Notes: generated by a model not told the origin, from the sequence alone. A DNA stretch of 64,000 nt from Haliotis rufescens (GCF_023055435.1 NW_025963890.1:62682001-62746000), one strand, 5' to 3'; positions 1 through 64,000 are shown, numbered from the stretch's first letter. Translations and numbers: made by a program.

Positions 1-170
1 TAGATTGATGGAGATTCAGAATGAATCCGATTATGTGTCTGTATGATGTGAAACAGGCAACCCTCGATGTGTTGTCTGTGTCCATCATGGAGAGTTGTAT
101 CGCCGCAAATACCTGCATCACTGCCTGTGCCACCACGTTAAACAATATTAACTTCATAGGGTTTCTATAC

Positions 171-177
171 ACTACTT

Positions 178-230
<53 letters not shown>

Positions 231-449
231 ACTACTACTACTACCACCATCAACACCACCACCACCAACCAACTACTTACTCTACTTCTGCTATATGGCT
301 GAAATAATGCCATTGCGACGTTAAATTTTAACTCACTACAACTACCACTAATATTACTACAACTACCACTATGACCACTACTACAACTACTTCTACCACC
401 ACCACTACCACTACTACTACTACTACTACTGACACTAATACAGTAATAG

Positions 450-492
<43 letters not shown>

Positions 493-705
493 AACTAACA
501 CCACCACCACTACTACTTCCACTACTCTTACCAATACAACTACCACTACGACCACTACTACAACTACTTCTACCACCAACACTACCGCTACTACTGCTAC
601 CACTACTGCTACCACTACTACAACTACTACGGTCACTAAAAGCTACTACTACTACTACTACTACTAACACCACAGTCACCACCACTACTACTTCCGCAAA
701 AACTA

Positions 706-742
<37 letters not shown>

Positions 743-910
743 TACCACCACCACCACTACTTCTACTCCATGGCTGAAATAATGTCATTACGACGTTAAA
801 TTTTCACTCACTACAACTATAACTACTATTACTACAACTACCACTACTACAACTACTACTACAACCAACACTACCGCTACTTCTACTACTACCACCACTA
901 CTACTATTGT
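171..910 (+). repeat. Compound (CTA)n/(CTG)n/(CCA)n microsatellite
   Basis: Directly visible trinucleotide runs. Confidence 0.97.
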
Positions 911-1849
911 AACTGCACCTGGTTCTCGTGTAACATGAGATGGCCTACTCGTGCCAGTGAGCTCGAGGCAGCTGCGTTCGCCTTCTTTCTCACAGACGAA
1001 GCCGAGATGACTTCCATGTACACAGACTGTGTACAACCAACATTGATACAACCCTTATCGAAGAGTCACAGATACCGGTTTAAGTTTATTTTTGAAATAA
1101 AACTCCACACTTAATTTATTCCGCATCAGGTCTAGACAGGATTTTGCAACGAAAGCAAAACACGCGTATGACACTTGTTCTCCTATTTGGTATGTGAAAT
1201 ATTTTGAAAACATGTCGTCATGTTTCTCAGCAACAGACATATATAAGCCATGTTGATACCCCACTTCTTGCAGTGGGTGTAACACATCACAATACTGTAT
1301 AAACACAAATACTGAAATATATTCAAATACCACATGTTTAACAGGAAAAGGATGTAATAACTTAGCAAAACAATGATTTCGGCCTATATGCCTGCAATGT
1401 CCATAAACTCTTTCCATCAAGTTGCCCGAGATTTGCAAGTGTGGCCGCTTGTGGGCTCTCACATCCTAGGCATGTGTCGTATATCCACAAGTCGCTGCTG
1501 ACTCAAGCCCCACCTTGCCTACCTGGGATTAATAGACACACCTGGTGGATTTAGAATACGATGTCCGAGCGACAGAAGCCGATCAGTCGACACTTCCAAA
1601 TCTCGCCGTGTGATAGCAAGCGGTAAATTGTTTATTCCCCGGGAGTCAATGGACGCTGCATGCTTTGGTTTACCTTGCCGGGTCCAGCCCTTCCTGTTTA
1701 CACCATTCCCGGCGAGCCTGCCACTGGCTATTGTCTTGTGAGGATACAAGCTGGTCAAGCCGCGGTACAAGATAATATTTTCATAATCTACATACCTGGT
1801 GCTTTTGGGTTTATTTTTTTTACATTAAAGTACATTTGGTTATTGTGTG

Positions 1850-2060
1850 ATACTTCCACTGCTGCTGATATTGCTACTACTGCTACTTTTACTACTGTTA
1901 CTATTGCTGCTGCCACTACTACTGTTGCTGCTACTACTACTACAACTACTACTACTACTGCTATCTCTACTTTAATCTTCTGCTGCAACTACTACTATTA
2001 CTACTACTGCTGCTTCTACTACAACTATTACTGCTATCTCCACTTCAATCTTCTGCTGCA

Positions 2061-2119
<59 letters not shown>

Positions 2120-2166
2120 TTCTACTACAACTATTACTGCTATCTACACTTCAATCTTCTGCTGCA

Positions 2167-2198
<32 letters not shown>

Positions 2199-2504
2199 TA
2201 CAACTATTACTGCTATCTCCACTTCAATCTTCTGCTGCAACTACTACTACTACTACTACTCCTATTACTACTACTACTACTACTACTACTTCAACTACTA
2301 CTGCTATCTTTACTTCAATCTTCTGCTGCAACTACTACTACTGTTACTACTACTACTACTGTTACTAGTACACCAGTCCTACACTAGTCTTACTGCTGCT
2401 GTTCCTAATACTCCTACTACTACCACAACTACAACTACCGCTGCTGCTGCCACGGTTACTACAACTACTACTTATACTTCAATCTACTGCTACTGCTGCT
2501 ACTA

Positions 2505-2543
<39 letters not shown>

Positions 2544-2600
2544 TACTAAGACGACTGAGACCTATGTAGCTACCATCACCACTCACACCTCCACTTCCTC
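1850..2600 (+). repeat. Compound (CTA)n microsatellite with a recurring ~30-bp unit ctgctatctccacttcaatcttctgctgca
   Basis: The unit recurs five times between ~1958 and 2330, separated by (CTA)n tracts of variable length. Confidence 0.92.
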
Positions 2601-2618
2601 TGATATAAGAATATTGAC

Positions 2619-2779
2619 GGGGAGGTCGGGTAGCATAGTGGTTAAGCATTTGCTCGTCACGCCGAAGACCCGGGTTCGATTCCCGACATGGGTACAACGT
2701 GTGAAGCCCATTTCTGGTGTTCCCCGCCATGATATTGCTGGAATATTGTTAAAAGCGGCATAAAACCAAACTCACTCTC
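2619..2779 (+). mobile_element. tRNA-derived SINE, family A
   Basis: A-box TAGCATAGTGG, B-box GGTTCGATTCC, Asp-like GTC loop, ACTC tail; TSD taagaatat(t)gac. Confidence 0.9.
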
Positions 2780-4132
2780 TAAGAATATGACAGACAGTGG
2801 CCACAACGGCGATGAACTGTTTGTTATGATGAATCCGTCACTTTTGTCATAGGAATTCCAATATTAATTAATGTATGTATGTAGACCTTATGCAAAATAT
2901 GAGGTGTTGAGAGGAATGATACGCGATGAAACGTATCACCGCTTGAACCGAATACGAAATATCTCAAGGATTTATATCTATATCCAAAGCCACAGAAAAA
3001 AAAAAAAATTTAAAAAACGAAAACAAAACGACTAGATATCGGGATGATCTTATTAGTATTGCCTAAAACTGCGAGCCCTGTTTCACAATTTAGGTATTCG
3101 GTTTAAAAAAATCTAACATTAAATTAGAGTGTATAGGCCAAACGTTTTTATGTATTTATTTAAGATGATCAGATTAATTTTAAGGTAGGGTTAAAAACAA
3201 TGAGGTCCATAAATCGGTAGCGTTTATAATTTACACCCATTTTTTATCCTTTCTGTTATCCAGGACGCCAAACCTGCATGTAAAACACCTTCATTGTGAG
3301 CTGCCCAACATATTGAATCTGCCCTGTGCTGGAGTATAAGCGTGTACACATGCGGCAGTGCCCACTCAAACACGGGGCTCTCCATCTGGTGGGAGTGGAG
3401 GGATGCATAGCTTCAGAAAATACACCACCGCATCACACCTGGGGGGTGTTGGTAATCTCACATATACTGGCAAGGCGGGACCCTGGGTGTTTCCAAACTA
3501 TGAGAGAAGACCTGACCCAACATACAGAACTACACCTACATGTGGCGACAGACAGAAGCTGTGCCTCGGGTTAAAAAAAACGTCAATCCGTGTGATGTTG
3601 CTTTGAAATGCAACCTTCGTTTAAAGGCTGCGTGTTTCGTCGACCTGGTTCCAATGTGTTGTTGATACTGCCGGGTACCCATGCTTACATTAAAGAAAGA
3701 TGAGTGAAGTTACCACAAAAGAACAAATGAAGCAAAAACATGCAATGTTAGAACGTGAACTTGGTGCTGGGTTGGTGACGTTATCGTGTACACTCCGAAC
3801 AAGGTCAAGACAGAAAGAAATAACGTGAACTGCAAACCGAAAGTCTCTGAAATAGTTGGGTCATACTTGTGACAAATTCTAGCGGTAGAAAAATGACAAC
3901 AAAGAGGGAATGTAAGTAAAGAAAAACGTACACAAGCACAAGGCTTAACTGAAGGTTTTTTAACGGTACTGGCGACTGCTTCGGGAGCCGGGCGAACATT
4001 AAAGTACGGGAAGCTGTTCGTGCCATACCCCCCTGAAGTGTGCAGGACAGGGCAATGCCTTTATACACAACTGGCATCGTATAACACTCATGCAGAGTGA
4101 CATGTACAAAGGAAATAAAAAATACAAAGGCC

Positions 4133-4337
4133 NNNNNNNNNNNNNNNNNNNNNNNNNNNNNNNNNNNNNNNNNNNNNNNNNNNNNNNNNNNNNNNNNNNN
4201 NNNNNNNNNNNNNNNNNNNNNNNNNNNNNNNNNNNNNNNNNNNNNNNNNNNNNNNNNNNNNNNNNNNNNNNNNNNNNNNNNNNNNNNNNNNNNNNNNNNN
4301 NNNNNNNNNNNNNNNNNNNNNNNNNNNNNNNNNNNNN
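4133..4337. other. Assembly gap (others at 7789-7929, 41983-42187 and 59760-59904)
   Basis: Runs of N. Confidence 1.
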
Positions 4338-4414
4338 AAACCCTCTTTGCTGCATTTTTTTATTTTAATCTGTAAATATAATAATAATAATAACAATAAT
4401 AATAATTATAATAA

Positions 4415-4846
4415 TATATCATTGAATTTTCTGTCCCTTTGACACTAATGTGATTGACAAGATTGAGGAAAAACATGGCAAATATGCAGACCTCGCTTTC
4501 GAAATGTCACGCTTGCATCCCAAGTACCAATTAGTCCGACTCCCCATTGTTCTCGGTGCCTTAGGTTTGGTACCTCCCAATCTGTTGACTGACATTTGGA
4601 GAGTACCCGGGTTTGCTACCAGGAATACAGCCCTTCTGACAATCTGGGTAATGCAGAAGGCTGCAGTGTTGGGGAGTCTTCACATTCTGGGAGGGTTTGA
4701 CTAGGTGGCGCTTCCTGGGAGAAGTCCCATTCGCTGTCTGAGCTGCGTGTAGAGGGGGCAAGGGCCTTGAGCTGATGATGAGCCTAGCCAGCCTGACTGT
4801 GCCAGGATCGCCCAAACCCTCTTTGCTGCATTTTTTATGTTAATCT

Positions 4847-4849
<3 letters not shown>
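4415..4849 (+). mobile_element. 5'-truncated R4/Dong-like non-LTR retrotransposon (restriction-like endonuclease C-terminus + 3' UTR)
   Basis: IIEFSVP..DTNVIDKIEEKHGKYADL...PIVLGALG...QKAAVLGSLHIL. Flanked by (TAA)n on both sides; a second copy of the 3' end lies at 4338-4377. Confidence 0.8.
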
Positions 4850-4901
<52 letters not shown>

Positions 4902-5909
4902 CAACTCGATTAGATAAGATATGATATATAGAATGTGAAAAAAAAATTAATACAGATTGAAATAAAAGAAAAATGTAGGAATGTAAGGATGAGGAACAAA
5001 CGAGAAAGGAGTTGAATGTTCAAACCATGGAAGGATGAATGAAATGATTGTCTCACAAATCCAGGAAGCTTAATTGTTAAGATCCAGATTATGCATTCCA
5101 CGGAACACCCATGATGTATCTAGACCCGAGTCTCTCCCTGTCCGCTACAGTTATGTGTTAGATGAGAAGATAGATGACAGATAGGCTGGAAGGCGACCAA
5201 CAGTGACCAGTAGTGACCCTCGACCGTGTCGGGGATTAGACAGGGATTAGTGCCAGGTAGGGGGATGATGAAGCTGTCTTGCCTTAAGGGGGATCTGGAT
5301 TAAGTAAACCTACAGCACGCAGGCCATCTTGACTATGTAGCCAATTATTTGGACACATTTGAGGACAGAGCATTCCATGCAGTGCTTGTATATCACAGCT
5401 TTCAATCCAATGGCCATTGATTGTTTTATAGTGAACATATATGTTTGTCTCGAAACTTGAATGTATCGAATTGTGCCATCTCGATGTTACAAATACAGCA
5501 ACTGAATCAATGCGGTTATTACCAAGCCCTGTTTCAACTACAGATATCTCGAAGTGTTTATTTTAATTGTAGACAACTGTTGTCCCGAATATACTGACTA
5601 TAATTGACTATATTTGTTTACACATAACATAGAAACAGTCATCAATTGTTTATGGAATACAAACACGTAAAGGTATTCTGTGTATAATGCCTTTTAATAT
5701 CATATCATGTCTCAATTCAATTGTGACTTCGTGTTAATCATTATCAAACAAAGCGACAATATGTGCAACCTCTTTATGCAGAGTTGCGACTCACAGACAT
5801 AGAAATATTCATTAGTCGTGGGTTCGAATCCCAGATTCGTCCCGATTATGATCCTTTGTGGGCACAATACCCGAGCTAGTGGTGTCATTCACATGTATAT
5901 GGTATTGTA

Positions 5910-6392
5910 ATACGAGGAGACTAACGGGACCGGGTGGTCGGACGGTGTGGTTGATGCATGTCATGGTATCCATATTGCGCAGATTGATTTATATTGCGCA
6001 TATTTCCACACAACACACGGAGCTTGCTCAAAGCGCTATTACTATCCCGGTCACTGGATTAGAGTGCACTCAACAACTTTTCTCGACTCCCTGGGGAGTA
6101 TAAAATCCAAGTTGCCTGTTAGGCGATAGAAGGTTAACAACCACTCATCGTACTTGGTACCCATTCACTGCTGGGTGAGGCAGATGCCCATTTTGAACAA
6201 AGTCACTTTCCTAAGGAGACACCACATGAGCCTCACTGTGGGTCAGGACGGAAACAGGAGCAATGCTGCCACAACGCGGTCACCCATCCATGGGACGCTC
6301 ATAATCACTGGATTGTCTGGTCCAGACTTGATTATTTACAGACCGCCGTCATAAAGCGGGAATATTGAATACGGCGTTAAACAACAAACAAA
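5910..6392 (+). mobile_element. Family C split by an inverted SINE (~5988-6290) with a CORE-like centre and an L2-like tail
   Basis: The family C halves lie at ~5910-5988 and 6294-6392. The insert's reverse complement has tgtctccttaggaaag, ctcacccagcagtgaatgggtacc, ctccccagggag and agcgctttgagc...gcgcaatataaat. Confidence 0.65.
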
Positions 6393-6758
6393 GTGAGGTG
6401 AGGTGAAATTGGGTTTAACGTCGCGTCCAAGATTATTGCACTTATACGTATTGCACTTGCGACGTGCATGCACTGTGTGTGTGTGTGTGTGTGTGTGGCT
6501 GCTTGTACTACTGATGCCGATTTATAGTGCTAGCTCACTGAGATACCATGCCGCAGTTTAACGTGAATACCCCACTCAGACACAGTATACTGACTCCGAG
6601 CTGACCAGTCCTTGTTTTAGCCCCTTAATGCCGAGCGCCAGACAGGGTAACAACAAGTACCATCTTTTAACGTCTTTTGGTATGATGCGGCCGGGGATCG
6701 AACCCCGGGCCTTGCGCTCTCCAGGCGGACGCTCTACCGCTAGACAACGGAGGCAGTC
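6393..6758 (-). mobile_element. tRNA-derived SINE family B (central domain resembles the Meta-type SINE domain), (CACCT)n tail
   Basis: B-box GGTTCGATCCC; cataccaaaagacgttaaaagatggtac domain; TSD aacaaacaa within the tail of a family C element. The Meta assignment is from memory and needs a Repbase/Dfam check. Confidence 0.88.
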
Positions 6759-7929
6759 AACAAACAATCAAAACATAAATGGTAACATCTGCGAATGTGT
6801 CACTTTCCTCCTACATCAAGCTGATACAAATGAACTACTGCTCAAGCGGCGTTAACCCCAACCAGCTCCCATGACCATTGTCTGCTACCCTTGCCAATAA
6901 TGCTGCTTCATTTGTGAATAGCATTATCGTTGTCCGGCAGTGTTGGAATTGTGTTCAATGGAATCAACTACAATGTCAGCGCATTCCTTCCAAGATGGCA
7001 GGTGAGGTTGCCCCTCCCCCGGTAACGGTGCGGCATGGCACAAGCCACGTCATTACATACAGCTGACGCAAGTGAAAAACTGAGCAGCATTTTAAACATG
7101 GACGTTTGTGAGAATGAAGTCCCTTTACGACAGTGCCCAACACACTGTCTGCACCGTCAAAGTCCTTTACCCTTACGCTCCTTGCATACTGTCTACCCTG
7201 TGCGGAGCTCTGTTTCTTTTGTGGTCGTATTAGTTAAGTCAACAGTACAAGATTACGGGCTCATAGAGACATTGCCTTTTGATCCCTAAAACACGTGGGG
7301 TTTGAGGTTCTTGGGTTTGATTCATATATACAACAATGGCAGTGTTCTTCAACGGAGAGACAAGTGTATTAGATTCTTCGTGGTAATCTTCATGTACTGT
7401 ATGAACCATAAATTCATAATCAGGAAAATTCCACCCCCGCCGGAGATGCCAGCTGAGTATGAAGCTGGTGAATCTCCTGACGTAACAAGTGGAAGCTGGT
7501 CTGATTATTGGCTTTTGATTGGAGTCGGAAAAAAAATCAACTTGACTTTGAAATTTGTTTTGGCTCCCTGTATGATAACTTTTCGCATTAACAATAATTC
7601 GACGAAAATTGATACACGTGTCGTATTGGTTTCATGTTTATTTGTTTACTTTCACCTGATACGTTTTCACATATAAAAAAACAGTGAAAGTATATGGTAA
7701 AACCTATAATCAGATTATATTGCATAAACTGTGAGGACTTGTTATTTCGTTTCTGATAGGTCAGGAAACGTTGCCTCATATACATAGCNNNNNNNNNNNN
7801 NNNNNNNNNNNNNNNNNNNNNNNNNNNNNNNNNNNNNNNNNNNNNNNNNNNNNNNNNNNNNNNNNNNNNNNNNNNNNNNNNNNNNNNNNNNNNNNNNNNN
7901 NNNNNNNNNNNNNNNNNNNNNNNNNNNNN

Positions 7930-8340
7930 AATCCCGAAGAATTTACGTGAAACCACAGAAACCGTGAAATCCAACCGCCCTGATTGCCTGATTGCCCCGT
8001 CTGTAACCTGGGTGTTGAAGACAAGTTTCAGTTTATGTTTATTTGCCAGGTATATAACAAAATAAGAATGGACTATTTACCCGCCTGGTTATTTTCATGT
8101 ATGTCAACTAATAACATTATAACATTATATGTCTGCTGTCAAACAATATACAAAAATTATAACTTATAACTACAAGTATCTTCATACATACATCATGCTT
8201 TTATGTTACGTCAGTTGTTGTTGTCTTGATACTCCATACACTACAATATTTGTCAATATAACTGTATGTGTATGTAATTCACTTGTATATGGGCTAGTGG
8301 CCTTTTATACAATAAACCACTGAAATGAATTGAATTGATT
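7930..8340 (+). mobile_element. LINE 3' end (CR1/L2-group-type C-terminal Cys motif)
   Basis: CPVCNLGVEDKFQFMFICQVYNKIR, then aataaa and a (gaatt)n tail. Confidence 0.65.
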
Positions 8341-11300
8341 AACATGGTTGATTGTATTAGTCGGCAGGAGAGTGTTTTTCGAAAGATCCACACCATAATG
8401 TAACTGACGTAACGCTCCAAGCGGCGTTAAAACCAGACTTTATATTCGTCATCTGCTAAACATGCCTTGTAATTCTTATAAAAAGACATCTGATCGTCAC
8501 TACTTAAGGGTACGGGTGAAGGGGCATTAAAAATGCACTGTAAAGTAAAGAGTTGTGGGTCTAACAGAAAATTTAATGGGAGGTCCCAAAGAAAAATTAT
8601 AAAAACGTTTCTGTAATTTGAATACAATATTAATTAAGCACACTAACATAATAATGCAAATATATGTACACGATTCATTTGCAAAGCCAACTACTTTGAT
8701 TAAACAATCTGTTGGTGAACTGAAACGTACACCAACGCATGTAAACATCTCGACTCCAAGCGCCTTGCGGAAAAGCTAATCAATTCTTCGTACACACAAA
8801 TGAGAGTCCCTTTTACAAGAAATAGTACATTGCCTAGATACAATGGCGGTGTTCCGAGCGAAAATACAGCATGTAAACTCTCGGTGTCGATGTTTGTATT
8901 GGCTAGAGTCGGTCAGGAAACACTTAGCATGTTTATCGCCGAGATTCTAGTCCCCCAGCTCTCTTTGAAAAACCTTAGATTTATTTCGATATTTAGTGTG
9001 ATGAACTTTTTCTGTCTGATGTGGATTAGTGTCAAATAGACATCAATAAATATTAAACCAACATCAATGAGTTTTTTTGTCTGTTCTAAGGGACTACCCA
9101 TGTCTCTCGAGAAAAAGGGTTTAAAAACAGTGTGTTTTGTGATTTGCGGGATGCACTTGCTTTATTGCTTGAAAGCTGTGTGCACATGTTGGTTTTTGCA
9201 GGCATTCTATTTTTGGACTACACTGCAATTGCCTTAGCAAATCTGTCAGAGTATATATGATCCTATACGAATGCAGCACAGAGGTTGTCTGACGTGCGGT
9301 TAATGTATTGGACAGATAAGGATGTTCAGATTATCCTTGTCCATTTTACTTTATGGGATAGTCTACGGAGAATTATGCTGGTGACAAATACAAAGAATAT
9401 TGGTAGATTTCCTTCGATCTCACTTTCTTCTGTGAAGCGGTGGCGCCCTTTTGATGAACGATGAATCAAAATACATTACGACAACCAAAGACCATTTATT
9501 ATTAAATTTGACGTCTAATAAATACAATAGGTTTTTTTGTCTGTGGAATGTCAGATTGATCTTATTGCAAGATAATAGAAATTAAATATTTAGGACCAAA
9601 GCTTTAAATCATCCAGTATTGAGCATTTTGTTTAACAAATTCAATTGCAACTAGCATTTGTTTATACAAGATGTATCTTATACAGTGGAAGAGCATCATC
9701 CTGCTGCTGCTGTCATTGTAATATGGGTGTGCCGTGTTCGAAGAAGAATGATATGCTGTCACAACCAAGGCAACCACAATGATAATCACATTCACAAAGA
9801 ACATCACTTCATCTTCAACGACCCAAACATTCATAACCACTTCTGCTAACATAAAAGATCATTTTCACCTTGCGCACTATCACTCCGGTTAATACAGCTA
9901 CACATTATTCACCCAAACAATCATGACAACCAATAATTAACGTCGAGCTACTATTGACTGAAGAAAAAGCGCGAGGGGAATACCTGTCACCCGAATTTCT
10001 GTATTCCTGTATCAAAACATGTTATTAAACAAACAATGAAGATGAGTATTTGATTTCTCACAGGGATACATTTATACTGACACCCTTACAACCCCACCTA
10101 TTTAAACCCTACGCCTTCACCTTTATTGGTAATGTGTATTGATTTCATTGCCAAGGTTACCTTTAAACCACTACAACCAACAGAAATAGAATGCCACCAA
10201 AGTGAGAGATCTCAGTTCGCCTAAACCTTTGGTCCGCTGAATCCGGTTGTAAGGATTTGGTATTTTTGGATTTCATGTTGGTAGTCCAGTTCGCTTCCAA
10301 ATTAAGCCTAGATCAGTTTATTGTCCTGGCAGTTTTAGGCTTTGCTGAAAGTCCTTCCAACTCTATCTTAAATCAAGCGCACCTCTGCTATCATCCTTTT
10401 TATAGGATTGATGGATAACAGAGGTGCCAGAAATCGCCAGAACGTGATCTTCTGGCTTAGAGAGTTGTCGCTATGCTGGACATGCCACCAGGTGGGGCAT
10501 AAATACCACAGTAGCTAATGGTGGTACTCTTTGCACAGTGGACCTAAGGATACCTGCTCTGAATAAGGGTTCAATAAAAAGACGGTTGAATTTAAAGGCT
10601 TATTTCTTTTCAGCTGACCTTGTGCAAACCTTTTCCTCTTTCCGACTCTATAGCTATATGTCTAAAAATATCGATGGCAAACGATGATAAACAAAATACA
10701 AATATAATCCCGGGTTCGTTTAAGTCCATGGCGAATTTAAACACGGAATAAAACAATCTAATCGCTTTTATTAAGCTTTGTTTTTCCTTGTTTTTGAATG
10801 TCAACGAAACATAGAGACATTTCAGTGTGTGTGGAAATGTTAGTAAATACTAAATACGAGTGTGCTGTGCAATAAGAGAATGCGGAAGTACTGGTCAACT
10901 TCCGATAGCGGTCATTTAGGCTGGTCAAAGACAACATTCAAAAGTCAAACTTTTTACAGCTGTCCGTGTCAATTTCGACTGTATCAGTCCAGTAAACATA
11001 AAGAAGTCACTATGTTGATTTGCGTTCGCTCGTTCAAACCGACACAGTGACATTAAACAAGAGGGTAAATTCGGCAAACTGACACCACTACTTGCGTGAG
11101 ACAGGGATGGATGCTTTCCCCATAGCTGTTTACTATAACAAGCGATAAAATAATTACTTTACCGTTTGCACTGTAAATACCGGTAGTAAATGTCCAGACA
11201 TCATTTAACGTTAATGTATGATTAGACTTGGTTTGTACAAAGGGCCTCTTAACTTTTTACTTGCTAAAAGTGATGCAGCATATTCGTAACATTCATAAAA

Positions 11301-12740
11301 ATGTATCCACGAAACCAGCTACAGGTTTTACCAAGTTTATAGGTGTAAATATGCCATGAACAATAATTTTATGTGATATATACCAATCAAAAGAAGTTAA
11401 AGAAAAGTTATTCTTTCATACTGTTGTAGTTAATCTGTCATACATACCACTCAAAAAAGTTAATTAACACCCGAATCTTCTATATTACTACAGTTCATAT
11501 GTCCTGCCATGATATCAAATATCGCAAAAAGGTCGATATTTCGTACTAAATATGGATGAAAAAGAGAGACTGAATGCCAACAAAATAACAAAATTTTAAT
11601 ATTCAACATATGAAGCAACACTTTTACTGAAGATCATTTAATATAAGCCCTCGTGTATGGGTTTATGTTGTCAAAGATCTAAACCCACTTATGATTTTTG
11701 TATTGGAAAATAAGCTAATTTCTCTGTTCCGAAAGAAAACAAATAACAAATATCTGATCGATTATAAAGACAGTTTGCCAGAGTGAACTTTGCGCCAACA
11801 TCGAATTCAACTTTAAAATAATCCCCGCTTCGTCAAAAAAGTGCTTACTCTTGATATTGTTCTAAACTTGAAGCATAAACAGAGGAACAACCACAATAAT
11901 CAATTCAGTAATCTTTAAAACGTGCTGCTAAGATACAGATCCATCTGAGAATGTTGTTGTCGATAAGTTTACAGACTAAAGTTACCCAAATAAATATGAT
12001 AAATTTAATTGTAGTTTTTTAAATAAAAAATTGATTGTCAAGAACTTAAGCTAAATTGGTCCTGATATCCCGCTCAGTCGTGAAGAGAATGCACCCGGTG
12101 GCTCCCGGTGGAACCTGTATAAACAGACTCTGGTCATGCACTTGTTACATGTGTTAGCAAAGTGCAAAGGTATTTGACTTTCTTTTGAACACATAGGACC
12201 AGCAATATACCTTCACACGAAACATGCCGATTTTGAAGTTGGTCTCAGCATAGGTGTCGAAGCATTGAGTGATGGTGATGGGTAAACATAAATATGCAAA
12301 CAAGGAATTGTGCCTATACGCTGATTGAAACTGTTTGCATTAAGCAGGGTAGATGAATCTACAACAAAAATTGGCGCCGAACTCACGGGCAAAAAGGGGA
12401 CTTAGGGTCAACTACGATTTAATCTCATTTACACGTTAAGATTTCTTTTTAAATTATACAGATCCGATTAAAGTAATACAGTAGGTTTTTGCTTATTAAT
12501 GTTTTCGGGGAGCAGTTTAGATTCAAAAAAATATTTTAGCGTTCTAATCATCTGGAGATGACATACACACTATTTGTATCTCATTGCTGAAAATAGAGAT
12601 ATAATGCTGTGTGGGAGTTAAAACACAAGTCTTGGCGTGTCTCCACTGTAAGCTGGCTGAGTTTGTATGATATTGTACAGTAATGTTTGGCCTCCATGTA
12701 TAGCTGTGTCTGTTCAGATTGAAGGCTATCGGGCTCTAGA

Positions 12741-13270
12741 GTATGATCACCCGGTAGGGCAAGGTATGATCGAACGGAAGGCCTCGTCATGAGTTGATTC
12801 GCCGGTAGGGCACGACATGATATGATCACCCAGTAAGGCAAGGTATGATCGACCGGAAGGCCTCGTCATGATATGATTGCCCGGTAGGGCACGACATGAT
12901 ATGATCACCCGGTAAGGCAAGGTATGATCAACCGGAAGGCCTCGTCATGATATGATTCCCCGGTAGGGCACGACATAACATGATAACCCAGTAAGGCAAG
13001 GTATGATCAACCGTCGTGATCTAACGTTGTGACCAAACTGAAGGTAACGACGCATTCACCCAGGCAAGATATTCCACGGTATGATCACCCGTCGTGATCT
13101 AACGTTGTGAACAAACCAAACTGTATGTTACAACGCGATCCCCGAGGCAAGGTGTGACTGACCGAATAGCCACGTCATGATAGACCGTTTGGGTGTGATA
13201 TGATCACCCGGTAGGGTACGTCATGATAACCCATCGTGATCAAACGTTGTGACAAAACTGTAGGTAACGA
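12741..13270 (+). repeat. Minisatellite with a 79-bp higher-order unit built from 23-28-bp tatgatcacccggtaggg subunits
   Basis: tatgatcacc recurs at 12742, 12821 and 12900; decays rightwards. Confidence 0.85.
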
Positions 13271-13390
13271 CGCGGTTCCCAATTCCAAGATGTGGTCATC
13301 TCTGTCACTTACACAATAAGGGAGCCAGGATGGGATATTATATCACAAGCCTTTCAGTGTGTGCCTATATACGTATAGATGTGCCCAATT

Positions 13391-13554
13391 GTGCGGTGGA
13401 GTACCCAAGTGGTTAACGCGTTCGCTCGTCAAGCCAAAGATCCGGGTTTGATTCCCCACATGGGAAATATGTGTGAAGCCCATTACTAGTATCCCCTGTA
13501 GTGATATTACAGGAATATTACTGAAAGCGGCATATTCAGCATTCTCACTTACTC
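13391..13554 (+). mobile_element. SINE family A, diverged
   Basis: Aligns by eye over its full length to the other family A copies. Confidence 0.8.
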
Positions 13555-13940
13555 ATGTTTTTCAAAAGGTCTACTTCCGAATCATCATTTGCCTTTAAAT
13601 GTCTGAAACGAAATTCAGCTCAGCAATGGAACCATAATGCATGCATAGGAGATATTTTATGGCATTGAGGATGATAAAATCCATATCCATTTAAACACAA
13701 GTCTTTCCATGAAAAAGTCATCGCATATTGAGTTGTTGCTTATGATAACGTACTTATGGTGGAAAGTGTTTCTCATCTGTTTTTCTATTTATCTCTGAAA
13801 CCTCTCTCTATCTGAATCTCTGTCATGGATTAAGGAAACTGGGAATCATGAAATGAACATGGTACCGCGCAATAGATCTCAAATATCCCCCATTATGTAG
13901 TCAAGAGAACAAAGGATCGACCTTTGCAGCATACATTAGC

Positions 13941-14098
13941 ACCCTGGGTAGGATCAGGGTTAGAACTGGTCATATGCAATCCATGCTTGTCGTAAGAGGC
14001 GACTAACGGGATCTAGTGGTCAGGCTCTCTGACTTGGTTAATGCATGTCACGTCATGTCGCTGAACTATTGCGGAGTGTGGCGTTAAACAACAAACAG
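13941..14098 (+). mobile_element. Family C, internally deleted
   Basis: Both ends are present; TSD-like acatta(g/t)ca. Confidence 0.8.
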
Positions 14099-14335
14099 AC
14101 ACATTATCAATGGCGTTAGATACGTTATATACCAATCGAAGTTTCACTAATGTACATTATCAGTCTCCCACATGATACCCATATATAGGCGTCTGTTTCT
14201 TCTTGTGAAACTGGGCGATATGTAAATTGTTCTACAGAAGTTCGATTAATCAGGGTTATAGTTCAACTTTAGAGTTAATGCTACTAGGTACGTTTTATAA
14301 CGATTGAATACACTCAGAACATATCATATATGAAT

Positions 14336-14505
14336 GGGGCGGTGGGGTAGGCAAGTGGTTAAAACGTTCGCTCGTCACGCTGAAGACCTGGGTTCGAGTC
14401 CCCACATGGGCACAATGGGTGAAGCCCATGTCTGGTGTACCCCGCCGTGATATTGCTGGAATATTGCTAAAAGCGGCGTAAAACCATACTCACTCACTCA
14501 CCCAC
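14336..14505 (+). mobile_element. SINE family A
   Basis: Full length; TSD tcatatatgaatg on both sides. Confidence 0.92.
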
Positions 14506-17065
14506 TCATATATGAATGCGATGACTCAAATGCTTGCGGAGTCATAGGAAAAGACAAATTCAAAACCGCTGACCCCGGGTGTCCTGGTCTGGTGGTCATG
14601 TCAGTAATAGACATGGCACGATACACACGATACGCTGTTCTATACGCTTTATGGGATTCAAGATATTGATATGCAATTACATTATTCTCTTCTCTATTCC
14701 CATGTGGATATATTGTATGAAGCCCGAAAAAAACGACTTAATTAGCCCAGTGTCATTAAAACAATGTTTTGCAGGAAATAATAACTACATCAAAAGGATT
14801 TGTGAATAGACAACTTAATATCTATATACTTTCAAGCCAGACGCCAAGCCGTTTCCATATTTAACCACGGTAACTATATCTATGGCAGTCTTACTTAATC
14901 ACCAATCGTTTAGTGTGAACAATTTTGAACAAAATATATGATATCAACACCTCGATTATACGACGAAATGGATCCACTGGGCGTAAAAGGGGAATATATG
15001 AATGGATCACTGAAAATTAGAATGTCTTTCTGGTCATTTGTACCATAAAGAATGTCATCAATTGAAAATTCTTGATTAAAGCAAGCATTAGTACATCAGA
15101 GGCACATGAGTAGATGATGTGCCTGTGACATCTATCGCCGTTCAGATATGAACAAGAATCTTAATCTGGTATCTAAGCTCACTCATTCCAAGGTCTTATG
15201 TGCCTATACCAATTACAGGCCAGTGGTGTCAATCTGAGTTCAAATAAAAACGGAGAGAATCATTTAGATGTTGACAGTTCCTATTCACGTGCACGTGTAA
15301 TTTTACATTGTGTTGAAAAATCATGCGAATAGAGAAACATAGAAAACCAGATAACACAGCAACATCACTTCATTTTCAAACAACCTATACACTAATCCCA
15401 GCATACTTCAAAGGTTACAAAATGAGAAACAAAGAGATTAGTGTTTTGCCACTATGCAAAGAATGACTGTCTACACAGCTAATTCAGCACCTGTTACTCA
15501 AGATGCCTGGTTTCCCCAACACAGAACATCTGCAGAGATTGCCAGTCACGAATGGTGGGAGGTATGGTACTTCAACATTAAATTAAAAAGATCACCTGTT
15601 TATTTGACAAATACACGAAAGTGTAGTGCAGCGTATCAGGAAAAAGTGGAAGCATTTCATTTTTCAAATAAGGGACTCCATCCCTTAAAGTGTGAGGAAG
15701 TAACAGTACGTCTTTGTCCCGTGGCCACGCTGTCTTGTGTTAATATCCAGACGCTCAAACAAGTGACGTTTGACAACAAATATGGCGGATTGCTTTAACC
15801 GGAAGTACGTCCTGAAGTCTCGCAAGACGACACGCAGCCGACGTTGAGCAAATTTGGTTTGTGGTTGTCTCTAAATTCTAACCTTCGATTTTAAAGGATT
15901 TTACAATAGATGGACAAACGCAACTTTTCCTTTTATCAGAAAGATATACAAGAATTTGTAAATACGATAAGTTGGTTTTCAAACAACAGAAATTGTTAAC
16001 TTAAGAAAGCCAGGAAAGGAGTTTAAAGCTACTAATCCATAAATTTCGGCTCCTATTGTGAATGTTTCATCTCAAAGCAGGTTCAGCAATTTTGTACACC
16101 TAATCTCAATAAAATGATGTTTAGTCAGCTAAACCATTTCCTCAGCGAAATTTCTAACAAGATTATATTACCTGTGCTATTGGACTGAGAGTGACTGACG
16201 ACCGCGCTGTTCACCTGTTTCCTCAATGTTCAGCTATGGCAACAATCACATGTCAGAGTTTCAATACAAGGTGTAACATTGACAAAGCTGCCACTCGAGA
16301 AGGATGTAGTTCTACTTCTTCCTCTGATGTACTCGCGATGGCTCTGGACTTTCTGTCAATAAAAACATAGCGTTTGTGAATGGTTTAAATATTTAAACTG
16401 CAAATGACTGATTCAACCATCAAAGGGATGATGGTCACATAGCTCACTTCATTTCTCTGGCAAAGCAGGAAGACAGCGCATCTGTAGCCTGTTGGTCATT
16501 GTGTGTCACGGAAGTTTTCAAATCAAACGCATGATTTGATACTATATACGTGAATGGGGTACAACTTGATGGTTTAAAATGAGTAATTGCTCTGATCAAA
16601 AAGGGAAGGGGGTGTTCCTGTTCTTAAGTAGTATTTTATCTGCGTTATTAATATTTCAACAATTAAAAGTAATATAAAAATCTTTCGTAACAAGTGAAAA
16701 CGTCTTTCATAACTATATCTCATTTAATTATATCTAAAATTAAGTGCCCCAAACATTTTTAATTAATGGAGTTATTAGACGTGCATGAACCAAAAGGAAA
16801 TCCGAAGGTTCTATTTTAGGTTGTGTTTCCGATTTACTCTTCGCTCTCCGGCAAAAAATACAAACTCATGTTGACGTGCCAACAAACAAATGATATCAGG
16901 TAAAAGTTCATTTCCAGAACAATATGCACTGAGGATGTTTGATCAATAAACATGGCACTTTCCTGACAAATTGGGCATCTCATAATGTTTTCATAATGCA
17001 GATCAACACAGTACGTTTCTCTATCTGGGCAATGGACATTGGCGATATTTTCTATGCCGTCTGAG

Positions 17066-17546
17066 GGAGTGATTTCCTGATGTATTGTAGACATAATTTG
17101 AGATTGATTTCCTGATATACTGTGAACAAACTTTGAGAGTGAGTGTATGATATACGGTGAACATACTTTGAGAGTGAGTGTATGATATACGGTGAACATA
17201 CTTTAAGAGTGATTTCCTGATATACTGTGAACATACTTTGAGAGTAAGTGCATGATATACTGTGAACAAACTTTGAGAGTGAGTGTATGATATACGGTGA
17301 ACATACTTTAAGAGTGATTTCCTGATATACTGTGAACATACTTTGAGAGTAAGTGCATGATATACTGTGAACAAACTTTGAGAGTGAGTGTATGATATAC
17401 AGTGAACATACTTTAAGAGGGATTTCCTTATATACTGTGAACATACTTTGAGCGTGATTCCTGATATACTGTGAACATACTTTGAGAGTGATTTCCGGAT
17501 ATACTGTGAACATACTTTGAGAGTGATTTCCGGATATACTGTAAAC
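17066..17546 (+). repeat. 35-bp minisatellite (~13 copies)
   Basis: Unit tgatatactgtgaacatactttgagagtgatttcc with a 35-bp period. Confidence 0.95.
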
Positions 17547-19161
17547 TTAGTCTTTGTGTCGTAGAACAATGCTCGGTATGGCTTGACATCTCACACAGAG
17601 GAAGATGGTTTCATTCTTCTGATAATTCCATAATAATCGCGTCTGGCCGCAGAATTAGGGCAGAACAAAGTATCTTTTGCCGGACTAATTCAGTAACCAC
17701 CCCAGTGGATGTCACAAAGATGCAAATTCTAGCAGTGCCCCCAAGATTATTCACACATACCCGTGTACCCTTTGTCTGTTTTCCTATACACGTGCCCGAC
17801 AGGGAGGGGAAAGCATTAAAGCTTAACTGTTCTCTTTAGATATTTATCACCTGGATTACATAAAGTGGGACTTTATCTCTAATGTTTAGAATACACTTGT
17901 GGTTTGGACCAACGACAAGGGCAAGGGCAGTTCCGCCCATAATGCGAATACAAAGATGATTGTTTCCCCGATGGAATTTCCAGAATCCAATCCTATTCTT
18001 AGTAATGGCACATCCACGTTTAGTTGCACAGACAGGTGTAAAGTCTAAAGTAAGCCGAGGTGTCGAGAACCCACTCCTGGACCAGGCACTAGGTCATGGT
18101 CAAGAATTCAGCACGGATATCTTGGAGAAAACAAGAATATCCCTGACATAACCTAGTGTTTTGGTCTTACTCATGTGGAATAGACACAATGCATGTCCCC
18201 ATATTAATTCCCTGGTCAGAGTTATTGCAATCTGGTCAAGTATATTTCTCTTATTCTGAAGTCGAAGATAGCGTCGTTATTCATTTATACGAGATGATTT
18301 CATAAAAAGTGTTCAACTGTGACTGATATTCAAGACTTTTTTTTATGGCTAGATACGATATCTATGTACTTAATGTATTATAAAACGATGTGTTGTTAAT
18401 TGAAATTAATATGAAATTTACTTCCAAAATATACATTTGCTTCAAGTGTGTTTAACATCATAAGAACGACATTGTCAGGAGTTGAGCACAAGCTGATCTC
18501 CCTTTCACCTCACAGATTATTTGATTTATTAATTGGTTATTATTAATTTTCTAATCATCTGTCTGTGTATTATTCTATTAAAATATGGTAAAATCATTTT
18601 CAATTTTATTTGTATTTATATGTATTTCTTATGCGCGTGCGTGCGTTTTCAATGTTAAACTCACTTGGTATAGATATCCGTAAAATGAGTCAATACATTG
18701 ACCTTGTCTGTATGAGCGTGCTTGCAAATGTAAGTAAATTACTATTTTGAAAGCTTGTAAGTAATCTAACCAAACAAAATGAATTACCTGAACTGTCAAG
18801 GATGTAAAATGGTTCAACGTATATGTCTATGTCAATGTCCTTACATACACCATGTCCATTACACATCATACATGTTGCAATCTGGCATGATGTCACATCA
18901 GCTGTGTGTAAAGCATTTGTTCTATGTTGGTGCAATTGTTGAAATTAACTAAAGAACGATTTAAACCATTCATTTGAAAATGTGAACCACGTTGACAGTA
19001 TTGAAGCCATTTCAACCTGCAATAGCGGATCTAACGACTCTCTGGCTACCTACGTTTTAGCTTACTTTTAACATATACTCCTCAATAGGGATACTCAGGT
19101 ATGTCCGATATATTTAAATATACAGTTCACATACATTGTATTATGAGAATCAGTTTTAAGT

Positions 19162-19565
19162 GAGTGATTGAGTTGATATTTAACGTCACATCGGCAATAT
19201 TTCAGCCATATCGAGACAAGAAGTTATATATTATTAATACATATATTTAAACTACTAGAATATCACAGATTAGCATTTAAAACTAGTATACAACCATAAA
19301 AAGATATCACTATATATTACAATACAATATAAAAAGGGCTATAGATCGCCAGCAGCTGAAGGTAGATAATCATCCTAGGGCCCATGGCGACGTATAATAC
19401 CTTTGCTACCTGCATGGACCCCAGCAGGCTTTACATCATCCCTTAAGCTGTTGGCGACGATTAGGAAATTAAGCCAAAATTTAAAAGAACACACATTCTA
19501 CGATTAAAACTATGATAGGAATAACGTACTTCGAATGATATGGACTTCTATACCCTCTCAGGGGG
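19162..19565 (-). mobile_element. 5'-truncated retroposon family E (probable LINE 3' end)
   Basis: 11-bp TSD cagttttaagt (19151-19161 and 19566-19576); 3' end gatatggctgaaatattgccgatgtgacgttaaaat-(actc-like tail). Confidence 0.75.
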
Positions 19566-21140
19566 CAGTTTTAAGTATTGTGGAAAGAAAATATCCTTAT
19601 CAAAGTGGAGAAGTATATAATTATATTTCAGAAAGAGTGCACCGACTTTAATCTTTAATTTGAGTGGAAGTGAAAATGTCAATCATTTGTGCATGAGAGT
19701 TGGCGATATATGATTATTTCAGGCAACTTAACAAAAATATAATTTAATCCACGCAAAACGGATCTTAAAGAGTCTTTGATTCAGTGCCGAGCATTATCTG
19801 ACTAGAAGTAACCATTTTTTTATTTTTTTAAAGAAAGACGGTGATATAATGAAACGCTTTTTGCACCCTTGTGACTCATTTGATTCCTTTTCAAGTAAAA
19901 GTTATGAAATTTGAAAAGTTTCTTGAACCTCGTGTTTATTGCTGAAACCCAACGACAATATGTGGTTATCAAAACGCCTTTTAACAACGGTGGTAAAATT
20001 ACCTGTGTTTGTATTCTGTAGGAAAAACTCGAAACATGCTAGCAAAAACCGTTTGATCATAGAATTGCTCAACACTTTTGTTTCAAAATCACGTTTTTGA
20101 ATATTCTATTCTTTTCAATTCTAAACAAGTGTCTTAGCACATGTTCCATAACGGAAACATGGAAACGGATTCCACAAAGGAGAATGCTATTTCAAATAGC
20201 TTTTGTTTGTAATAGTTGGAGATATGCACTTCACAGATTCCATCAACAACACATGGAAATATGAATTTAAAAGCCTTAAATACGTCCAAGAGATACTTTA
20301 AATGAGATAATCGTTTTCTAGTGTTTACTCGTCTTTGAGTTTCTAAACAACGGTTAAAATGGCGAGATTACTATCCTTGCAATTCCACAACCCTTTCGTG
20401 TGATCAGGAGATCCTTTGGACTCTTGAAATCCCCAAGGTCAAAATGGGAAATCTCGTCCAATACCATAACGCTAAATTTGGCGTCTCTCATGACTCGTAA
20501 ATACCATGTTGAACGTGCCGGATTGACAAACCCAATATAATTAGCAATTTTTAGCCGTGACCTCGTTAAAGTCCTTACAATTAGAGTGAGAGTCAGAGTC
20601 ATAATGATGTCTCAGAAGTCTTCATGTTTTGTTCCGAGACAGAAAACAATGAAATTGTAGTTAACATTTAGTAAAGAACAGAAACCAACACGCAAATTAC
20701 GAATTCGATCAATTTATATTGTGCAATCTTTCAGCATCATGTTCACGTTTCTGTATTGTTTTGGTTCCTGTCCCTTACGGCACGTTCACATGATATATTC
20801 AGTTTTAAATCTAGCTGATTTTACTCATCAAAATATTACTGCTCAAACTATTTGTGTGTTATATATCATCAGGTATATGTGGACGTTAAAATTATAAACG
20901 ACACTTAAGTATGTCTCAATTAACCTTTTGGTGGTAACGTTGTGTAATTTTGAACTATGTTCTGCATGTTATGTTAAACTATCGTCAAAATTGTCTTTCA
21001 ACAGATGTAATGATATAACACAGAATATTAATATATTTTAATGGCGTCAATTTACCTAAAACGGTTTTATTAACTTATTTTCCAAATCCCATTTTCACAT
21101 TCGGCCCCCACTTGATTTGTTTCGTTATTTCACGTGTTAT

Positions 21141-21389
21141 CGTCCCGTGAAGAGTCTGGGTTAGAGAAAGTTTTCACCAACCCATACTTGTCGTAAGAGG
21201 CGACTAACGGGATCTGGAGGTCAGGCTCGCTGACTTGGTTGATGCATATCATCGTATCCCATTTGCGTAGATTGATGCTCATGATGTCAATCACTGGATT
21301 GTCTGGTTCAGATACGTTTATTTACAGACCGTCGTCCAATAGCTGGAATATTGCTGAGTGCGGCGTTAAACACCAAACAAACAAACAAA
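21141..21389 (+). mobile_element. Short retroposon family C (no tRNA head), full length, (CAAA)n tail
   Basis: cccgtgaaga...gtcgtaagaggcgactaacggg...ggcgttaaac-(caaa)n; TSD ttt(c)acgtgttat. Confidence 0.88.
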
Positions 21390-22041
21390 TTTACGTGTTA
21401 TAACAGTAGCTATATTTCAAAATTTCCACGATCGATTATAAGACGAGATTTGTTAATTGTTAATACAAATGAGGGATACTATTTGATATGGAGCAACTGC
21501 CGCCAGGTTGTGTAATGTGATAGTCACATGAACTAGTAAAACAAGTGCTTATAGTTCAACTTTGGATTCTCACAATGCTGGACAAGATGATATTTTTACA
21601 CTGCTTTTATTTCATCAAAGTGGAAGTGGAGGACACCAGGAAGGGTCACATATTCTGTCGAAGTATATACGAGCCTAGAGTCCGGATATATATAATTCAG
21701 CTATTAATATGAAAAGTCCTGAAACACGATAAAAGGGCAAAATAAACTCGAAATCAGACAAGATGAATTTTCTGCTCAAGTCCCTCTTCAAACACATTGG
21801 ATGCAATACGGGCTGAACGGCGAAAGAGTTGTGTTAGTTATCTCATGCCTAAATAGCCAGAACAACTTAATTTGATGTTTGTTTCCATTTTGCTAAATAT
21901 CACAAAAAATCGAATATGCGTTTTCAAAGAGTTTCAGTATATGAATAAATCTACTAAGACATTACGATTAAAAAAAGATAAATATTCTTTATAGGAGGCT
22001 ACTCACCTGGATGCAACAGAGATGAGTAATCTTGTTCGTTA

Positions 22042-22233
22042 GTGAGTGAGTGAGTGACTTTATGATTTTACGCCACTTTAAGCAATATTCCTGCAATATC
22101 ACGGGCGGGGTTGGGGTGGGGTGGGGTTGGGGTGGGGTTGAAGGGGTGTCACCAGAAATGGGCTTCACACATGGTACATACGTCTTCTGCGTGACGAGCT
22201 AACGCTTTAACCACAAGGCTACCCGACCCCTTG
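22042..22233 (-). mobile_element. SINE family A with internal (GGGGT/GGGGTT)n expansion
   Basis: TSD ttgttcgtta; empty site visible at ~27596; B-box deleted. Confidence 0.88.
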
Positions 22234-22605
22234 TTGTTCGTTAATGCTGATGGTAGATGACAATGTTACCGGTACTATGTCCGTCCTCGCTATATCGAAA
22301 TTGATCGTATACACATGATCAAGACATTAACATATGAATGTCAATTTATGGATAATTACAATCCGACTTTTAGGTCCAGAGGTTGGTAAGGTACAAACAG
22401 CTTTCTTGAAACGCCACAAGAACAAAGAAGTTAAAATCGATAAGGTAGTCATGCCTTCGTTGATACTACGGCTTGCCTCTAAAAGACACATTATTATGTA
22501 ATTATGTAAAATCACAATCAATGATTTTCAACTGAAAGGTATTAATCACTTGATTGTCAGAGATAAATTAACTGCAGTGTTTTGGTCGCCAACAGAATAC
22601 AACAT

Positions 22606-24057
22606 TCAGCACCATCCTGGGCTCCAGTTGCCTCCATAGAGATCTGGGTTTGATTTAGGGTCATCTGGTGGTTGATAAGCTGGTACTCGCGTCTTCTCCC
22701 AGTTCTCAAGGCGTTGTTTCATCATCGCTACAAGCTCAGGGTACTTAGCAGACAGGTCGAAATGTTCAGTTGGGTCGGAAGAGATATTGAACAACATATA
22801 CGGAGGGAACTGGTACACGTTTTCCTGGGGAGGGTCATCTGATCCCTCACCATAGTGTGGAAGAGGATACCAATCACTGTGAGATCCCGGTGAACCTCGC
22901 GTCAGTTTCAGGTCACCATATCTAATTGCTGAGGAGTTGGACTTGTCATAGATGTTGTAGACGAACTCTTTCCTCTTACTCGGGCCACCATTGATGAGCA
23001 TGTCGTACTGACTTATCCCGTCCATGTTGGGGTCTGTGTTCTCTCCACCAGCCAGCTCCACAAAGGTCGGGTACCAGTCTACAGCATGCATCATTCCAGT
23101 ATTGAGGTAGCCCGTCTTCTTCAGAAGGGTTTTACTGTAAATGAATCCAGCTCCTTTCGTCCCACCTTCCCATAGTGTAGCCTTAGATCCACGAAGAGGA
23201 AGGTTGTTAGCAGCACCGTGAAAAGGCCCGCCATTGTCAGTCGTAAACACCAGCAGCAAGTTGTCAATGAGTCCCGTTTCCTCTAAAGCATTCGTGATGT
23301 TAGCAACAGCTTCATCAAGAGCACTGATCATACCGCAGTAGGTCCTTCGTGGTAGGTTCTGGATATGTTTGTACAAATTCTCATACTCAGGGGGAACTTG
23401 TAGAGGTTCGTGTACTGCTTGAAACGGCAGATACAAATAAAGTGGCGTGTCCTTATCGTGAGACTTGATGATATCAACTGCTCTTTCTGCAAACACACGC
23501 GTTGAATATGTACCTTTCGCTTCCGTATATACGGAAGTGTTGAAGTGTAGATCATATCCGGAAAATTTGTCATATCCTCTTGTGTGACTGAAATAGTTCT
23601 CGGCGCCAGTGTAATACCCAACGAAAGTATCAAACCCACGGTAGGTCGGGGTGTATTTCAAGTTACAGAAGCCTAAATGCCACTTCCCAACAGCATGGGT
23701 GCTATATCCTAGTTCCTTTAACTTCTGTGGGAGGAAGGTGAACTTGATTGGAACAAATCCAGGAGAAGCTGGCTTGATGACGCCGTCCTGTAGTCCAGTG
23801 TGGTAGGGGAAGTACCCCGACATGAAGCAGTTTCTGGATGGCGAGCACAAGGGCTGGACATAGGAGGAGTTTAGGATGACTCCAGCTTTGGCCAACTTGT
23901 CCAGGTGTGGCGTCAGAACCTGTGGATTACGGAAACCAACATCGTTCCAGCCCAGATCGTCCGCAACTATGAACACAATGTGTGGCTTAGCTGCTTGACC
24001 TCCATTAAGGTAAACGAAAATGAGAGTAAAAGTCGCAACAAGCCGGGCAGCCTCCAT
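22606..24057 (-). CDS. ARSB: ARS1: arylsulfatase B/I/J-like S1 sulfatase, single coding exon, 483 aa, signal peptide
   Basis: Uninterrupted ORF with ADDLG, C-S-P-S-R (FGly motif, QPLCSPSR), GKWHLG, VHEP, TDNGG and RGSKATLWEGG. Hydrophobic leader [22 protein letters not shown]. The track start at 24066 is a GTG; the ATG at 24057 has a strong context (accATGG). The symbol is a family-level call, not proven orthology. Confidence 0.95.
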   Translation of the reverse strand: MEAARLVATFTLIFVYLNGGQAAKPHIVFIVADDLGWNDVGFRNPQVLTPHLDKLAKAGVILNSSYVQPLCSPSRNCFMSGYFPYHTGLQDGVIKPASPGFVPIKFTFLPQKLKELGYSTHAVGKWHLGFCNLKYTPTYRGFDTFVGYYTGAENYFSHTRGYDKFSGYDLHFNTSVYTEAKGTYSTRVFAERAVDIIKSHDKDTPLYLYLPFQAVHEPLQVPPEYENLYKHIQNLPRRTYCGMISALDEAVANITNALEETGLIDNLLLVFTTDNGGPFHGAANNLPLRGSKATLWEGGTKGAGFIYSKTLLKKTGYLNTGMMHAVDWYPTFVELAGGENTDPNMDGISQYDMLINGGPSKRKEFVYNIYDKSNSSAIRYGDLKLTRGSPGSHSDWYPLPHYGEGSDDPPQENVYQFPPYMLFNISSDPTEHFDLSAKYPELVAMMKQRLENWEKTRVPAYQPPDDPKSNPDLYGGNWSPGWC

Positions 24058-24112
24058 GGTTGACACTGGTGTATTGCTGATCTGGTTTTATCGACACCGA
24101 TGCATTGCGCAT

Positions 24113-24450
24113 CTAGCTTTATCTCCTCGCCTGCACATGTGATGTTACGTGACGTAAGCCGCTAAACGCGTGACAATGCTGAGCGATATTGCTCACATAC
24201 GACCCGAGTATCAGGACTACTTATCTATGAATGTGTGGTATGAAAAGTCAAGGACTCCGATAGACAGACATCTCGTCTCTGAAATAAAAATATTTTCGCA
24301 GAGAAAAGCAGTTGTTAATTTATCCCAATACAATATAATAAAAAGGAGTCTAAAGACTCTCTTGGGTAACTCCAGTAATCTAGACTTGCCAACTATTACA
24401 AACCTGCATGAGCTGTATTGGATATATTTGTTTCAGGGTCTGTATGACAG
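24113..24450 (-). promoter_or_regulatory. Conserved upstream block of the sulfatase genes (putative proximal promoter)
   Basis: Recognisably conserved upstream of all six genes and of remnant a. Contains GATAAA/AGATAA sites, CACATGTG (24134-24141), TTACGTGACGTAA (24145-24157) and AAAGTCAAGG. Function is inferred from position and conservation. Confidence 0.55.
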
Positions 24451-24658
24451 ACGTACAAATCAACTATAGTCAACTTACTCATGACCATTGGCAGCTTCCT
24501 CATCACCCTAGTCAACATGATTATGTACGGTAGGGGACACAGGTGGCCAGGTCTAGGTGTCGCCATATTTGATTATTGTCTCTAATGACCTTCTGGTGGT
24601 ATAGTTTCTCACCATGTTCTGCATGTCATTAAAAAATATCGTCAATCCATGACTTTCT

Positions 24659-24894
24659 GGGGCGGTCGGGTAGCTTAGTGGTTAAAGTGTTCGCTCGTCA
24701 CGTCGAAGACCCGGGTTCGAATCCCGACATGGGTATAATGTGTGACGCCCATTTCTGGTCTCCCCCGCCGGGATATTGCTGGAATATTGCTAAAAGCGGC
24801 TTAAAACCAAACTCACTCACCCACCCTAACACCCACCCACCCACTAACCCACTCACCCACTCACCCACTCACTCACTCACTCACTCACTCACTC
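24659..24894 (+). mobile_element. SINE family A (also at the same site in units B 30487-30652 and C 37080-37250)
   Basis: Full length; TSD tgactttctg; expanded ACCC/ACTC tail in this copy. Confidence 0.92.
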
Positions 24895-25413
24895 ATTGAC
24901 TTTCTGTTTTCAACGGGTTCATCATCCTGCATCATCCTTTGATGAAACCCACGAGCACGCGTATGATGCTGACAAACCAAGAAACATTATCAGGGCCAAC
25001 CGGGATTCGAACCCATGAACCCTGACGCGTCTGGGAGGCAACTTTGCACAGCCCAAATACGACGACTCAGACGAGTGAACAACCGAATGATATAACTCCT
25101 AAGGTTTTATTGTCATTTTGTCCTCATTTCACTTTGACATGTTTGCCACTTTGATGAAACTTGCGAGGATGGTTATTGTATTGTCAGACCAAGGATCATA
25201 AATGCGGTAAACACACGACCAACGACCGCGGATCCTGGCATGATTAGGTGGCGTGGCTCTTTGCGGCGAAAGCAATGATATGACATAGAAAGTAAACAAT
25301 TTTAATGGCGCCACTTTTCCAAATACGGTTCTGTTGCTTAAGCGTCCCTTAGTCAGATTGTTTTAAAATAATAAGATGTTCTAATTCGGACCCACTCAGC
25401 GTGTGCGTTATCT

Positions 25414-25703
25414 GACCGCCTCCGTGGTCTAGTGGTAGAACGTCCGCCCTGAGAGCGGAAGGTCCGGGGTTCGATCCCCGGCCGCGTCATACCAAAAGAC
25501 GTTAAACGATTGGAACTTATTGTTAAGCGGCTACAAGAGTGACTGCTTGGCTCGGAGTCAGTATACTGTGTCTGAGTGGGGTATTCATGTTAAACTGCGG
25601 CGTGGTATCACAGTGAGCTAGCACAATAAATCGGCATCAGTCCGGACTAGTCCAAGCAGCCACACATACACACGCACACACAAACACATTTCACCTCACC
25701 TTA
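25414..25703 (+). mobile_element. SINE family B (same insertion in units B 31176-31465 and C 37774-38063)
   Basis: TSD tgcgttatct; the same internal deletions in all three copies. Confidence 0.9.
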
Positions 25704-26229
25704 TGCGTTATCTACATAAGATATCGTGCAACATTGGTGACATTGCATAACTACATTCACACCGATCACACCGCATATAGTTCAACGATCGATTATGAGA
25801 AAAGGTGGATTATAAAAAAAAGATTGTTTTTACAAATAGGGGATATTATTTGATATGGAGGCTGTGTTGTGTAATGTGGTAGTGACAACAAACTACCAGT
25901 GCATACAGTTCTAATATGGATTGCCTCAATGGCGGACGAGATGATCTTTTGGGTTGAGGTGAGCCCGGAGGAATGCTCGATGTCATATGAAGAGGAAAAT
26001 GAGTGCAAATACTTTTACACCGCTTTTATTCAGCAATGTGGCGGCGGGGAACTCAATTAGGGTCAACACATATTGTATGGAAGGATATCCGAGCCTGGAC
26101 TTAGGTAGCGAACCAACGAATTAACCACAAGGCTACCACATAGCCCAGCAGATATCGAAATAGGCCTAGGTCAAAACACGTGTATATCTGCATTATCAGC
26201 ACATCGAGGTTAAAATTTAGGTTTTCAGT

Positions 26230-27000
26230 TTGTCTAAACTAGAAATAAAGGACACCAGTAAGACCGTCTCATATGTTTCATATTTAGATCTATGCATAAA
26301 GATTCAGAGTGACAAACCGCTCTCTACAAGATTGTATGAAAAAAGGGATGACTTTTACTTTCCAAACGTCAACTTACCCTTTAAGTTGAGCACTATTCCT
26401 GCAGCCCAAGCACCTTGTGTCTACATTCAGTAACTTTTGAGGTACATTCGAGCATGCTTTTTTTATCAAGGGGGGCATGGGTGGCGCCGCGATTCGCTGT
26501 GCAGAGTTTGGTCCCTTGGGCACGCCAGAAACTTATGATTGTGGGTTCGAATCCCGGTTCGCCCCGATTATGTTTCTAGGTTTGTCAGCACCATACCCGT
26601 GCTCGTGGGTTTCACCGAAGTGGTAAACGTCTGAGACCTGCATCACTTCGGGCTTTCCCCCCACATTAAGCTGACACGCCGTGATATAACTGAAATACTG
26701 TTAAAAGCGGCGTTAACCCCAACTCACTCACTCACTCACTTTTTACCAAGAGTTCAAAGAGCGTCAAACGACTCTTGTTAAGAGGTTGTCTGGTCAAGGC
26801 TACCAAATTCAAGGCCTCAGTAAAGCTTTCAATATGTTTTCTGGTAGACACGTGGAGGATATGATCCCGTGTTGTTTTCAGGTGAACAAGTGACTCGCCT
26901 TTGCATGTGTTTGTGACGGTGCCACCGGAAGTGCACACATTTTGGCGAACACCTGGTATCATCACTATTTCATAGTGATTCATAAACACATGCTCATGAT
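26230..27000 (+). mobile_element. Penelope-like RT C-terminal relic (also at ~31990-32500, ~38585-39290 and ~49300-49560)
   Basis: LEIKDT...SYLDL...LYEKRDDF.F..VNLPF..STIP motif string typical of Penelope-like RT; interrupted by SINE D. Confidence 0.7.
26470..26740 (+). mobile_element. SINE family D (partial copies at ~32130-32227 and ~38755-39020; older fragments at 46850-47220 and 5777-5882)
   Basis: Matches 53259-53546; TSD tttta(t/c)caag; inserted into a Penelope-like relic. Confidence 0.85.
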
Positions 27001-27230
27001 GTAGTCGGAATCGTACAATCGACACTGCTGTTGGCAGAAAGTTCTTATTAATGTGGAATGTTTTTGTCCCTTTTAATTGCATACAGATTACACGAAACTG
27101 TATTTACTTTACCTGCATAGCTTTCTTATTTTATATATGAATTGCTATACACCAAAGTAATTAGTTTCACTTTCCGAAAATATAAATTAATTCAGTACTT
27201 AATATAGAAGTATGAATAAATCTACTTCCT

Positions 27231-27478
27231 CGACCCGTGAAGATCCAGATTTGAATTGGTCTTGTTTAAAGAGGGGACTGTGGTTATCGTAAGAGGCGAC
27301 TAAAGGAATCGGGTGGTTAGGCTTGCTGACTTTGTTGATGCAAGTCATCGTATCCCAATTGCGTAGATTGATGCTCATGATATCAATCACTGGATTGTCT
27401 GGTCCAGACTCGATGATTTACAGACCGAGATCATATAGCTGGAATATTGCTGAGTGCGGCTTTAAACAACAAACAAAC
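27231..27478 (+). mobile_element. Family C (deleted versions at 32700-32874 and 39495-39670)
   Basis: TSD aaatctact; empty site at ~44385 and ~50237. Confidence 0.85.
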
Positions 27479-28131
27479 AAATCTACTCCATCCTTGATGC
27501 AAAGGTTAACTCACACATACTATGGAAATAAGGATAAATCAACTCTCGTATTTACAATGTGGTTACGCACATGAATGCAACAGACATCGGTAATTATGTT
27601 CGTTAATGCTAATGGTTTATAGTTTCTTGAACTGTAACGAAAGTTGTTCGAATATAAACTGCCGGGATAAAAAAGTGTACACCTGAAAATTGGATTTGAC
27701 AAAAAAATTACAAACGCTATCAAAACGTCACGAGGCTGACAACAGAAGCCGAAACACTGCAAATTTGAGGTCTAAAACACAACTATGACACCCGTATCGA
27801 ATAACAATTTCTTGTTTGTTTCATTTTAGCCACCATCAAACAGAGGTGTGTACTTTATTTTGACCGACAGTTTACATCACCAAGACATTAACGTATGAAT
27901 GAATACTTGTGGATGTTTAGTTATTAATTCATATGCTAGTAAGGTACAAACATCTGTCTCCAAACGCCACATTGAAAGAAAAATTAAGTTGAAATCGACA
28001 TGACAACCATTTATTAACCGGTAATCATAGCAATTAAAGGGATTAAACTGAAAAGTATCAATCACGCAATTTGTCATTGGTTGTCAATGATATTAACTGT
28101 TGCATTCCTGGTAGCCAACAGAAAACAACAT

Positions 28132-29583
28132 TCAGCACCATCCTGGGCTCCAGTTGCCTCCATAGAGATCTGGGTTTGATTTAGGGTCATCTGGTGGTTG
28201 ATAAGCTGGTACTCGCGTCTTCTCCCAGTTCTCAAGGCGTTGTTTCATCATCGCTACAAGCTCAGGGTACTTAGCAGACAGGTCGAAATGTTCAGTTGGG
28301 TCGGAAGAGATATTGAACAACATATATGGACGGAACTGGTACACGTTTTCCTGGGGAGGGTCATCTGATCCCTCACCATAGTGTGGAAGAGGATACCAAT
28401 CACTGTGAGATCCCGGTGAACCTCGCGTCAGTTTCAGGTCTCCATATCTAATTGCTGAGGAGTTGGACTTGTCATAGATGTTGTAGACGAACTCTTTCCT
28501 CTTACTCGGGCCACCATTGATGAGCATGTCGTACTGACTTATCCCGTCCATGTTGGGGTCTGTGTTCTCTCCACCAGCCAGCTCCACAAAGGTCGGGTAC
28601 CAGTCTACAGCATGCATCATTCCAGTGTTGAGGTAGCCCGTCTTCTTCAGAAGGGTTTTACTGTAAATGAATCCAGCTCCTTTCGTTCCACCTTCCCATA
28701 GCGTAGCCTTACATCCACGAAGAGGAAGGTTGTTAGCAGCACCGTGAAAAGGCCCGCCATTGTCAGTCGTAAACACCAGCAGCAAGTTGTCAATGAGTCC
28801 CGTTTCCTCTAAAGCATCCGTGATGTTAGCAACAGCTTCATCAAGAGCACTGATCATACCGCAGTAGGTCCTTCGTGGTAGGTCCTGGATATGTTTGTAC
28901 AAATTCTCATACTCAGGGGGAACTTCCAGAGGTGCATGTACTGCTTGAAACGGCAGATACAAATAAAGCGGCGTGTCCTTATCGTGAGACTTGATGATAT
29001 CAACTGCTCTTTCTGCAAACACGCGCGTTGAATATTTACCCTTCGCTTCTGAATATACGGAAGTATTAAAGCGTAGATCATATCCGGAAAATTTGTCATA
29101 TTCTCTTGTGTGCTTGTAATATTCCTCAGCGCCAGTGTAATACCCAACAAAAGTATCAAACCCACGGTAGGTCGGGGTGTATTTCAAGTTACAGAAGCCT
29201 AAATGCCACTTCCCAACAACATGGGTGCTATATCCTAGTTCCTTTAACTTCTGTGGGAGGAAGGTGAACTTAATGGGAACAAATCCAGGAGAGGTTGGTC
29301 TGATGACGCCGTCCTGTAGTCCAGTGTGGTAGGGGAAGTACCCCGACATGAAGCAGTTTCTGGATGGCGAGCACACGGGCTGGACATAGGAGGAGTTGAG
29401 GATGACTCCAGTTTTGGCCAACTTGTCCAGGTGTGGCGTCAGAACCTGTGGATTACGGAAACCAACATCGTTCCAGCCCAGATCATCCGCAACTATAAAC
29501 ACAATGTGTGGCTTAGCTGCTTGACCTCCATTAAGGTAAACGAAAATGAGAGTAAAAGTCGCAACAAGGAGTGCAGCCTTCAT
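28132..29583 (-). CDS. ARSB: ARS2: arylsulfatase B/I/J-like, single coding exon, 483 aa (501 aa if the in-frame ATG at 29637 is used)
   Basis: All catalytic motifs intact (QPVCSPSR, GKWHLG, VHAP, DNGG, RGCKAT), with signal peptide and C-terminal GGNWSPGWC. AATAAA on the minus strand at 28010-28015. Confidence 0.95.
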   Translation of the reverse strand: MKAALLVATFTLIFVYLNGGQAAKPHIVFIVADDLGWNDVGFRNPQVLTPHLDKLAKTGVILNSSYVQPVCSPSRNCFMSGYFPYHTGLQDGVIRPTSPGFVPIKFTFLPQKLKELGYSTHVVGKWHLGFCNLKYTPTYRGFDTFVGYYTGAEEYYKHTREYDKFSGYDLRFNTSVYSEAKGKYSTRVFAERAVDIIKSHDKDTPLYLYLPFQAVHAPLEVPPEYENLYKHIQDLPRRTYCGMISALDEAVANITDALEETGLIDNLLLVFTTDNGGPFHGAANNLPLRGCKATLWEGGTKGAGFIYSKTLLKKTGYLNTGMMHAVDWYPTFVELAGGENTDPNMDGISQYDMLINGGPSKRKEFVYNIYDKSNSSAIRYGDLKLTRGSPGSHSDWYPLPHYGEGSDDPPQENVYQFRPYMLFNISSDPTEHFDLSAKYPELVAMMKQRLENWEKTRVPAYQPPDDPKSNPDLYGGNWSPGWC

Positions 29584-29637
29584 GGTTGACACTGGTGTAT
29601 TGCTGATCTGGTCTTTTGAAACTGGTGCATTGCGCAT

Positions 29638-32600
29638 CTAGCTTTATCTCCTCGTCTGCACATGTGATGTTACGTGACGTAAGCCGCTAAACGCGTGACA
29701 ATGCTGAGCGATAGTGCTCACATCCGAACCGGGACTACTTATCTATGAATGTGTGGTATGAAAAGTCAAGGACTCCGATAGACAGACATCTCGTCTCTGA
29801 AATAAAAATATTTTGCAGAGAAAAGCAGTTGTTAATTTATCTCAATACAATATAATAAAAAGGAGTCTAAAGACTCTCTTGGGTAACTCCAGTAATCTAG
29901 ACTTGCCAACTATTACAAACCTGCATGAGCTGTATTGGATATATTTGTTTCAGGGTCTGTATGACAGACATACAAATCAATTGATTAAGTCGTTGGTAAG
30001 ATCAGCATGCATACGTTTAATGTCATAATAATAAAATATTCTACGAGACTCAATTCTAGGTATTTGAAACTTAATTGATTTGTCCCCGATATATCTGACC
30101 CCCACGGCGTAGACCGTTAAGCATACAATCAATCACTGATCTGTCTCGACTCGACTCTAATATTTACAGGCTGCCGTCAGATACAGTTGTAGCCGGAATA
30201 TTGGAGGGAGAGGCGTTAACCAACAAACAAACACAATCAACACATATCAATCAGCCCTCATGTCAGTTCAAGCTATCCATGTTACTTCAAACCAAAGTCA
30301 ACTTACTTATGACCATTAGCAGCTGCCTCATCACCCTAGTCAACATGATTATGTACGGTAGGGGACACAGGTGGCCAGGTCTAGGTGTCGCCATATTTGA
30401 TTATTGTCTCTATTGACCTTCTGGTGGTATAGTTTTTCACCATGTTCTGCATGTCATGTACACATATCGCCAATCATTGACTTTCTGGGGCGGTCGGGTA
30501 GCTTAGTGGTTAAAGTGTTCGCTCGTCACGTCGAAGACCCGGGTTCGAATCCCGACATGGGTATAATGTGTGAAGCCCATTTCTGGTCTCCCCCGCCGGG
30601 ATATTGCTGGAATATTGCTAAAAGCGGCGTAAAACCAAACTCACTCACTCACTCATTGACTTTCTGTTTTCAACGGGTTCATCATCCTGCATCATCCTTT
30701 GATGAAACCCGCGAGCACGCGTATGATGCTGACAAACCAAGAAACATTATCAGGGCCAACCGGGATTTGAATCCATGAACCCTGACGCGTCTATGGGATG
30801 CAACTTTGCACAGCCCAAATACGACGACTCAGACGAGTGAACAACCGAATGATATAACTCCTAAGGTTTCATTGTCATTTTGTCCTCATTTCACTTTGAC
30901 ATGTTTGCCACTTTGATGAAACTCGCGAGGGTGGTTATTGTATTGTCAGACCAAGGATCATAAATGCGGTAAACACACGACCAACGACCGCGGATCCTGG
31001 CATGATTAGGTGACGTGGCTCTTTGCGGCGAAAGCAATGATATGACATAGAAAGTAAACAATTTTAATGGCGCCACTTTTCCAAATACGGTTCTATTGCT
31101 TAAGCGCCCCTTAGTCAGATTGTTTTAAAATAGTTAGCTGTTCTTATTCGGACCCACTCAGCGTGTGCGTTATCTGACCGCCTCCGTGGTCTAGTGGTAG
31201 AGCGTCCGCCCTGAGAGCGGAAGGTCCGGGGTTCGATCCCCTGCCGCGTCATACCAAAAGACGTTAAACGATTGGAACTTGTTGTTAAGCGGCTACAAGA
31301 GTGACTGCTTGGCTCGGAGTCAGTAAACTGTGTCTGAGTGGGGTGTTCATGTTAAACTGCGGCATGGCATCTCGGTGAGCTAGCACGATAAATCGGCATC
31401 AGTGCGGACTAGTCCAAGCAGCCACACATACACACACACGCACACACACATTTCACCTCACCTTATGCGTTATCTACATAAGATATCGTGCAACAGTGTA
31501 AGCGTTGCATAACTTCATTCACACCGATCACACCGCATATAGTTCAACGATCGATTATGAGAAAAGATCGAATATAAAAAAGATTGTTTATACAAATAGG
31601 GGACACAATTTGATATGGAGGCTGTGTTGTGTAATGTTGTAGTGACTACAAACTACCAGTGCACACAGTTCTAATATGGATTGCCTCAATGCCGGACGAG
31701 ATGATCTATAGGGTTGAGGTGAGCCCGGAGGAATGCTCGATGTCATATGAAGAAGAAAATGAGTGCACATACTTTTACACCGCTTTTATTCAGCGATGTG
31801 GCGGCGGGGAACTCAAGAAGGGTCAACACATATTGTATGGAAGGATATCCGAGCCTGGACTTAGGTAGCGAACCAACGAATTAACCACAAGGCTACCACA
31901 TAACCCAGCAGATATCGAAATAGGGCTAGGTCAAAACTAGTGTATATCTGCATTATCAGCACATCGAGGTTAAAATTTAGGTTTTCAGATTGTCTAGAAT
32001 AGAAATTAAGGACACCAGTAAGACCGTCTCATATGTTTCATATTTAGATCTATGCATAAAGATTCAGAGTGACAAAACGCTCTCCACAAAACTGTATGAA
32101 AAAAGGGATGACTTTTACTTTCCAAACGTTCACTTCGGGCTTTACTCCCACATTAAGCTGACACACCGTGATATAACTGGAATACTGTTAAAAGCGGCGT
32201 TAAAACCAGCTCACTCACTCACTCACTTTTTACCAAGAGTTCAAAGAGTGCAAAGAGCGCCACGCTCTTGTTAAGATGGTGTCTGGTCCAGGCTACCAAT
32301 CAAGGCCTCAGTAAAGATTTCAAAAATTATGTTTTCTGGTAGACACGTGGAGGATATATTCTCGCGTTGTTTTCAGGTGAACAAGTGACTCGCCTTTGCA
32401 TGTGTTTGTGACGGTGCCACCGGGAGAGTACACATTTTCGCGAACACCTGGAATCATCACTTTTTCACAGTGATTTATAAACACATGCTCATGATGTAGT
32501 CGGAATCGTACAATCGACACTGCTGTTGGCAGAAAGTTCTTATTAATGTGGAATGTTTTTTGTCCCTTTTATTTGCATACAGATAACACGAAACTGTATT

Positions 32601-33358
32601 TACTTTACTTGCATAGCTTTCTTATTTTATATATGAATTGCTATACAACAAAGTAATTAGTTTAACATACTTAATTTTATGAATAAATCTTACTTCCTCA
32701 ACCCGTGAAGATCAAGTATTGAATTTGTCTTGTCTTAAGACCGGACTGTGGTTATCGTAGATTGATGCTCATGATATCAATCACTGGATTGTCTGGTCCA
32801 GTCTCGATTATTTGCAGACCGTGATCAGCTGATCAGACCGTAAAGCTGAGTGCAGCGTTAAACAACAAACAAGCAAATCTACTCCATCCTTGATGCAAAC
32901 GTTAACTCACACATACTGTGGAAATAGATAAATCTCTATCGTCTTTAGGAGCCGAAACACTGCAAACTTGAGGTCTAAAACACAACCATGACACCCGTAT
33001 CAACTATATCACCATCGAATAACCATTTCTTGTTTGTTTCATTTTAGCCACCATCAAACAGAGGTGTGTACTTTATTTTGACCAACATTTTACATCATCA
33101 AGACATTAACGTATGATTGAATGCTTGTGGATGTTTAGTTATTAATTCATATGCTAGTAAGGTACAAACATCTGTCTCCAAGCGCCACATTGAAAGAAAA
33201 ATGAAGTTGAAATCGATAAGGCAGCCATGACAACCAGTTATTAATGGCTAATCATAGCAATCAATGGGATTAAACTGAAAAGTATCGATCACGCATTTTG
33301 TCATTGATTGTCAATGATATTAACTGTTGCGTTCCTGGTAGCCAACAGAATACAACAA
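29638..33358. repeat. Tandem-duplication spacer unit B
   Basis: Colinear with units A and C; private deletions near 32130 and 32945. Confidence 0.9.
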
Positions 33359-33560
33359 TCAGCACCATCCTGGGCTCCAGTTGCCTCCATAGAGATCTGG
33401 GTTTGATTTAGGGTCATCTGGTGGTTGATAAGCTGGTACTCGCGTCTTCTCCCAGTTCTCAAGGCGTTGTTTCATCATCGCTACAAGCTCGGGGTACTTA
33501 GCAGACAGGTCGAAATGTTCAGTTGGGTCGGAAGTGATATTGTACAACATATATGGAGGA
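33359..33560 (-). pseudogene. 3'-only arylsulfatase remnant (last ~66 codons, PPYMLYNIT...SPGWC*)
   Basis: Near-identical to the 3' end of the intact copies and keeps the 3' flank. At 33560 it joins non-coding DNA homologous to 49791 onward. No catalytic domain. Confidence 0.9.
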
Positions 33561-34493
33561 GATGTCTTTATGAATATGTATTGCAAGATGCATAATTTTA
33601 TTTCAGAATAAATTTATTTAGATGTAACTCTATATGAAGCACAGTTACTCTTTTCCGTTAATACAGATAACATGATAAAGGACACCAATGTACTGTATTG
33701 TGATCGTACCACTTTACTTGAAAAGATTTATTATTGTTTAGTTGAATTGCGATACAACAAATCAAGTAGTTTAACAATACGGATCCATAAAGATTATTCA
33801 ACAATTGATATAAAAGTATGAATAAATCTACTCCAGCCCTAATGCAAAGAATAACTTCGACATTACAATGAAAATAAAGATATAAGCTCTCGTCTTTATA
33901 GGTGGCTACTCACATGACTGCAACAGACATGAGTAATTATGTTCGTTAATGCTGATCGTAGATATTTACCGATACTATATCCGTCCTCGCTACATCGAAA
34001 ATTGATCCAATATAAACTGCCGGGATAAATCAAACAAAAGTGTACTCCTGAAAATTGGATTTGAATAAAATTTACAAACGTTATCAAAACGTTACTTATG
34101 TGACAACAGTCCCCGAAACACTGAAGACTTGAGGTCCAAAACACAACCGTATGAAATATACCCCCATCGAATAACCATTTCCTATCTGTTTCATTTTTAG
34201 ACACCATCAAACATGGGCGCGTTTCTTTTGTCCAGCATCAAGACATTAAGGTTTAAATGAAGACTTGTGGATTTCAACTTATTTATTTTTTCAATGCGAC
34301 GTTTAGATACCGGTGATAGTAAGTTTCAAACGTCTGTCTCGAAACGCCACATTGAAAAAATAGAGAAGTTGAAATCGATAAGGCAGCCATAATTTCATTG
34401 ACAATGCTTGTCACTTCATCAACCGTACATTAACGGGTAACAGAACAATCAATGGGATTCAACTGAAAAGTACTAATCACGCACTTTGTCAAT

Positions 34494-34653
34494 GGGGAGG
34501 TTGGGTAGTCTTGTGGGTAAAGCGTTCGCTCGTCACGCCGAAGACCCGGGTTCGTTTCCGCACATGTCTACAATGTGTACAGCCCATTTTTTGGAGTCCT
34601 CCGCCGTGATATTGCAGGAATATTGCTCAAAGTGGCGAAAAACTATACTCACT
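34494..34653 (+). mobile_element. SINE family A, ~65 bp downstream of the ARS3 stop, antisense to the gene
   Basis: Full length, diverged TSD (actttgtcaat/attttgtctct); empty site in the other 3' flanks. Confidence 0.88.
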
Positions 34654-34717
34654 ATTTTGTCTCTGATTGTCAATGAAATTAACCGTAGCGTTTCTGGTAG
34701 CCAACAAAATACAACAT

Positions 34718-36169
34718 TCAGCACCACCCTGGGCTCCAGTTGCCTCCATAGAGAGCTGGGTTTGATTTAGGATCCATTGGTGGTTGATAAGCTGGTACTC
34801 GCGTCTTCTCCCAGTTCTCAAGGCGTTCTTTCATCATCGCTACAAGCTCGGGGTACTTAGCAGACAGGTCGAAATGTTCAGTTGGGTCGGAAGTGATATT
34901 GTACAACATATATGGAGGAAACTTGTCCTTCTTTTCCTGGAAAAGGACATCTGAACGCTCACCAGACTGTGGAAGAGGATTCCAATCATTGTGAGATCCC
35001 GGTGAACCTCGCATCAGTTTCAGGTCTCCATATCTAATTGCTGCAGATTTGGACTTGTCATAGATATTGTAGACGAACTCTTTCCTCTTACTCGGGCCAC
35101 CATTGATGAGCATGTCGTACTGACTGACTCCGTCCATGTTGGGGTCTGTGTTCTCTCCACCAGCCAGCTCCACAAAGGTCGGGTACCAGTCTACAGCATG
35201 CATCATTCCAGTGTTGAGGTAGCCCGTCTTCTTCAGAAGGGTTTTACTGTAGATGAATCCAGCTCCTTTCGTCCCACCTTCCCATAATGTCGCTTTAGCT
35301 CCACGAAGAGGAAGGTTGTTAGAAGCATGCCAATAAGGCCCACCATTGTCAGTCGTAAACACCAGCAGCAAGTTGTCAATGAGTCCCGTTTCCTCTAAAG
35401 CATTCGTGATGTTAGCAACAGCTTCATCAAGAGCACTGATCATACCGCAGTAGGTTCTTCGTTCTTCATTCTGGATATGCTTGTACAAATTCTCATACTC
35501 AGGGGGAACTTGTAGAGGTTCATGTACTGCTTGAAACGGCAGATACAAATAAAGTGGCGTGTCCTTATCGTGAGACTTGATGATATCAACTGCCCTTTCT
35601 GCAAACACGCGCGTTGAATATTTACCCTTTGGTTCCGTATATGCAGAAGTGTTAAAGCGTAGATCATATCCAGAATAATTGTCAAATGTTTTTGTGTGCT
35701 TGTAATAGTCCTCACCACCCATGTAATACCCAACATAGGTATCAAACCCACGGTAGACAGGGGTGTATTTCAAGTTGCAGAAGCCTAAATGCCACTTCCC
35801 AACAGCATGGGTGCTATATCCTAGTCCCTTTAACTTCTGTGGGAGGAAGGTGAACTTGATTGGAACAAATCCAGGAGAAGTTGGACTGATGACGCCGTCC
35901 TGTAGTCCAGTGTGGTAGGGGAAGTACCCCGACATGAAGCAGTTTCTGGATGGCGAGCACACGGGCTGGACATAGGAGGAGTTGAGGATGACTCCAGTTT
36001 TGGCCAACTTGTCCAGGTGTGGCGTCTGAACCTGTGGATTACGGAAACCAACATCGTTCCAGCCCAGATCGTCCGCAACTATAAACACAATGTGTGGCTT
36101 AGCTGCTTGACTTCCATTAAGGTAAACGAAAATAAGAGCAAAAGTCGCAACAAGCCGTGCAGCCCCCAT
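34718..36169 (-). CDS. ARSB: ARS3: arylsulfatase B/I/J-like, single coding exon, 483 aa (501 aa from the in-frame ATG at 36223)
   Basis: Intact ORF with QPVCSPSR, GKWHLG, VHEP, DNGGPYWH and RGAKAT; signal peptide. Confidence 0.95.
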   Translation of the reverse strand: MGAARLVATFALIFVYLNGSQAAKPHIVFIVADDLGWNDVGFRNPQVQTPHLDKLAKTGVILNSSYVQPVCSPSRNCFMSGYFPYHTGLQDGVISPTSPGFVPIKFTFLPQKLKGLGYSTHAVGKWHLGFCNLKYTPVYRGFDTYVGYYMGGEDYYKHTKTFDNYSGYDLRFNTSAYTEPKGKYSTRVFAERAVDIIKSHDKDTPLYLYLPFQAVHEPLQVPPEYENLYKHIQNEERRTYCGMISALDEAVANITNALEETGLIDNLLLVFTTDNGGPYWHASNNLPLRGAKATLWEGGTKGAGFIYSKTLLKKTGYLNTGMMHAVDWYPTFVELAGGENTDPNMDGVSQYDMLINGGPSKRKEFVYNIYDKSKSAAIRYGDLKLMRGSPGSHNDWNPLPQSGERSDVLFQEKKDKFPPYMLYNITSDPTEHFDLSAKYPELVAMMKERLENWEKTRVPAYQPPMDPKSNPALYGGNWSPGWC

Positions 36170-36223
36170 GTTGCAGACTCGTGTAATGCTGATCTGGTCT
36201 ATAGAGACTGGTGCATTGCGCAT

Positions 36224-39200
36224 CTAGCTTTATCGCCTCGTCTGCACATGTGATATTACGTGACGTAAGCCGCTAAACGCGTGACAATGCTAAGCGATAT
36301 TGCTCACATCAGAACCGGGTATCAGGACTACTTATCTATGAATGTGTGGCATGTACAGTCAAGGACTCCGATAGACAGACGTCTCATCTCTGAAATAAAA
36401 ATATTTTGCAGAGAAAAGCAGTTGTTAATTCATCTCAATACAATATAATAAAAAGGAATCTAAAGACTCTCTTCGGAAACTCCAGTAATCTAGACTTGCC
36501 AACTATTACAAACCTGCATGAGCTGTATTGGATATATTTGTTTCAGGGTCTGTATGACAGACATACAAATCAATTGATTAAGTCTTTGGTAAGATTAGCA
36601 TGCATACGTTTAATGTTATAATAATAAAATATTCAACGAGACTCAATTCTAGGTATTTGAAACTTAATTGATTTGTCCCCGATTCGTCTGACCCCCACGG
36701 CTTAGATCGTTATGCATACAATCAATCACTGATCTGTCTCCATTCGACTCTAATATTTACAGGCTGCCGTCAGATACAGTTGTAGCCTGAATATTGGAGA
36801 GAGAGGCGTTAACCAACAAACAAACACAATCAACACATATCAATCAGCTCTCATGTCAGTTCAAGCTATCCATGTTACTTCAAACCATAGTCAACTTACT
36901 TATGACCATTGGCAGCTTCCTCATCACCCTAGTCAACATGATTATGTACGGTAGGGGACACAGGTGGCCAGGTCTAGGTGTCGCCATATTTGATTATTGT
37001 CTCTATTGACCTCCTGGTGGTATAGTTTCTCAATATGTTCTGCGTGTCATGTACAAATATCGTCAATCATTGACTTTCTGGGGCGGTCGGGTAGCCTAGT
37101 GGTTAAAGTGTTCGCTCGTGACGTCGAAGACCCGGGTTCGAATCCCGACATTAGTATAATGTGTGAAGCCCATTTCTGGTCTCCCCCGACGGGATATTGC
37201 TGGAATATTGCTAAAAGCGGCGTAAAACCAAACTCACTCACTCACTCACTCATTGACTTTCTGTTTTCAACGGGTTCATCATCCTGCATCATCCTTTGAT
37301 GAAACCCGCGAGCACGCGTATGATGCTGACAAACCAAGAAACATTATCAGGGCCAACCGGGATTCGAATCCATGAACCCTGACGCGTCTATGGGAGGCAA
37401 CTTTGCACAGCCCAAATACGACGACTCAGACGAGTGAACAACCGAATGATATAACTCCTAAGGTTTTATTGTCATTTTGTCCTCATTTCACTTTGACATG
37501 TTTGCCACTTTGATGAAACTTGCGAGGATGGTTATTGTATTGTCAGACAAAGGATCATAAATGCGGCAAACACACGACCAACGACCGCGGATCCTGGCAT
37601 GATTAGGTGGCGTGGCTCTTTGCGGCGAAAGCAATGATATGACATAGAAAGTAAACAAATTTTAATGGCGCCACTTTTCCAAATGCGGTTCTATTGCTTA
37701 AGCGCCCCTTAGTCAGATTGTTTTAAAATAGTTAGATGTTCTTATTCGGACCCACTCAGCGTGTGCGTTATCTGACCGCCTCCGTGGTCTAGTGGTAGAG
37801 CGTCCGCCCTGAGAGCGGAAGGTCCGGGGTTCGATCCCCTGCCGCGTTATACCAAAAGACGTTAAACGATTGGAACTTATTGTTAAGCGGCTACAAGAGT
37901 GACTGCTTGGCTCGGAGTCAGTATACTGTGTCTGAGTGGGGTATTCATGTTAAACTGCGGCGTGGTATCACAGTGAGCTAGCACAATAAATCGGCATCAG
38001 TCCGGACTAGTCCAAGCAGCCACACATACACACGCACGCACACACACATTTCAGCTCACCTTACGCGTTATCTACATAAGATATCGTGCAACAGTGGTGG
38101 CATTGCATAACTACATTCACCGATCACACCGCATATAGTTCAACGATCGATTATGAGAAAAGACCGAATATCAAAAATGATTGTTTATACAAATAGGGGA
38201 CACTATTTAATATGGAGGCTGTGTTGTGTAATGTGGTAGTGACTACAAACTACCAGTGCATACAGTTCTAATATGGATTGCCTCAATGGCGGACGAGATG
38301 ATCTACGGGGTTGAGGTGAGCCCGGAGGAATGCTCGATGTCATATGAAGAGGAAAATGAGTGCAAATACTTTTACACCGCTTTTATTCAGCGATGTGGCG
38401 GCGGGGAACTCAAGAAGGGTCAACACATATTGTATGGAAGGATATCCGAGCCTGGACTTAGGTACCGAACCAACGAATTAACCACAAGGCTACCACATAG
38501 CCCAGCAGATATCGAAATAGGCCTAGGTCAAAACACGTGTATATCTGCTTTATTAGCACATCGAGGTTAAAATTTAGGTTTTCAGTTTGTCTAAACTAGA
38601 AATAAAGGGCACCAGTAAGACCGTCTCATATATTTCATATTTAGATCTATGCATAAAGATTTAGACAAAATGCTCTCCACAAGACTGTAGGAAAAAAGGG
38701 ATGACTTTTACTTTCCAAACGTCAACTTACCCTTTAAGTTGAGCACTATTACCAGTCGTCTAAGGCGCCGCGATTCGCTGTGCAGAGTTGCGTCCCTTGG
38801 GCACGCCAGAAACCTATGATTGTGGGTTCGAATCCCGGTTCGCCCCGATTATGTTTCTAGGTTTGTCAGCACCATACCCGTGCTCGTGGGCTTCACCGAA
38901 GTGCTAAACGTCTGTGATCTACATCACTTCGGGCTTTACTCCCACATTAAGCTGACACACCGTGATATAACTGGAATACTGTTAAAAGCGGCGTTAAAAC
39001 CAACTCACTCACTCACTCACTTTTTACCAAGAGTTCAAAGAGTGCAAAGAGCGTCAAACTCTTCTTAAGAGGTTGTCTGGTCAAGGCTACCAATCAAGGC
39101 CTCAGTAAAGATTTCAAAAATTATGTTTTCGTGTAGACACGTGGAGGATATATTCTCGCGTTGTTTTCAGGTGAACAAATGACTCGCCTTTGCATGTGTT

Positions 39201-40341
39201 TGTGACGGTGCCACCGGGAGTGTACACATTTTCGCGAACACCTGGTATCATTACTTTTTCACAGTGATTTAAGAACACATGCTCATGATGTAGTCGGAAT
39301 CGTACAATCGACACTGCTGTTGGCAGAAAGTTCTTATTAATGTGGAATGTATTTTGTCCCTTTTATTTGCATACAGATAACACGAAACTGTATTTACTTT
39401 ACTTGCATAGCTTTCTTATTTTATATATGAATTGCTATACAACAAAGTAATTAGTTTAACATACTTAATATATATGAATAAATCTTACTTCCTCAACCCG
39501 TGAAGATCCAGGTTAGAATTGGTCTTGTCTTAAGAGGGGACTGTGGTTATCGTAGATTGATGCTCATGATATCAATCACTGGGTTGTCTGGTTCAGTCTC
39601 GATTATTTGCAGACCGTGATCAGTTGATCAGACCGTAAAGCTGAGTGCAGCGTTAAACAACAAACAAGCAAATCTACTCAATCCTTGATGCAAACGTTAA
39701 CTCACACATACTGTGGAAATAGATAAATCTCTCTCGTCTTTACAGGTGGTTACTCACATGAATGCAATAGACATCGGTAATTATGTTCGTTAATGCTAAT
39801 GGTTTATGTTTTATGGAACTATAACGGAAATTGTTCGAATATAAACTGCCGGGATAAAAAGTGTACACCTAAAAATTGGAATTGACCAAAAAAATACAAA
39901 CGCTATCAAAACGTCACTAGGCTGACAACAGAAGCCGAAACACTGCAAACTTGAGGTCTAAAACACAACCATGACACCCGTATCAACTATATCACCATCG
40001 AATAACCATTTCTTGTTTGTTTCATTTTAGCCACCATCAAACAGAGGTGTGTACTTTATTTTGACCAACATTTTACATCATCAAGACATGAACGTATGAT
40101 TGAATACTTGTGGATGTTTAGTTATTAATTCATATGCTAGTAAGGTACAAACATCTGTCTCCAAACGCCACATTGAAAGAAAAATGAAGTTGAAATCGAT
40201 AAGGCAGCCATGACAACCATTAATTAATGGCTAATCATAGCAATCAATGGGGTTAAAATGAAAAGTATCAATCACGCATTTTGTCATTGATTGTCAATTA
40301 TATTAACTGTAACGTTCCTGGTAGCCAACAAAATACATCCT
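36224..40341. repeat. Tandem-duplication spacer unit C
   Basis: Colinear with units A and B; shares the internally deleted family-C element with unit B. Confidence 0.9.
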
Positions 40342-41793
40342 TCAGCACCACCCTGGGCTCCAGTTGCCTCCATAAAGATCTGGATTTGATTTAGGATCCA
40401 TTGGTGGTTGATAAGCTGGTACTCGCGTCTTCTCCCAGTTCTCAAGGCGTTGTTTCATCATCGCTACAAGCTCAGGGTACTTAGCAGATAGGTCGAAATG
40501 TTCAGTTGGGTCGGAAGTGATATTGTACAACATATATGGAGGGAACTTGTCCTTCTTTTCCTGGAGGAGGACATCTGAACCCTCACCTGACTGTGGAAGA
40601 GGATTCCAGTCATTGTGAGATCCCGGTGAACCTCGCATCAGTTTCAGGTCACCATATCTAATTGCTGCAGATTTGGACTTGTAATTGATGTTGTAGACGA
40701 ACTCTTTCCTCTTACTCGGGCCACCATTGATGAGCATGTCGTACTGACTGACTCCGTCCATGTTGGGGTCTGTGTTCTCTCCACCAGCCAGCTCCACAAA
40801 GGTCGGGTACCAGTCTACAGCATGCATCATTCCAGTGTTAAGGTAGCCCGTCTTCTTCAGAAGGGTTTTACTGTAGATGAATCCAGTTCCTTTCGTCCCA
40901 CCTTCCCATAGTGTATCCTTAGCTCCACGTAGAGGAAGGTTGTTAGAAGCAGTGTAATAAGGCCCGCCATTGTCAGTCGTAAACACCAGCAGCAAGTTGT
41001 CAATGAGTCCCGTTTCCTCTAAAGCATTTGTGATGTTAGCAACAGCTTCATCAAGAGCACTGATCATACCGCAGTAGGTCCTTCGTGGTAGGTTCTGGAT
41101 ATGTTTGTACAAATTCTCATACTCAGAGGGAACTTCCAGAGGTGCATGTACTGCTTGAAACGGCAGATACAAATAAAGTGGCGTGTCCTTATCGTGAGAC
41201 TTGATTATATCAACTGCTCTTTCTGCAAACACGCGCGTTGAATATTTACCCTTTGGTTCCGTATATACAGAAGTGTTAAAGCGTAGATCATATCCAGAAT
41301 AATTGTCAAATGTTTTTGTGTGCTTGTAATAGTCCTCATCACCCATGTAATACCCAACATAGGTATCAAACCCACGGTAGACAGGGGTATATTTCAAGTT
41401 GCAGAAGCCTAAATGCCATTTCCCAACAGCATGGGTGCTATATCCTAGTTCCTTTAACTTCTGTGGGAGGAAGGTGAACTTGATTGGAACAAATCCAGGA
41501 GAAGTTGGACTGATGACGCCGTCCTGTAGTCCAGTGTGGTAGGGGAAGTACCCCGACATGAAGCAGTTTCTGGATGGCGAGCACACGGGCTGGACATAGG
41601 AGGAGTTGAGGATGACTCCAGCTTTGGCCAACTTGTCCAGGTGTGGCGTCAGAACCTGTGGATTACGGAAACCAACATCGTTCCAGCCCAGATCGTCCGC
41701 AACTATAAACACAATGTGTGGCTTAGCTGCTTGACTTCCACTATGGTAAACTAATATGAGAGCAAAAGTCGCAACAAGCCGTGCAGCCTCCAT
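40342..41793 (-). CDS. ARSB: ARS4: arylsulfatase B/I/J-like, single coding exon, 483 aa (501 aa from the in-frame ATG at 41847)
   Basis: Intact ORF with QPVCSPSR, GKWHLG, VHAP, DNGGPYYT and RGAKDT; signal peptide. Confidence 0.95.
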   Translation of the reverse strand: MEAARLVATFALILVYHSGSQAAKPHIVFIVADDLGWNDVGFRNPQVLTPHLDKLAKAGVILNSSYVQPVCSPSRNCFMSGYFPYHTGLQDGVISPTSPGFVPIKFTFLPQKLKELGYSTHAVGKWHLGFCNLKYTPVYRGFDTYVGYYMGDEDYYKHTKTFDNYSGYDLRFNTSVYTEPKGKYSTRVFAERAVDIIKSHDKDTPLYLYLPFQAVHAPLEVPSEYENLYKHIQNLPRRTYCGMISALDEAVANITNALEETGLIDNLLLVFTTDNGGPYYTASNNLPLRGAKDTLWEGGTKGTGFIYSKTLLKKTGYLNTGMMHAVDWYPTFVELAGGENTDPNMDGVSQYDMLINGGPSKRKEFVYNINYKSKSAAIRYGDLKLMRGSPGSHNDWNPLPQSGEGSDVLLQEKKDKFPPYMLYNITSDPTEHFDLSAKYPELVAMMKQRLENWEKTRVPAYQPPMDPKSNPDLYGGNWSPGWC

Positions 41794-42187
41794 GTTGCAG
41801 ACTCGTATACTGCTGATCTGGTCTATTGAGACTGGTGCATTGCGCATCTAGCTTTATCGGCACCTCTGCACATGTGATATTACGTGGACATTAGCTGTTA
41901 TACATGTGACAATACACAGCGATATTGCTCATATCCGACCCGAGGATCGGGGTTACTTATATCTAGGTATGTGTTTGACAAGNNNNNNNNNNNNNNNNNN
42001 NNNNNNNNNNNNNNNNNNNNNNNNNNNNNNNNNNNNNNNNNNNNNNNNNNNNNNNNNNNNNNNNNNNNNNNNNNNNNNNNNNNNNNNNNNNNNNNNNNNN
42101 NNNNNNNNNNNNNNNNNNNNNNNNNNNNNNNNNNNNNNNNNNNNNNNNNNNNNNNNNNNNNNNNNNNNNNNNNNNNNNNNNNNNNNN

Positions 42188-42525
42188 TAAGTCGTTGGCA
42201 ACATGAGCATATGCCTATATAAGTCGTTCTCAACATGGCATATGGCTATATAATTCGTTGTCAACATCAGCATATGGCTATATAAGTCGTTGTCAACATG
42301 GCATATGCCTATATAATTCGTTGTCAATATGACCATATGCCTACATGTCGTTGTCAACATAACCATATGCCTATACAATTCGTTGTCAACATGACATATG
42401 CCTATATAATTCGTTGTCAACATGGGCATATGCCTATATAAGCCGTTGTCAACATGAGCATATGCCTATATAAGCCGTTATCAAGAACATGGGAATATGC
42501 CTGTATAAATCGTTGTCAACATGGG
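42188..42525 (+). repeat. 31-32-bp minisatellite (>=10 copies, runs into the gap); ~2.5 copies also at 52417-52498
   Basis: Unit gtcgttgtcaacatggcatatgcctatataa. Confidence 0.93.
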
Positions 42526-42714
42526 CAACTTGTCCAGGTGTGGCGTCAGTACCTGTGGATTACGGAAACCAACATCGTTCCAACCTAGATCATCCGCAGG
42601 TATGAACACAATGTGTGGCTCAGCTTCTTGACTTCCATAAAGAAAAACGAAAATTATAGCAATAGTCGCAACAAGCCGTGCTGCCTCCGTGGTTGCCACT
42701 GGTGCATTCCGCAT
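42526..42714 (-). pseudogene. 5'-only arylsulfatase remnant a (leader to ...PHLDKL), fused to a minisatellite
   Basis: Translates as [54 protein letters not shown]. The main ATG is mutated to ACG, and homology stops before the CSPSR motif. It keeps the upstream conserved block (42715-43030). Confidence 0.9.
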
Positions 42715-45029
42715 CTAGATTTATCGCCTCGTCTGCACATATGATGCTACGTGGACATCAGCTGCTTACGCGTGACAAGACTCAGCGATATTGCCCGTAT
42801 TCGACCCGGGTGTCGGGACAATTTACCTTTGTAAGTCTTATACGAAAACTCAAGGTCTCTGATAGATAAACATCTAGTCTCTGAAATGAAAATATGTTAC
42901 AGAAAAAAAGCATTTGTTAATTTATCTTTATGTGATATTATAAAAAGGAGCCTAGCTACTTTCTTTGAAAACTACAGTAACAATACTTGCGAAGTATTAG
43001 ATATACTTCTTTCAGGGTCTGTATGACACTAAGTCACTGGATACATATCAAATGTGTAAGTCGTTAGAACTCGATAGAGGGTCCTGATAAACGGATTGTA
43101 TCAGTTGAAATATTACTTCTCCAACTATTTATGTGGTATACATCATCAGGTATATGTGGTCGTTACAATAGTATACGATACTTGAGTATATGCTATTAAG
43201 CATCTATTTAGCATTGTATAATTTTTAACCATGTTCTGCATGTCATGTAAAAACATCGTCATGAATTGACTTTCCTTCTTCAACCGTTGCAATGATATGA
43301 CATAGAAAGTCAACAAGTTTTAATGGCGCCACTTTCCTCAAAAAGGTTGTATTGCTAAGGTGCCCTCCAGTCAGATTGTTTCACAGACATTCTGAGATGT
43401 TCGCATTCGGACCCACTCAGATTACTCGTTATCTACATAATAACTCGTGCAAAGGTGATTTTATTGCATAATTTAGCTGCAAGTTTCGTTCAAACCGACC
43501 ACCCCGCATATAGTTCAATGGTTGATTTTGATAAAAGATATGTTTCTATTGTTAATACAAAATAGGGATCCTATTTGATATAGAACAACTGCCGGCATGT
43601 TGTGTTGTGTAATGTGGTAGTAACGAGAACTAGTAAAACCTGTGCATACAGTTCCAATATGAATACCGACTGCTGGCCGAGATGCTCTATAGGATTGAGG
43701 TGTGCCGGGTGGAATGCTCGATGTAATACGATTTTTTTGTTTGTTTGTTGTTTAACGCCGCACTCAGCAATGTTACAGCTATATGACGGCGGTCTGTAAA
43801 TAATCGAGTCTGGACTAAACAATCCAGTAATTGACACCATGAGCATCGATCTAAACAATTGGGATACGATGACATGCATCAACAAAATAAGCGAGCCTGA
43901 CCACCCGATCCTGTTAGTCGCCTTTTAAGACAAGCATAGTCGCCTTTGTCGGCAATCATGGGTTGCTGGAGACCTATTCTACCCCGGATCTTAACGGGTC
44001 CGATGTTATAAGAAGGATGAAAATGAGTGCTAATAGTTTTACACCACTTTAAGAAGGGTCTTCACATATTGTATCTAAATATATACCAGCCTGGACTTCG
44101 TAATGACGAGCGAAGGAATTAAGTACAAGGCAACCAAACCGCCGGCAGATATCGAAGTAGGCCAAGATAAAAAGACCTACATTATCGGCACATCAAGGTT
44201 AAAATTTAGGTTTTATGTTGTCGTCGTATACATATAGATATTGATAAGACGATTAAGGACACTAAAGTGTGTATTGTGGTTGTACCACTTTAATTGTAAA
44301 GTGTTATTATTGTTACGCAAGAATTGCTTTACAATAAATCATGTAGTTTAACAATCCGCATCTATACATTATTTCAACAATAAATCTACTCCATCCCGGA
44401 TGCAAAGATTAACCCCGACATAAATAAGCTCTCGTCTTCATAGGTCGCTACTCACATGAATGCAACAGATATGAGTAAATATGTTCGCTAATGCTGATGG
44501 TTGATGGTACTATATCCGTCTTCGCTACATCGAAAATTGATGATATACAAACGTTATCAAAACGTCACTAGGCTGACAGCAGTAGCCGAAACACTGCAGT
44601 CTTGAGGTCCATAAACACAGCTATGACACTCGTATCAAATATCTCACCATCGAATAACTATTTCTTGTTTGTTTCAATTTTAGCCACCATCAAACATCGG
44701 TTTCCAATTTCCTTTGCCCGCAGATTACATCATCATGACATTAACGTATAAATGAAGAAATTTCAACTGATTTATTCTTTCAATGCGACCTTTAGGTACA
44801 AGTGATAGTAAGGTGCAAACCTCTGTCTCAAAACGCAATATAAAAAAAGTTGAAATCGATAAAGCAGCCATGTCTTCATTAATACTACGGGTTGTCATTA
44901 AAACAACCGTACACTGACTGGTAATTATAACATAACAAAAAATGGGATCAAAGTATCAATCACGCATTTTGTCATTGATTGTCACTGATATTAACTGTAG
45001 CGTTCCTGGTAGCCAACAGAATACAACAT
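42715..45029. repeat. Older, more diverged spacer unit D (empty sites for the SINEs of units A-C)
   Basis: Same backbone order as units A-C but uninterrupted at ttgactttcc (~43265) and cgttatctacataa (~43427). Confidence 0.75.
43731..44001 (-). mobile_element. Family C, full length, with a duplicated hairpin module
   Basis: Reverse complement reads gacccgttaagatccggggtagaataggtctccagcaacccatg...ggcgactatgcttgtcttaaaaggcgactaacagg...ggcgttaaacaacaaac. Confidence 0.88.
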
Positions 45030-46481
45030 TCAGCACCACCCTGGGCTCCAGTTGCCTCCATAGAGATCTGGGTTTGATTTAGGGTCATCTGGTGGTTGAT
45101 AAGCTGGTACTCGCGTCTTCTCCCAGTTCTCAAGGCGTTGTTTCATCATCGCTACAAGCTCAGGGTACTTAGCCGAGAGGTCGAAATGTTCCGTTGGGTC
45201 GGAGGTGATATTGTACAACATATATGGAGGGAACTTGTCCTTCTTTTCCTGGAGAGGGACATCTGAAGTCTCATCAGCATGAGGAAGAGGATTCCAGTCA
45301 TTGTGAGATCCCGGTGAACCTCGCATCAGTTTCAGGTCACCATATCTAATTGCTGAGGAGTTGGACTTGTCATAGATGTTGTAGACGAACTCTTTCCTCT
45401 TACTCGGTCCACCATTGATGAGCATGTCGTACTGACTTATCCCGTCCATGTTGGGGTCTGTGTTCTCTCCACCAGCCAGCTCCACAAAGGTCGGGTACCA
45501 GTCTACAGCATGCATCATTCCAGTGTTGAGGTAGCCCGTCTTCTTCAGAAGGGTTTTACTGTAGATGAAACCAGTTCCTTTCGTCCCACCTTCCCATAGT
45601 GTCGCTTTAGCTCCACGTAGAGGAAGGTTGTTAGAAGCAGTGTAATAAGGCCCGCCATTGTCAGTCGTAAACACCAGCAGCAAGTTGTCAATGAGTCCCG
45701 TTTCCTCTAAAGCATTCGTAATGTTAGCAACAGCTTCATCAAGAGCACTGATCATACCGCAGTAGGTCCTTCGTGGTAGGTTCTGGATATGCTTGTACAA
45801 ATTCTCATACTCAGGAGGAACTTCCAGAGGTGCATGAACTGCTTGAAACGGTAGATACAAATAAAGCGGCGTGTCTTTATCGTGAGACTTGATTATATCA
45901 ACTGCTCTTTCTGCAAACACACGCGTTGAATATTTACCTTTCGCTTCTGAATATACGGAAGTGTTAAAGTGTAGATCATATCCGGAAAATTTGCCATATT
46001 CTCTTGTGTGCTTGTAATATTCCTCGGCGCCAGTGTAATACCCAACAAAAGTATCAAACCCACGGTAGGTCGGGGTGTATTTCAAGTTGCAGAAGCCTAA
46101 ATGCCACTTCCCAACAGCATGGGTGCTATATCCTATTTCCTTTAACTTCTGAGGGAGGAAGGTGAACTTAATGGGAACAAATCCAGGAGAAGTTGGCCTG
46201 ATGACTCCGTCCTGTAGTCCAGTGTGGTAGGGGAAGTACCCCGACATGAAGCAGTTTCTGGAAGGCGAACACACGGGCTGGACATATGAGGAGTTGAGGA
46301 TGACTCCAGCTTTGGCCAACTTGTCCAGGTGTGGCGTCAGAACCTGTGCATTTCGGAAACCAACATCGTTCCAGCCCAGATCATCCGCAACTATGAACAC
46401 AATGTGTGGCTTAGCTGCTTGACTTTCATTAAGGTAAACGAAAATGAGAATAAGAGTCGCAACAAGCCGTGCAGCCTCCAT
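45030..46481 (-). CDS. ARSB: ARS5: arylsulfatase B/I/J-like, single coding exon, 483 aa
   Basis: Intact ORF with all catalytic motifs and a signal peptide. The upstream ATG is absent in this copy. Confidence 0.95.
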   Translation of the reverse strand: MEAARLVATLILIFVYLNESQAAKPHIVFIVADDLGWNDVGFRNAQVLTPHLDKLAKAGVILNSSYVQPVCSPSRNCFMSGYFPYHTGLQDGVIRPTSPGFVPIKFTFLPQKLKEIGYSTHAVGKWHLGFCNLKYTPTYRGFDTFVGYYTGAEEYYKHTREYGKFSGYDLHFNTSVYSEAKGKYSTRVFAERAVDIIKSHDKDTPLYLYLPFQAVHAPLEVPPEYENLYKHIQNLPRRTYCGMISALDEAVANITNALEETGLIDNLLLVFTTDNGGPYYTASNNLPLRGAKATLWEGGTKGTGFIYSKTLLKKTGYLNTGMMHAVDWYPTFVELAGGENTDPNMDGISQYDMLINGGPSKRKEFVYNIYDKSNSSAIRYGDLKLMRGSPGSHNDWNPLPHADETSDVPLQEKKDKFPPYMLYNITSDPTEHFDLSAKYPELVAMMKQRLENWEKTRVPAYQPPDDPKSNPDLYGGNWSPGWC

Positions 46482-47229
46482 GTTTGGTGTATATGCTGAT
46501 ATGGATTTATCGAGACTGATGTATTGCGGGGTCAGCTTTATCGCCTTGTCTGCGCATGTGATGTTAGTTGGACATTAGCCACTATATGTGTGATAATACA
46601 CTTCGATATCGCTCACAACTGACCCGAGGTTCGGGGTTACATATCTATGCATGTGTGGTATGAAAAGTCAAGGTCTCTTGTAGACTAACTAGTCACTGAA
46701 ATAAAAATACCTCAGAGGGAAAAGATAGTTGTTAATTTATCTTAATACAATATAATAAAAAGGAGCCTAGAGACCTTCTTTGGAAACTGCAGTAATTAAG
46801 ACGTGCCAAGTATTACAGACTAGCATTGACTGTATTGGATGTATTTGATGGCGCCTCATTTCGATGTGCATCCCTTAGACGTGACAGTGTTCATGGGTTC
46901 CGATCATGCTCTGCCCTGATAGAGTTTCTTGATTTGTTAGCACCATAAAGCTCGTGGGTTTCATCGAATTGGTAAAACTCCAAAACCTGCATCACGTTGT
47001 GCTGTCCTACCACATAATGCCATTTCTCCGTGGTTCACTCTGAGGCGCCCTATTTCGATGTGCAAAATTACGCCCTTTGTGACTGGTTTCATGGGTTCGA
47101 ATCCCGGTGCAACCTGATTATGCTTCACGAGCTTGTCAGCACCGGACCCGTACTCGTGGGTTTCATCAAAGGGGTAAACGTCCCACACTTGCATCACTTT
47201 GTACTTTCCACCAACACCATACTAACGAC

Positions 47230-47878
47230 GTTTTGTAACGTGAGCGTGGCTGAAACGTGCTCCTGGACACCTGTAGACACTTGCTAGGTCCTAAGAGCTG
47301 TCCGAATGAAACCGGGACTCATTTGCGAACAGCATATATACTGTTCCAGTCTTGTCTTCTGAACCTCAGATGCTGTCTAAACCAGAGACGTGGAAGCAGA
47401 GTCGGGTGATTCGCTAGACGTCGGGGCCAAGTTATGCGCTCCCTCAACCGGTTGCGCACGATTCTGCCACTAATTGGTCTCAACCCAGGAATTGTCCGAG
47501 ATGAGGATCAAAATGTCTGGCAACTTCATTGCGCGCCATTTCTGTTTGCAGAATAGCCACGGCGTATAGACGTTGATTTACAGCAGGTCGTGGCTTTGCT
47601 GAGCGTTATTTATGGTTAAACAAAGGTGTTTTATGAACAACTGTCAGCTACACAATCATTGTGTGCTTTTCCCATTAAAACACTCGTGTATGCATATCAT
47701 GCTCCTTACAAACATCCAAATTGTGCGCCACGCATAAACATGCACGTGTAAATTGTGGATCAAGACCTTCAAGTCGAGAATATGTCTTCATGAATATGTA
47801 TTACAAGATGTATTATCTAATTTCAGAATATTTTTTTATTGAACTCTATATGAAGCACAGTTACTTTTTTCCGCTAGT
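47230..47878 (-). mobile_element. Tc1-like DNA transposon relic (5' end + degenerate transposase)
   Basis: The minus strand translates ISGRIVRNRLRE...W and LFANESRF...VYR.PGARF (cf. Tc1 TVRNRL, LFSDESRF), with a putative terminus TAtactagcggaaaaaagtaac. An LNPIEHL remnant is also seen at ~43680-43710. Confidence 0.65.
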
Positions 47879-48785
47879 ATATATGACACGATAAAGGACA
47901 CGAACGTATGTATTTTGGTGGTACCACTTTAGCAGTAAATATAAATTATCAATGCACCATAGTTACCAGACTACTTTACGAGTGAATATAAAATATCAAT
48001 GCACGAAAATAATCAGACTAGATTTTCTTTCGAAACAGATTCCACTCGGCATTAAGGGCAAGTTTCTTGTTGTTATATATGAATTGCTATACAACAAATC
48101 AAGTAGTTTCACAATCCGGATATATAAATAAATTCAACAATTAATGAAATGTACTCCATCCCTGATTACTCTGAACATATGGATAAATCAGCTCATCGCT
48201 TAATGCCGATTGGCCGTTTGAGAAATCCTATGACTTCATTGGTTAATGACGCATTGCCGGAACTACTTTTTCCCCATTCATCATGTTCATTCATCTTTTT
48301 CCCACAAACAAGTTTCTGCCATAAAAGATTTGTGATTTAAAATCTTCGACATGAGGCAGTCTAAATATATATTTTTTATTTATCCATTAACACATGTTGT
48401 TTACGATAATGCACACAAAACATTAAATCTAATTAAGATTTGTACGTACAGTAATGTGATTGACTGTACCGTGTGCTATCCCTGCACGTAAACAGCAGTG
48501 TCAACATTCCTTTCCCCGATAAAAGTGAACGATCTTGTGAAAATTTACGGAAATTCGGTTGGAAGAATAGTGAACATTACACAGCCAGTGAACAATTTAA
48601 GCGTATGGCTGAACCACAAGTCCCTCGTTGTATACTAAATGCAAGGCATTTCAGAAATAAATAAAAACAATAACACATGGATATCTTATAATGGGCAATA
48701 ACGTAGTCGCGGTATAAAACGAATTCTATAACAGCAGGAGAGAGATCGAAAGACAACGACATTGACTGTTGTTACAAAAAGTAAG

Positions 48786-48954
48786 TGAGTGAGTGAGTGA
48801 GTATGGTTTTACGCCGCTTTTAGCAATATTCCAGCAATATCACGGCGGGGGACACCAGAAATGGGCTTCACACATTGTACCCATGTCGGGAATCGAACCC
48901 GGGTTTTCAGCGTGACGAGCGAACGCTTTAACCACTAGGCTACCCGACCGTCCC
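48786..48954 (-). mobile_element. SINE family A, near-consensus (young)
   Basis: Perfect 12-bp TSD acaaaaagtaag; intact A and B boxes. Confidence 0.95.
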
Positions 48955-49965
48955 ACAAAAAGTAAGACATATGCTCACTTGAAAGAGTCAAATAAACCTT
49001 ACTTGTTGTAGAATCATTTTACACAGTTTGTTGTTGTTTAGAATGTTCAGACCGATAGGAGTTTTGGTTTTCTTTTCGTAGTCATGGGAGCTAGTGACTT
49101 TGAGGTTGATGACGGAACACTATCGACACGTGTTTGAAATTTGTTTCAACAATGCCAAGTCATTTTGAATTCATTCTTGTACTATTATACATGAATCAAA
49201 ATGTTTATTTATCGCCAAAATTAATTGGTTCGGGACTTACAACTTTAATTTCATTCGGGACAGATAACCATTCAGTCCTCGTCACTCGTAAAGTGTTGTC
49301 TATAAACGACTCTTAGTCAGAAGTTGTTTGATCAAGGTTACAACATTCAAGGCCTCACTAAAGTTTGCAAAAAGTGTTTAATGTGGACATGTGGAAGACA
49401 TTTCCAGATTTGACGCATCAGTAACAAAACTGATTTTTCAGGTTGAACATCTGCCTTGCCTTTGCATGTGTTTGTGGCGGGTGCCATCGGTGGGGCAGGC
49501 TACACCTGGTATCATCATTATGTCGTAGCGATTCATAAACACATGCTCATGATATAGTCGGAATCGTACAATCGACTCTGCTTTAGGCAGATCTTTGTTA
49601 TGAATATGGAAAGAGTTTGGTCGTTTATAATTACATATAGATATAGATAACACGATAAAGGACACGGAATTGTATTTACGTTACTTGTAAAGCTTTCTTC
49701 TTTATATAGATTGCTATTCAACAAATCAGGTAGTAGGGCGCCGTGCATTAACATGCACGTGCAAATTGTGAATCACGACTTTAAAGTCGAGGAAATGTCT
49801 CTATGAATATGTATTAAAAGATGCATAGTTTTATTTCAGAATATATTTATTTAGATGTACTTCTATATGAAGTACAGTTACTTTTTTCCGTTAGTACAGA
49901 TAGCATGGAAAAGGACACAAAGTAGTGTGTTGTTGTTGCACCACTTTACTTGAAAAGATATATTA

Positions 49966-50140
49966 GAGTAAAGTACGGTTATAACGAACCCAAAGGGACT
50001 ACTAATTTTAGTTCGTTATAACCGTAGTTCGTTATAAGCATATATACAGCATAACTACAGCAAATAGTCGGGACCAAAAAGTAAGTTCGCTATATCCGTC
50101 AGTTCGTTATAAGCGTGTTCGTTATAACCGTAGTTTACTG
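49966..50140. mobile_element. 175-bp MITE (Tc1/mariner-pogo type)
   Basis: ~24-bp TIRs (gagtaaagtacggttataacgaac / gttcgttataaccgtagtttactg), TA duplication and internal gttcgttata repeats; empty site at ~33730. Confidence 0.9.
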
Positions 50141-50719
50141 TATTCTTTAGTTGAATTTCGATACAAAAAATCAAGTAGTTTAACAATACGGATCCATAAA
50201 TATTATTCAACAATTGATATAAAAGTATGAATAAATCTACTCCACCCCTGATGCAAAGAATAACTCCGACATTACTATGAAAATAAAGAAAAATCAGCTC
50301 TCGTTTTTATAGGTGGCTACTCACATGACTGCATCCGACATCAGCAATGCTGTTCGTTAATACTGATGGTATATAGTTACCGATACAATATCCGTCCTCG
50401 CTATGTCGAAACTTGATCGTATAAAGAAGACCAAGACATTAACGTATGAATGAAGACTTATGGGCGTCAATCTACATATACTTCCAATGCGACTTTTAGG
50501 TCCAGGTGCTTGTAAGGTACGAATTGTCAAAATGAAAGAATAAACAAGTTGAAATCGATACGGCAGACATGGCTTCATTGATACTATGGCTTGCCACTAA
50601 AAGATAAATAAACAAGTAATTACAACATAACAATCGATGGGATGAGGTTCAAGAGCATCAATCACTTTCTTTTCGCCGATTGTCAATGAAATTAGGTTTT
50701 TGTTCGCCAAACAAAATAT

Positions 50720-52171
50720 TCAGCACCACCCTGGGCTCCAGTTGCCTCCATAGAGATCTGGGTTTGATTTAGGGTCAGCTGGTGGTTGATAAGCTGGTAC
50801 TCGCGTCTTCTCCCAGTTCTCAAGGCGTTGTTTCATCATCGCTACAAGCTCGGGGTGCTTAGCAGAGAGGTCGAAATGTTCAGTTGGGTCGGAAGTGATA
50901 TTGTACAACATATATGGAGGAAACTTGTCCTTCTTTTCCTGGGGAGGGTCATCTGGTCCCTCGCCAGACTGTGGAAGAGGATTCCAATCATTGTGAGATC
51001 CCGGTGAACCTCGCATCAGTTTCAGGTCACCATATCTAATTGCTGAGGAGTTGGACTTGTCATAGATGTTGTAGACGAACTCTTTTCTCTTACTCGGGCC
51101 ACCATTGATGAGCATGTCGTACTGACTTATCCCGTCCATGTTGGGGTCTGTGTTCTCTCCACCAGCCAGCTCCACAAAGGTCGGGTACCAGTCTACAGCA
51201 TGCATCATTCCAGTGTTGAGGTAGCCCGTCTTCTTCAGAAGGGTTTTACTGTAGATGAAAGCAGTTCCTTTCGTCCCACCTTCCCATAGTGTCGCTTTAG
51301 CTCCACGTAGAGGAAGGTTGTTTGCAGAACGCCAATAAGGCCCGCCATTGTCAGTCGTAAACACCAGCAGCAAGTTGTCAATGAGTCCCGTTTCCTCTAA
51401 AGCATTTGTGATGTTAGCAACAGCTTCATCAAGAGCACTGATCATACCGCAATAGGTCCTTCGTTCCATGCTCTTGATATGCTTGTACAAATTCTCATAC
51501 TCAGGGGGAACTTCCAGAGGTTCGTGTACTGCTTGAAACGGCAGATACAAATAAAGTGGCGTGTCCGTATCGTGAGATTTAATTATATCAACTGCTCTTT
51601 CTGCAAACACGCGCGTTGAATATTTACCCTCCGGTTCCGTATATACGGTAGTGTTAAAGCGTAGATCATATCCAAAATATTTATCAAATTTTCTTGTGTG
51701 CTTGAAATAGTCTTCACCACCAATGTAAAATCCAACGAAGGTGTCAAACCCACGGTAGGTCGGGGTGTATTTCAAGTTGCAGAAGCCTAAATGCCACTTC
51801 CCAACAGCATGGGTGCTATATCCTAGTTCCTTTAACTTCTGAGGGAGGAAGGTGAACTTAATGGGAACAAATGCAGGAGAGGTTGCTCTGATGACGCCGT
51901 CCTGTAGTCCAGTGTGGTAGGGGAAGTACCCCGACATGAAGCAGTTTCTGGATGGCGAGCACACGGGCTGCACATAGGAGGAGTTTAGGATGACTCCAGC
52001 TTTGGCCAACTTGTCCAGGTGTGGCGTCAGAACCTGTGGATTACGGAAACCAACATCGTTCCAGCCCAGATCATCCGCAACTATGAACACAATGTGTGGC
52101 TTAGCTGCTTGACTTCCATTAAGGGAAACGAAAATAAGAGCAAAAGTCGCAACAAGGCGTGCAGCCTTCAT
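50720..52171 (-). CDS. ARSB: ARS6: arylsulfatase B/I/J-like, single coding exon, 483 aa
   Basis: Intact ORF with QPVCSPSR, GKWHLG, VHEP, DNGGPYWR and RGAKAT. The track start at 52180 is a GTG; the ATG is at 52171. Confidence 0.95.
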   Translation of the reverse strand: MKAARLVATFALIFVSLNGSQAAKPHIVFIVADDLGWNDVGFRNPQVLTPHLDKLAKAGVILNSSYVQPVCSPSRNCFMSGYFPYHTGLQDGVIRATSPAFVPIKFTFLPQKLKELGYSTHAVGKWHLGFCNLKYTPTYRGFDTFVGFYIGGEDYFKHTRKFDKYFGYDLRFNTTVYTEPEGKYSTRVFAERAVDIIKSHDTDTPLYLYLPFQAVHEPLEVPPEYENLYKHIKSMERRTYCGMISALDEAVANITNALEETGLIDNLLLVFTTDNGGPYWRSANNLPLRGAKATLWEGGTKGTAFIYSKTLLKKTGYLNTGMMHAVDWYPTFVELAGGENTDPNMDGISQYDMLINGGPSKRKEFVYNIYDKSNSSAIRYGDLKLMRGSPGSHNDWNPLPQSGEGPDDPPQEKKDKFPPYMLYNITSDPTEHFDLSAKHPELVAMMKQRLENWEKTRVPAYQPPADPKSNPDLYGGNWSPGWC

Positions 52172-52499
52172 GGTTGACACTGGTGTATTGCTGATCTGGT
52201 TTTATCGACACCGATGCATTGCGCATCTAGCTTTATCTCCTGGTCTGCACATGTGATGTTACGTGGACATTAGCTGCTAAACGCGTGACAATGCTAAGCG
52301 ATATTGCTCACATCCGACCCGGGTATCAGGACTACTTATCTATGAATGTGTGGTGTGAAAAGTCAAGGTCTCTGATTATATATAAAATATAGGAGTATAT
52401 AATATATTGACATGCAAAGTCGTTATAAACATGAGCATATGCCTATATAAGTCGTTGTCAACATGGAATATGCCTTTTTAAAATCGTTGTCAACATGGT

Positions 52500-52642
52500 C
52501 AACTTGTCCAGGTGTTGGGTCAGAACCTGTGGATTACTGAAACCAACGTCGTTCCAGCCCAGATCGTCCGCAACTATGAACACAATGTGTGGCTTAGCTG
52601 CTTGACTTCCATTAAGGGAAACCAATATGAGAGCAATAGTCG
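52500..52642 (-). pseudogene. 5'-only arylsulfatase remnant b
   Basis: Translates as [47 protein letters not shown], with the same 3' breakpoint as remnant a. The start codon region is replaced by retroposon pieces from 52643. Confidence 0.88.
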
Positions 52643-53258
52643 TCTTCAACGACCCATGCTTGTCGTAGGGGCAATCACGGGATCGAGTGGTTGGTTGATG
52701 CAGGTCATCGTGCATGTACGTCGCTATATAAGTACAATTATCTTGGACGCGACGTTAAACCCATTTCACCTCACCTCTTCATCACCCTAGTCAACATTAC
52801 GTAAATACGGTAGGGGACACAGGTGGCCAAGGTTAGGTGCCGCAAATCGCCGCACAGAGTTGCGTCACCTAGTCATGCTAGGATCCGCGGCTGTTTGAAT
52901 GGAATTTCACTAGAGTACGATCCTTGGTCTGGCACTCCTTTTCCCATCCACGCGAATTCGATCTTTCTGGCAAACGCTTCACATTGAAATTATGAACTGA
53001 TAGCAACAAAGTTTATTTACTGGTGGTTTACTCGTCTAAGGGGCCGTTTATTGATGTGCAAGTTTGCATCCCTTTGACGCGTCTGGTTTCATGGCTTCCA
53101 ATCCCTTATCGCCCTGAGAATGTTTCGTGGTTTGTCAGCACCATATCCGTGCTCGTGGGTTTCACCAAAATGGTAAACGTCTAACACCTGCATCACTTTG
53201 TGCTTTCCTACCACCAAAAGCTTCCACGCACTGACGTTACTGCAATTCTGTCCAAAAC

Positions 53259-53546
53259 GGGGGCACGGTTGGCCGAGTCGTCTAAGGCGCCGCGATTCGC
53301 TGTGCAGAGTTGCGTCCCTTAGGCACGCCAGAAACCTATGATTGTGGGTTCGAATCCCGGTTCGCCCCGATTATGTTTCTAGGTTTGTCAGCACCATACC
53401 CGTGCTCGTGGATTTCACCGAAGTGGTAAACGTCTGAGACCTGCATCACTTCGGGCTTTCCTCCCACATTAAGCTGACACGCCGTGATATAACTGGAATA
53501 CTGTTAAAAGAGGCGTTAAACCCAACTCACTCACTCACTCACTCAC
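53259..53546 (+). mobile_element. tRNA-derived SINE family D (V-domain-like centre), full length
   Basis: A-box TGGCCGAGTCG, B-box GGTTCGAATCC, cgtggatttcacc...gctttcctcccaca; perfect 14-bp TSD tctgtccaaaacgg. It sits inside an older relative (52811-53575). Confidence 0.9.
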
Positions 53547-53851
53547 TCTGTCCAAAACGGCGTTCAACAAAACACCCTGACAAAGCAATGTTCACACCAG
53601 GGTCAGCATGCTCTCTCTTACACGTAACACCAGTCGAGGGTGATGGTCAAAGACACAGAGTCAAAGCTCTAGAAAGATTCTACAACCCTTCAATATTGGA
53701 AAACTTTCTAAAGTAATTTGAGAATGATAAAAGTTCAAAAGTGCACAAACTCGTTAAGTTTTCTGTGAATCCTGGTTTGTACAATGTAGTTATTGATACC
53801 AATGAGTGTACCATTACCATACTGGGTACCCATGAAGCTCACACTTATTTA

Positions 53852-54207
53852 GACCGCCTCCGTGGTCTAGTGGTAGAGCGTCCGCCCGGAGAGCGGAAGG
53901 TCCGGGGTTCGATCCCCGGCCGCGTCATACCAAAAGACGTTAAAAGATGGTACTTGTTGTTACCCTGTCTGGCGCTCGGCATTAAGGGGCTAAATTAAGG
54001 ACTGGTCGGCTCGGAGTCAGTATACTGTGTCTGAGTGGGATATTCATGTTAAACTGCGGCATGGTAACTCAGTGAGCTAGCACTATAAATCGGCATCAGT
54101 CCGGACTAGTACAAGCAGCCACACAAACACACACACGTACATGCACGTCGCTATATAAGTGCAATAATCTTGGACGCGACGTTAAACCCCATTTCACCTC
54201 ACCTCAC
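53852..54207 (+). mobile_element. SINE family B, full length
   Basis: A and B boxes intact; TSD ctcacact(t/a)attta. Confidence 0.93.
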
Positions 54208-54570
54208 CTCACACTAATTTACTAATCACTGCAATGAAGGGGTAGACGGTTACAACAGCAGCTTTTTAACGATTTTTTAAAAGAAATTGGTCTAGCGCAA
54301 CGGCTAAAATATAGAAGTCAAATTTCTCCACAAGAAAGACTGTTCGTTCACGAAAGCTAGGTTAGTAAGTTGTCTGAGATTATGCTTGTCCCAAGATTGT
54401 CAAATCTGTTGATATCTCAGATGAATAGGTTGCACGAGCCCACTAAGAGGATCGGGTGTTCAGAATCGATGATTTTACTGATTCCGTTCCATCGTTCTCC
54501 GATGGCGTGGAACGCTGTTCATGCTCCCGGTCTCTGCTTGGTCCAGACTCGATTGTTTACAGCAGTGAAT

Positions 54571-55183
54571 GCCCGTGAACATCCGGGTTACAATACGTCT
54601 TCAGCAGCCCATGCTTGCAGTAAAAGGTGACAATGCGCGCATAGCCCATGGCCGTATTTGTAATAACCATCTTCTCGTGTAGTATGTAATGTCTGGGCTG
54701 GATTAGAACAACGGATTTATATGATATATAACCACATGATCGTATTTGTAAAACACATGTATACATGTTCTCATACAGTATTTTGTGGAATATCTCGGCC
54801 CATACTTGCCGTAAAAGGTGACTATGCGCGCATAGCCCATGGCCGTATTTGTAATAACCATCTTCTCGTGTAGTATGTTATGTCTGGGCTGGATTAGAAC
54901 AACGGATTTACATGATATATAACCACGTGGTCGTATTTGTAATATACATGTTCTAATACTTATTTTATGGAATATTTCGGCCTATACTTGCAGTAAGAGG
55001 TGACAAACAAGATCGGGTTGTCAGGCTCGCATACTTGGTTGATGCATGTCATCGATCCCAAATGCGTAGATCGATGCTCATGGTGTCAATCACTGGATGA
55101 TCTGATCCAGATTCGATTATTTACAGACTGCCATCATAGCTGGAGTATTGCTGAGTCCGGCTTTAAACAACAAACAACAACAA
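54571..55183 (+). mobile_element. Family C containing a ~185-bp internal tandem duplication
   Basis: 5' end at 54571; repeats at 54609-54798 and 54799-54980; body and tail at 54981-55183. Confidence 0.8.
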
Positions 55184-57080
55184 CCGTGAAAGAAAATTTG
55201 AGGGTGAGAATATTCATTTCGTCAAACCTCTTTGGGTAGACATAGTCATCATCTGAATATATATTTAACGTTTGTCTTCACTCATGAGCAGCAAGATTTC
55301 TGTATTTGTGCACAGCAGTAATTCAAAATAGGATATCGTTTATTTTCAACAAAATCAGTAAATGTGCAATATTTTCCACCGCTAATTTACCTTTTACGCG
55401 TATTTGTTTCGACAGATAATAGAGACTATTTATTCCCTGGTGTTGATCTTTTAGAAATGTGGATTGATCATGAAACATTACTTTAAAAATACCAATGTGT
55501 CAGTATCCCACCCCCTGAACTTTGACCCCTGAACTATCACCCTGCCTAAAACGACGATCTGCTGATTTCACATTCAACGATGTCCAGATTAATAAGGTTC
55601 CCTACTAATGTTCAGGTCAGTAACCCCATGTATGATAACCACGAAAGCGAAAACCGCCCGAAGTCAGGTACACGGATTGTTTTGTCTGCAGATCTGTATA
55701 ACAGCCTTGTGTGATTGACAGGTGTCGATTTCATTGTCACTTTCATTGTGGATTCTACTCAAGTCTATTTAGCGGACACTGAACCCTCTGATTGTTAAAG
55801 TGATACTAATAGAATAATATGAAAGAGGATTACCTTCGAATAATAAATTGTATATATAATGCGTCATAATCGAAACAACTTGATTGTTTCGCAATATGCA
55901 TTATGACAAACATCGGCAAAATCCAATAAGTATATGACGGATAGGCCAACGGCCTATGTTTTGTCTCCAAGATAAATTAAGCAAACTTAAGCTGTACTCT
56001 AGCTTCCCGTCACTAAAAATTGAAAGTGCAAAAACAAAATAAGTAATAACAAACAAATAAATGAAACACGTGCTTTGTATTTTGCTATCCCGTCAAGAAC
56101 CCATGCTTCTAGGAACAGTAACTTAATTTCTTTTTATATATTTTCAAATCTCGGAGGATATGTCATTCTTTTATTTTCCCCCATTGTGTTACATTTGTTT
56201 TTCGTGATTTTATGTCAGTAGAATAATATGTCAACGTGATCGAAAATGCTGAAGGAATTAACAAAAGGATTAGAAAAATAAACATTTCACAATCCGGTCC
56301 GTACTTTATAACAGACATAAAGCCTAGAATCTAAACATAATCACGAACAGAATTCTAAACCCGTTCATGAATTAAACACAATCCCGAAAACAGGAGTTGC
56401 TGACACAAGTGGGAATTGCTCGTATTTCAATATTTGTTGTGAAGGTCTAATAAACCGCATTAAGAACAACCACAAACCAGGCAGCTGTTGTGTGAGGACC
56501 GGCAGTGTTGAACCCGTGCCGTGTGGTAACAATCGAAAAAGTGGGGGATTTATTTCACAATTTATTCTTATTATTCCTGGAGGCCCGGTGCGCCATTGCT
56601 AAGTGTATCCAACGTCAACATCGCTCCGCAACAGAATACAGGAGCGCACCAAATTCTTTTCCGGTCAGCCGGACGTAATATCTGATTAAACACGGAAGTG
56701 AAACGGAAACAACCTCTTGTGGTTTTTTTAATGTATTGGATACATCACCTTGTCGGCTGAGTCATTGTATTCGTTCCTCAGAAATTATTAATGTTTTCGA
56801 TGGAGTTAAAGTTTTGTTTATCATAATGTTGACTTCCGCTTGGTTGTGTTTGACGTCGTTGAGCTTGTTACAATACAAGTGGTGTGAAGTTGTTCATTAC
56901 AATACAAGACGTTGTTTGATGTCCAAGCGTGACTGACCATCACCAAATGCTGCTATCACCAGTTAGTTTGAACGATGCCCGCTCTACCCTTTTTGTACTA
57001 CAAAACCAACAAATTCTGCTGCTAGAACAAGTAGCATTAGTAGTAGTAGTAGTACAGTAGTAGTAGTAGTAGTAGTAGTA

Positions 57081-57233
57081 GTGAGTGAGTGAGTGAGTGA
57101 GTGAGTGAGTGAGTGAGTGAGTGAGTGAGTGAGTGAGTGAGTGGGCTTCACACATTGTACCCATGTCGGGAATCACCCCCGGGTCTTCGGCGTGACGAGC
57201 GAACGCTTTAACCACTAGGCTACCCGACGCCCC
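57081..57233 (-). mobile_element. SINE family A, internally deleted, with a long (ACTC)n tail, inside a (TAG)n microsatellite (57040-57296)
   Basis: Head intact; the sequence jumps from gaagccc directly into the (ACTC)n tail. Confidence 0.88.
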
Positions 57234-57296
<63 letters not shown>

Positions 57297-57539
57297 CCAA
57301 TATAAATGTGAGTCAATAAAAAACAACACTAAAAGGTTGTTTTCGCATCTTAAGAATATATAACGTCAAAGACAAAGAAAAGCTACTCTCGATTATCTGC
57401 CGAAACAGATTCCATTGGGCGTAAAAGACAAAATAGCTGTGAAAATTCTATGAATGGATCACTCAAATGTGTGATGACACCAGGTGACTGAGAAATCCAC
57501 ATGTTCAAGTATAGCATCGCTGTTAGTTGAAAGTGTCGG

Positions 57540-58020
57540 CAGCTGTCGTAATATTCAGCTGTGATAAAATTCAGATTGACAGAAATCTCACCAGAAGACT
57601 GTATGACAAGATGGATGACGTCAACATTCCAGTAGTCAACTTGCCCTTAATGTCCAGCAATATTCCTGCAGATACAGCCCTTGGTGTCTACATTTCACAA
57701 CTTTTGAGGTACAATCGAATATGCTCTTTCTACGAAGGTTTCAAAGAGTTCATACTTTTCTTGTTCAGAAGTTGATTGATCAAGGTTACAACATTCAAGG
57801 CCTCAGTAAATCTTTCAAAAATGATGTCCGATGCAATTCTCTGTTTTGACTTATACCATATGTACCCGTGTTTTGTTTTGTTTTTCATGTAAACAATTCC
57901 CCTGCCTTTGCATGTGTTTGTGACGGGTGCCACCGGTGGCAGGATACGCTCAGCTTTTCGTGAACACCTGGTATCATCACTATATGATAGTGATTCATAA
58001 ACACATGATCATGATACAGT
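57540..58020 (+). mobile_element. Penelope-like RT C-terminal relic
   Basis: LYDKMDDVNIPVVNLPLMSSNIPADTALGVYISQLLRYNRICS. Confidence 0.78.
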
Positions 58021-58047
58021 CACCAAACCCGATTTTATAGGGGTAGC

Positions 58048-58180
58048 TTGTTTTAGCCCCTTAACGTCGATCACCAAGCAGGGTAAACAAATATCATCTT
58101 TAATGTCAGGGGATCCCAACCCCAACCCCGACCTTCCGTTCTCCATGCAGACGCTCTACCACTAGACCACGGTGGCGGCC
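58048..58180 (-). mobile_element. SINE family B, 5' fragment
   Basis: Diverged head and central domain. Confidence 0.7.
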
Positions 58181-60194
58181 AGGTTTCTTGTGAATATGGA
58201 AAGGGTTTTGACGCTTTTACTTATCTATACGTGCAATCATCCTGGTCATTGGCTAAATTGGTAGCTGGGTTTCTTTTGTACTCAGATGCAATAATCTCAG
58301 ACACATTAAGTACAATATTGTTCATGGTGTTTGCAAAGACAAAAGCCTCTATAAAATAATCTTCCAACACATTATGGGAGACTCGAAGTGATGCATCACT
58401 ATTAAATGGTCACAGTAACATATCTCAACTATTTAGAGATTTAAATAAACGTGAGTCTTAGATCATGTTATGCCATATATGTCAAATGCAATTCATCAAA
58501 AATAGCAAAGCATCTCATTAAAATATATCTAGGAAAAGCACCTGTCTATCACATCTTTTATTTTGTCTGACTCGAGCACCGATATAGTCAGAATCGTACA
58601 ATGAACTCTGTTTTAAGCAGATATTTCTTATGATTATGGAAATGTTTTTGTCGCTTTTATTAATATAGATATATTTTCCAAAGGATATATGGTTCTTTAG
58701 GATATATGGACACGACGAAGGGATGGTGCATATTTTTATCCTGGAGTATAGTTCAAAGATCTCGAGGGTCACGAAATGAACAACGGTGCCAATTAACGGT
58801 GTCCATCAATATGACAGCCACGTGGGAATGTCCATTTCACAATGGTCGGGAGATAAGAACAATGTACACGCCCAACAACACGTGGCACGTGGAATTTTCT
58901 CTTTACTTCCTGGCAGTATCAGAAGGGTGATAGGTTCCAGGTGTCTGAGAACATGAATAGAATAAATTACAAATTTACGTTCCTGGACGCCGAATTTCCC
59001 GTCGGGAACAGGAGGCAGAGTGGTATATGGAGAGTAGTATACAAAATATTCGGCGCAATTTGTGTAAGGGCGTTATTTTATATATATTTTTGGAAAGTAG
59101 GATACAATATATTTGGCACAGTTTCGGGTCTTTTTTAGGATGTTGGTAACATATGGTGACCGTTGCTTATCTATAGAAAAAAAACAATTACACAATGACA
59201 CACATTCCCTGTTAGACTGCTGTTGGCGCATGTCAATCGGCAGATAAAACAACCGTTATCGCCCGCCAGAGGTACGTGCTACACAACAACCCCGATCGCC
59301 TGTATTTCTGTTAGTGTATACCATCCGGGCGATACTACCTGGCTATCTCACGGCAGTGTATTGAGAACAGCGGTGTATTTACACTGTAGATTATGAGTGA
59401 CAGATTGCCCGTCAGATTTGTTATCTTAGTGAAATACCAACCATTTGTAGGAAGAATCTAGTTAGCTGGTATTTATCCGACCGATTAACCGCTTTGTTGG
59501 TATAGACTGTATGTTCGTGTTTGATATTCAGTTCAAGACTTTTAACTGGCCTGTCAACCCTCACGAAATATTGGAGTTGAGCCATCAAGGCACAGTATGA
59601 AATATATCTACCTATGTACGTTGTACCAAGGTTAATGGTTCATTATATGTAACGTATGTTCATTTATTTATGTATCATACTTAGACAATTGGGTATTTCG
59701 GCTAATATTAATATTATGTATTATATGAACGTGTATGTACTTTTAGTGAAACATCGTAANNNNNNNNNNNNNNNNNNNNNNNNNNNNNNNNNNNNNNNNN
59801 NNNNNNNNNNNNNNNNNNNNNNNNNNNNNNNNNNNNNNNNNNNNNNNNNNNNNNNNNNNNNNNNNNNNNNNNNNNNNNNNNNNNNNNNNNNNNNNNNNNN
59901 NNNNAAGAGAAAGTATTGCAATTTTGATTGATATACTAACCATTAGTAGAACTATACAAGTAAGCAAACCGAAGACTTGTTTGTCAACTTAAAGCTTTAT
60001 TACTGTCATGTCTATTATATATATTTAAGTGGTATTTAAAAGCTGCAGTATCAGTGAAGACAGTGTTGGCTTATAGATGTGACTAACCACTTGCTTGAGG
60101 TTCCACCATCTGTACCAAAACAGTGCATTGGAAGAATAAGATGTTACAATCCATGTCACTTGGTATCCGTGAGATTTATTTTATGCACTGGACA

Positions 60195-60625
60195 CAATCA
60201 CGTAACCACTGACAGTTATGTCAATTATGTAACTTGTAACATTAAAAGAACATCCAAAATGGAGACAATCAAATAACCTTACGTCAATTATGTAACTTGT
60301 AACATTAAAAGAACATCCGAAATGGATCCAGTCAAATAACATTTAACAATTATGTCAATTATGTAACTTGTAACACATTTAAAGAACATCCAAAATGGAC
60401 CCAGTCAAATAACATTTGACAATTATGTCAATTGTGTAATTTGTAATACATTTAAAAAACATCCATAATGGACCCAGTCAAAAGACCACTGACAACTATG
60501 ACAATTACGTAACTTGTAACACATTTAAACAACATCCAAAATAGACCCATTCAAATAACCACTGTCAATTATGTAACTTGTAACATTAAAACATCCAAAA
60601 CGGGCACAATCAAATAACTGTGTAA
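60195..60625 (+). repeat. 64-73-bp minisatellite (~6 copies)
   Basis: Recurring gtcaattatgtaacttgtaac...aacatccaaaatggacccagtcaaataac. Confidence 0.88.
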
Positions 60626-61550
60626 CTGGTAACATGAGAACCATCCAAAACTCACGAATAAGACAACTACATAACAGACTTCATATGTAATATGTATATA
60701 GATATATGTTGACAACCCTGACCGAGTTCCTCCATCAAAGAGGACTTTAATGGCGTTATCAACCAAACCAGATTTCCTGGCCGGTTTCCCCGAAAACTTC
60801 ACATTTCCTCAGCACGCTTATCTGCTGTCGGTGCCCGGGTCCTCAGTCCAGAGTCTACTGTCAGTGCACGAACCAGAGACTGGACTGACGAGTGTCTCTC
60901 TGCCGTGACATCAAAGACATCCCATGTTTGTTTATAGGATCCATGTACGATTATTTAGTGCTGATGGGGGTGAATTGACTCAGAGTCGCTACGTCATTAT
61001 CGAATAAATTGATATGCAACAGATCTTTTGAAAGAATGAATAGTTTATTCACTACATGTGCATTATAAATATTTGATTTTGATTGAAATCAAACACGTAC
61101 AGCATAAACTGTTATATCGTGAATATCTTAATATAAACACTTTCAATACAATTAATTTATAAAATGAATGCACTGAGGAATATAAATTCGTATCTGGTTC
61201 ATATGAAAAGAACGGGTTCTAGCTTAAACATATTATATTCAACTGAACTTGAAAGGGATTGGTAAACAGGCCTAACTGGCTGATGTACGTACCGCTCCCT
61301 GTTACTTAATTACATCGGTGTAGACATCAAAATTGTAGTGAAAAACTTAGGAACCACAACGCTACACTCAAGGTCGGGAGGTTACTGTTAGCTACAGCGC
61401 GCCAGGTGTCATATTGTAGTACAGTAGTACAGTGGGGAGAATATGAACCTCAAAGTGTTAGTTTCGATTTTTACTTTTGGTCCATCGTCACGTTATTTTG
61501 ATTTCATATCACTTTATGCAAATAGTTGTTCTGCTTAAGACAAATACCAA

Positions 61551-61682
61551 ACCGCCTCCGTGGTCCAGTGGGTAGAAAGTCTGCCCATAGAGCAGGTCGG
61601 TGGTTCGATCCCCGGCCGCGTCACACAAAAAGACGTTAAAAGATGGTGCGTTGCTACCCTGCCTGTCGCTGGGCATTAAGGG
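61551..61682 (+). mobile_element. SINE family B, 5' fragment
   Basis: accgcctccgtggtccagtgg...ggttcgatccccggccgcgtca...gcattaaggg. Confidence 0.78.
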
Positions 61683-62176
61683 TATCCATGATAACATCCA
61701 TGTAGAGATTGTCAACGTATTCTATTGCAGTTTTTGATGGTCCAACTGCAGATTAGCAAACCCGTGAAGATCCAGGTTACAGTTGGCCTTCAGCAACCCA
61801 TGCTTGTAAAAAGTTAATGATGGACGCAAGACAATGCGCCCTTCCATAATCTCACTGGTGGGCAGATAGTATGTTCTTACTCATCCCACCTTTACTGTAA
61901 AATGGAAAAAACTGACCTAAACACTAAAATATTGTTTCCTCCTCCTGTACAGAATATTAGCATAATCACCACATAGGCTTGTTGTTGTTGCTTTAACTGT
62001 TCAAGTGGTCGCCTTCTGCCTCAGCAATTTCGGCTTACCTGTCGCTCTTTGGGACCACATTGGCAATAATTAACACGACTTTGAAGCAGTTTACAATTCC
62101 TACCAAAAGCAAACGTGATGAAACAAGTCAAATTGAGTCAACACATCTGCATTATAGCCCCATGTTATAATATCAT

Positions 62177-62720
62177 CTGAACTGAACTGAACTTTATTTA
62201 CAATGAGGCCGCTATCAGAGGTACAAAATTATTTCAACAACATAATACATATACATATAAATATTGAATATATACAAAAACATCTTGGCCGAGCATGCAT
62301 GCATATTTATACAGATTTACTATGGTAGCAATATATGTGCAATTCAGAAAGAGGGAGAGTTACTTGATAGGTTTAAACAATGACATGATGATTTTACAGA
62401 ATTTTGACAGTTTTCTCGATGTTCCTAGTTGTGAATTATTGAAAAGTAAAATCATTTTATGCATATTGGGTTTAATGTAGTAGAATCTGTGTAAAAAATG
62501 TTATCTTTCGTTTTCTAAAGATGGACAAATAAACAAATAATGGAATTCATCACCTATGTCAGATAATTTGCAAAGGTGGCATTTCCTTTCGGTTGAAGGT
62601 ATTTTTCTCCATCTCCATCTCAGTTTCAATAGGTAGATTATGATTACAAGTTCTAAACTTAAGTAAGACGCGCCAAGAGTTTTCCTGAAGTACGTCTAAA
62701 CACACCCTTTGATGATGCGA
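62177..62720 (-). mobile_element. LINE 3' end (CR1/L2-group-type C-terminal Cys motif)
   Basis: KFRTCNHNLPIET / ERKCHLCKLSDIGDEFHYLFICP across a frameshift; ends in aataaa-(gttca)n. Confidence 0.75.
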
Positions 62721-63246
62721 AAAATATAAACTAACACTCTTAATCCCTTTAATCCGAAAACCACATGGGAAAATATACTTCATTGTAAAAACAAAGCAAA
62801 TCCCATGAGAAGGTCTGTATCAAATCCGAATGCTTCGTTTGGGGATCAGCCAAATATCGTTAATACGAAACATTCACACCTTATCCCCCTTCTCCGTCTC
62901 CCATCCAGACGTCTGTACCCCCCGGCACAGGTATATGTTTAATTAGGGGAGATGTAATGATCCTATCACCTGCTCAACGTGACGAAGGGATTACATCGAG
63001 CGTGTTGTAAATACCTTATAGAACCACTCTCAGCATCAGTTAATGCCAAGTCGGGGGACTTAATATACCTGGTGTTACCGTGTTTATTCTGGACAAGAAA
63101 ATGAAACAATAAAACGAAATTGAGCAGTGAAAAGCCTGGATGTAGGTCTCATAAGTGGCTTTCACATTTCATGCCAAATATTATTATTTATTAATATTAT
63201 TTTTATTGTTATAAAGTTATAAAATTAATAAGAATATTAAGAATAA

Positions 63247-63950
63247 GGCTTTCTGTTTGCTGCTCAGGACCAGTCACTTCCCACTCGAAACCGTCAATGT
63301 GTGATTTTGCATGAAATGTAAATATGAAATGTAGATTATGTAATGAATTTAGTAAAACTGTCCAACACATTGTCAGCGGATGCCCAGCTTTAGCACAGAC
63401 ACAGTATCTTAAGCGACATGATGGAATGGCTCGATCATTTTATTACCGACTTCGCAATGCTTGTGGTTTTGACACAGATGTCCATCCAAGGTATGACCCG
63501 GAAAATGTAGAGGGCGTCATGGAAAATGATATATACAGAATTCTTTAGGAAAGGCCTGTTTACAGCCTCAGATGTATCCAGGCCAAAAAAACTGATCTTG
63601 CCCTTTTAGATAAATCCAATGAAATCATTTATATCATTGAATTTTCTGTCCATTTTGACACTAATGTGATTGACAAGATTGAGGAAAAGCCTTTTTCATC
63701 CCAAGTACCAATTAGTCCGACTCCCCATTGTTCTTGGTGCCTTAGGTTTGGTACCTCCCAATCTGTTGACTGACATTGGGAGAGTACCCGGGTTTGCTAC
63801 TAGGAATAAAGCCCTTCTGATAATCTGGGTGGTGCAGAAGGCTGCAGTGTTGGGGAGTCTTCACATTCTCCGAAAACTTCTGGGTGGGTTTGACTAGGCA
63901 GCGCTTCCTTGGAGAAGTCCCATTCGCTGTCTGGGCTGCGTGTAGAGGGC
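63247..63950 (+). mobile_element. R4/Dong-like non-LTR retrotransposon relic (CCHC knuckle + RLE), frameshifted
   Basis: GFLFAAQDQSL, CRLC...HIVSGCPALAQTQYLKRHD, QKAAVLGSLHILRKLL; near-identical to 4415-4760 where they overlap. Confidence 0.85.
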
Positions 63951-64000
63951 GGCTGAGTCGACTATGCTTGTCGTAAGACGCGACTAACGGGATCGGGTGG

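What the first reader, a model, noticed from the sequence alone, without database searches (positions are those of the whole stretch)
22606..52171. Six-copy sulfatase array whose differences cluster in loops next to the catalytic residues
Seen: the six 483-aa proteins are nearly invariant, but substitutions pile up in short blocks. These are GVI-[KPA/RPT/SPT/SPT/RPT/RAT]; G-[YYTGAENYFSHTRGY/YYTGAEEYYKHTREY/YYMGGEDYYKHTKTF/YYMGDEDYYKHTKTF/YYTGAEEYYKHTREY/FYIGGEDYFKHTRKF]; VH-[E/A]-PL-[Q/E]; DNGGP-[FHGAA/FHGAA/YWHAS/YYTAS/YYTAS/YWRSA]; and RG-[S/C/A]-K-[A/D]-T. Established: the invariant neighbours correspond to human ARSB C91, R95, K145/H147, H242, D300/N301 and K318, so several variable blocks sit directly beside active-site residues. 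The swaps involve aromatic and charged residues of the kind that bind sugars. Inference: this is a repertoire of secreted or lysosomal sulfatases tuned to different sulfated substrates (e.g. algal carrageenan, fucoidan, ulvan or phenolic sulfates if the host is a grazer), i.e. a host-encoded desulfation toolkit.
Basis: partly seen in the sequence, partly recalled or inferred. Interest (0 to 1): 0.75.

Follow-up and report, generated by a model that had tools for sequence, protein, structure and literature searches.

The report
Abalone tandem sulfatase genes, diversifying loops
Six neighbouring, intact genes in an abalone genome encode near-identical sulfate-removing enzymes that differ mainly in a few loops beside the catalytic residues, which suggests, but does not prove, a host-made enzyme set for digesting sulfated seaweed compounds.

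Summary
Six intact single-exon 483-aa ORFs lie on the minus strand. All the quoted variable blocks are exact. The N gap is intergenic, next to a minisatellite.

The proteins are ARSB-like formylglycine sulfatases with every catalytic residue invariant. The host is an abalone, Haliotis. The six are the youngest clade of a 24-gene supercluster; 37 intact copies were found genome-wide. An earlier first-reader note of this scan (s1-805581) described the neighbouring part of the array.

The coding regions evolve in concert:
- Recombination signal is present.
- Flanks are far more diverged than synonymous sites.
- The scaffold clusters by species, while loop types are shared with H. rubra.

Most variable sites fit dN/dS near 1. 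A few codons show dN/dS above 1, with 280/281 recurring in three paralog clades.

Contigs of four guessed-RNA runs cover only the gene body.

Substrate tuning, a dietary role and 3-D closeness to the pocket remain inferred.

Verdict: a real and interesting new member of a known kind.

The parts
22606..24057 (-). S1, intact single-exon ARSB-like sulfatase CDS (483 codons plus stop); loop 279-283 = FHGAA at 23209-23223
28132..29583 (-). S2, intact sulfatase CDS; loop 279-283 = FHGAA at 28735-28749. An upstream in-frame ATG at -54 gives the 501-aa ORF.
34718..36169 (-). S3, intact sulfatase CDS; loop 279-283 = YWHAS at 35321-35335
40342..41793 (-). S4, intact sulfatase CDS; loop 279-283 = YYTAS at 40945-40959
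45030..46481 (-). S5, intact sulfatase CDS; FGly motif CSPSR at 46257-46271; loop 279-283 = YYTAS at 45633-45647
50720..52171 (-). S6, intact sulfatase CDS; loop 279-283 = YWRSA at 51323-51337
44363..46512 (-). Span of S5 covered by colinear contigs of four guessed-RNA runs: the CDS, about 0.67 kb of 3' flank and 24-31 nt of 5' leader, with no internal joint. Depth is about 0 just outside, at 44191-44387 and 46555-46948.
   Evidence: tables 2 and 8
46536..46542 (-). TATA-like GATAAAG at -61 of S5. The same heptamer lies at -65 or -66 in the other five genes (24117-24123, 29642-29648, 36228-36234, 41852-41858, 52231-52237).
   Evidence: Promoter function is inferred from the spacing to the contig 5' ends.
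33362..33559 (-). Orphan 3' gene fragment: last 66 codons plus stop, 100% identical in protein to S5. It lies in the long S2-S3 spacer.
42526..42687 (-). Orphan 5' gene fragment (leader to ...LDKL, 81% to S5), cut off where the minisatellite begins
52479..52649 (-). Second orphan 5' gene fragment, cut at the same point (after LDKL) next to 2.6 copies of the same 32-bp repeat
41983..42187 (.). Assembly gap (N), intergenic between S4 and S5. Not filled and not looked up.
42188..42527 (.). 32-bp minisatellite, 10.7 copies, abutting the gap

Best explanation
Shown here. The region is a tandem array of six intact, intronless, transcribed genes in an abalone. Each encodes a secretory-pathway, formylglycine-dependent sulfatase of the ARSB type (SulfAtlas S1_2). 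The array is the youngest clade at one end of a roughly 261-kb supercluster of 24 such genes. The catalytic machinery is invariant: Cys71 (to become formylglycine), R75, K125/H127, H216, metal ligands D33/D34/D274/N275, and K292. The coding regions are kept alike by gene conversion. About 80 codons in six or seven loop blocks stay divergent, are older at synonymous sites, and carry loop types shared with another abalone species. A few loop codons are under positive selection: 280/281, which lie five or six residues after the metal ligands, in three paralog clades; also 95, 152, 217, 235 and 392.

Inferred. The loops shape the leaving-group side of the pocket, so the paralogs are isozymes with different preferences for sulfated substrates. 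The likely substrates are dietary ones met in the gut or digestive gland: fucoidan, carrageenan or agar-type galactans, ulvan, or sulfated phenolics and steroids.
For: Genes and family:
- ORFs.
- Pfam Sulfatase, E 1.3e-55.
- Human ARSB 1fsu, E 2.3e-117.
- AlphaFold model pLDDT 94.1; Foldseek 1fsu TM 0.90, followed by S1_19 carrageenan 4-sulfatases at TM 0.78-0.79.
- Exon-sized FGE matches over the Pfam cut-off on two contigs.

Context:
- Best named relatives are Haliotis. The window's own proteins share a 90% cluster with a RefSeq Haliotis rufescens protein.
- 37 intact copies genome-wide, 22 of them (plus 2 with a TGA) in C112:62.47-62.73 Mb.

Gene conversion:
- PHI-type test, 0 of 2000 permutations as low as observed.
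- 260 parsimony steps on the best single tree against a minimum of 210.
- Flank K2P means 0.21-0.43 against CDS dS 0.08-0.18.
- pS in loops is 1.9 times that of the scaffold; 9 of 459 circular shifts reach it.
- On 381 scaffold columns the species clades get 99/99 support and a cross-species clade is rejected (p-AU 0.006). On 79 loop columns cross-species groups appear (89/91, 87/94) and 0 of 200 bootstrap trees give species monophyly.
- 25 trans-specific shared polymorphisms against 6 fixed differences.

Selection (M1a vs M2a, 2dlnL):
- The six genes: 17.15 on a single tree and 10.76, p 0.0046, with five segment trees.
- Clade B, 15 genes: 71.5, and 36.7, p 1e-8, with six segment trees.
- Clade C, 12 genes: 18.5, p 9.5e-5.
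- Null simulation: 0 of 25 replicates above 5.99, maximum 4.16.
- Site 281 has posterior above 0.96 in all three clades.
- Variable sites coincide between clades, odds ratios 4.3-5.3.

Expression.

Literature context (passages read):
- Abalone entrails are a commercial sulfatase source (PMC2684592).
- Scallop has 7 ARSB genes, 4 of them seen in the hepatopancreas proteome (PMC5159873).
- The dominant abalone gut bacteria carry few sulfatases (PMC5870069).
- S1 sulfatase specificity lies in recognition of the leaving group (PMC9096561).
Against: - Only about 1% of codons in the six genes fall in the class with dN/dS above 1, and about 28% fit dN/dS = 1.
- Loop-wide dN/dS is 0.81 for loops defined after the fact, and 1.07 for sites defined independently from clades B and C. 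Most of the variation is therefore equally explained by relaxed constraint.
- The posteriors are naive empirical Bayes from 6 to 15 sequences and come from my own code.
- Recombination was handled only by coarse partitions in clades A and B, and not at all in clade C.
- For the loop columns the AU test does not reject species monophyly at 0.05 (p 0.072), and the groups were named after seeing the data.
- Divergence islands can resist conversion without any selection.
- No 3-D distance to the pocket was computed.
- The runs are only guessed to be RNA, are contigs rather than reads, and their tissue is unknown.
- No substrate data exist for any of these proteins.
Confidence: 0.6

Rival explanations
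1. Neutral mosaic. The paralogs are functionally redundant copies, kept for dosage. Gene conversion homogenises the scaffold. Surface loops under relaxed constraint drift and, once diverged, escape conversion simply because conversion needs near-identity. No substrate differentiation is involved.
For: - About 28% of codons fit dN/dS = 1.
- Loop-wide dN/dS is 0.81-1.07.
- The 401-416 block is a low-confidence loop, with pLDDT block means of 53-77.
- The same loops vary in all clades, as expected for unconstrained positions.
- The loop-tree AU test gives p 0.072.
Against: - The likelihood-ratio tests reject a model without dN/dS above 1 in three separate clades, and the same two codons (280/281) recur. 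The null simulation stayed below 4.2.
- Block 279-283 has pN/pS 3.4.
- A five-residue loop motif, FHGAA, is identical in two species, while six scaffold sites are fixed differently between them.
Confidence: 0.22
2. Endogenous role. The enzymes turn over the animal's own sulfated glycans (mucus, extracellular or shell matrix, lysosomal glycosaminoglycans). Diversification tracks endogenous substrates, not diet.
For: - The closest characterised relative, human ARSB, is a lysosomal GalNAc-4-sulfatase for glycosaminoglycans.
- The tissue of the runs is unknown.
Against: - 37 intact copies are far more than glycosaminoglycan turnover needs in other animals; scallop has 7 ARSB genes (passage of PMC5159873).
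- Exon-sized sulfatase matches elsewhere in the genome suggest that conventional multi-exon sulfatase genes also exist.
- Abalone viscera are an unusually rich sulfatase source (PMC2684592).
Confidence: 0.12
3. Arms race with dietary inhibitors. Changes at the pocket rim are selected to escape algal compounds that bind and inhibit digestive enzymes, rather than to change substrate.
For: Recurrent positive selection at the same few rim-adjacent codons in three clades. This fits an arms race as well as it fits substrate tuning. The inhibitor idea itself is my own suggestion and comes from no call.
Against: No inhibitor of these enzymes is known from any call here. Loop types persist across species, which fits stable functional classes better than a running arms race.
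Confidence: 0.05
4. Assembly artefact: the copies are mis-assembled alleles or collapsed and expanded repeats.
For: A gap lies inside the array. The long S5-like contigs of two runs carry other paralogs' letters at several S5-unique sites.
Against: - The copies differ by 3-7% in the CDS and far more in the flanks, with different flank relationships.
- Exact S5-specific contigs occur in two runs of another study.
- H. rubra has five full-length annotated proteins of this clade plus one low-quality fragment.
Confidence: 0.01

Closest known systems
Human arylsulfatase B / N-acetylgalactosamine-4-sulfatase (PDB 1fsu; SulfAtlas S1_2)
   Same: Best sequence and fold match: E 2.3e-117 and TM 0.90 at 42% identity. 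All active-site residues are conserved. Two-domain S1 fold, with an N-terminal leader.
   Different: The human gene is a single-copy, eight-exon lysosomal gene (abstract of PMC4683826 in the listing). Here the genes have a single coding exon, sit in tandem arrays of dozens, and have diverged loops. The substrate is unknown.
Bacterial S1_19 carrageenan 4-O-sulfatases (ZgCgsA 9hh3, PsS1_19A 6bia/6b0j, PsS1_19B 6psm)
   Same: Next-best structural neighbours, TM 0.78-0.79, E 1e-55 to 1e-62. They act on galactose-4-sulfate of a red-algal polymer, chemically close to the ARSB reaction. In PsS1_19B, F103 of the -1 subsite lies 26 residues after the catalytic Cys (PMC6923384). The same offset falls in variable block 95-97 here; this mapping is an inference by offset.
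   Different: 27-32% identity. They are bacterial and sit in polysaccharide utilisation loci. No residue-level alignment to PsS1_19B was available here.
Mollusc digestive-gland arylsulfatases (scallop ARSB genes; commercial 'abalone entrails' sulfatase)
   Same: Scallop has seven ARSB genes, four of them detected in the hepatopancreas proteome, with pockets said to vary in size and charge (passage of PMC5159873). Abalone entrails are a sulfatase preparation used on steroid sulfates (PMC2684592).
   Different: No link between those activities and these particular genes was tested. The copy number here is about five times that of scallop.
Multigene families that combine concerted evolution with diversifying selection on binding loops (general concept, recalled, not from a call)
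   Same: The scaffold is homogenised within a species, while binding-loop types are old, shared across species and show dN/dS above 1.
   Different: Here the family is a hydrolytic enzyme with an invariant catalytic core, not a receptor or a toxin.

Membership tests
S1 formylglycine-dependent sulfatases (Pfam PF00884) | Match to the family profile above its curated cut-off | tested here: met
   189.3 bits against a cut-off of 25, E 1.3e-55, residues 25-337 of S5
S1 formylglycine-dependent sulfatases (Pfam PF00884) | C-x-P-x-R motif for formylglycine formation | tested here: met
   CSPSR at codons 71-75 in 6 of 6 copies
S1 formylglycine-dependent sulfatases (Pfam PF00884) | Metal ligands and catalytic Lys/His residues (ARSB D53, D54, R95, K145, H147, H242, D300, N301, K318) | tested here: met
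   D33, D34, R75, K125, H127, H216, D274, N275 and K292 align to them and are invariant in 6 of 6 copies. The residue list is from a passage of PMC5159873.
S1 formylglycine-dependent sulfatases (Pfam PF00884) | A formylglycine-generating enzyme in the same genome | tested here: met
   PF03781 exon-sized matches over the cut-off on contigs C35 and C390. The gene models were not assembled.
S1 formylglycine-dependent sulfatases (Pfam PF00884) | Sulfate-ester hydrolysis | not testable with these tools
   Needs an enzyme assay
SulfAtlas subfamily S1_2 (ARSB/ARSI/ARSJ type) | Closest characterised relative is an S1_2 member | tested here: met
   1fsu is the top hit by sequence and by fold. ARSB is listed as S1_2 in PMC5066984. 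Named relatives are annotated arylsulfatase B/I/J-like. No SulfAtlas classifier was run.
SulfAtlas subfamily S1_2 (ARSB/ARSI/ARSJ type) | GalNAc-4-sulfate specificity | not testable with these tools
   No substrate data
Tandem multigene family under concerted evolution | Recombination or conversion signal among the paralogs | tested here: met
   PHI-type statistic 0.328 against a permutation mean of 0.401, 0 of 2000 as low. 50 extra parsimony steps on the best single tree.
Tandem multigene family under concerted evolution | Coding regions more alike than their flanks, and paralogs more alike within a species than between species | tested here: met
   Flank K2P means 0.21-0.43 against dS 0.08-0.18. 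Scaffold identity is 95.5-98.7% within the species against 91.6-94.2% to H. rubra, and species clades get 99/99 support. The species comparison is at protein level only, because no H. rubra DNA was available.
Diversifying selection on specificity loops | Codons with dN/dS above 1, replicated | tested here: met
   M1a vs M2a p 0.0046 (six genes, partitioned), 1e-8 (clade B, partitioned), 9.5e-5 (clade C, single tree). Site 281 appears in all three. Null simulation: 0 of 25 false positives.
Diversifying selection on specificity loops | Selected sites line the substrate pocket | tested here: inconclusive
   217 is next to the catalytic H216, and 291/293 flank K292. The other sites lie in coil after strands that carry catalytic residues. 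No coordinates were available, so no distances were computed.
Processed retrogene origin | No introns in the coding region, while related genes have introns | tested here: inconclusive
   The ORFs are uninterrupted, and contigs of 1006-1064 nt are colinear with the DNA. Other sulfatase matches in the genome are exon-sized pieces. A parent gene, poly(A) remnants and target-site duplications were not sought.

The most novel reading that the evidence does not exclude
Abalone carry a host-encoded battery of more than 35 sulfatase genes that does the job bacterial polysaccharide-utilisation sulfatases do elsewhere. Within it, gene conversion keeps one scaffold, while selection preserves a small set of old, trans-specific active-site loop 'cassettes'. 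The hot spot is the two residues at 280/281. Each cassette would set a different specificity for algal sulfated glycans. If so, the animal itself, not its microbiota, does much of the desulfation. These genes would also give the first sequences for the long-known but unsequenced mollusc fucoidan and galactan sulfatases.
Probability: 0.3. Interest if true: 0.75.

Novelty: new member of a known kind. Interest (0 to 1): 0.55.

Why it matters
Sulfate esters block the breakdown of fucoidan, carrageenan, agar-type galactans and ulvan, and almost all sequenced algal-polysaccharide sulfatases are bacterial (review PMC9096561).

Sulfatase activity in abalone and other mollusc viscera has been used for decades (PMC2684592). 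It was reported on fucoidan in 1967; I saw that paper only as a reference in PMC6315715. A 2018 paper still states that the sequences and specificities of fucoidan sulfatases are unknown (PMC6315715). The dominant gut bacteria of an abalone carry few sulfatases (PMC5870069).

This array, and the 37-gene family around it, gives concrete candidates and names specific residues for specificity swaps: 280/281, 95, 152 and 217. It is also a clean case of gene conversion and positive selection acting on different parts of one enzyme gene.

Tried and rejected
3-D mapping. I wanted distances from the variable and selected sites to formylglycine 71, but no tool returns coordinates. Structure prediction gave only pLDDT and secondary structure, and Foldseek gave only whole-chain scores. 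Literature routes gave little:
- The ARSG/ARSB docking paper lists no pocket residues in the passages read.
- No paper on ZgCgsA structures is held.
- The Hettle 2018 Structure paper and the GALNS structure paper are not held.
- PMC6923384 gave only F103, Y455 and Y458 for PsS1_19B. Its supplementary notes and figures, which I could not open, may list more contacts.
- The search of solved structures prints only the top alignments, so PsS1_19B itself could not be aligned residue by residue.

Codon models. M7/M8/M8a were run only on the single tree. The partitioned run hit the time limit after M2a, so there is no partitioned M8. Clade C was not partitioned. Branch lengths in the partitioned clade-B fits were fixed from M0 up to one scale factor.

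Loop tree. Species monophyly is not rejected at 0.05 (p-AU 0.072). The loop set was defined from variation in this species, after seeing it.

Other window ORFs. Pfam on six of them gave nothing above the cut-offs.

Literature on novelty. Searches found no paper on an abalone or gastropod sulfatase gene expansion, or on intronless ARSB arrays. That is absence in this library only.

Rejected readings:
- Bacterial origin or contamination: all best hits are molluscan and other metazoan ARSB-like proteins.
- Pseudogene array: 6 of 6 ORFs are intact, dN/dS is 0.23-0.49, and contigs are present.

Full report
WHAT IS THERE. Six complete ORFs of 483 codons lie on the minus strand, head to tail, 4.7-6.6 kb apart. 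I call them S1 to S6:
- S1 22606-24057
- S2 28132-29583
- S3 34718-36169
- S4 40342-41793
- S5 45030-46481
- S6 50720-52171

The window has 40.8% G+C and four N runs. tblastn with S5 also finds three orphan gene pieces. One is a 3' end at 33362-33559. The other two are 5' ends at 42526-42687 and 52479-52649, both cut after the same residues (LDKL). 88 of 483 codons differ in amino acid and 69 more differ only synonymously. Nucleotide identity is 92.7-96.8% and protein identity 88.8-95.9%.

THE GAP. The N run at 41983-42187 begins 190 nt upstream of the S4 start codon. It abuts a 32-bp minisatellite of 10.7 copies at 42188-42527. No sulfatase CDS touches it. The 158-aa 'ORF' across it is a run of X. 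Continuity across the gap is unknown, so the S4-S5 distance and the copy number at that point are estimates. I did not fill it.

WHAT THE PROTEINS ARE.
- S5 matches Pfam Sulfatase (E 1.3e-55) and human N-acetylgalactosamine-4-sulfatase, ARSB, 1fsu (E 2.3e-117).
- An AlphaFold model built on 96 sequences has mean pLDDT 94.1 and pTM 0.92.
- Its best structural match is 1fsu (TM 0.90, 42% identity). Bacterial S1_19 carrageenan 4-sulfatases follow at TM 0.78-0.79.
- By the residue-level alignment, ARSB D53/D54, C91, R95, K145/H147, H242, D300/N301 and K318 correspond to D33/D34, C71, R75, K125/H127, H216, D274/N275 and K292. All are invariant in the six copies. The ARSB list is from a passage of PMC5159873.
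- ARSB is SulfAtlas subfamily S1_2 (passage of PMC5066984).
- Residues 2-19 form a hydrophobic helix ahead of the mature start. I read this as a signal peptide; no dedicated predictor was available.
- Exon-sized matches to the formylglycine-generating enzyme family lie on two other contigs.

ORGANISM AND WIDER LOCUS. The best named relatives are Haliotis rubra 'arylsulfatase B/J-like' proteins at 88% identity, then other Haliotis, limpets, periwinkles and bivalves. The window's own proteins are unnamed members of a 90%-identity cluster that also holds a RefSeq Haliotis rufescens 'arylsulfatase J-like' protein. The host is therefore an abalone, a seaweed grazer, and the genes already have automatic annotation.

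A six-frame search of the window's genome (1.33 Gb) gave 90 matches. 37 of them are full-length ORFs without stops. Of these, 22 plus 2 copies with one TGA lie at C112:62.47-62.73 Mb, all but one on the same strand. The six genes are at the distal end of that stretch. Further arrays lie on four other contigs, plus one distant single copy on a fifth. In a protein tree the six form a 100/100 clade on a long stem, beside a 15-gene clade (B) from the same supercluster. A 12-gene clade (C) comes from other contigs. An earlier first-reader note of this scan (s1-805581) had described the neighbouring part as an array of intronless ARSB-like sulfatases. My search agrees. Other sulfatase-like matches in the genome are exon-sized pieces, so the single-exon state is special to this family. 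A retrogene origin is plausible but was not tested further.

IS THE CLUSTERING REAL? Among mature residues there are 41 gaps of 2 or fewer between successive variable sites. The permutation mean is 23.9 and the maximum of 10,000 permutations is 36. Variable sites are enriched in coil: 53 of 78 variable sites against 190 of 382 invariant ones, odds ratio 2.1, p 0.004. The blocks fall in coil segments that follow strands or precede helices carrying catalytic residues: 88-108, 149-158, 213-222, 230-234, 274-296 and 388-419. The same positions vary in the independent clades. Overlap of variable sites gives odds ratio 5.3 (p 1e-11) for A against B and 4.7 (p 6e-10) for A against C.

CONCERTED EVOLUTION. 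Four lines agree.
1. 99 informative sites show many incompatible splits. A PHI-type statistic is lower than in all 2000 permutations. The best single tree needs 260 steps against a minimum of 210, and five segments with their own trees still need 236.
2. The flanks are much more diverged than synonymous sites. Mean K2P is 0.21-0.43 in the 190-600 nt on either side, against dS of 0.08-0.18, and the nearest neighbours in the flanks differ from those in the CDS.
3. Synonymous divergence is uneven. pS is 0.21 in the loop blocks and 0.11 in the scaffold, a ratio of 1.9 that only 9 of 459 circular shifts of the mask reach.
4. Comparison with five full-length H. rubra proteins of the same clade:
   - Six scaffold sites are fixed differently between all six and all five, while 25 sites, mostly in the loops, carry the same two or more residues in both species.
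   - On 381 scaffold columns the species form clades at 99/99, and a cross-species 'type I' clade is rejected (p-AU 0.006).
   - On 79 loop columns, S1/S2 group with three H. rubra proteins (89/91) and S6 with another (87/94). 0 of 200 bootstrap trees give species monophyly, but the AU test against monophyly gives only p 0.072.
   - The five-residue motif FHGAA is identical in S1, S2 and three H. rubra proteins.

My reading is that conversion homogenises the scaffold while the loop types are older than the species split. The loop set was defined after seeing the variation, and the species comparison is at protein level only.

SELECTION. Gene-wide pairwise dN/dS is 0.23-0.49. I wrote a Goldman-Yang-type codon likelihood with site classes.
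- Six genes, best single tree. M1a against M2a gives 2dlnL 17.15 (p 1.9e-4), M7/M8 17.99 and M8a/M8 17.1.
- Six genes, five segment-specific trees. M1a/M2a gives 10.76 (p 0.0046). 71% of codons have omega 0.07, 28% have omega 1 and 1.1% have omega 9.5. Posteriors above 0.9 are at 235 and 281, with 280, 465 and 405 at 0.56-0.68.
- Null check. A simulation under M1a gave 0 of 25 replicates above 5.99, with a maximum of 4.16.
- Clade B. 2dlnL is 71.5 on one tree and 36.7 (p 1e-8) with six segment trees. Posteriors are above 0.9 at 95, 152, 217, 281 and 392. On the single tree, 7 of 8 sites above 0.8 do.
- Clade C. 2dlnL is 18.5 (p 9.5e-5), with sites 92, 280 and 281 (single tree only).
- Codon 281, six residues after the metal ligand N275, is thus picked in all three clades, and codon 280 in two.

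Against a broad claim: sites defined independently (variable in both B and C, 69 codons) have dN/dS 1.07 in the six genes. Sites invariant in B and C have 0.10. Only blocks 279-283 (pN/pS 3.4) and 233-236 (1.5) clearly exceed 1. Most of the loop variation is therefore as well explained by relaxed constraint.

EXPRESSION. Eight runs of two studies, guessed to be RNA, hold 54-65% of the sampled words of a stretch that is 69% CDS. Contigs of four of them (X1, X2, X5, X8) were laid on 43600-49500.
- They cover 44363-46512. That is the CDS, about 0.67 kb of 3' flank and 24-31 nt upstream of the ATG.
- Depth is near zero in the adjoining bins 44191-44387 and 46555-46948.
- Single contigs of 1064 and 1006 nt are colinear with the DNA (tables 2 and 8).
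- Two runs hold contigs identical to S5 over 169 and 175 (or 142) nt, intervals where every other paralog differs by at least 2 and at least 5 nt. Letters unique to S6, and letters shared by S1/S2/S3, are also read.
- A TATA-like GATAAAG lies at -61 to -66 in 6 of 6 genes, about 30-37 nt upstream of the contig ends.

I read this as unspliced mRNAs of roughly 2.1 kb from at least three array members. Limits: the runs are only guessed to be RNA, contigs give no expression levels, and the tissue is unknown.

WHERE THE SITES SIT IN 3-D was not measured, because no tool gave coordinates. What can be said:
- 217 is the residue after catalytic H216, and 291/293 flank K292.
- In PsS1_19B the -1 subsite residue F103 lies 26 residues after the catalytic Cys (PMC6923384). 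The same offset from C71 is residue 97. Alignments to two other S1_19 enzymes show no indel in that stretch. This mapping is an inference.
- A review states that S1 specificity lies in leaving-group recognition, and that C-terminal-domain residues also contribute (PMC9096561). That makes the C-terminal variable block and site 392 worth a look.
- From memory only, S5 residue 152 (ARSB S172) may match the active-site Ser150 of ARSA. This is a lead, not a test.

VERDICT. The array is a new member of a known kind: a lineage-specific expansion of ARSB-type sulfatases in a mollusc, already auto-annotated. It shows clear interplay of gene conversion and recurrent positive selection at a two-codon hot spot beside the metal ligands. 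That the loops tune substrate choice, and that the substrates are dietary, is the most likely reading (about 0.6) but is inferred. Literature passages make it plausible:
- Abalone viscera are a classical sulfatase source (PMC2684592).
- Four of seven scallop ARSB proteins are found in the hepatopancreas (PMC5159873).
- The dominant abalone gut bacteria carry few sulfatases (PMC5870069).

Four library searches found no report of this expansion.

Noticed in passing
window 33362-33559; 42526-42687; 52479-52649 (minus strand): Three orphan sulfatase gene pieces. One is a 3' end identical in protein to S5. The other two are 5' ends cut at the same residue (after LDKL), each followed by the 32-bp repeat. 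This suggests that a truncated 5' piece plus minisatellite was duplicated together with some units.
   Followed up: partly
window 48774-48959, with copies at about 2620-2780, 13394-13555, 14335-14506, 24654-24824, 30482-30667, 34493-34653 and 37075-37250: A short interspersed element of roughly 170-185 bp, 80-92% alike between copies, occurs once in most array units. In the guessed-RNA runs the bins 48722-49115 and 43600-43993 have summed word depths of 5e4 to 7e5, far above the genes. It is therefore very abundant in those libraries.
   Followed up: no
window 29584-29637, 36170-36223, 41794-41847: S2, S3 and S4 have an in-frame ATG 54 nt upstream, giving 501-aa ORFs; a 501-aa RefSeq model exists. 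This ATG lies between the TATA-like box (-65) and the transcript start inferred for S5 (-24 to -31). The 483-aa product with the hydrophobic leader is therefore more likely.
   Followed up: partly
window 45442-46512: The long S5-like contigs of runs X5 and X8 (8-9 differences per 1000 nt) carry the letter of the other paralogs at several S5-unique sites, e.g. 46136, 46206, 46269, 46349 and 46353. This could be an allele, an assembly chimera of paralog transcripts, or a copy missing from the assembly near the gap.
   Followed up: partly
window 1660-2763 (+): A 367-aa ORF with no Pfam match at E 0.01. Five other ORFs of 124-182 aa in the flanks also had nothing above the cut-offs.
   Followed up: partly
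G000:C112:62472912-62734171: The six genes end a supercluster of about 261 kb holding 22 intact copies and 2 stop-containing copies, plus several fragments. All but one (L024, plus strand) are on the same strand. Copies L007 and L008 are almost identical in protein.
   Followed up: partly
window 21144-21211: Another first-reader note (s1-812817) proposes a pseudoknot-like RNA motif at the 5' end of a retroposon, just downstream of S1. I did not examine it.
   Followed up: no
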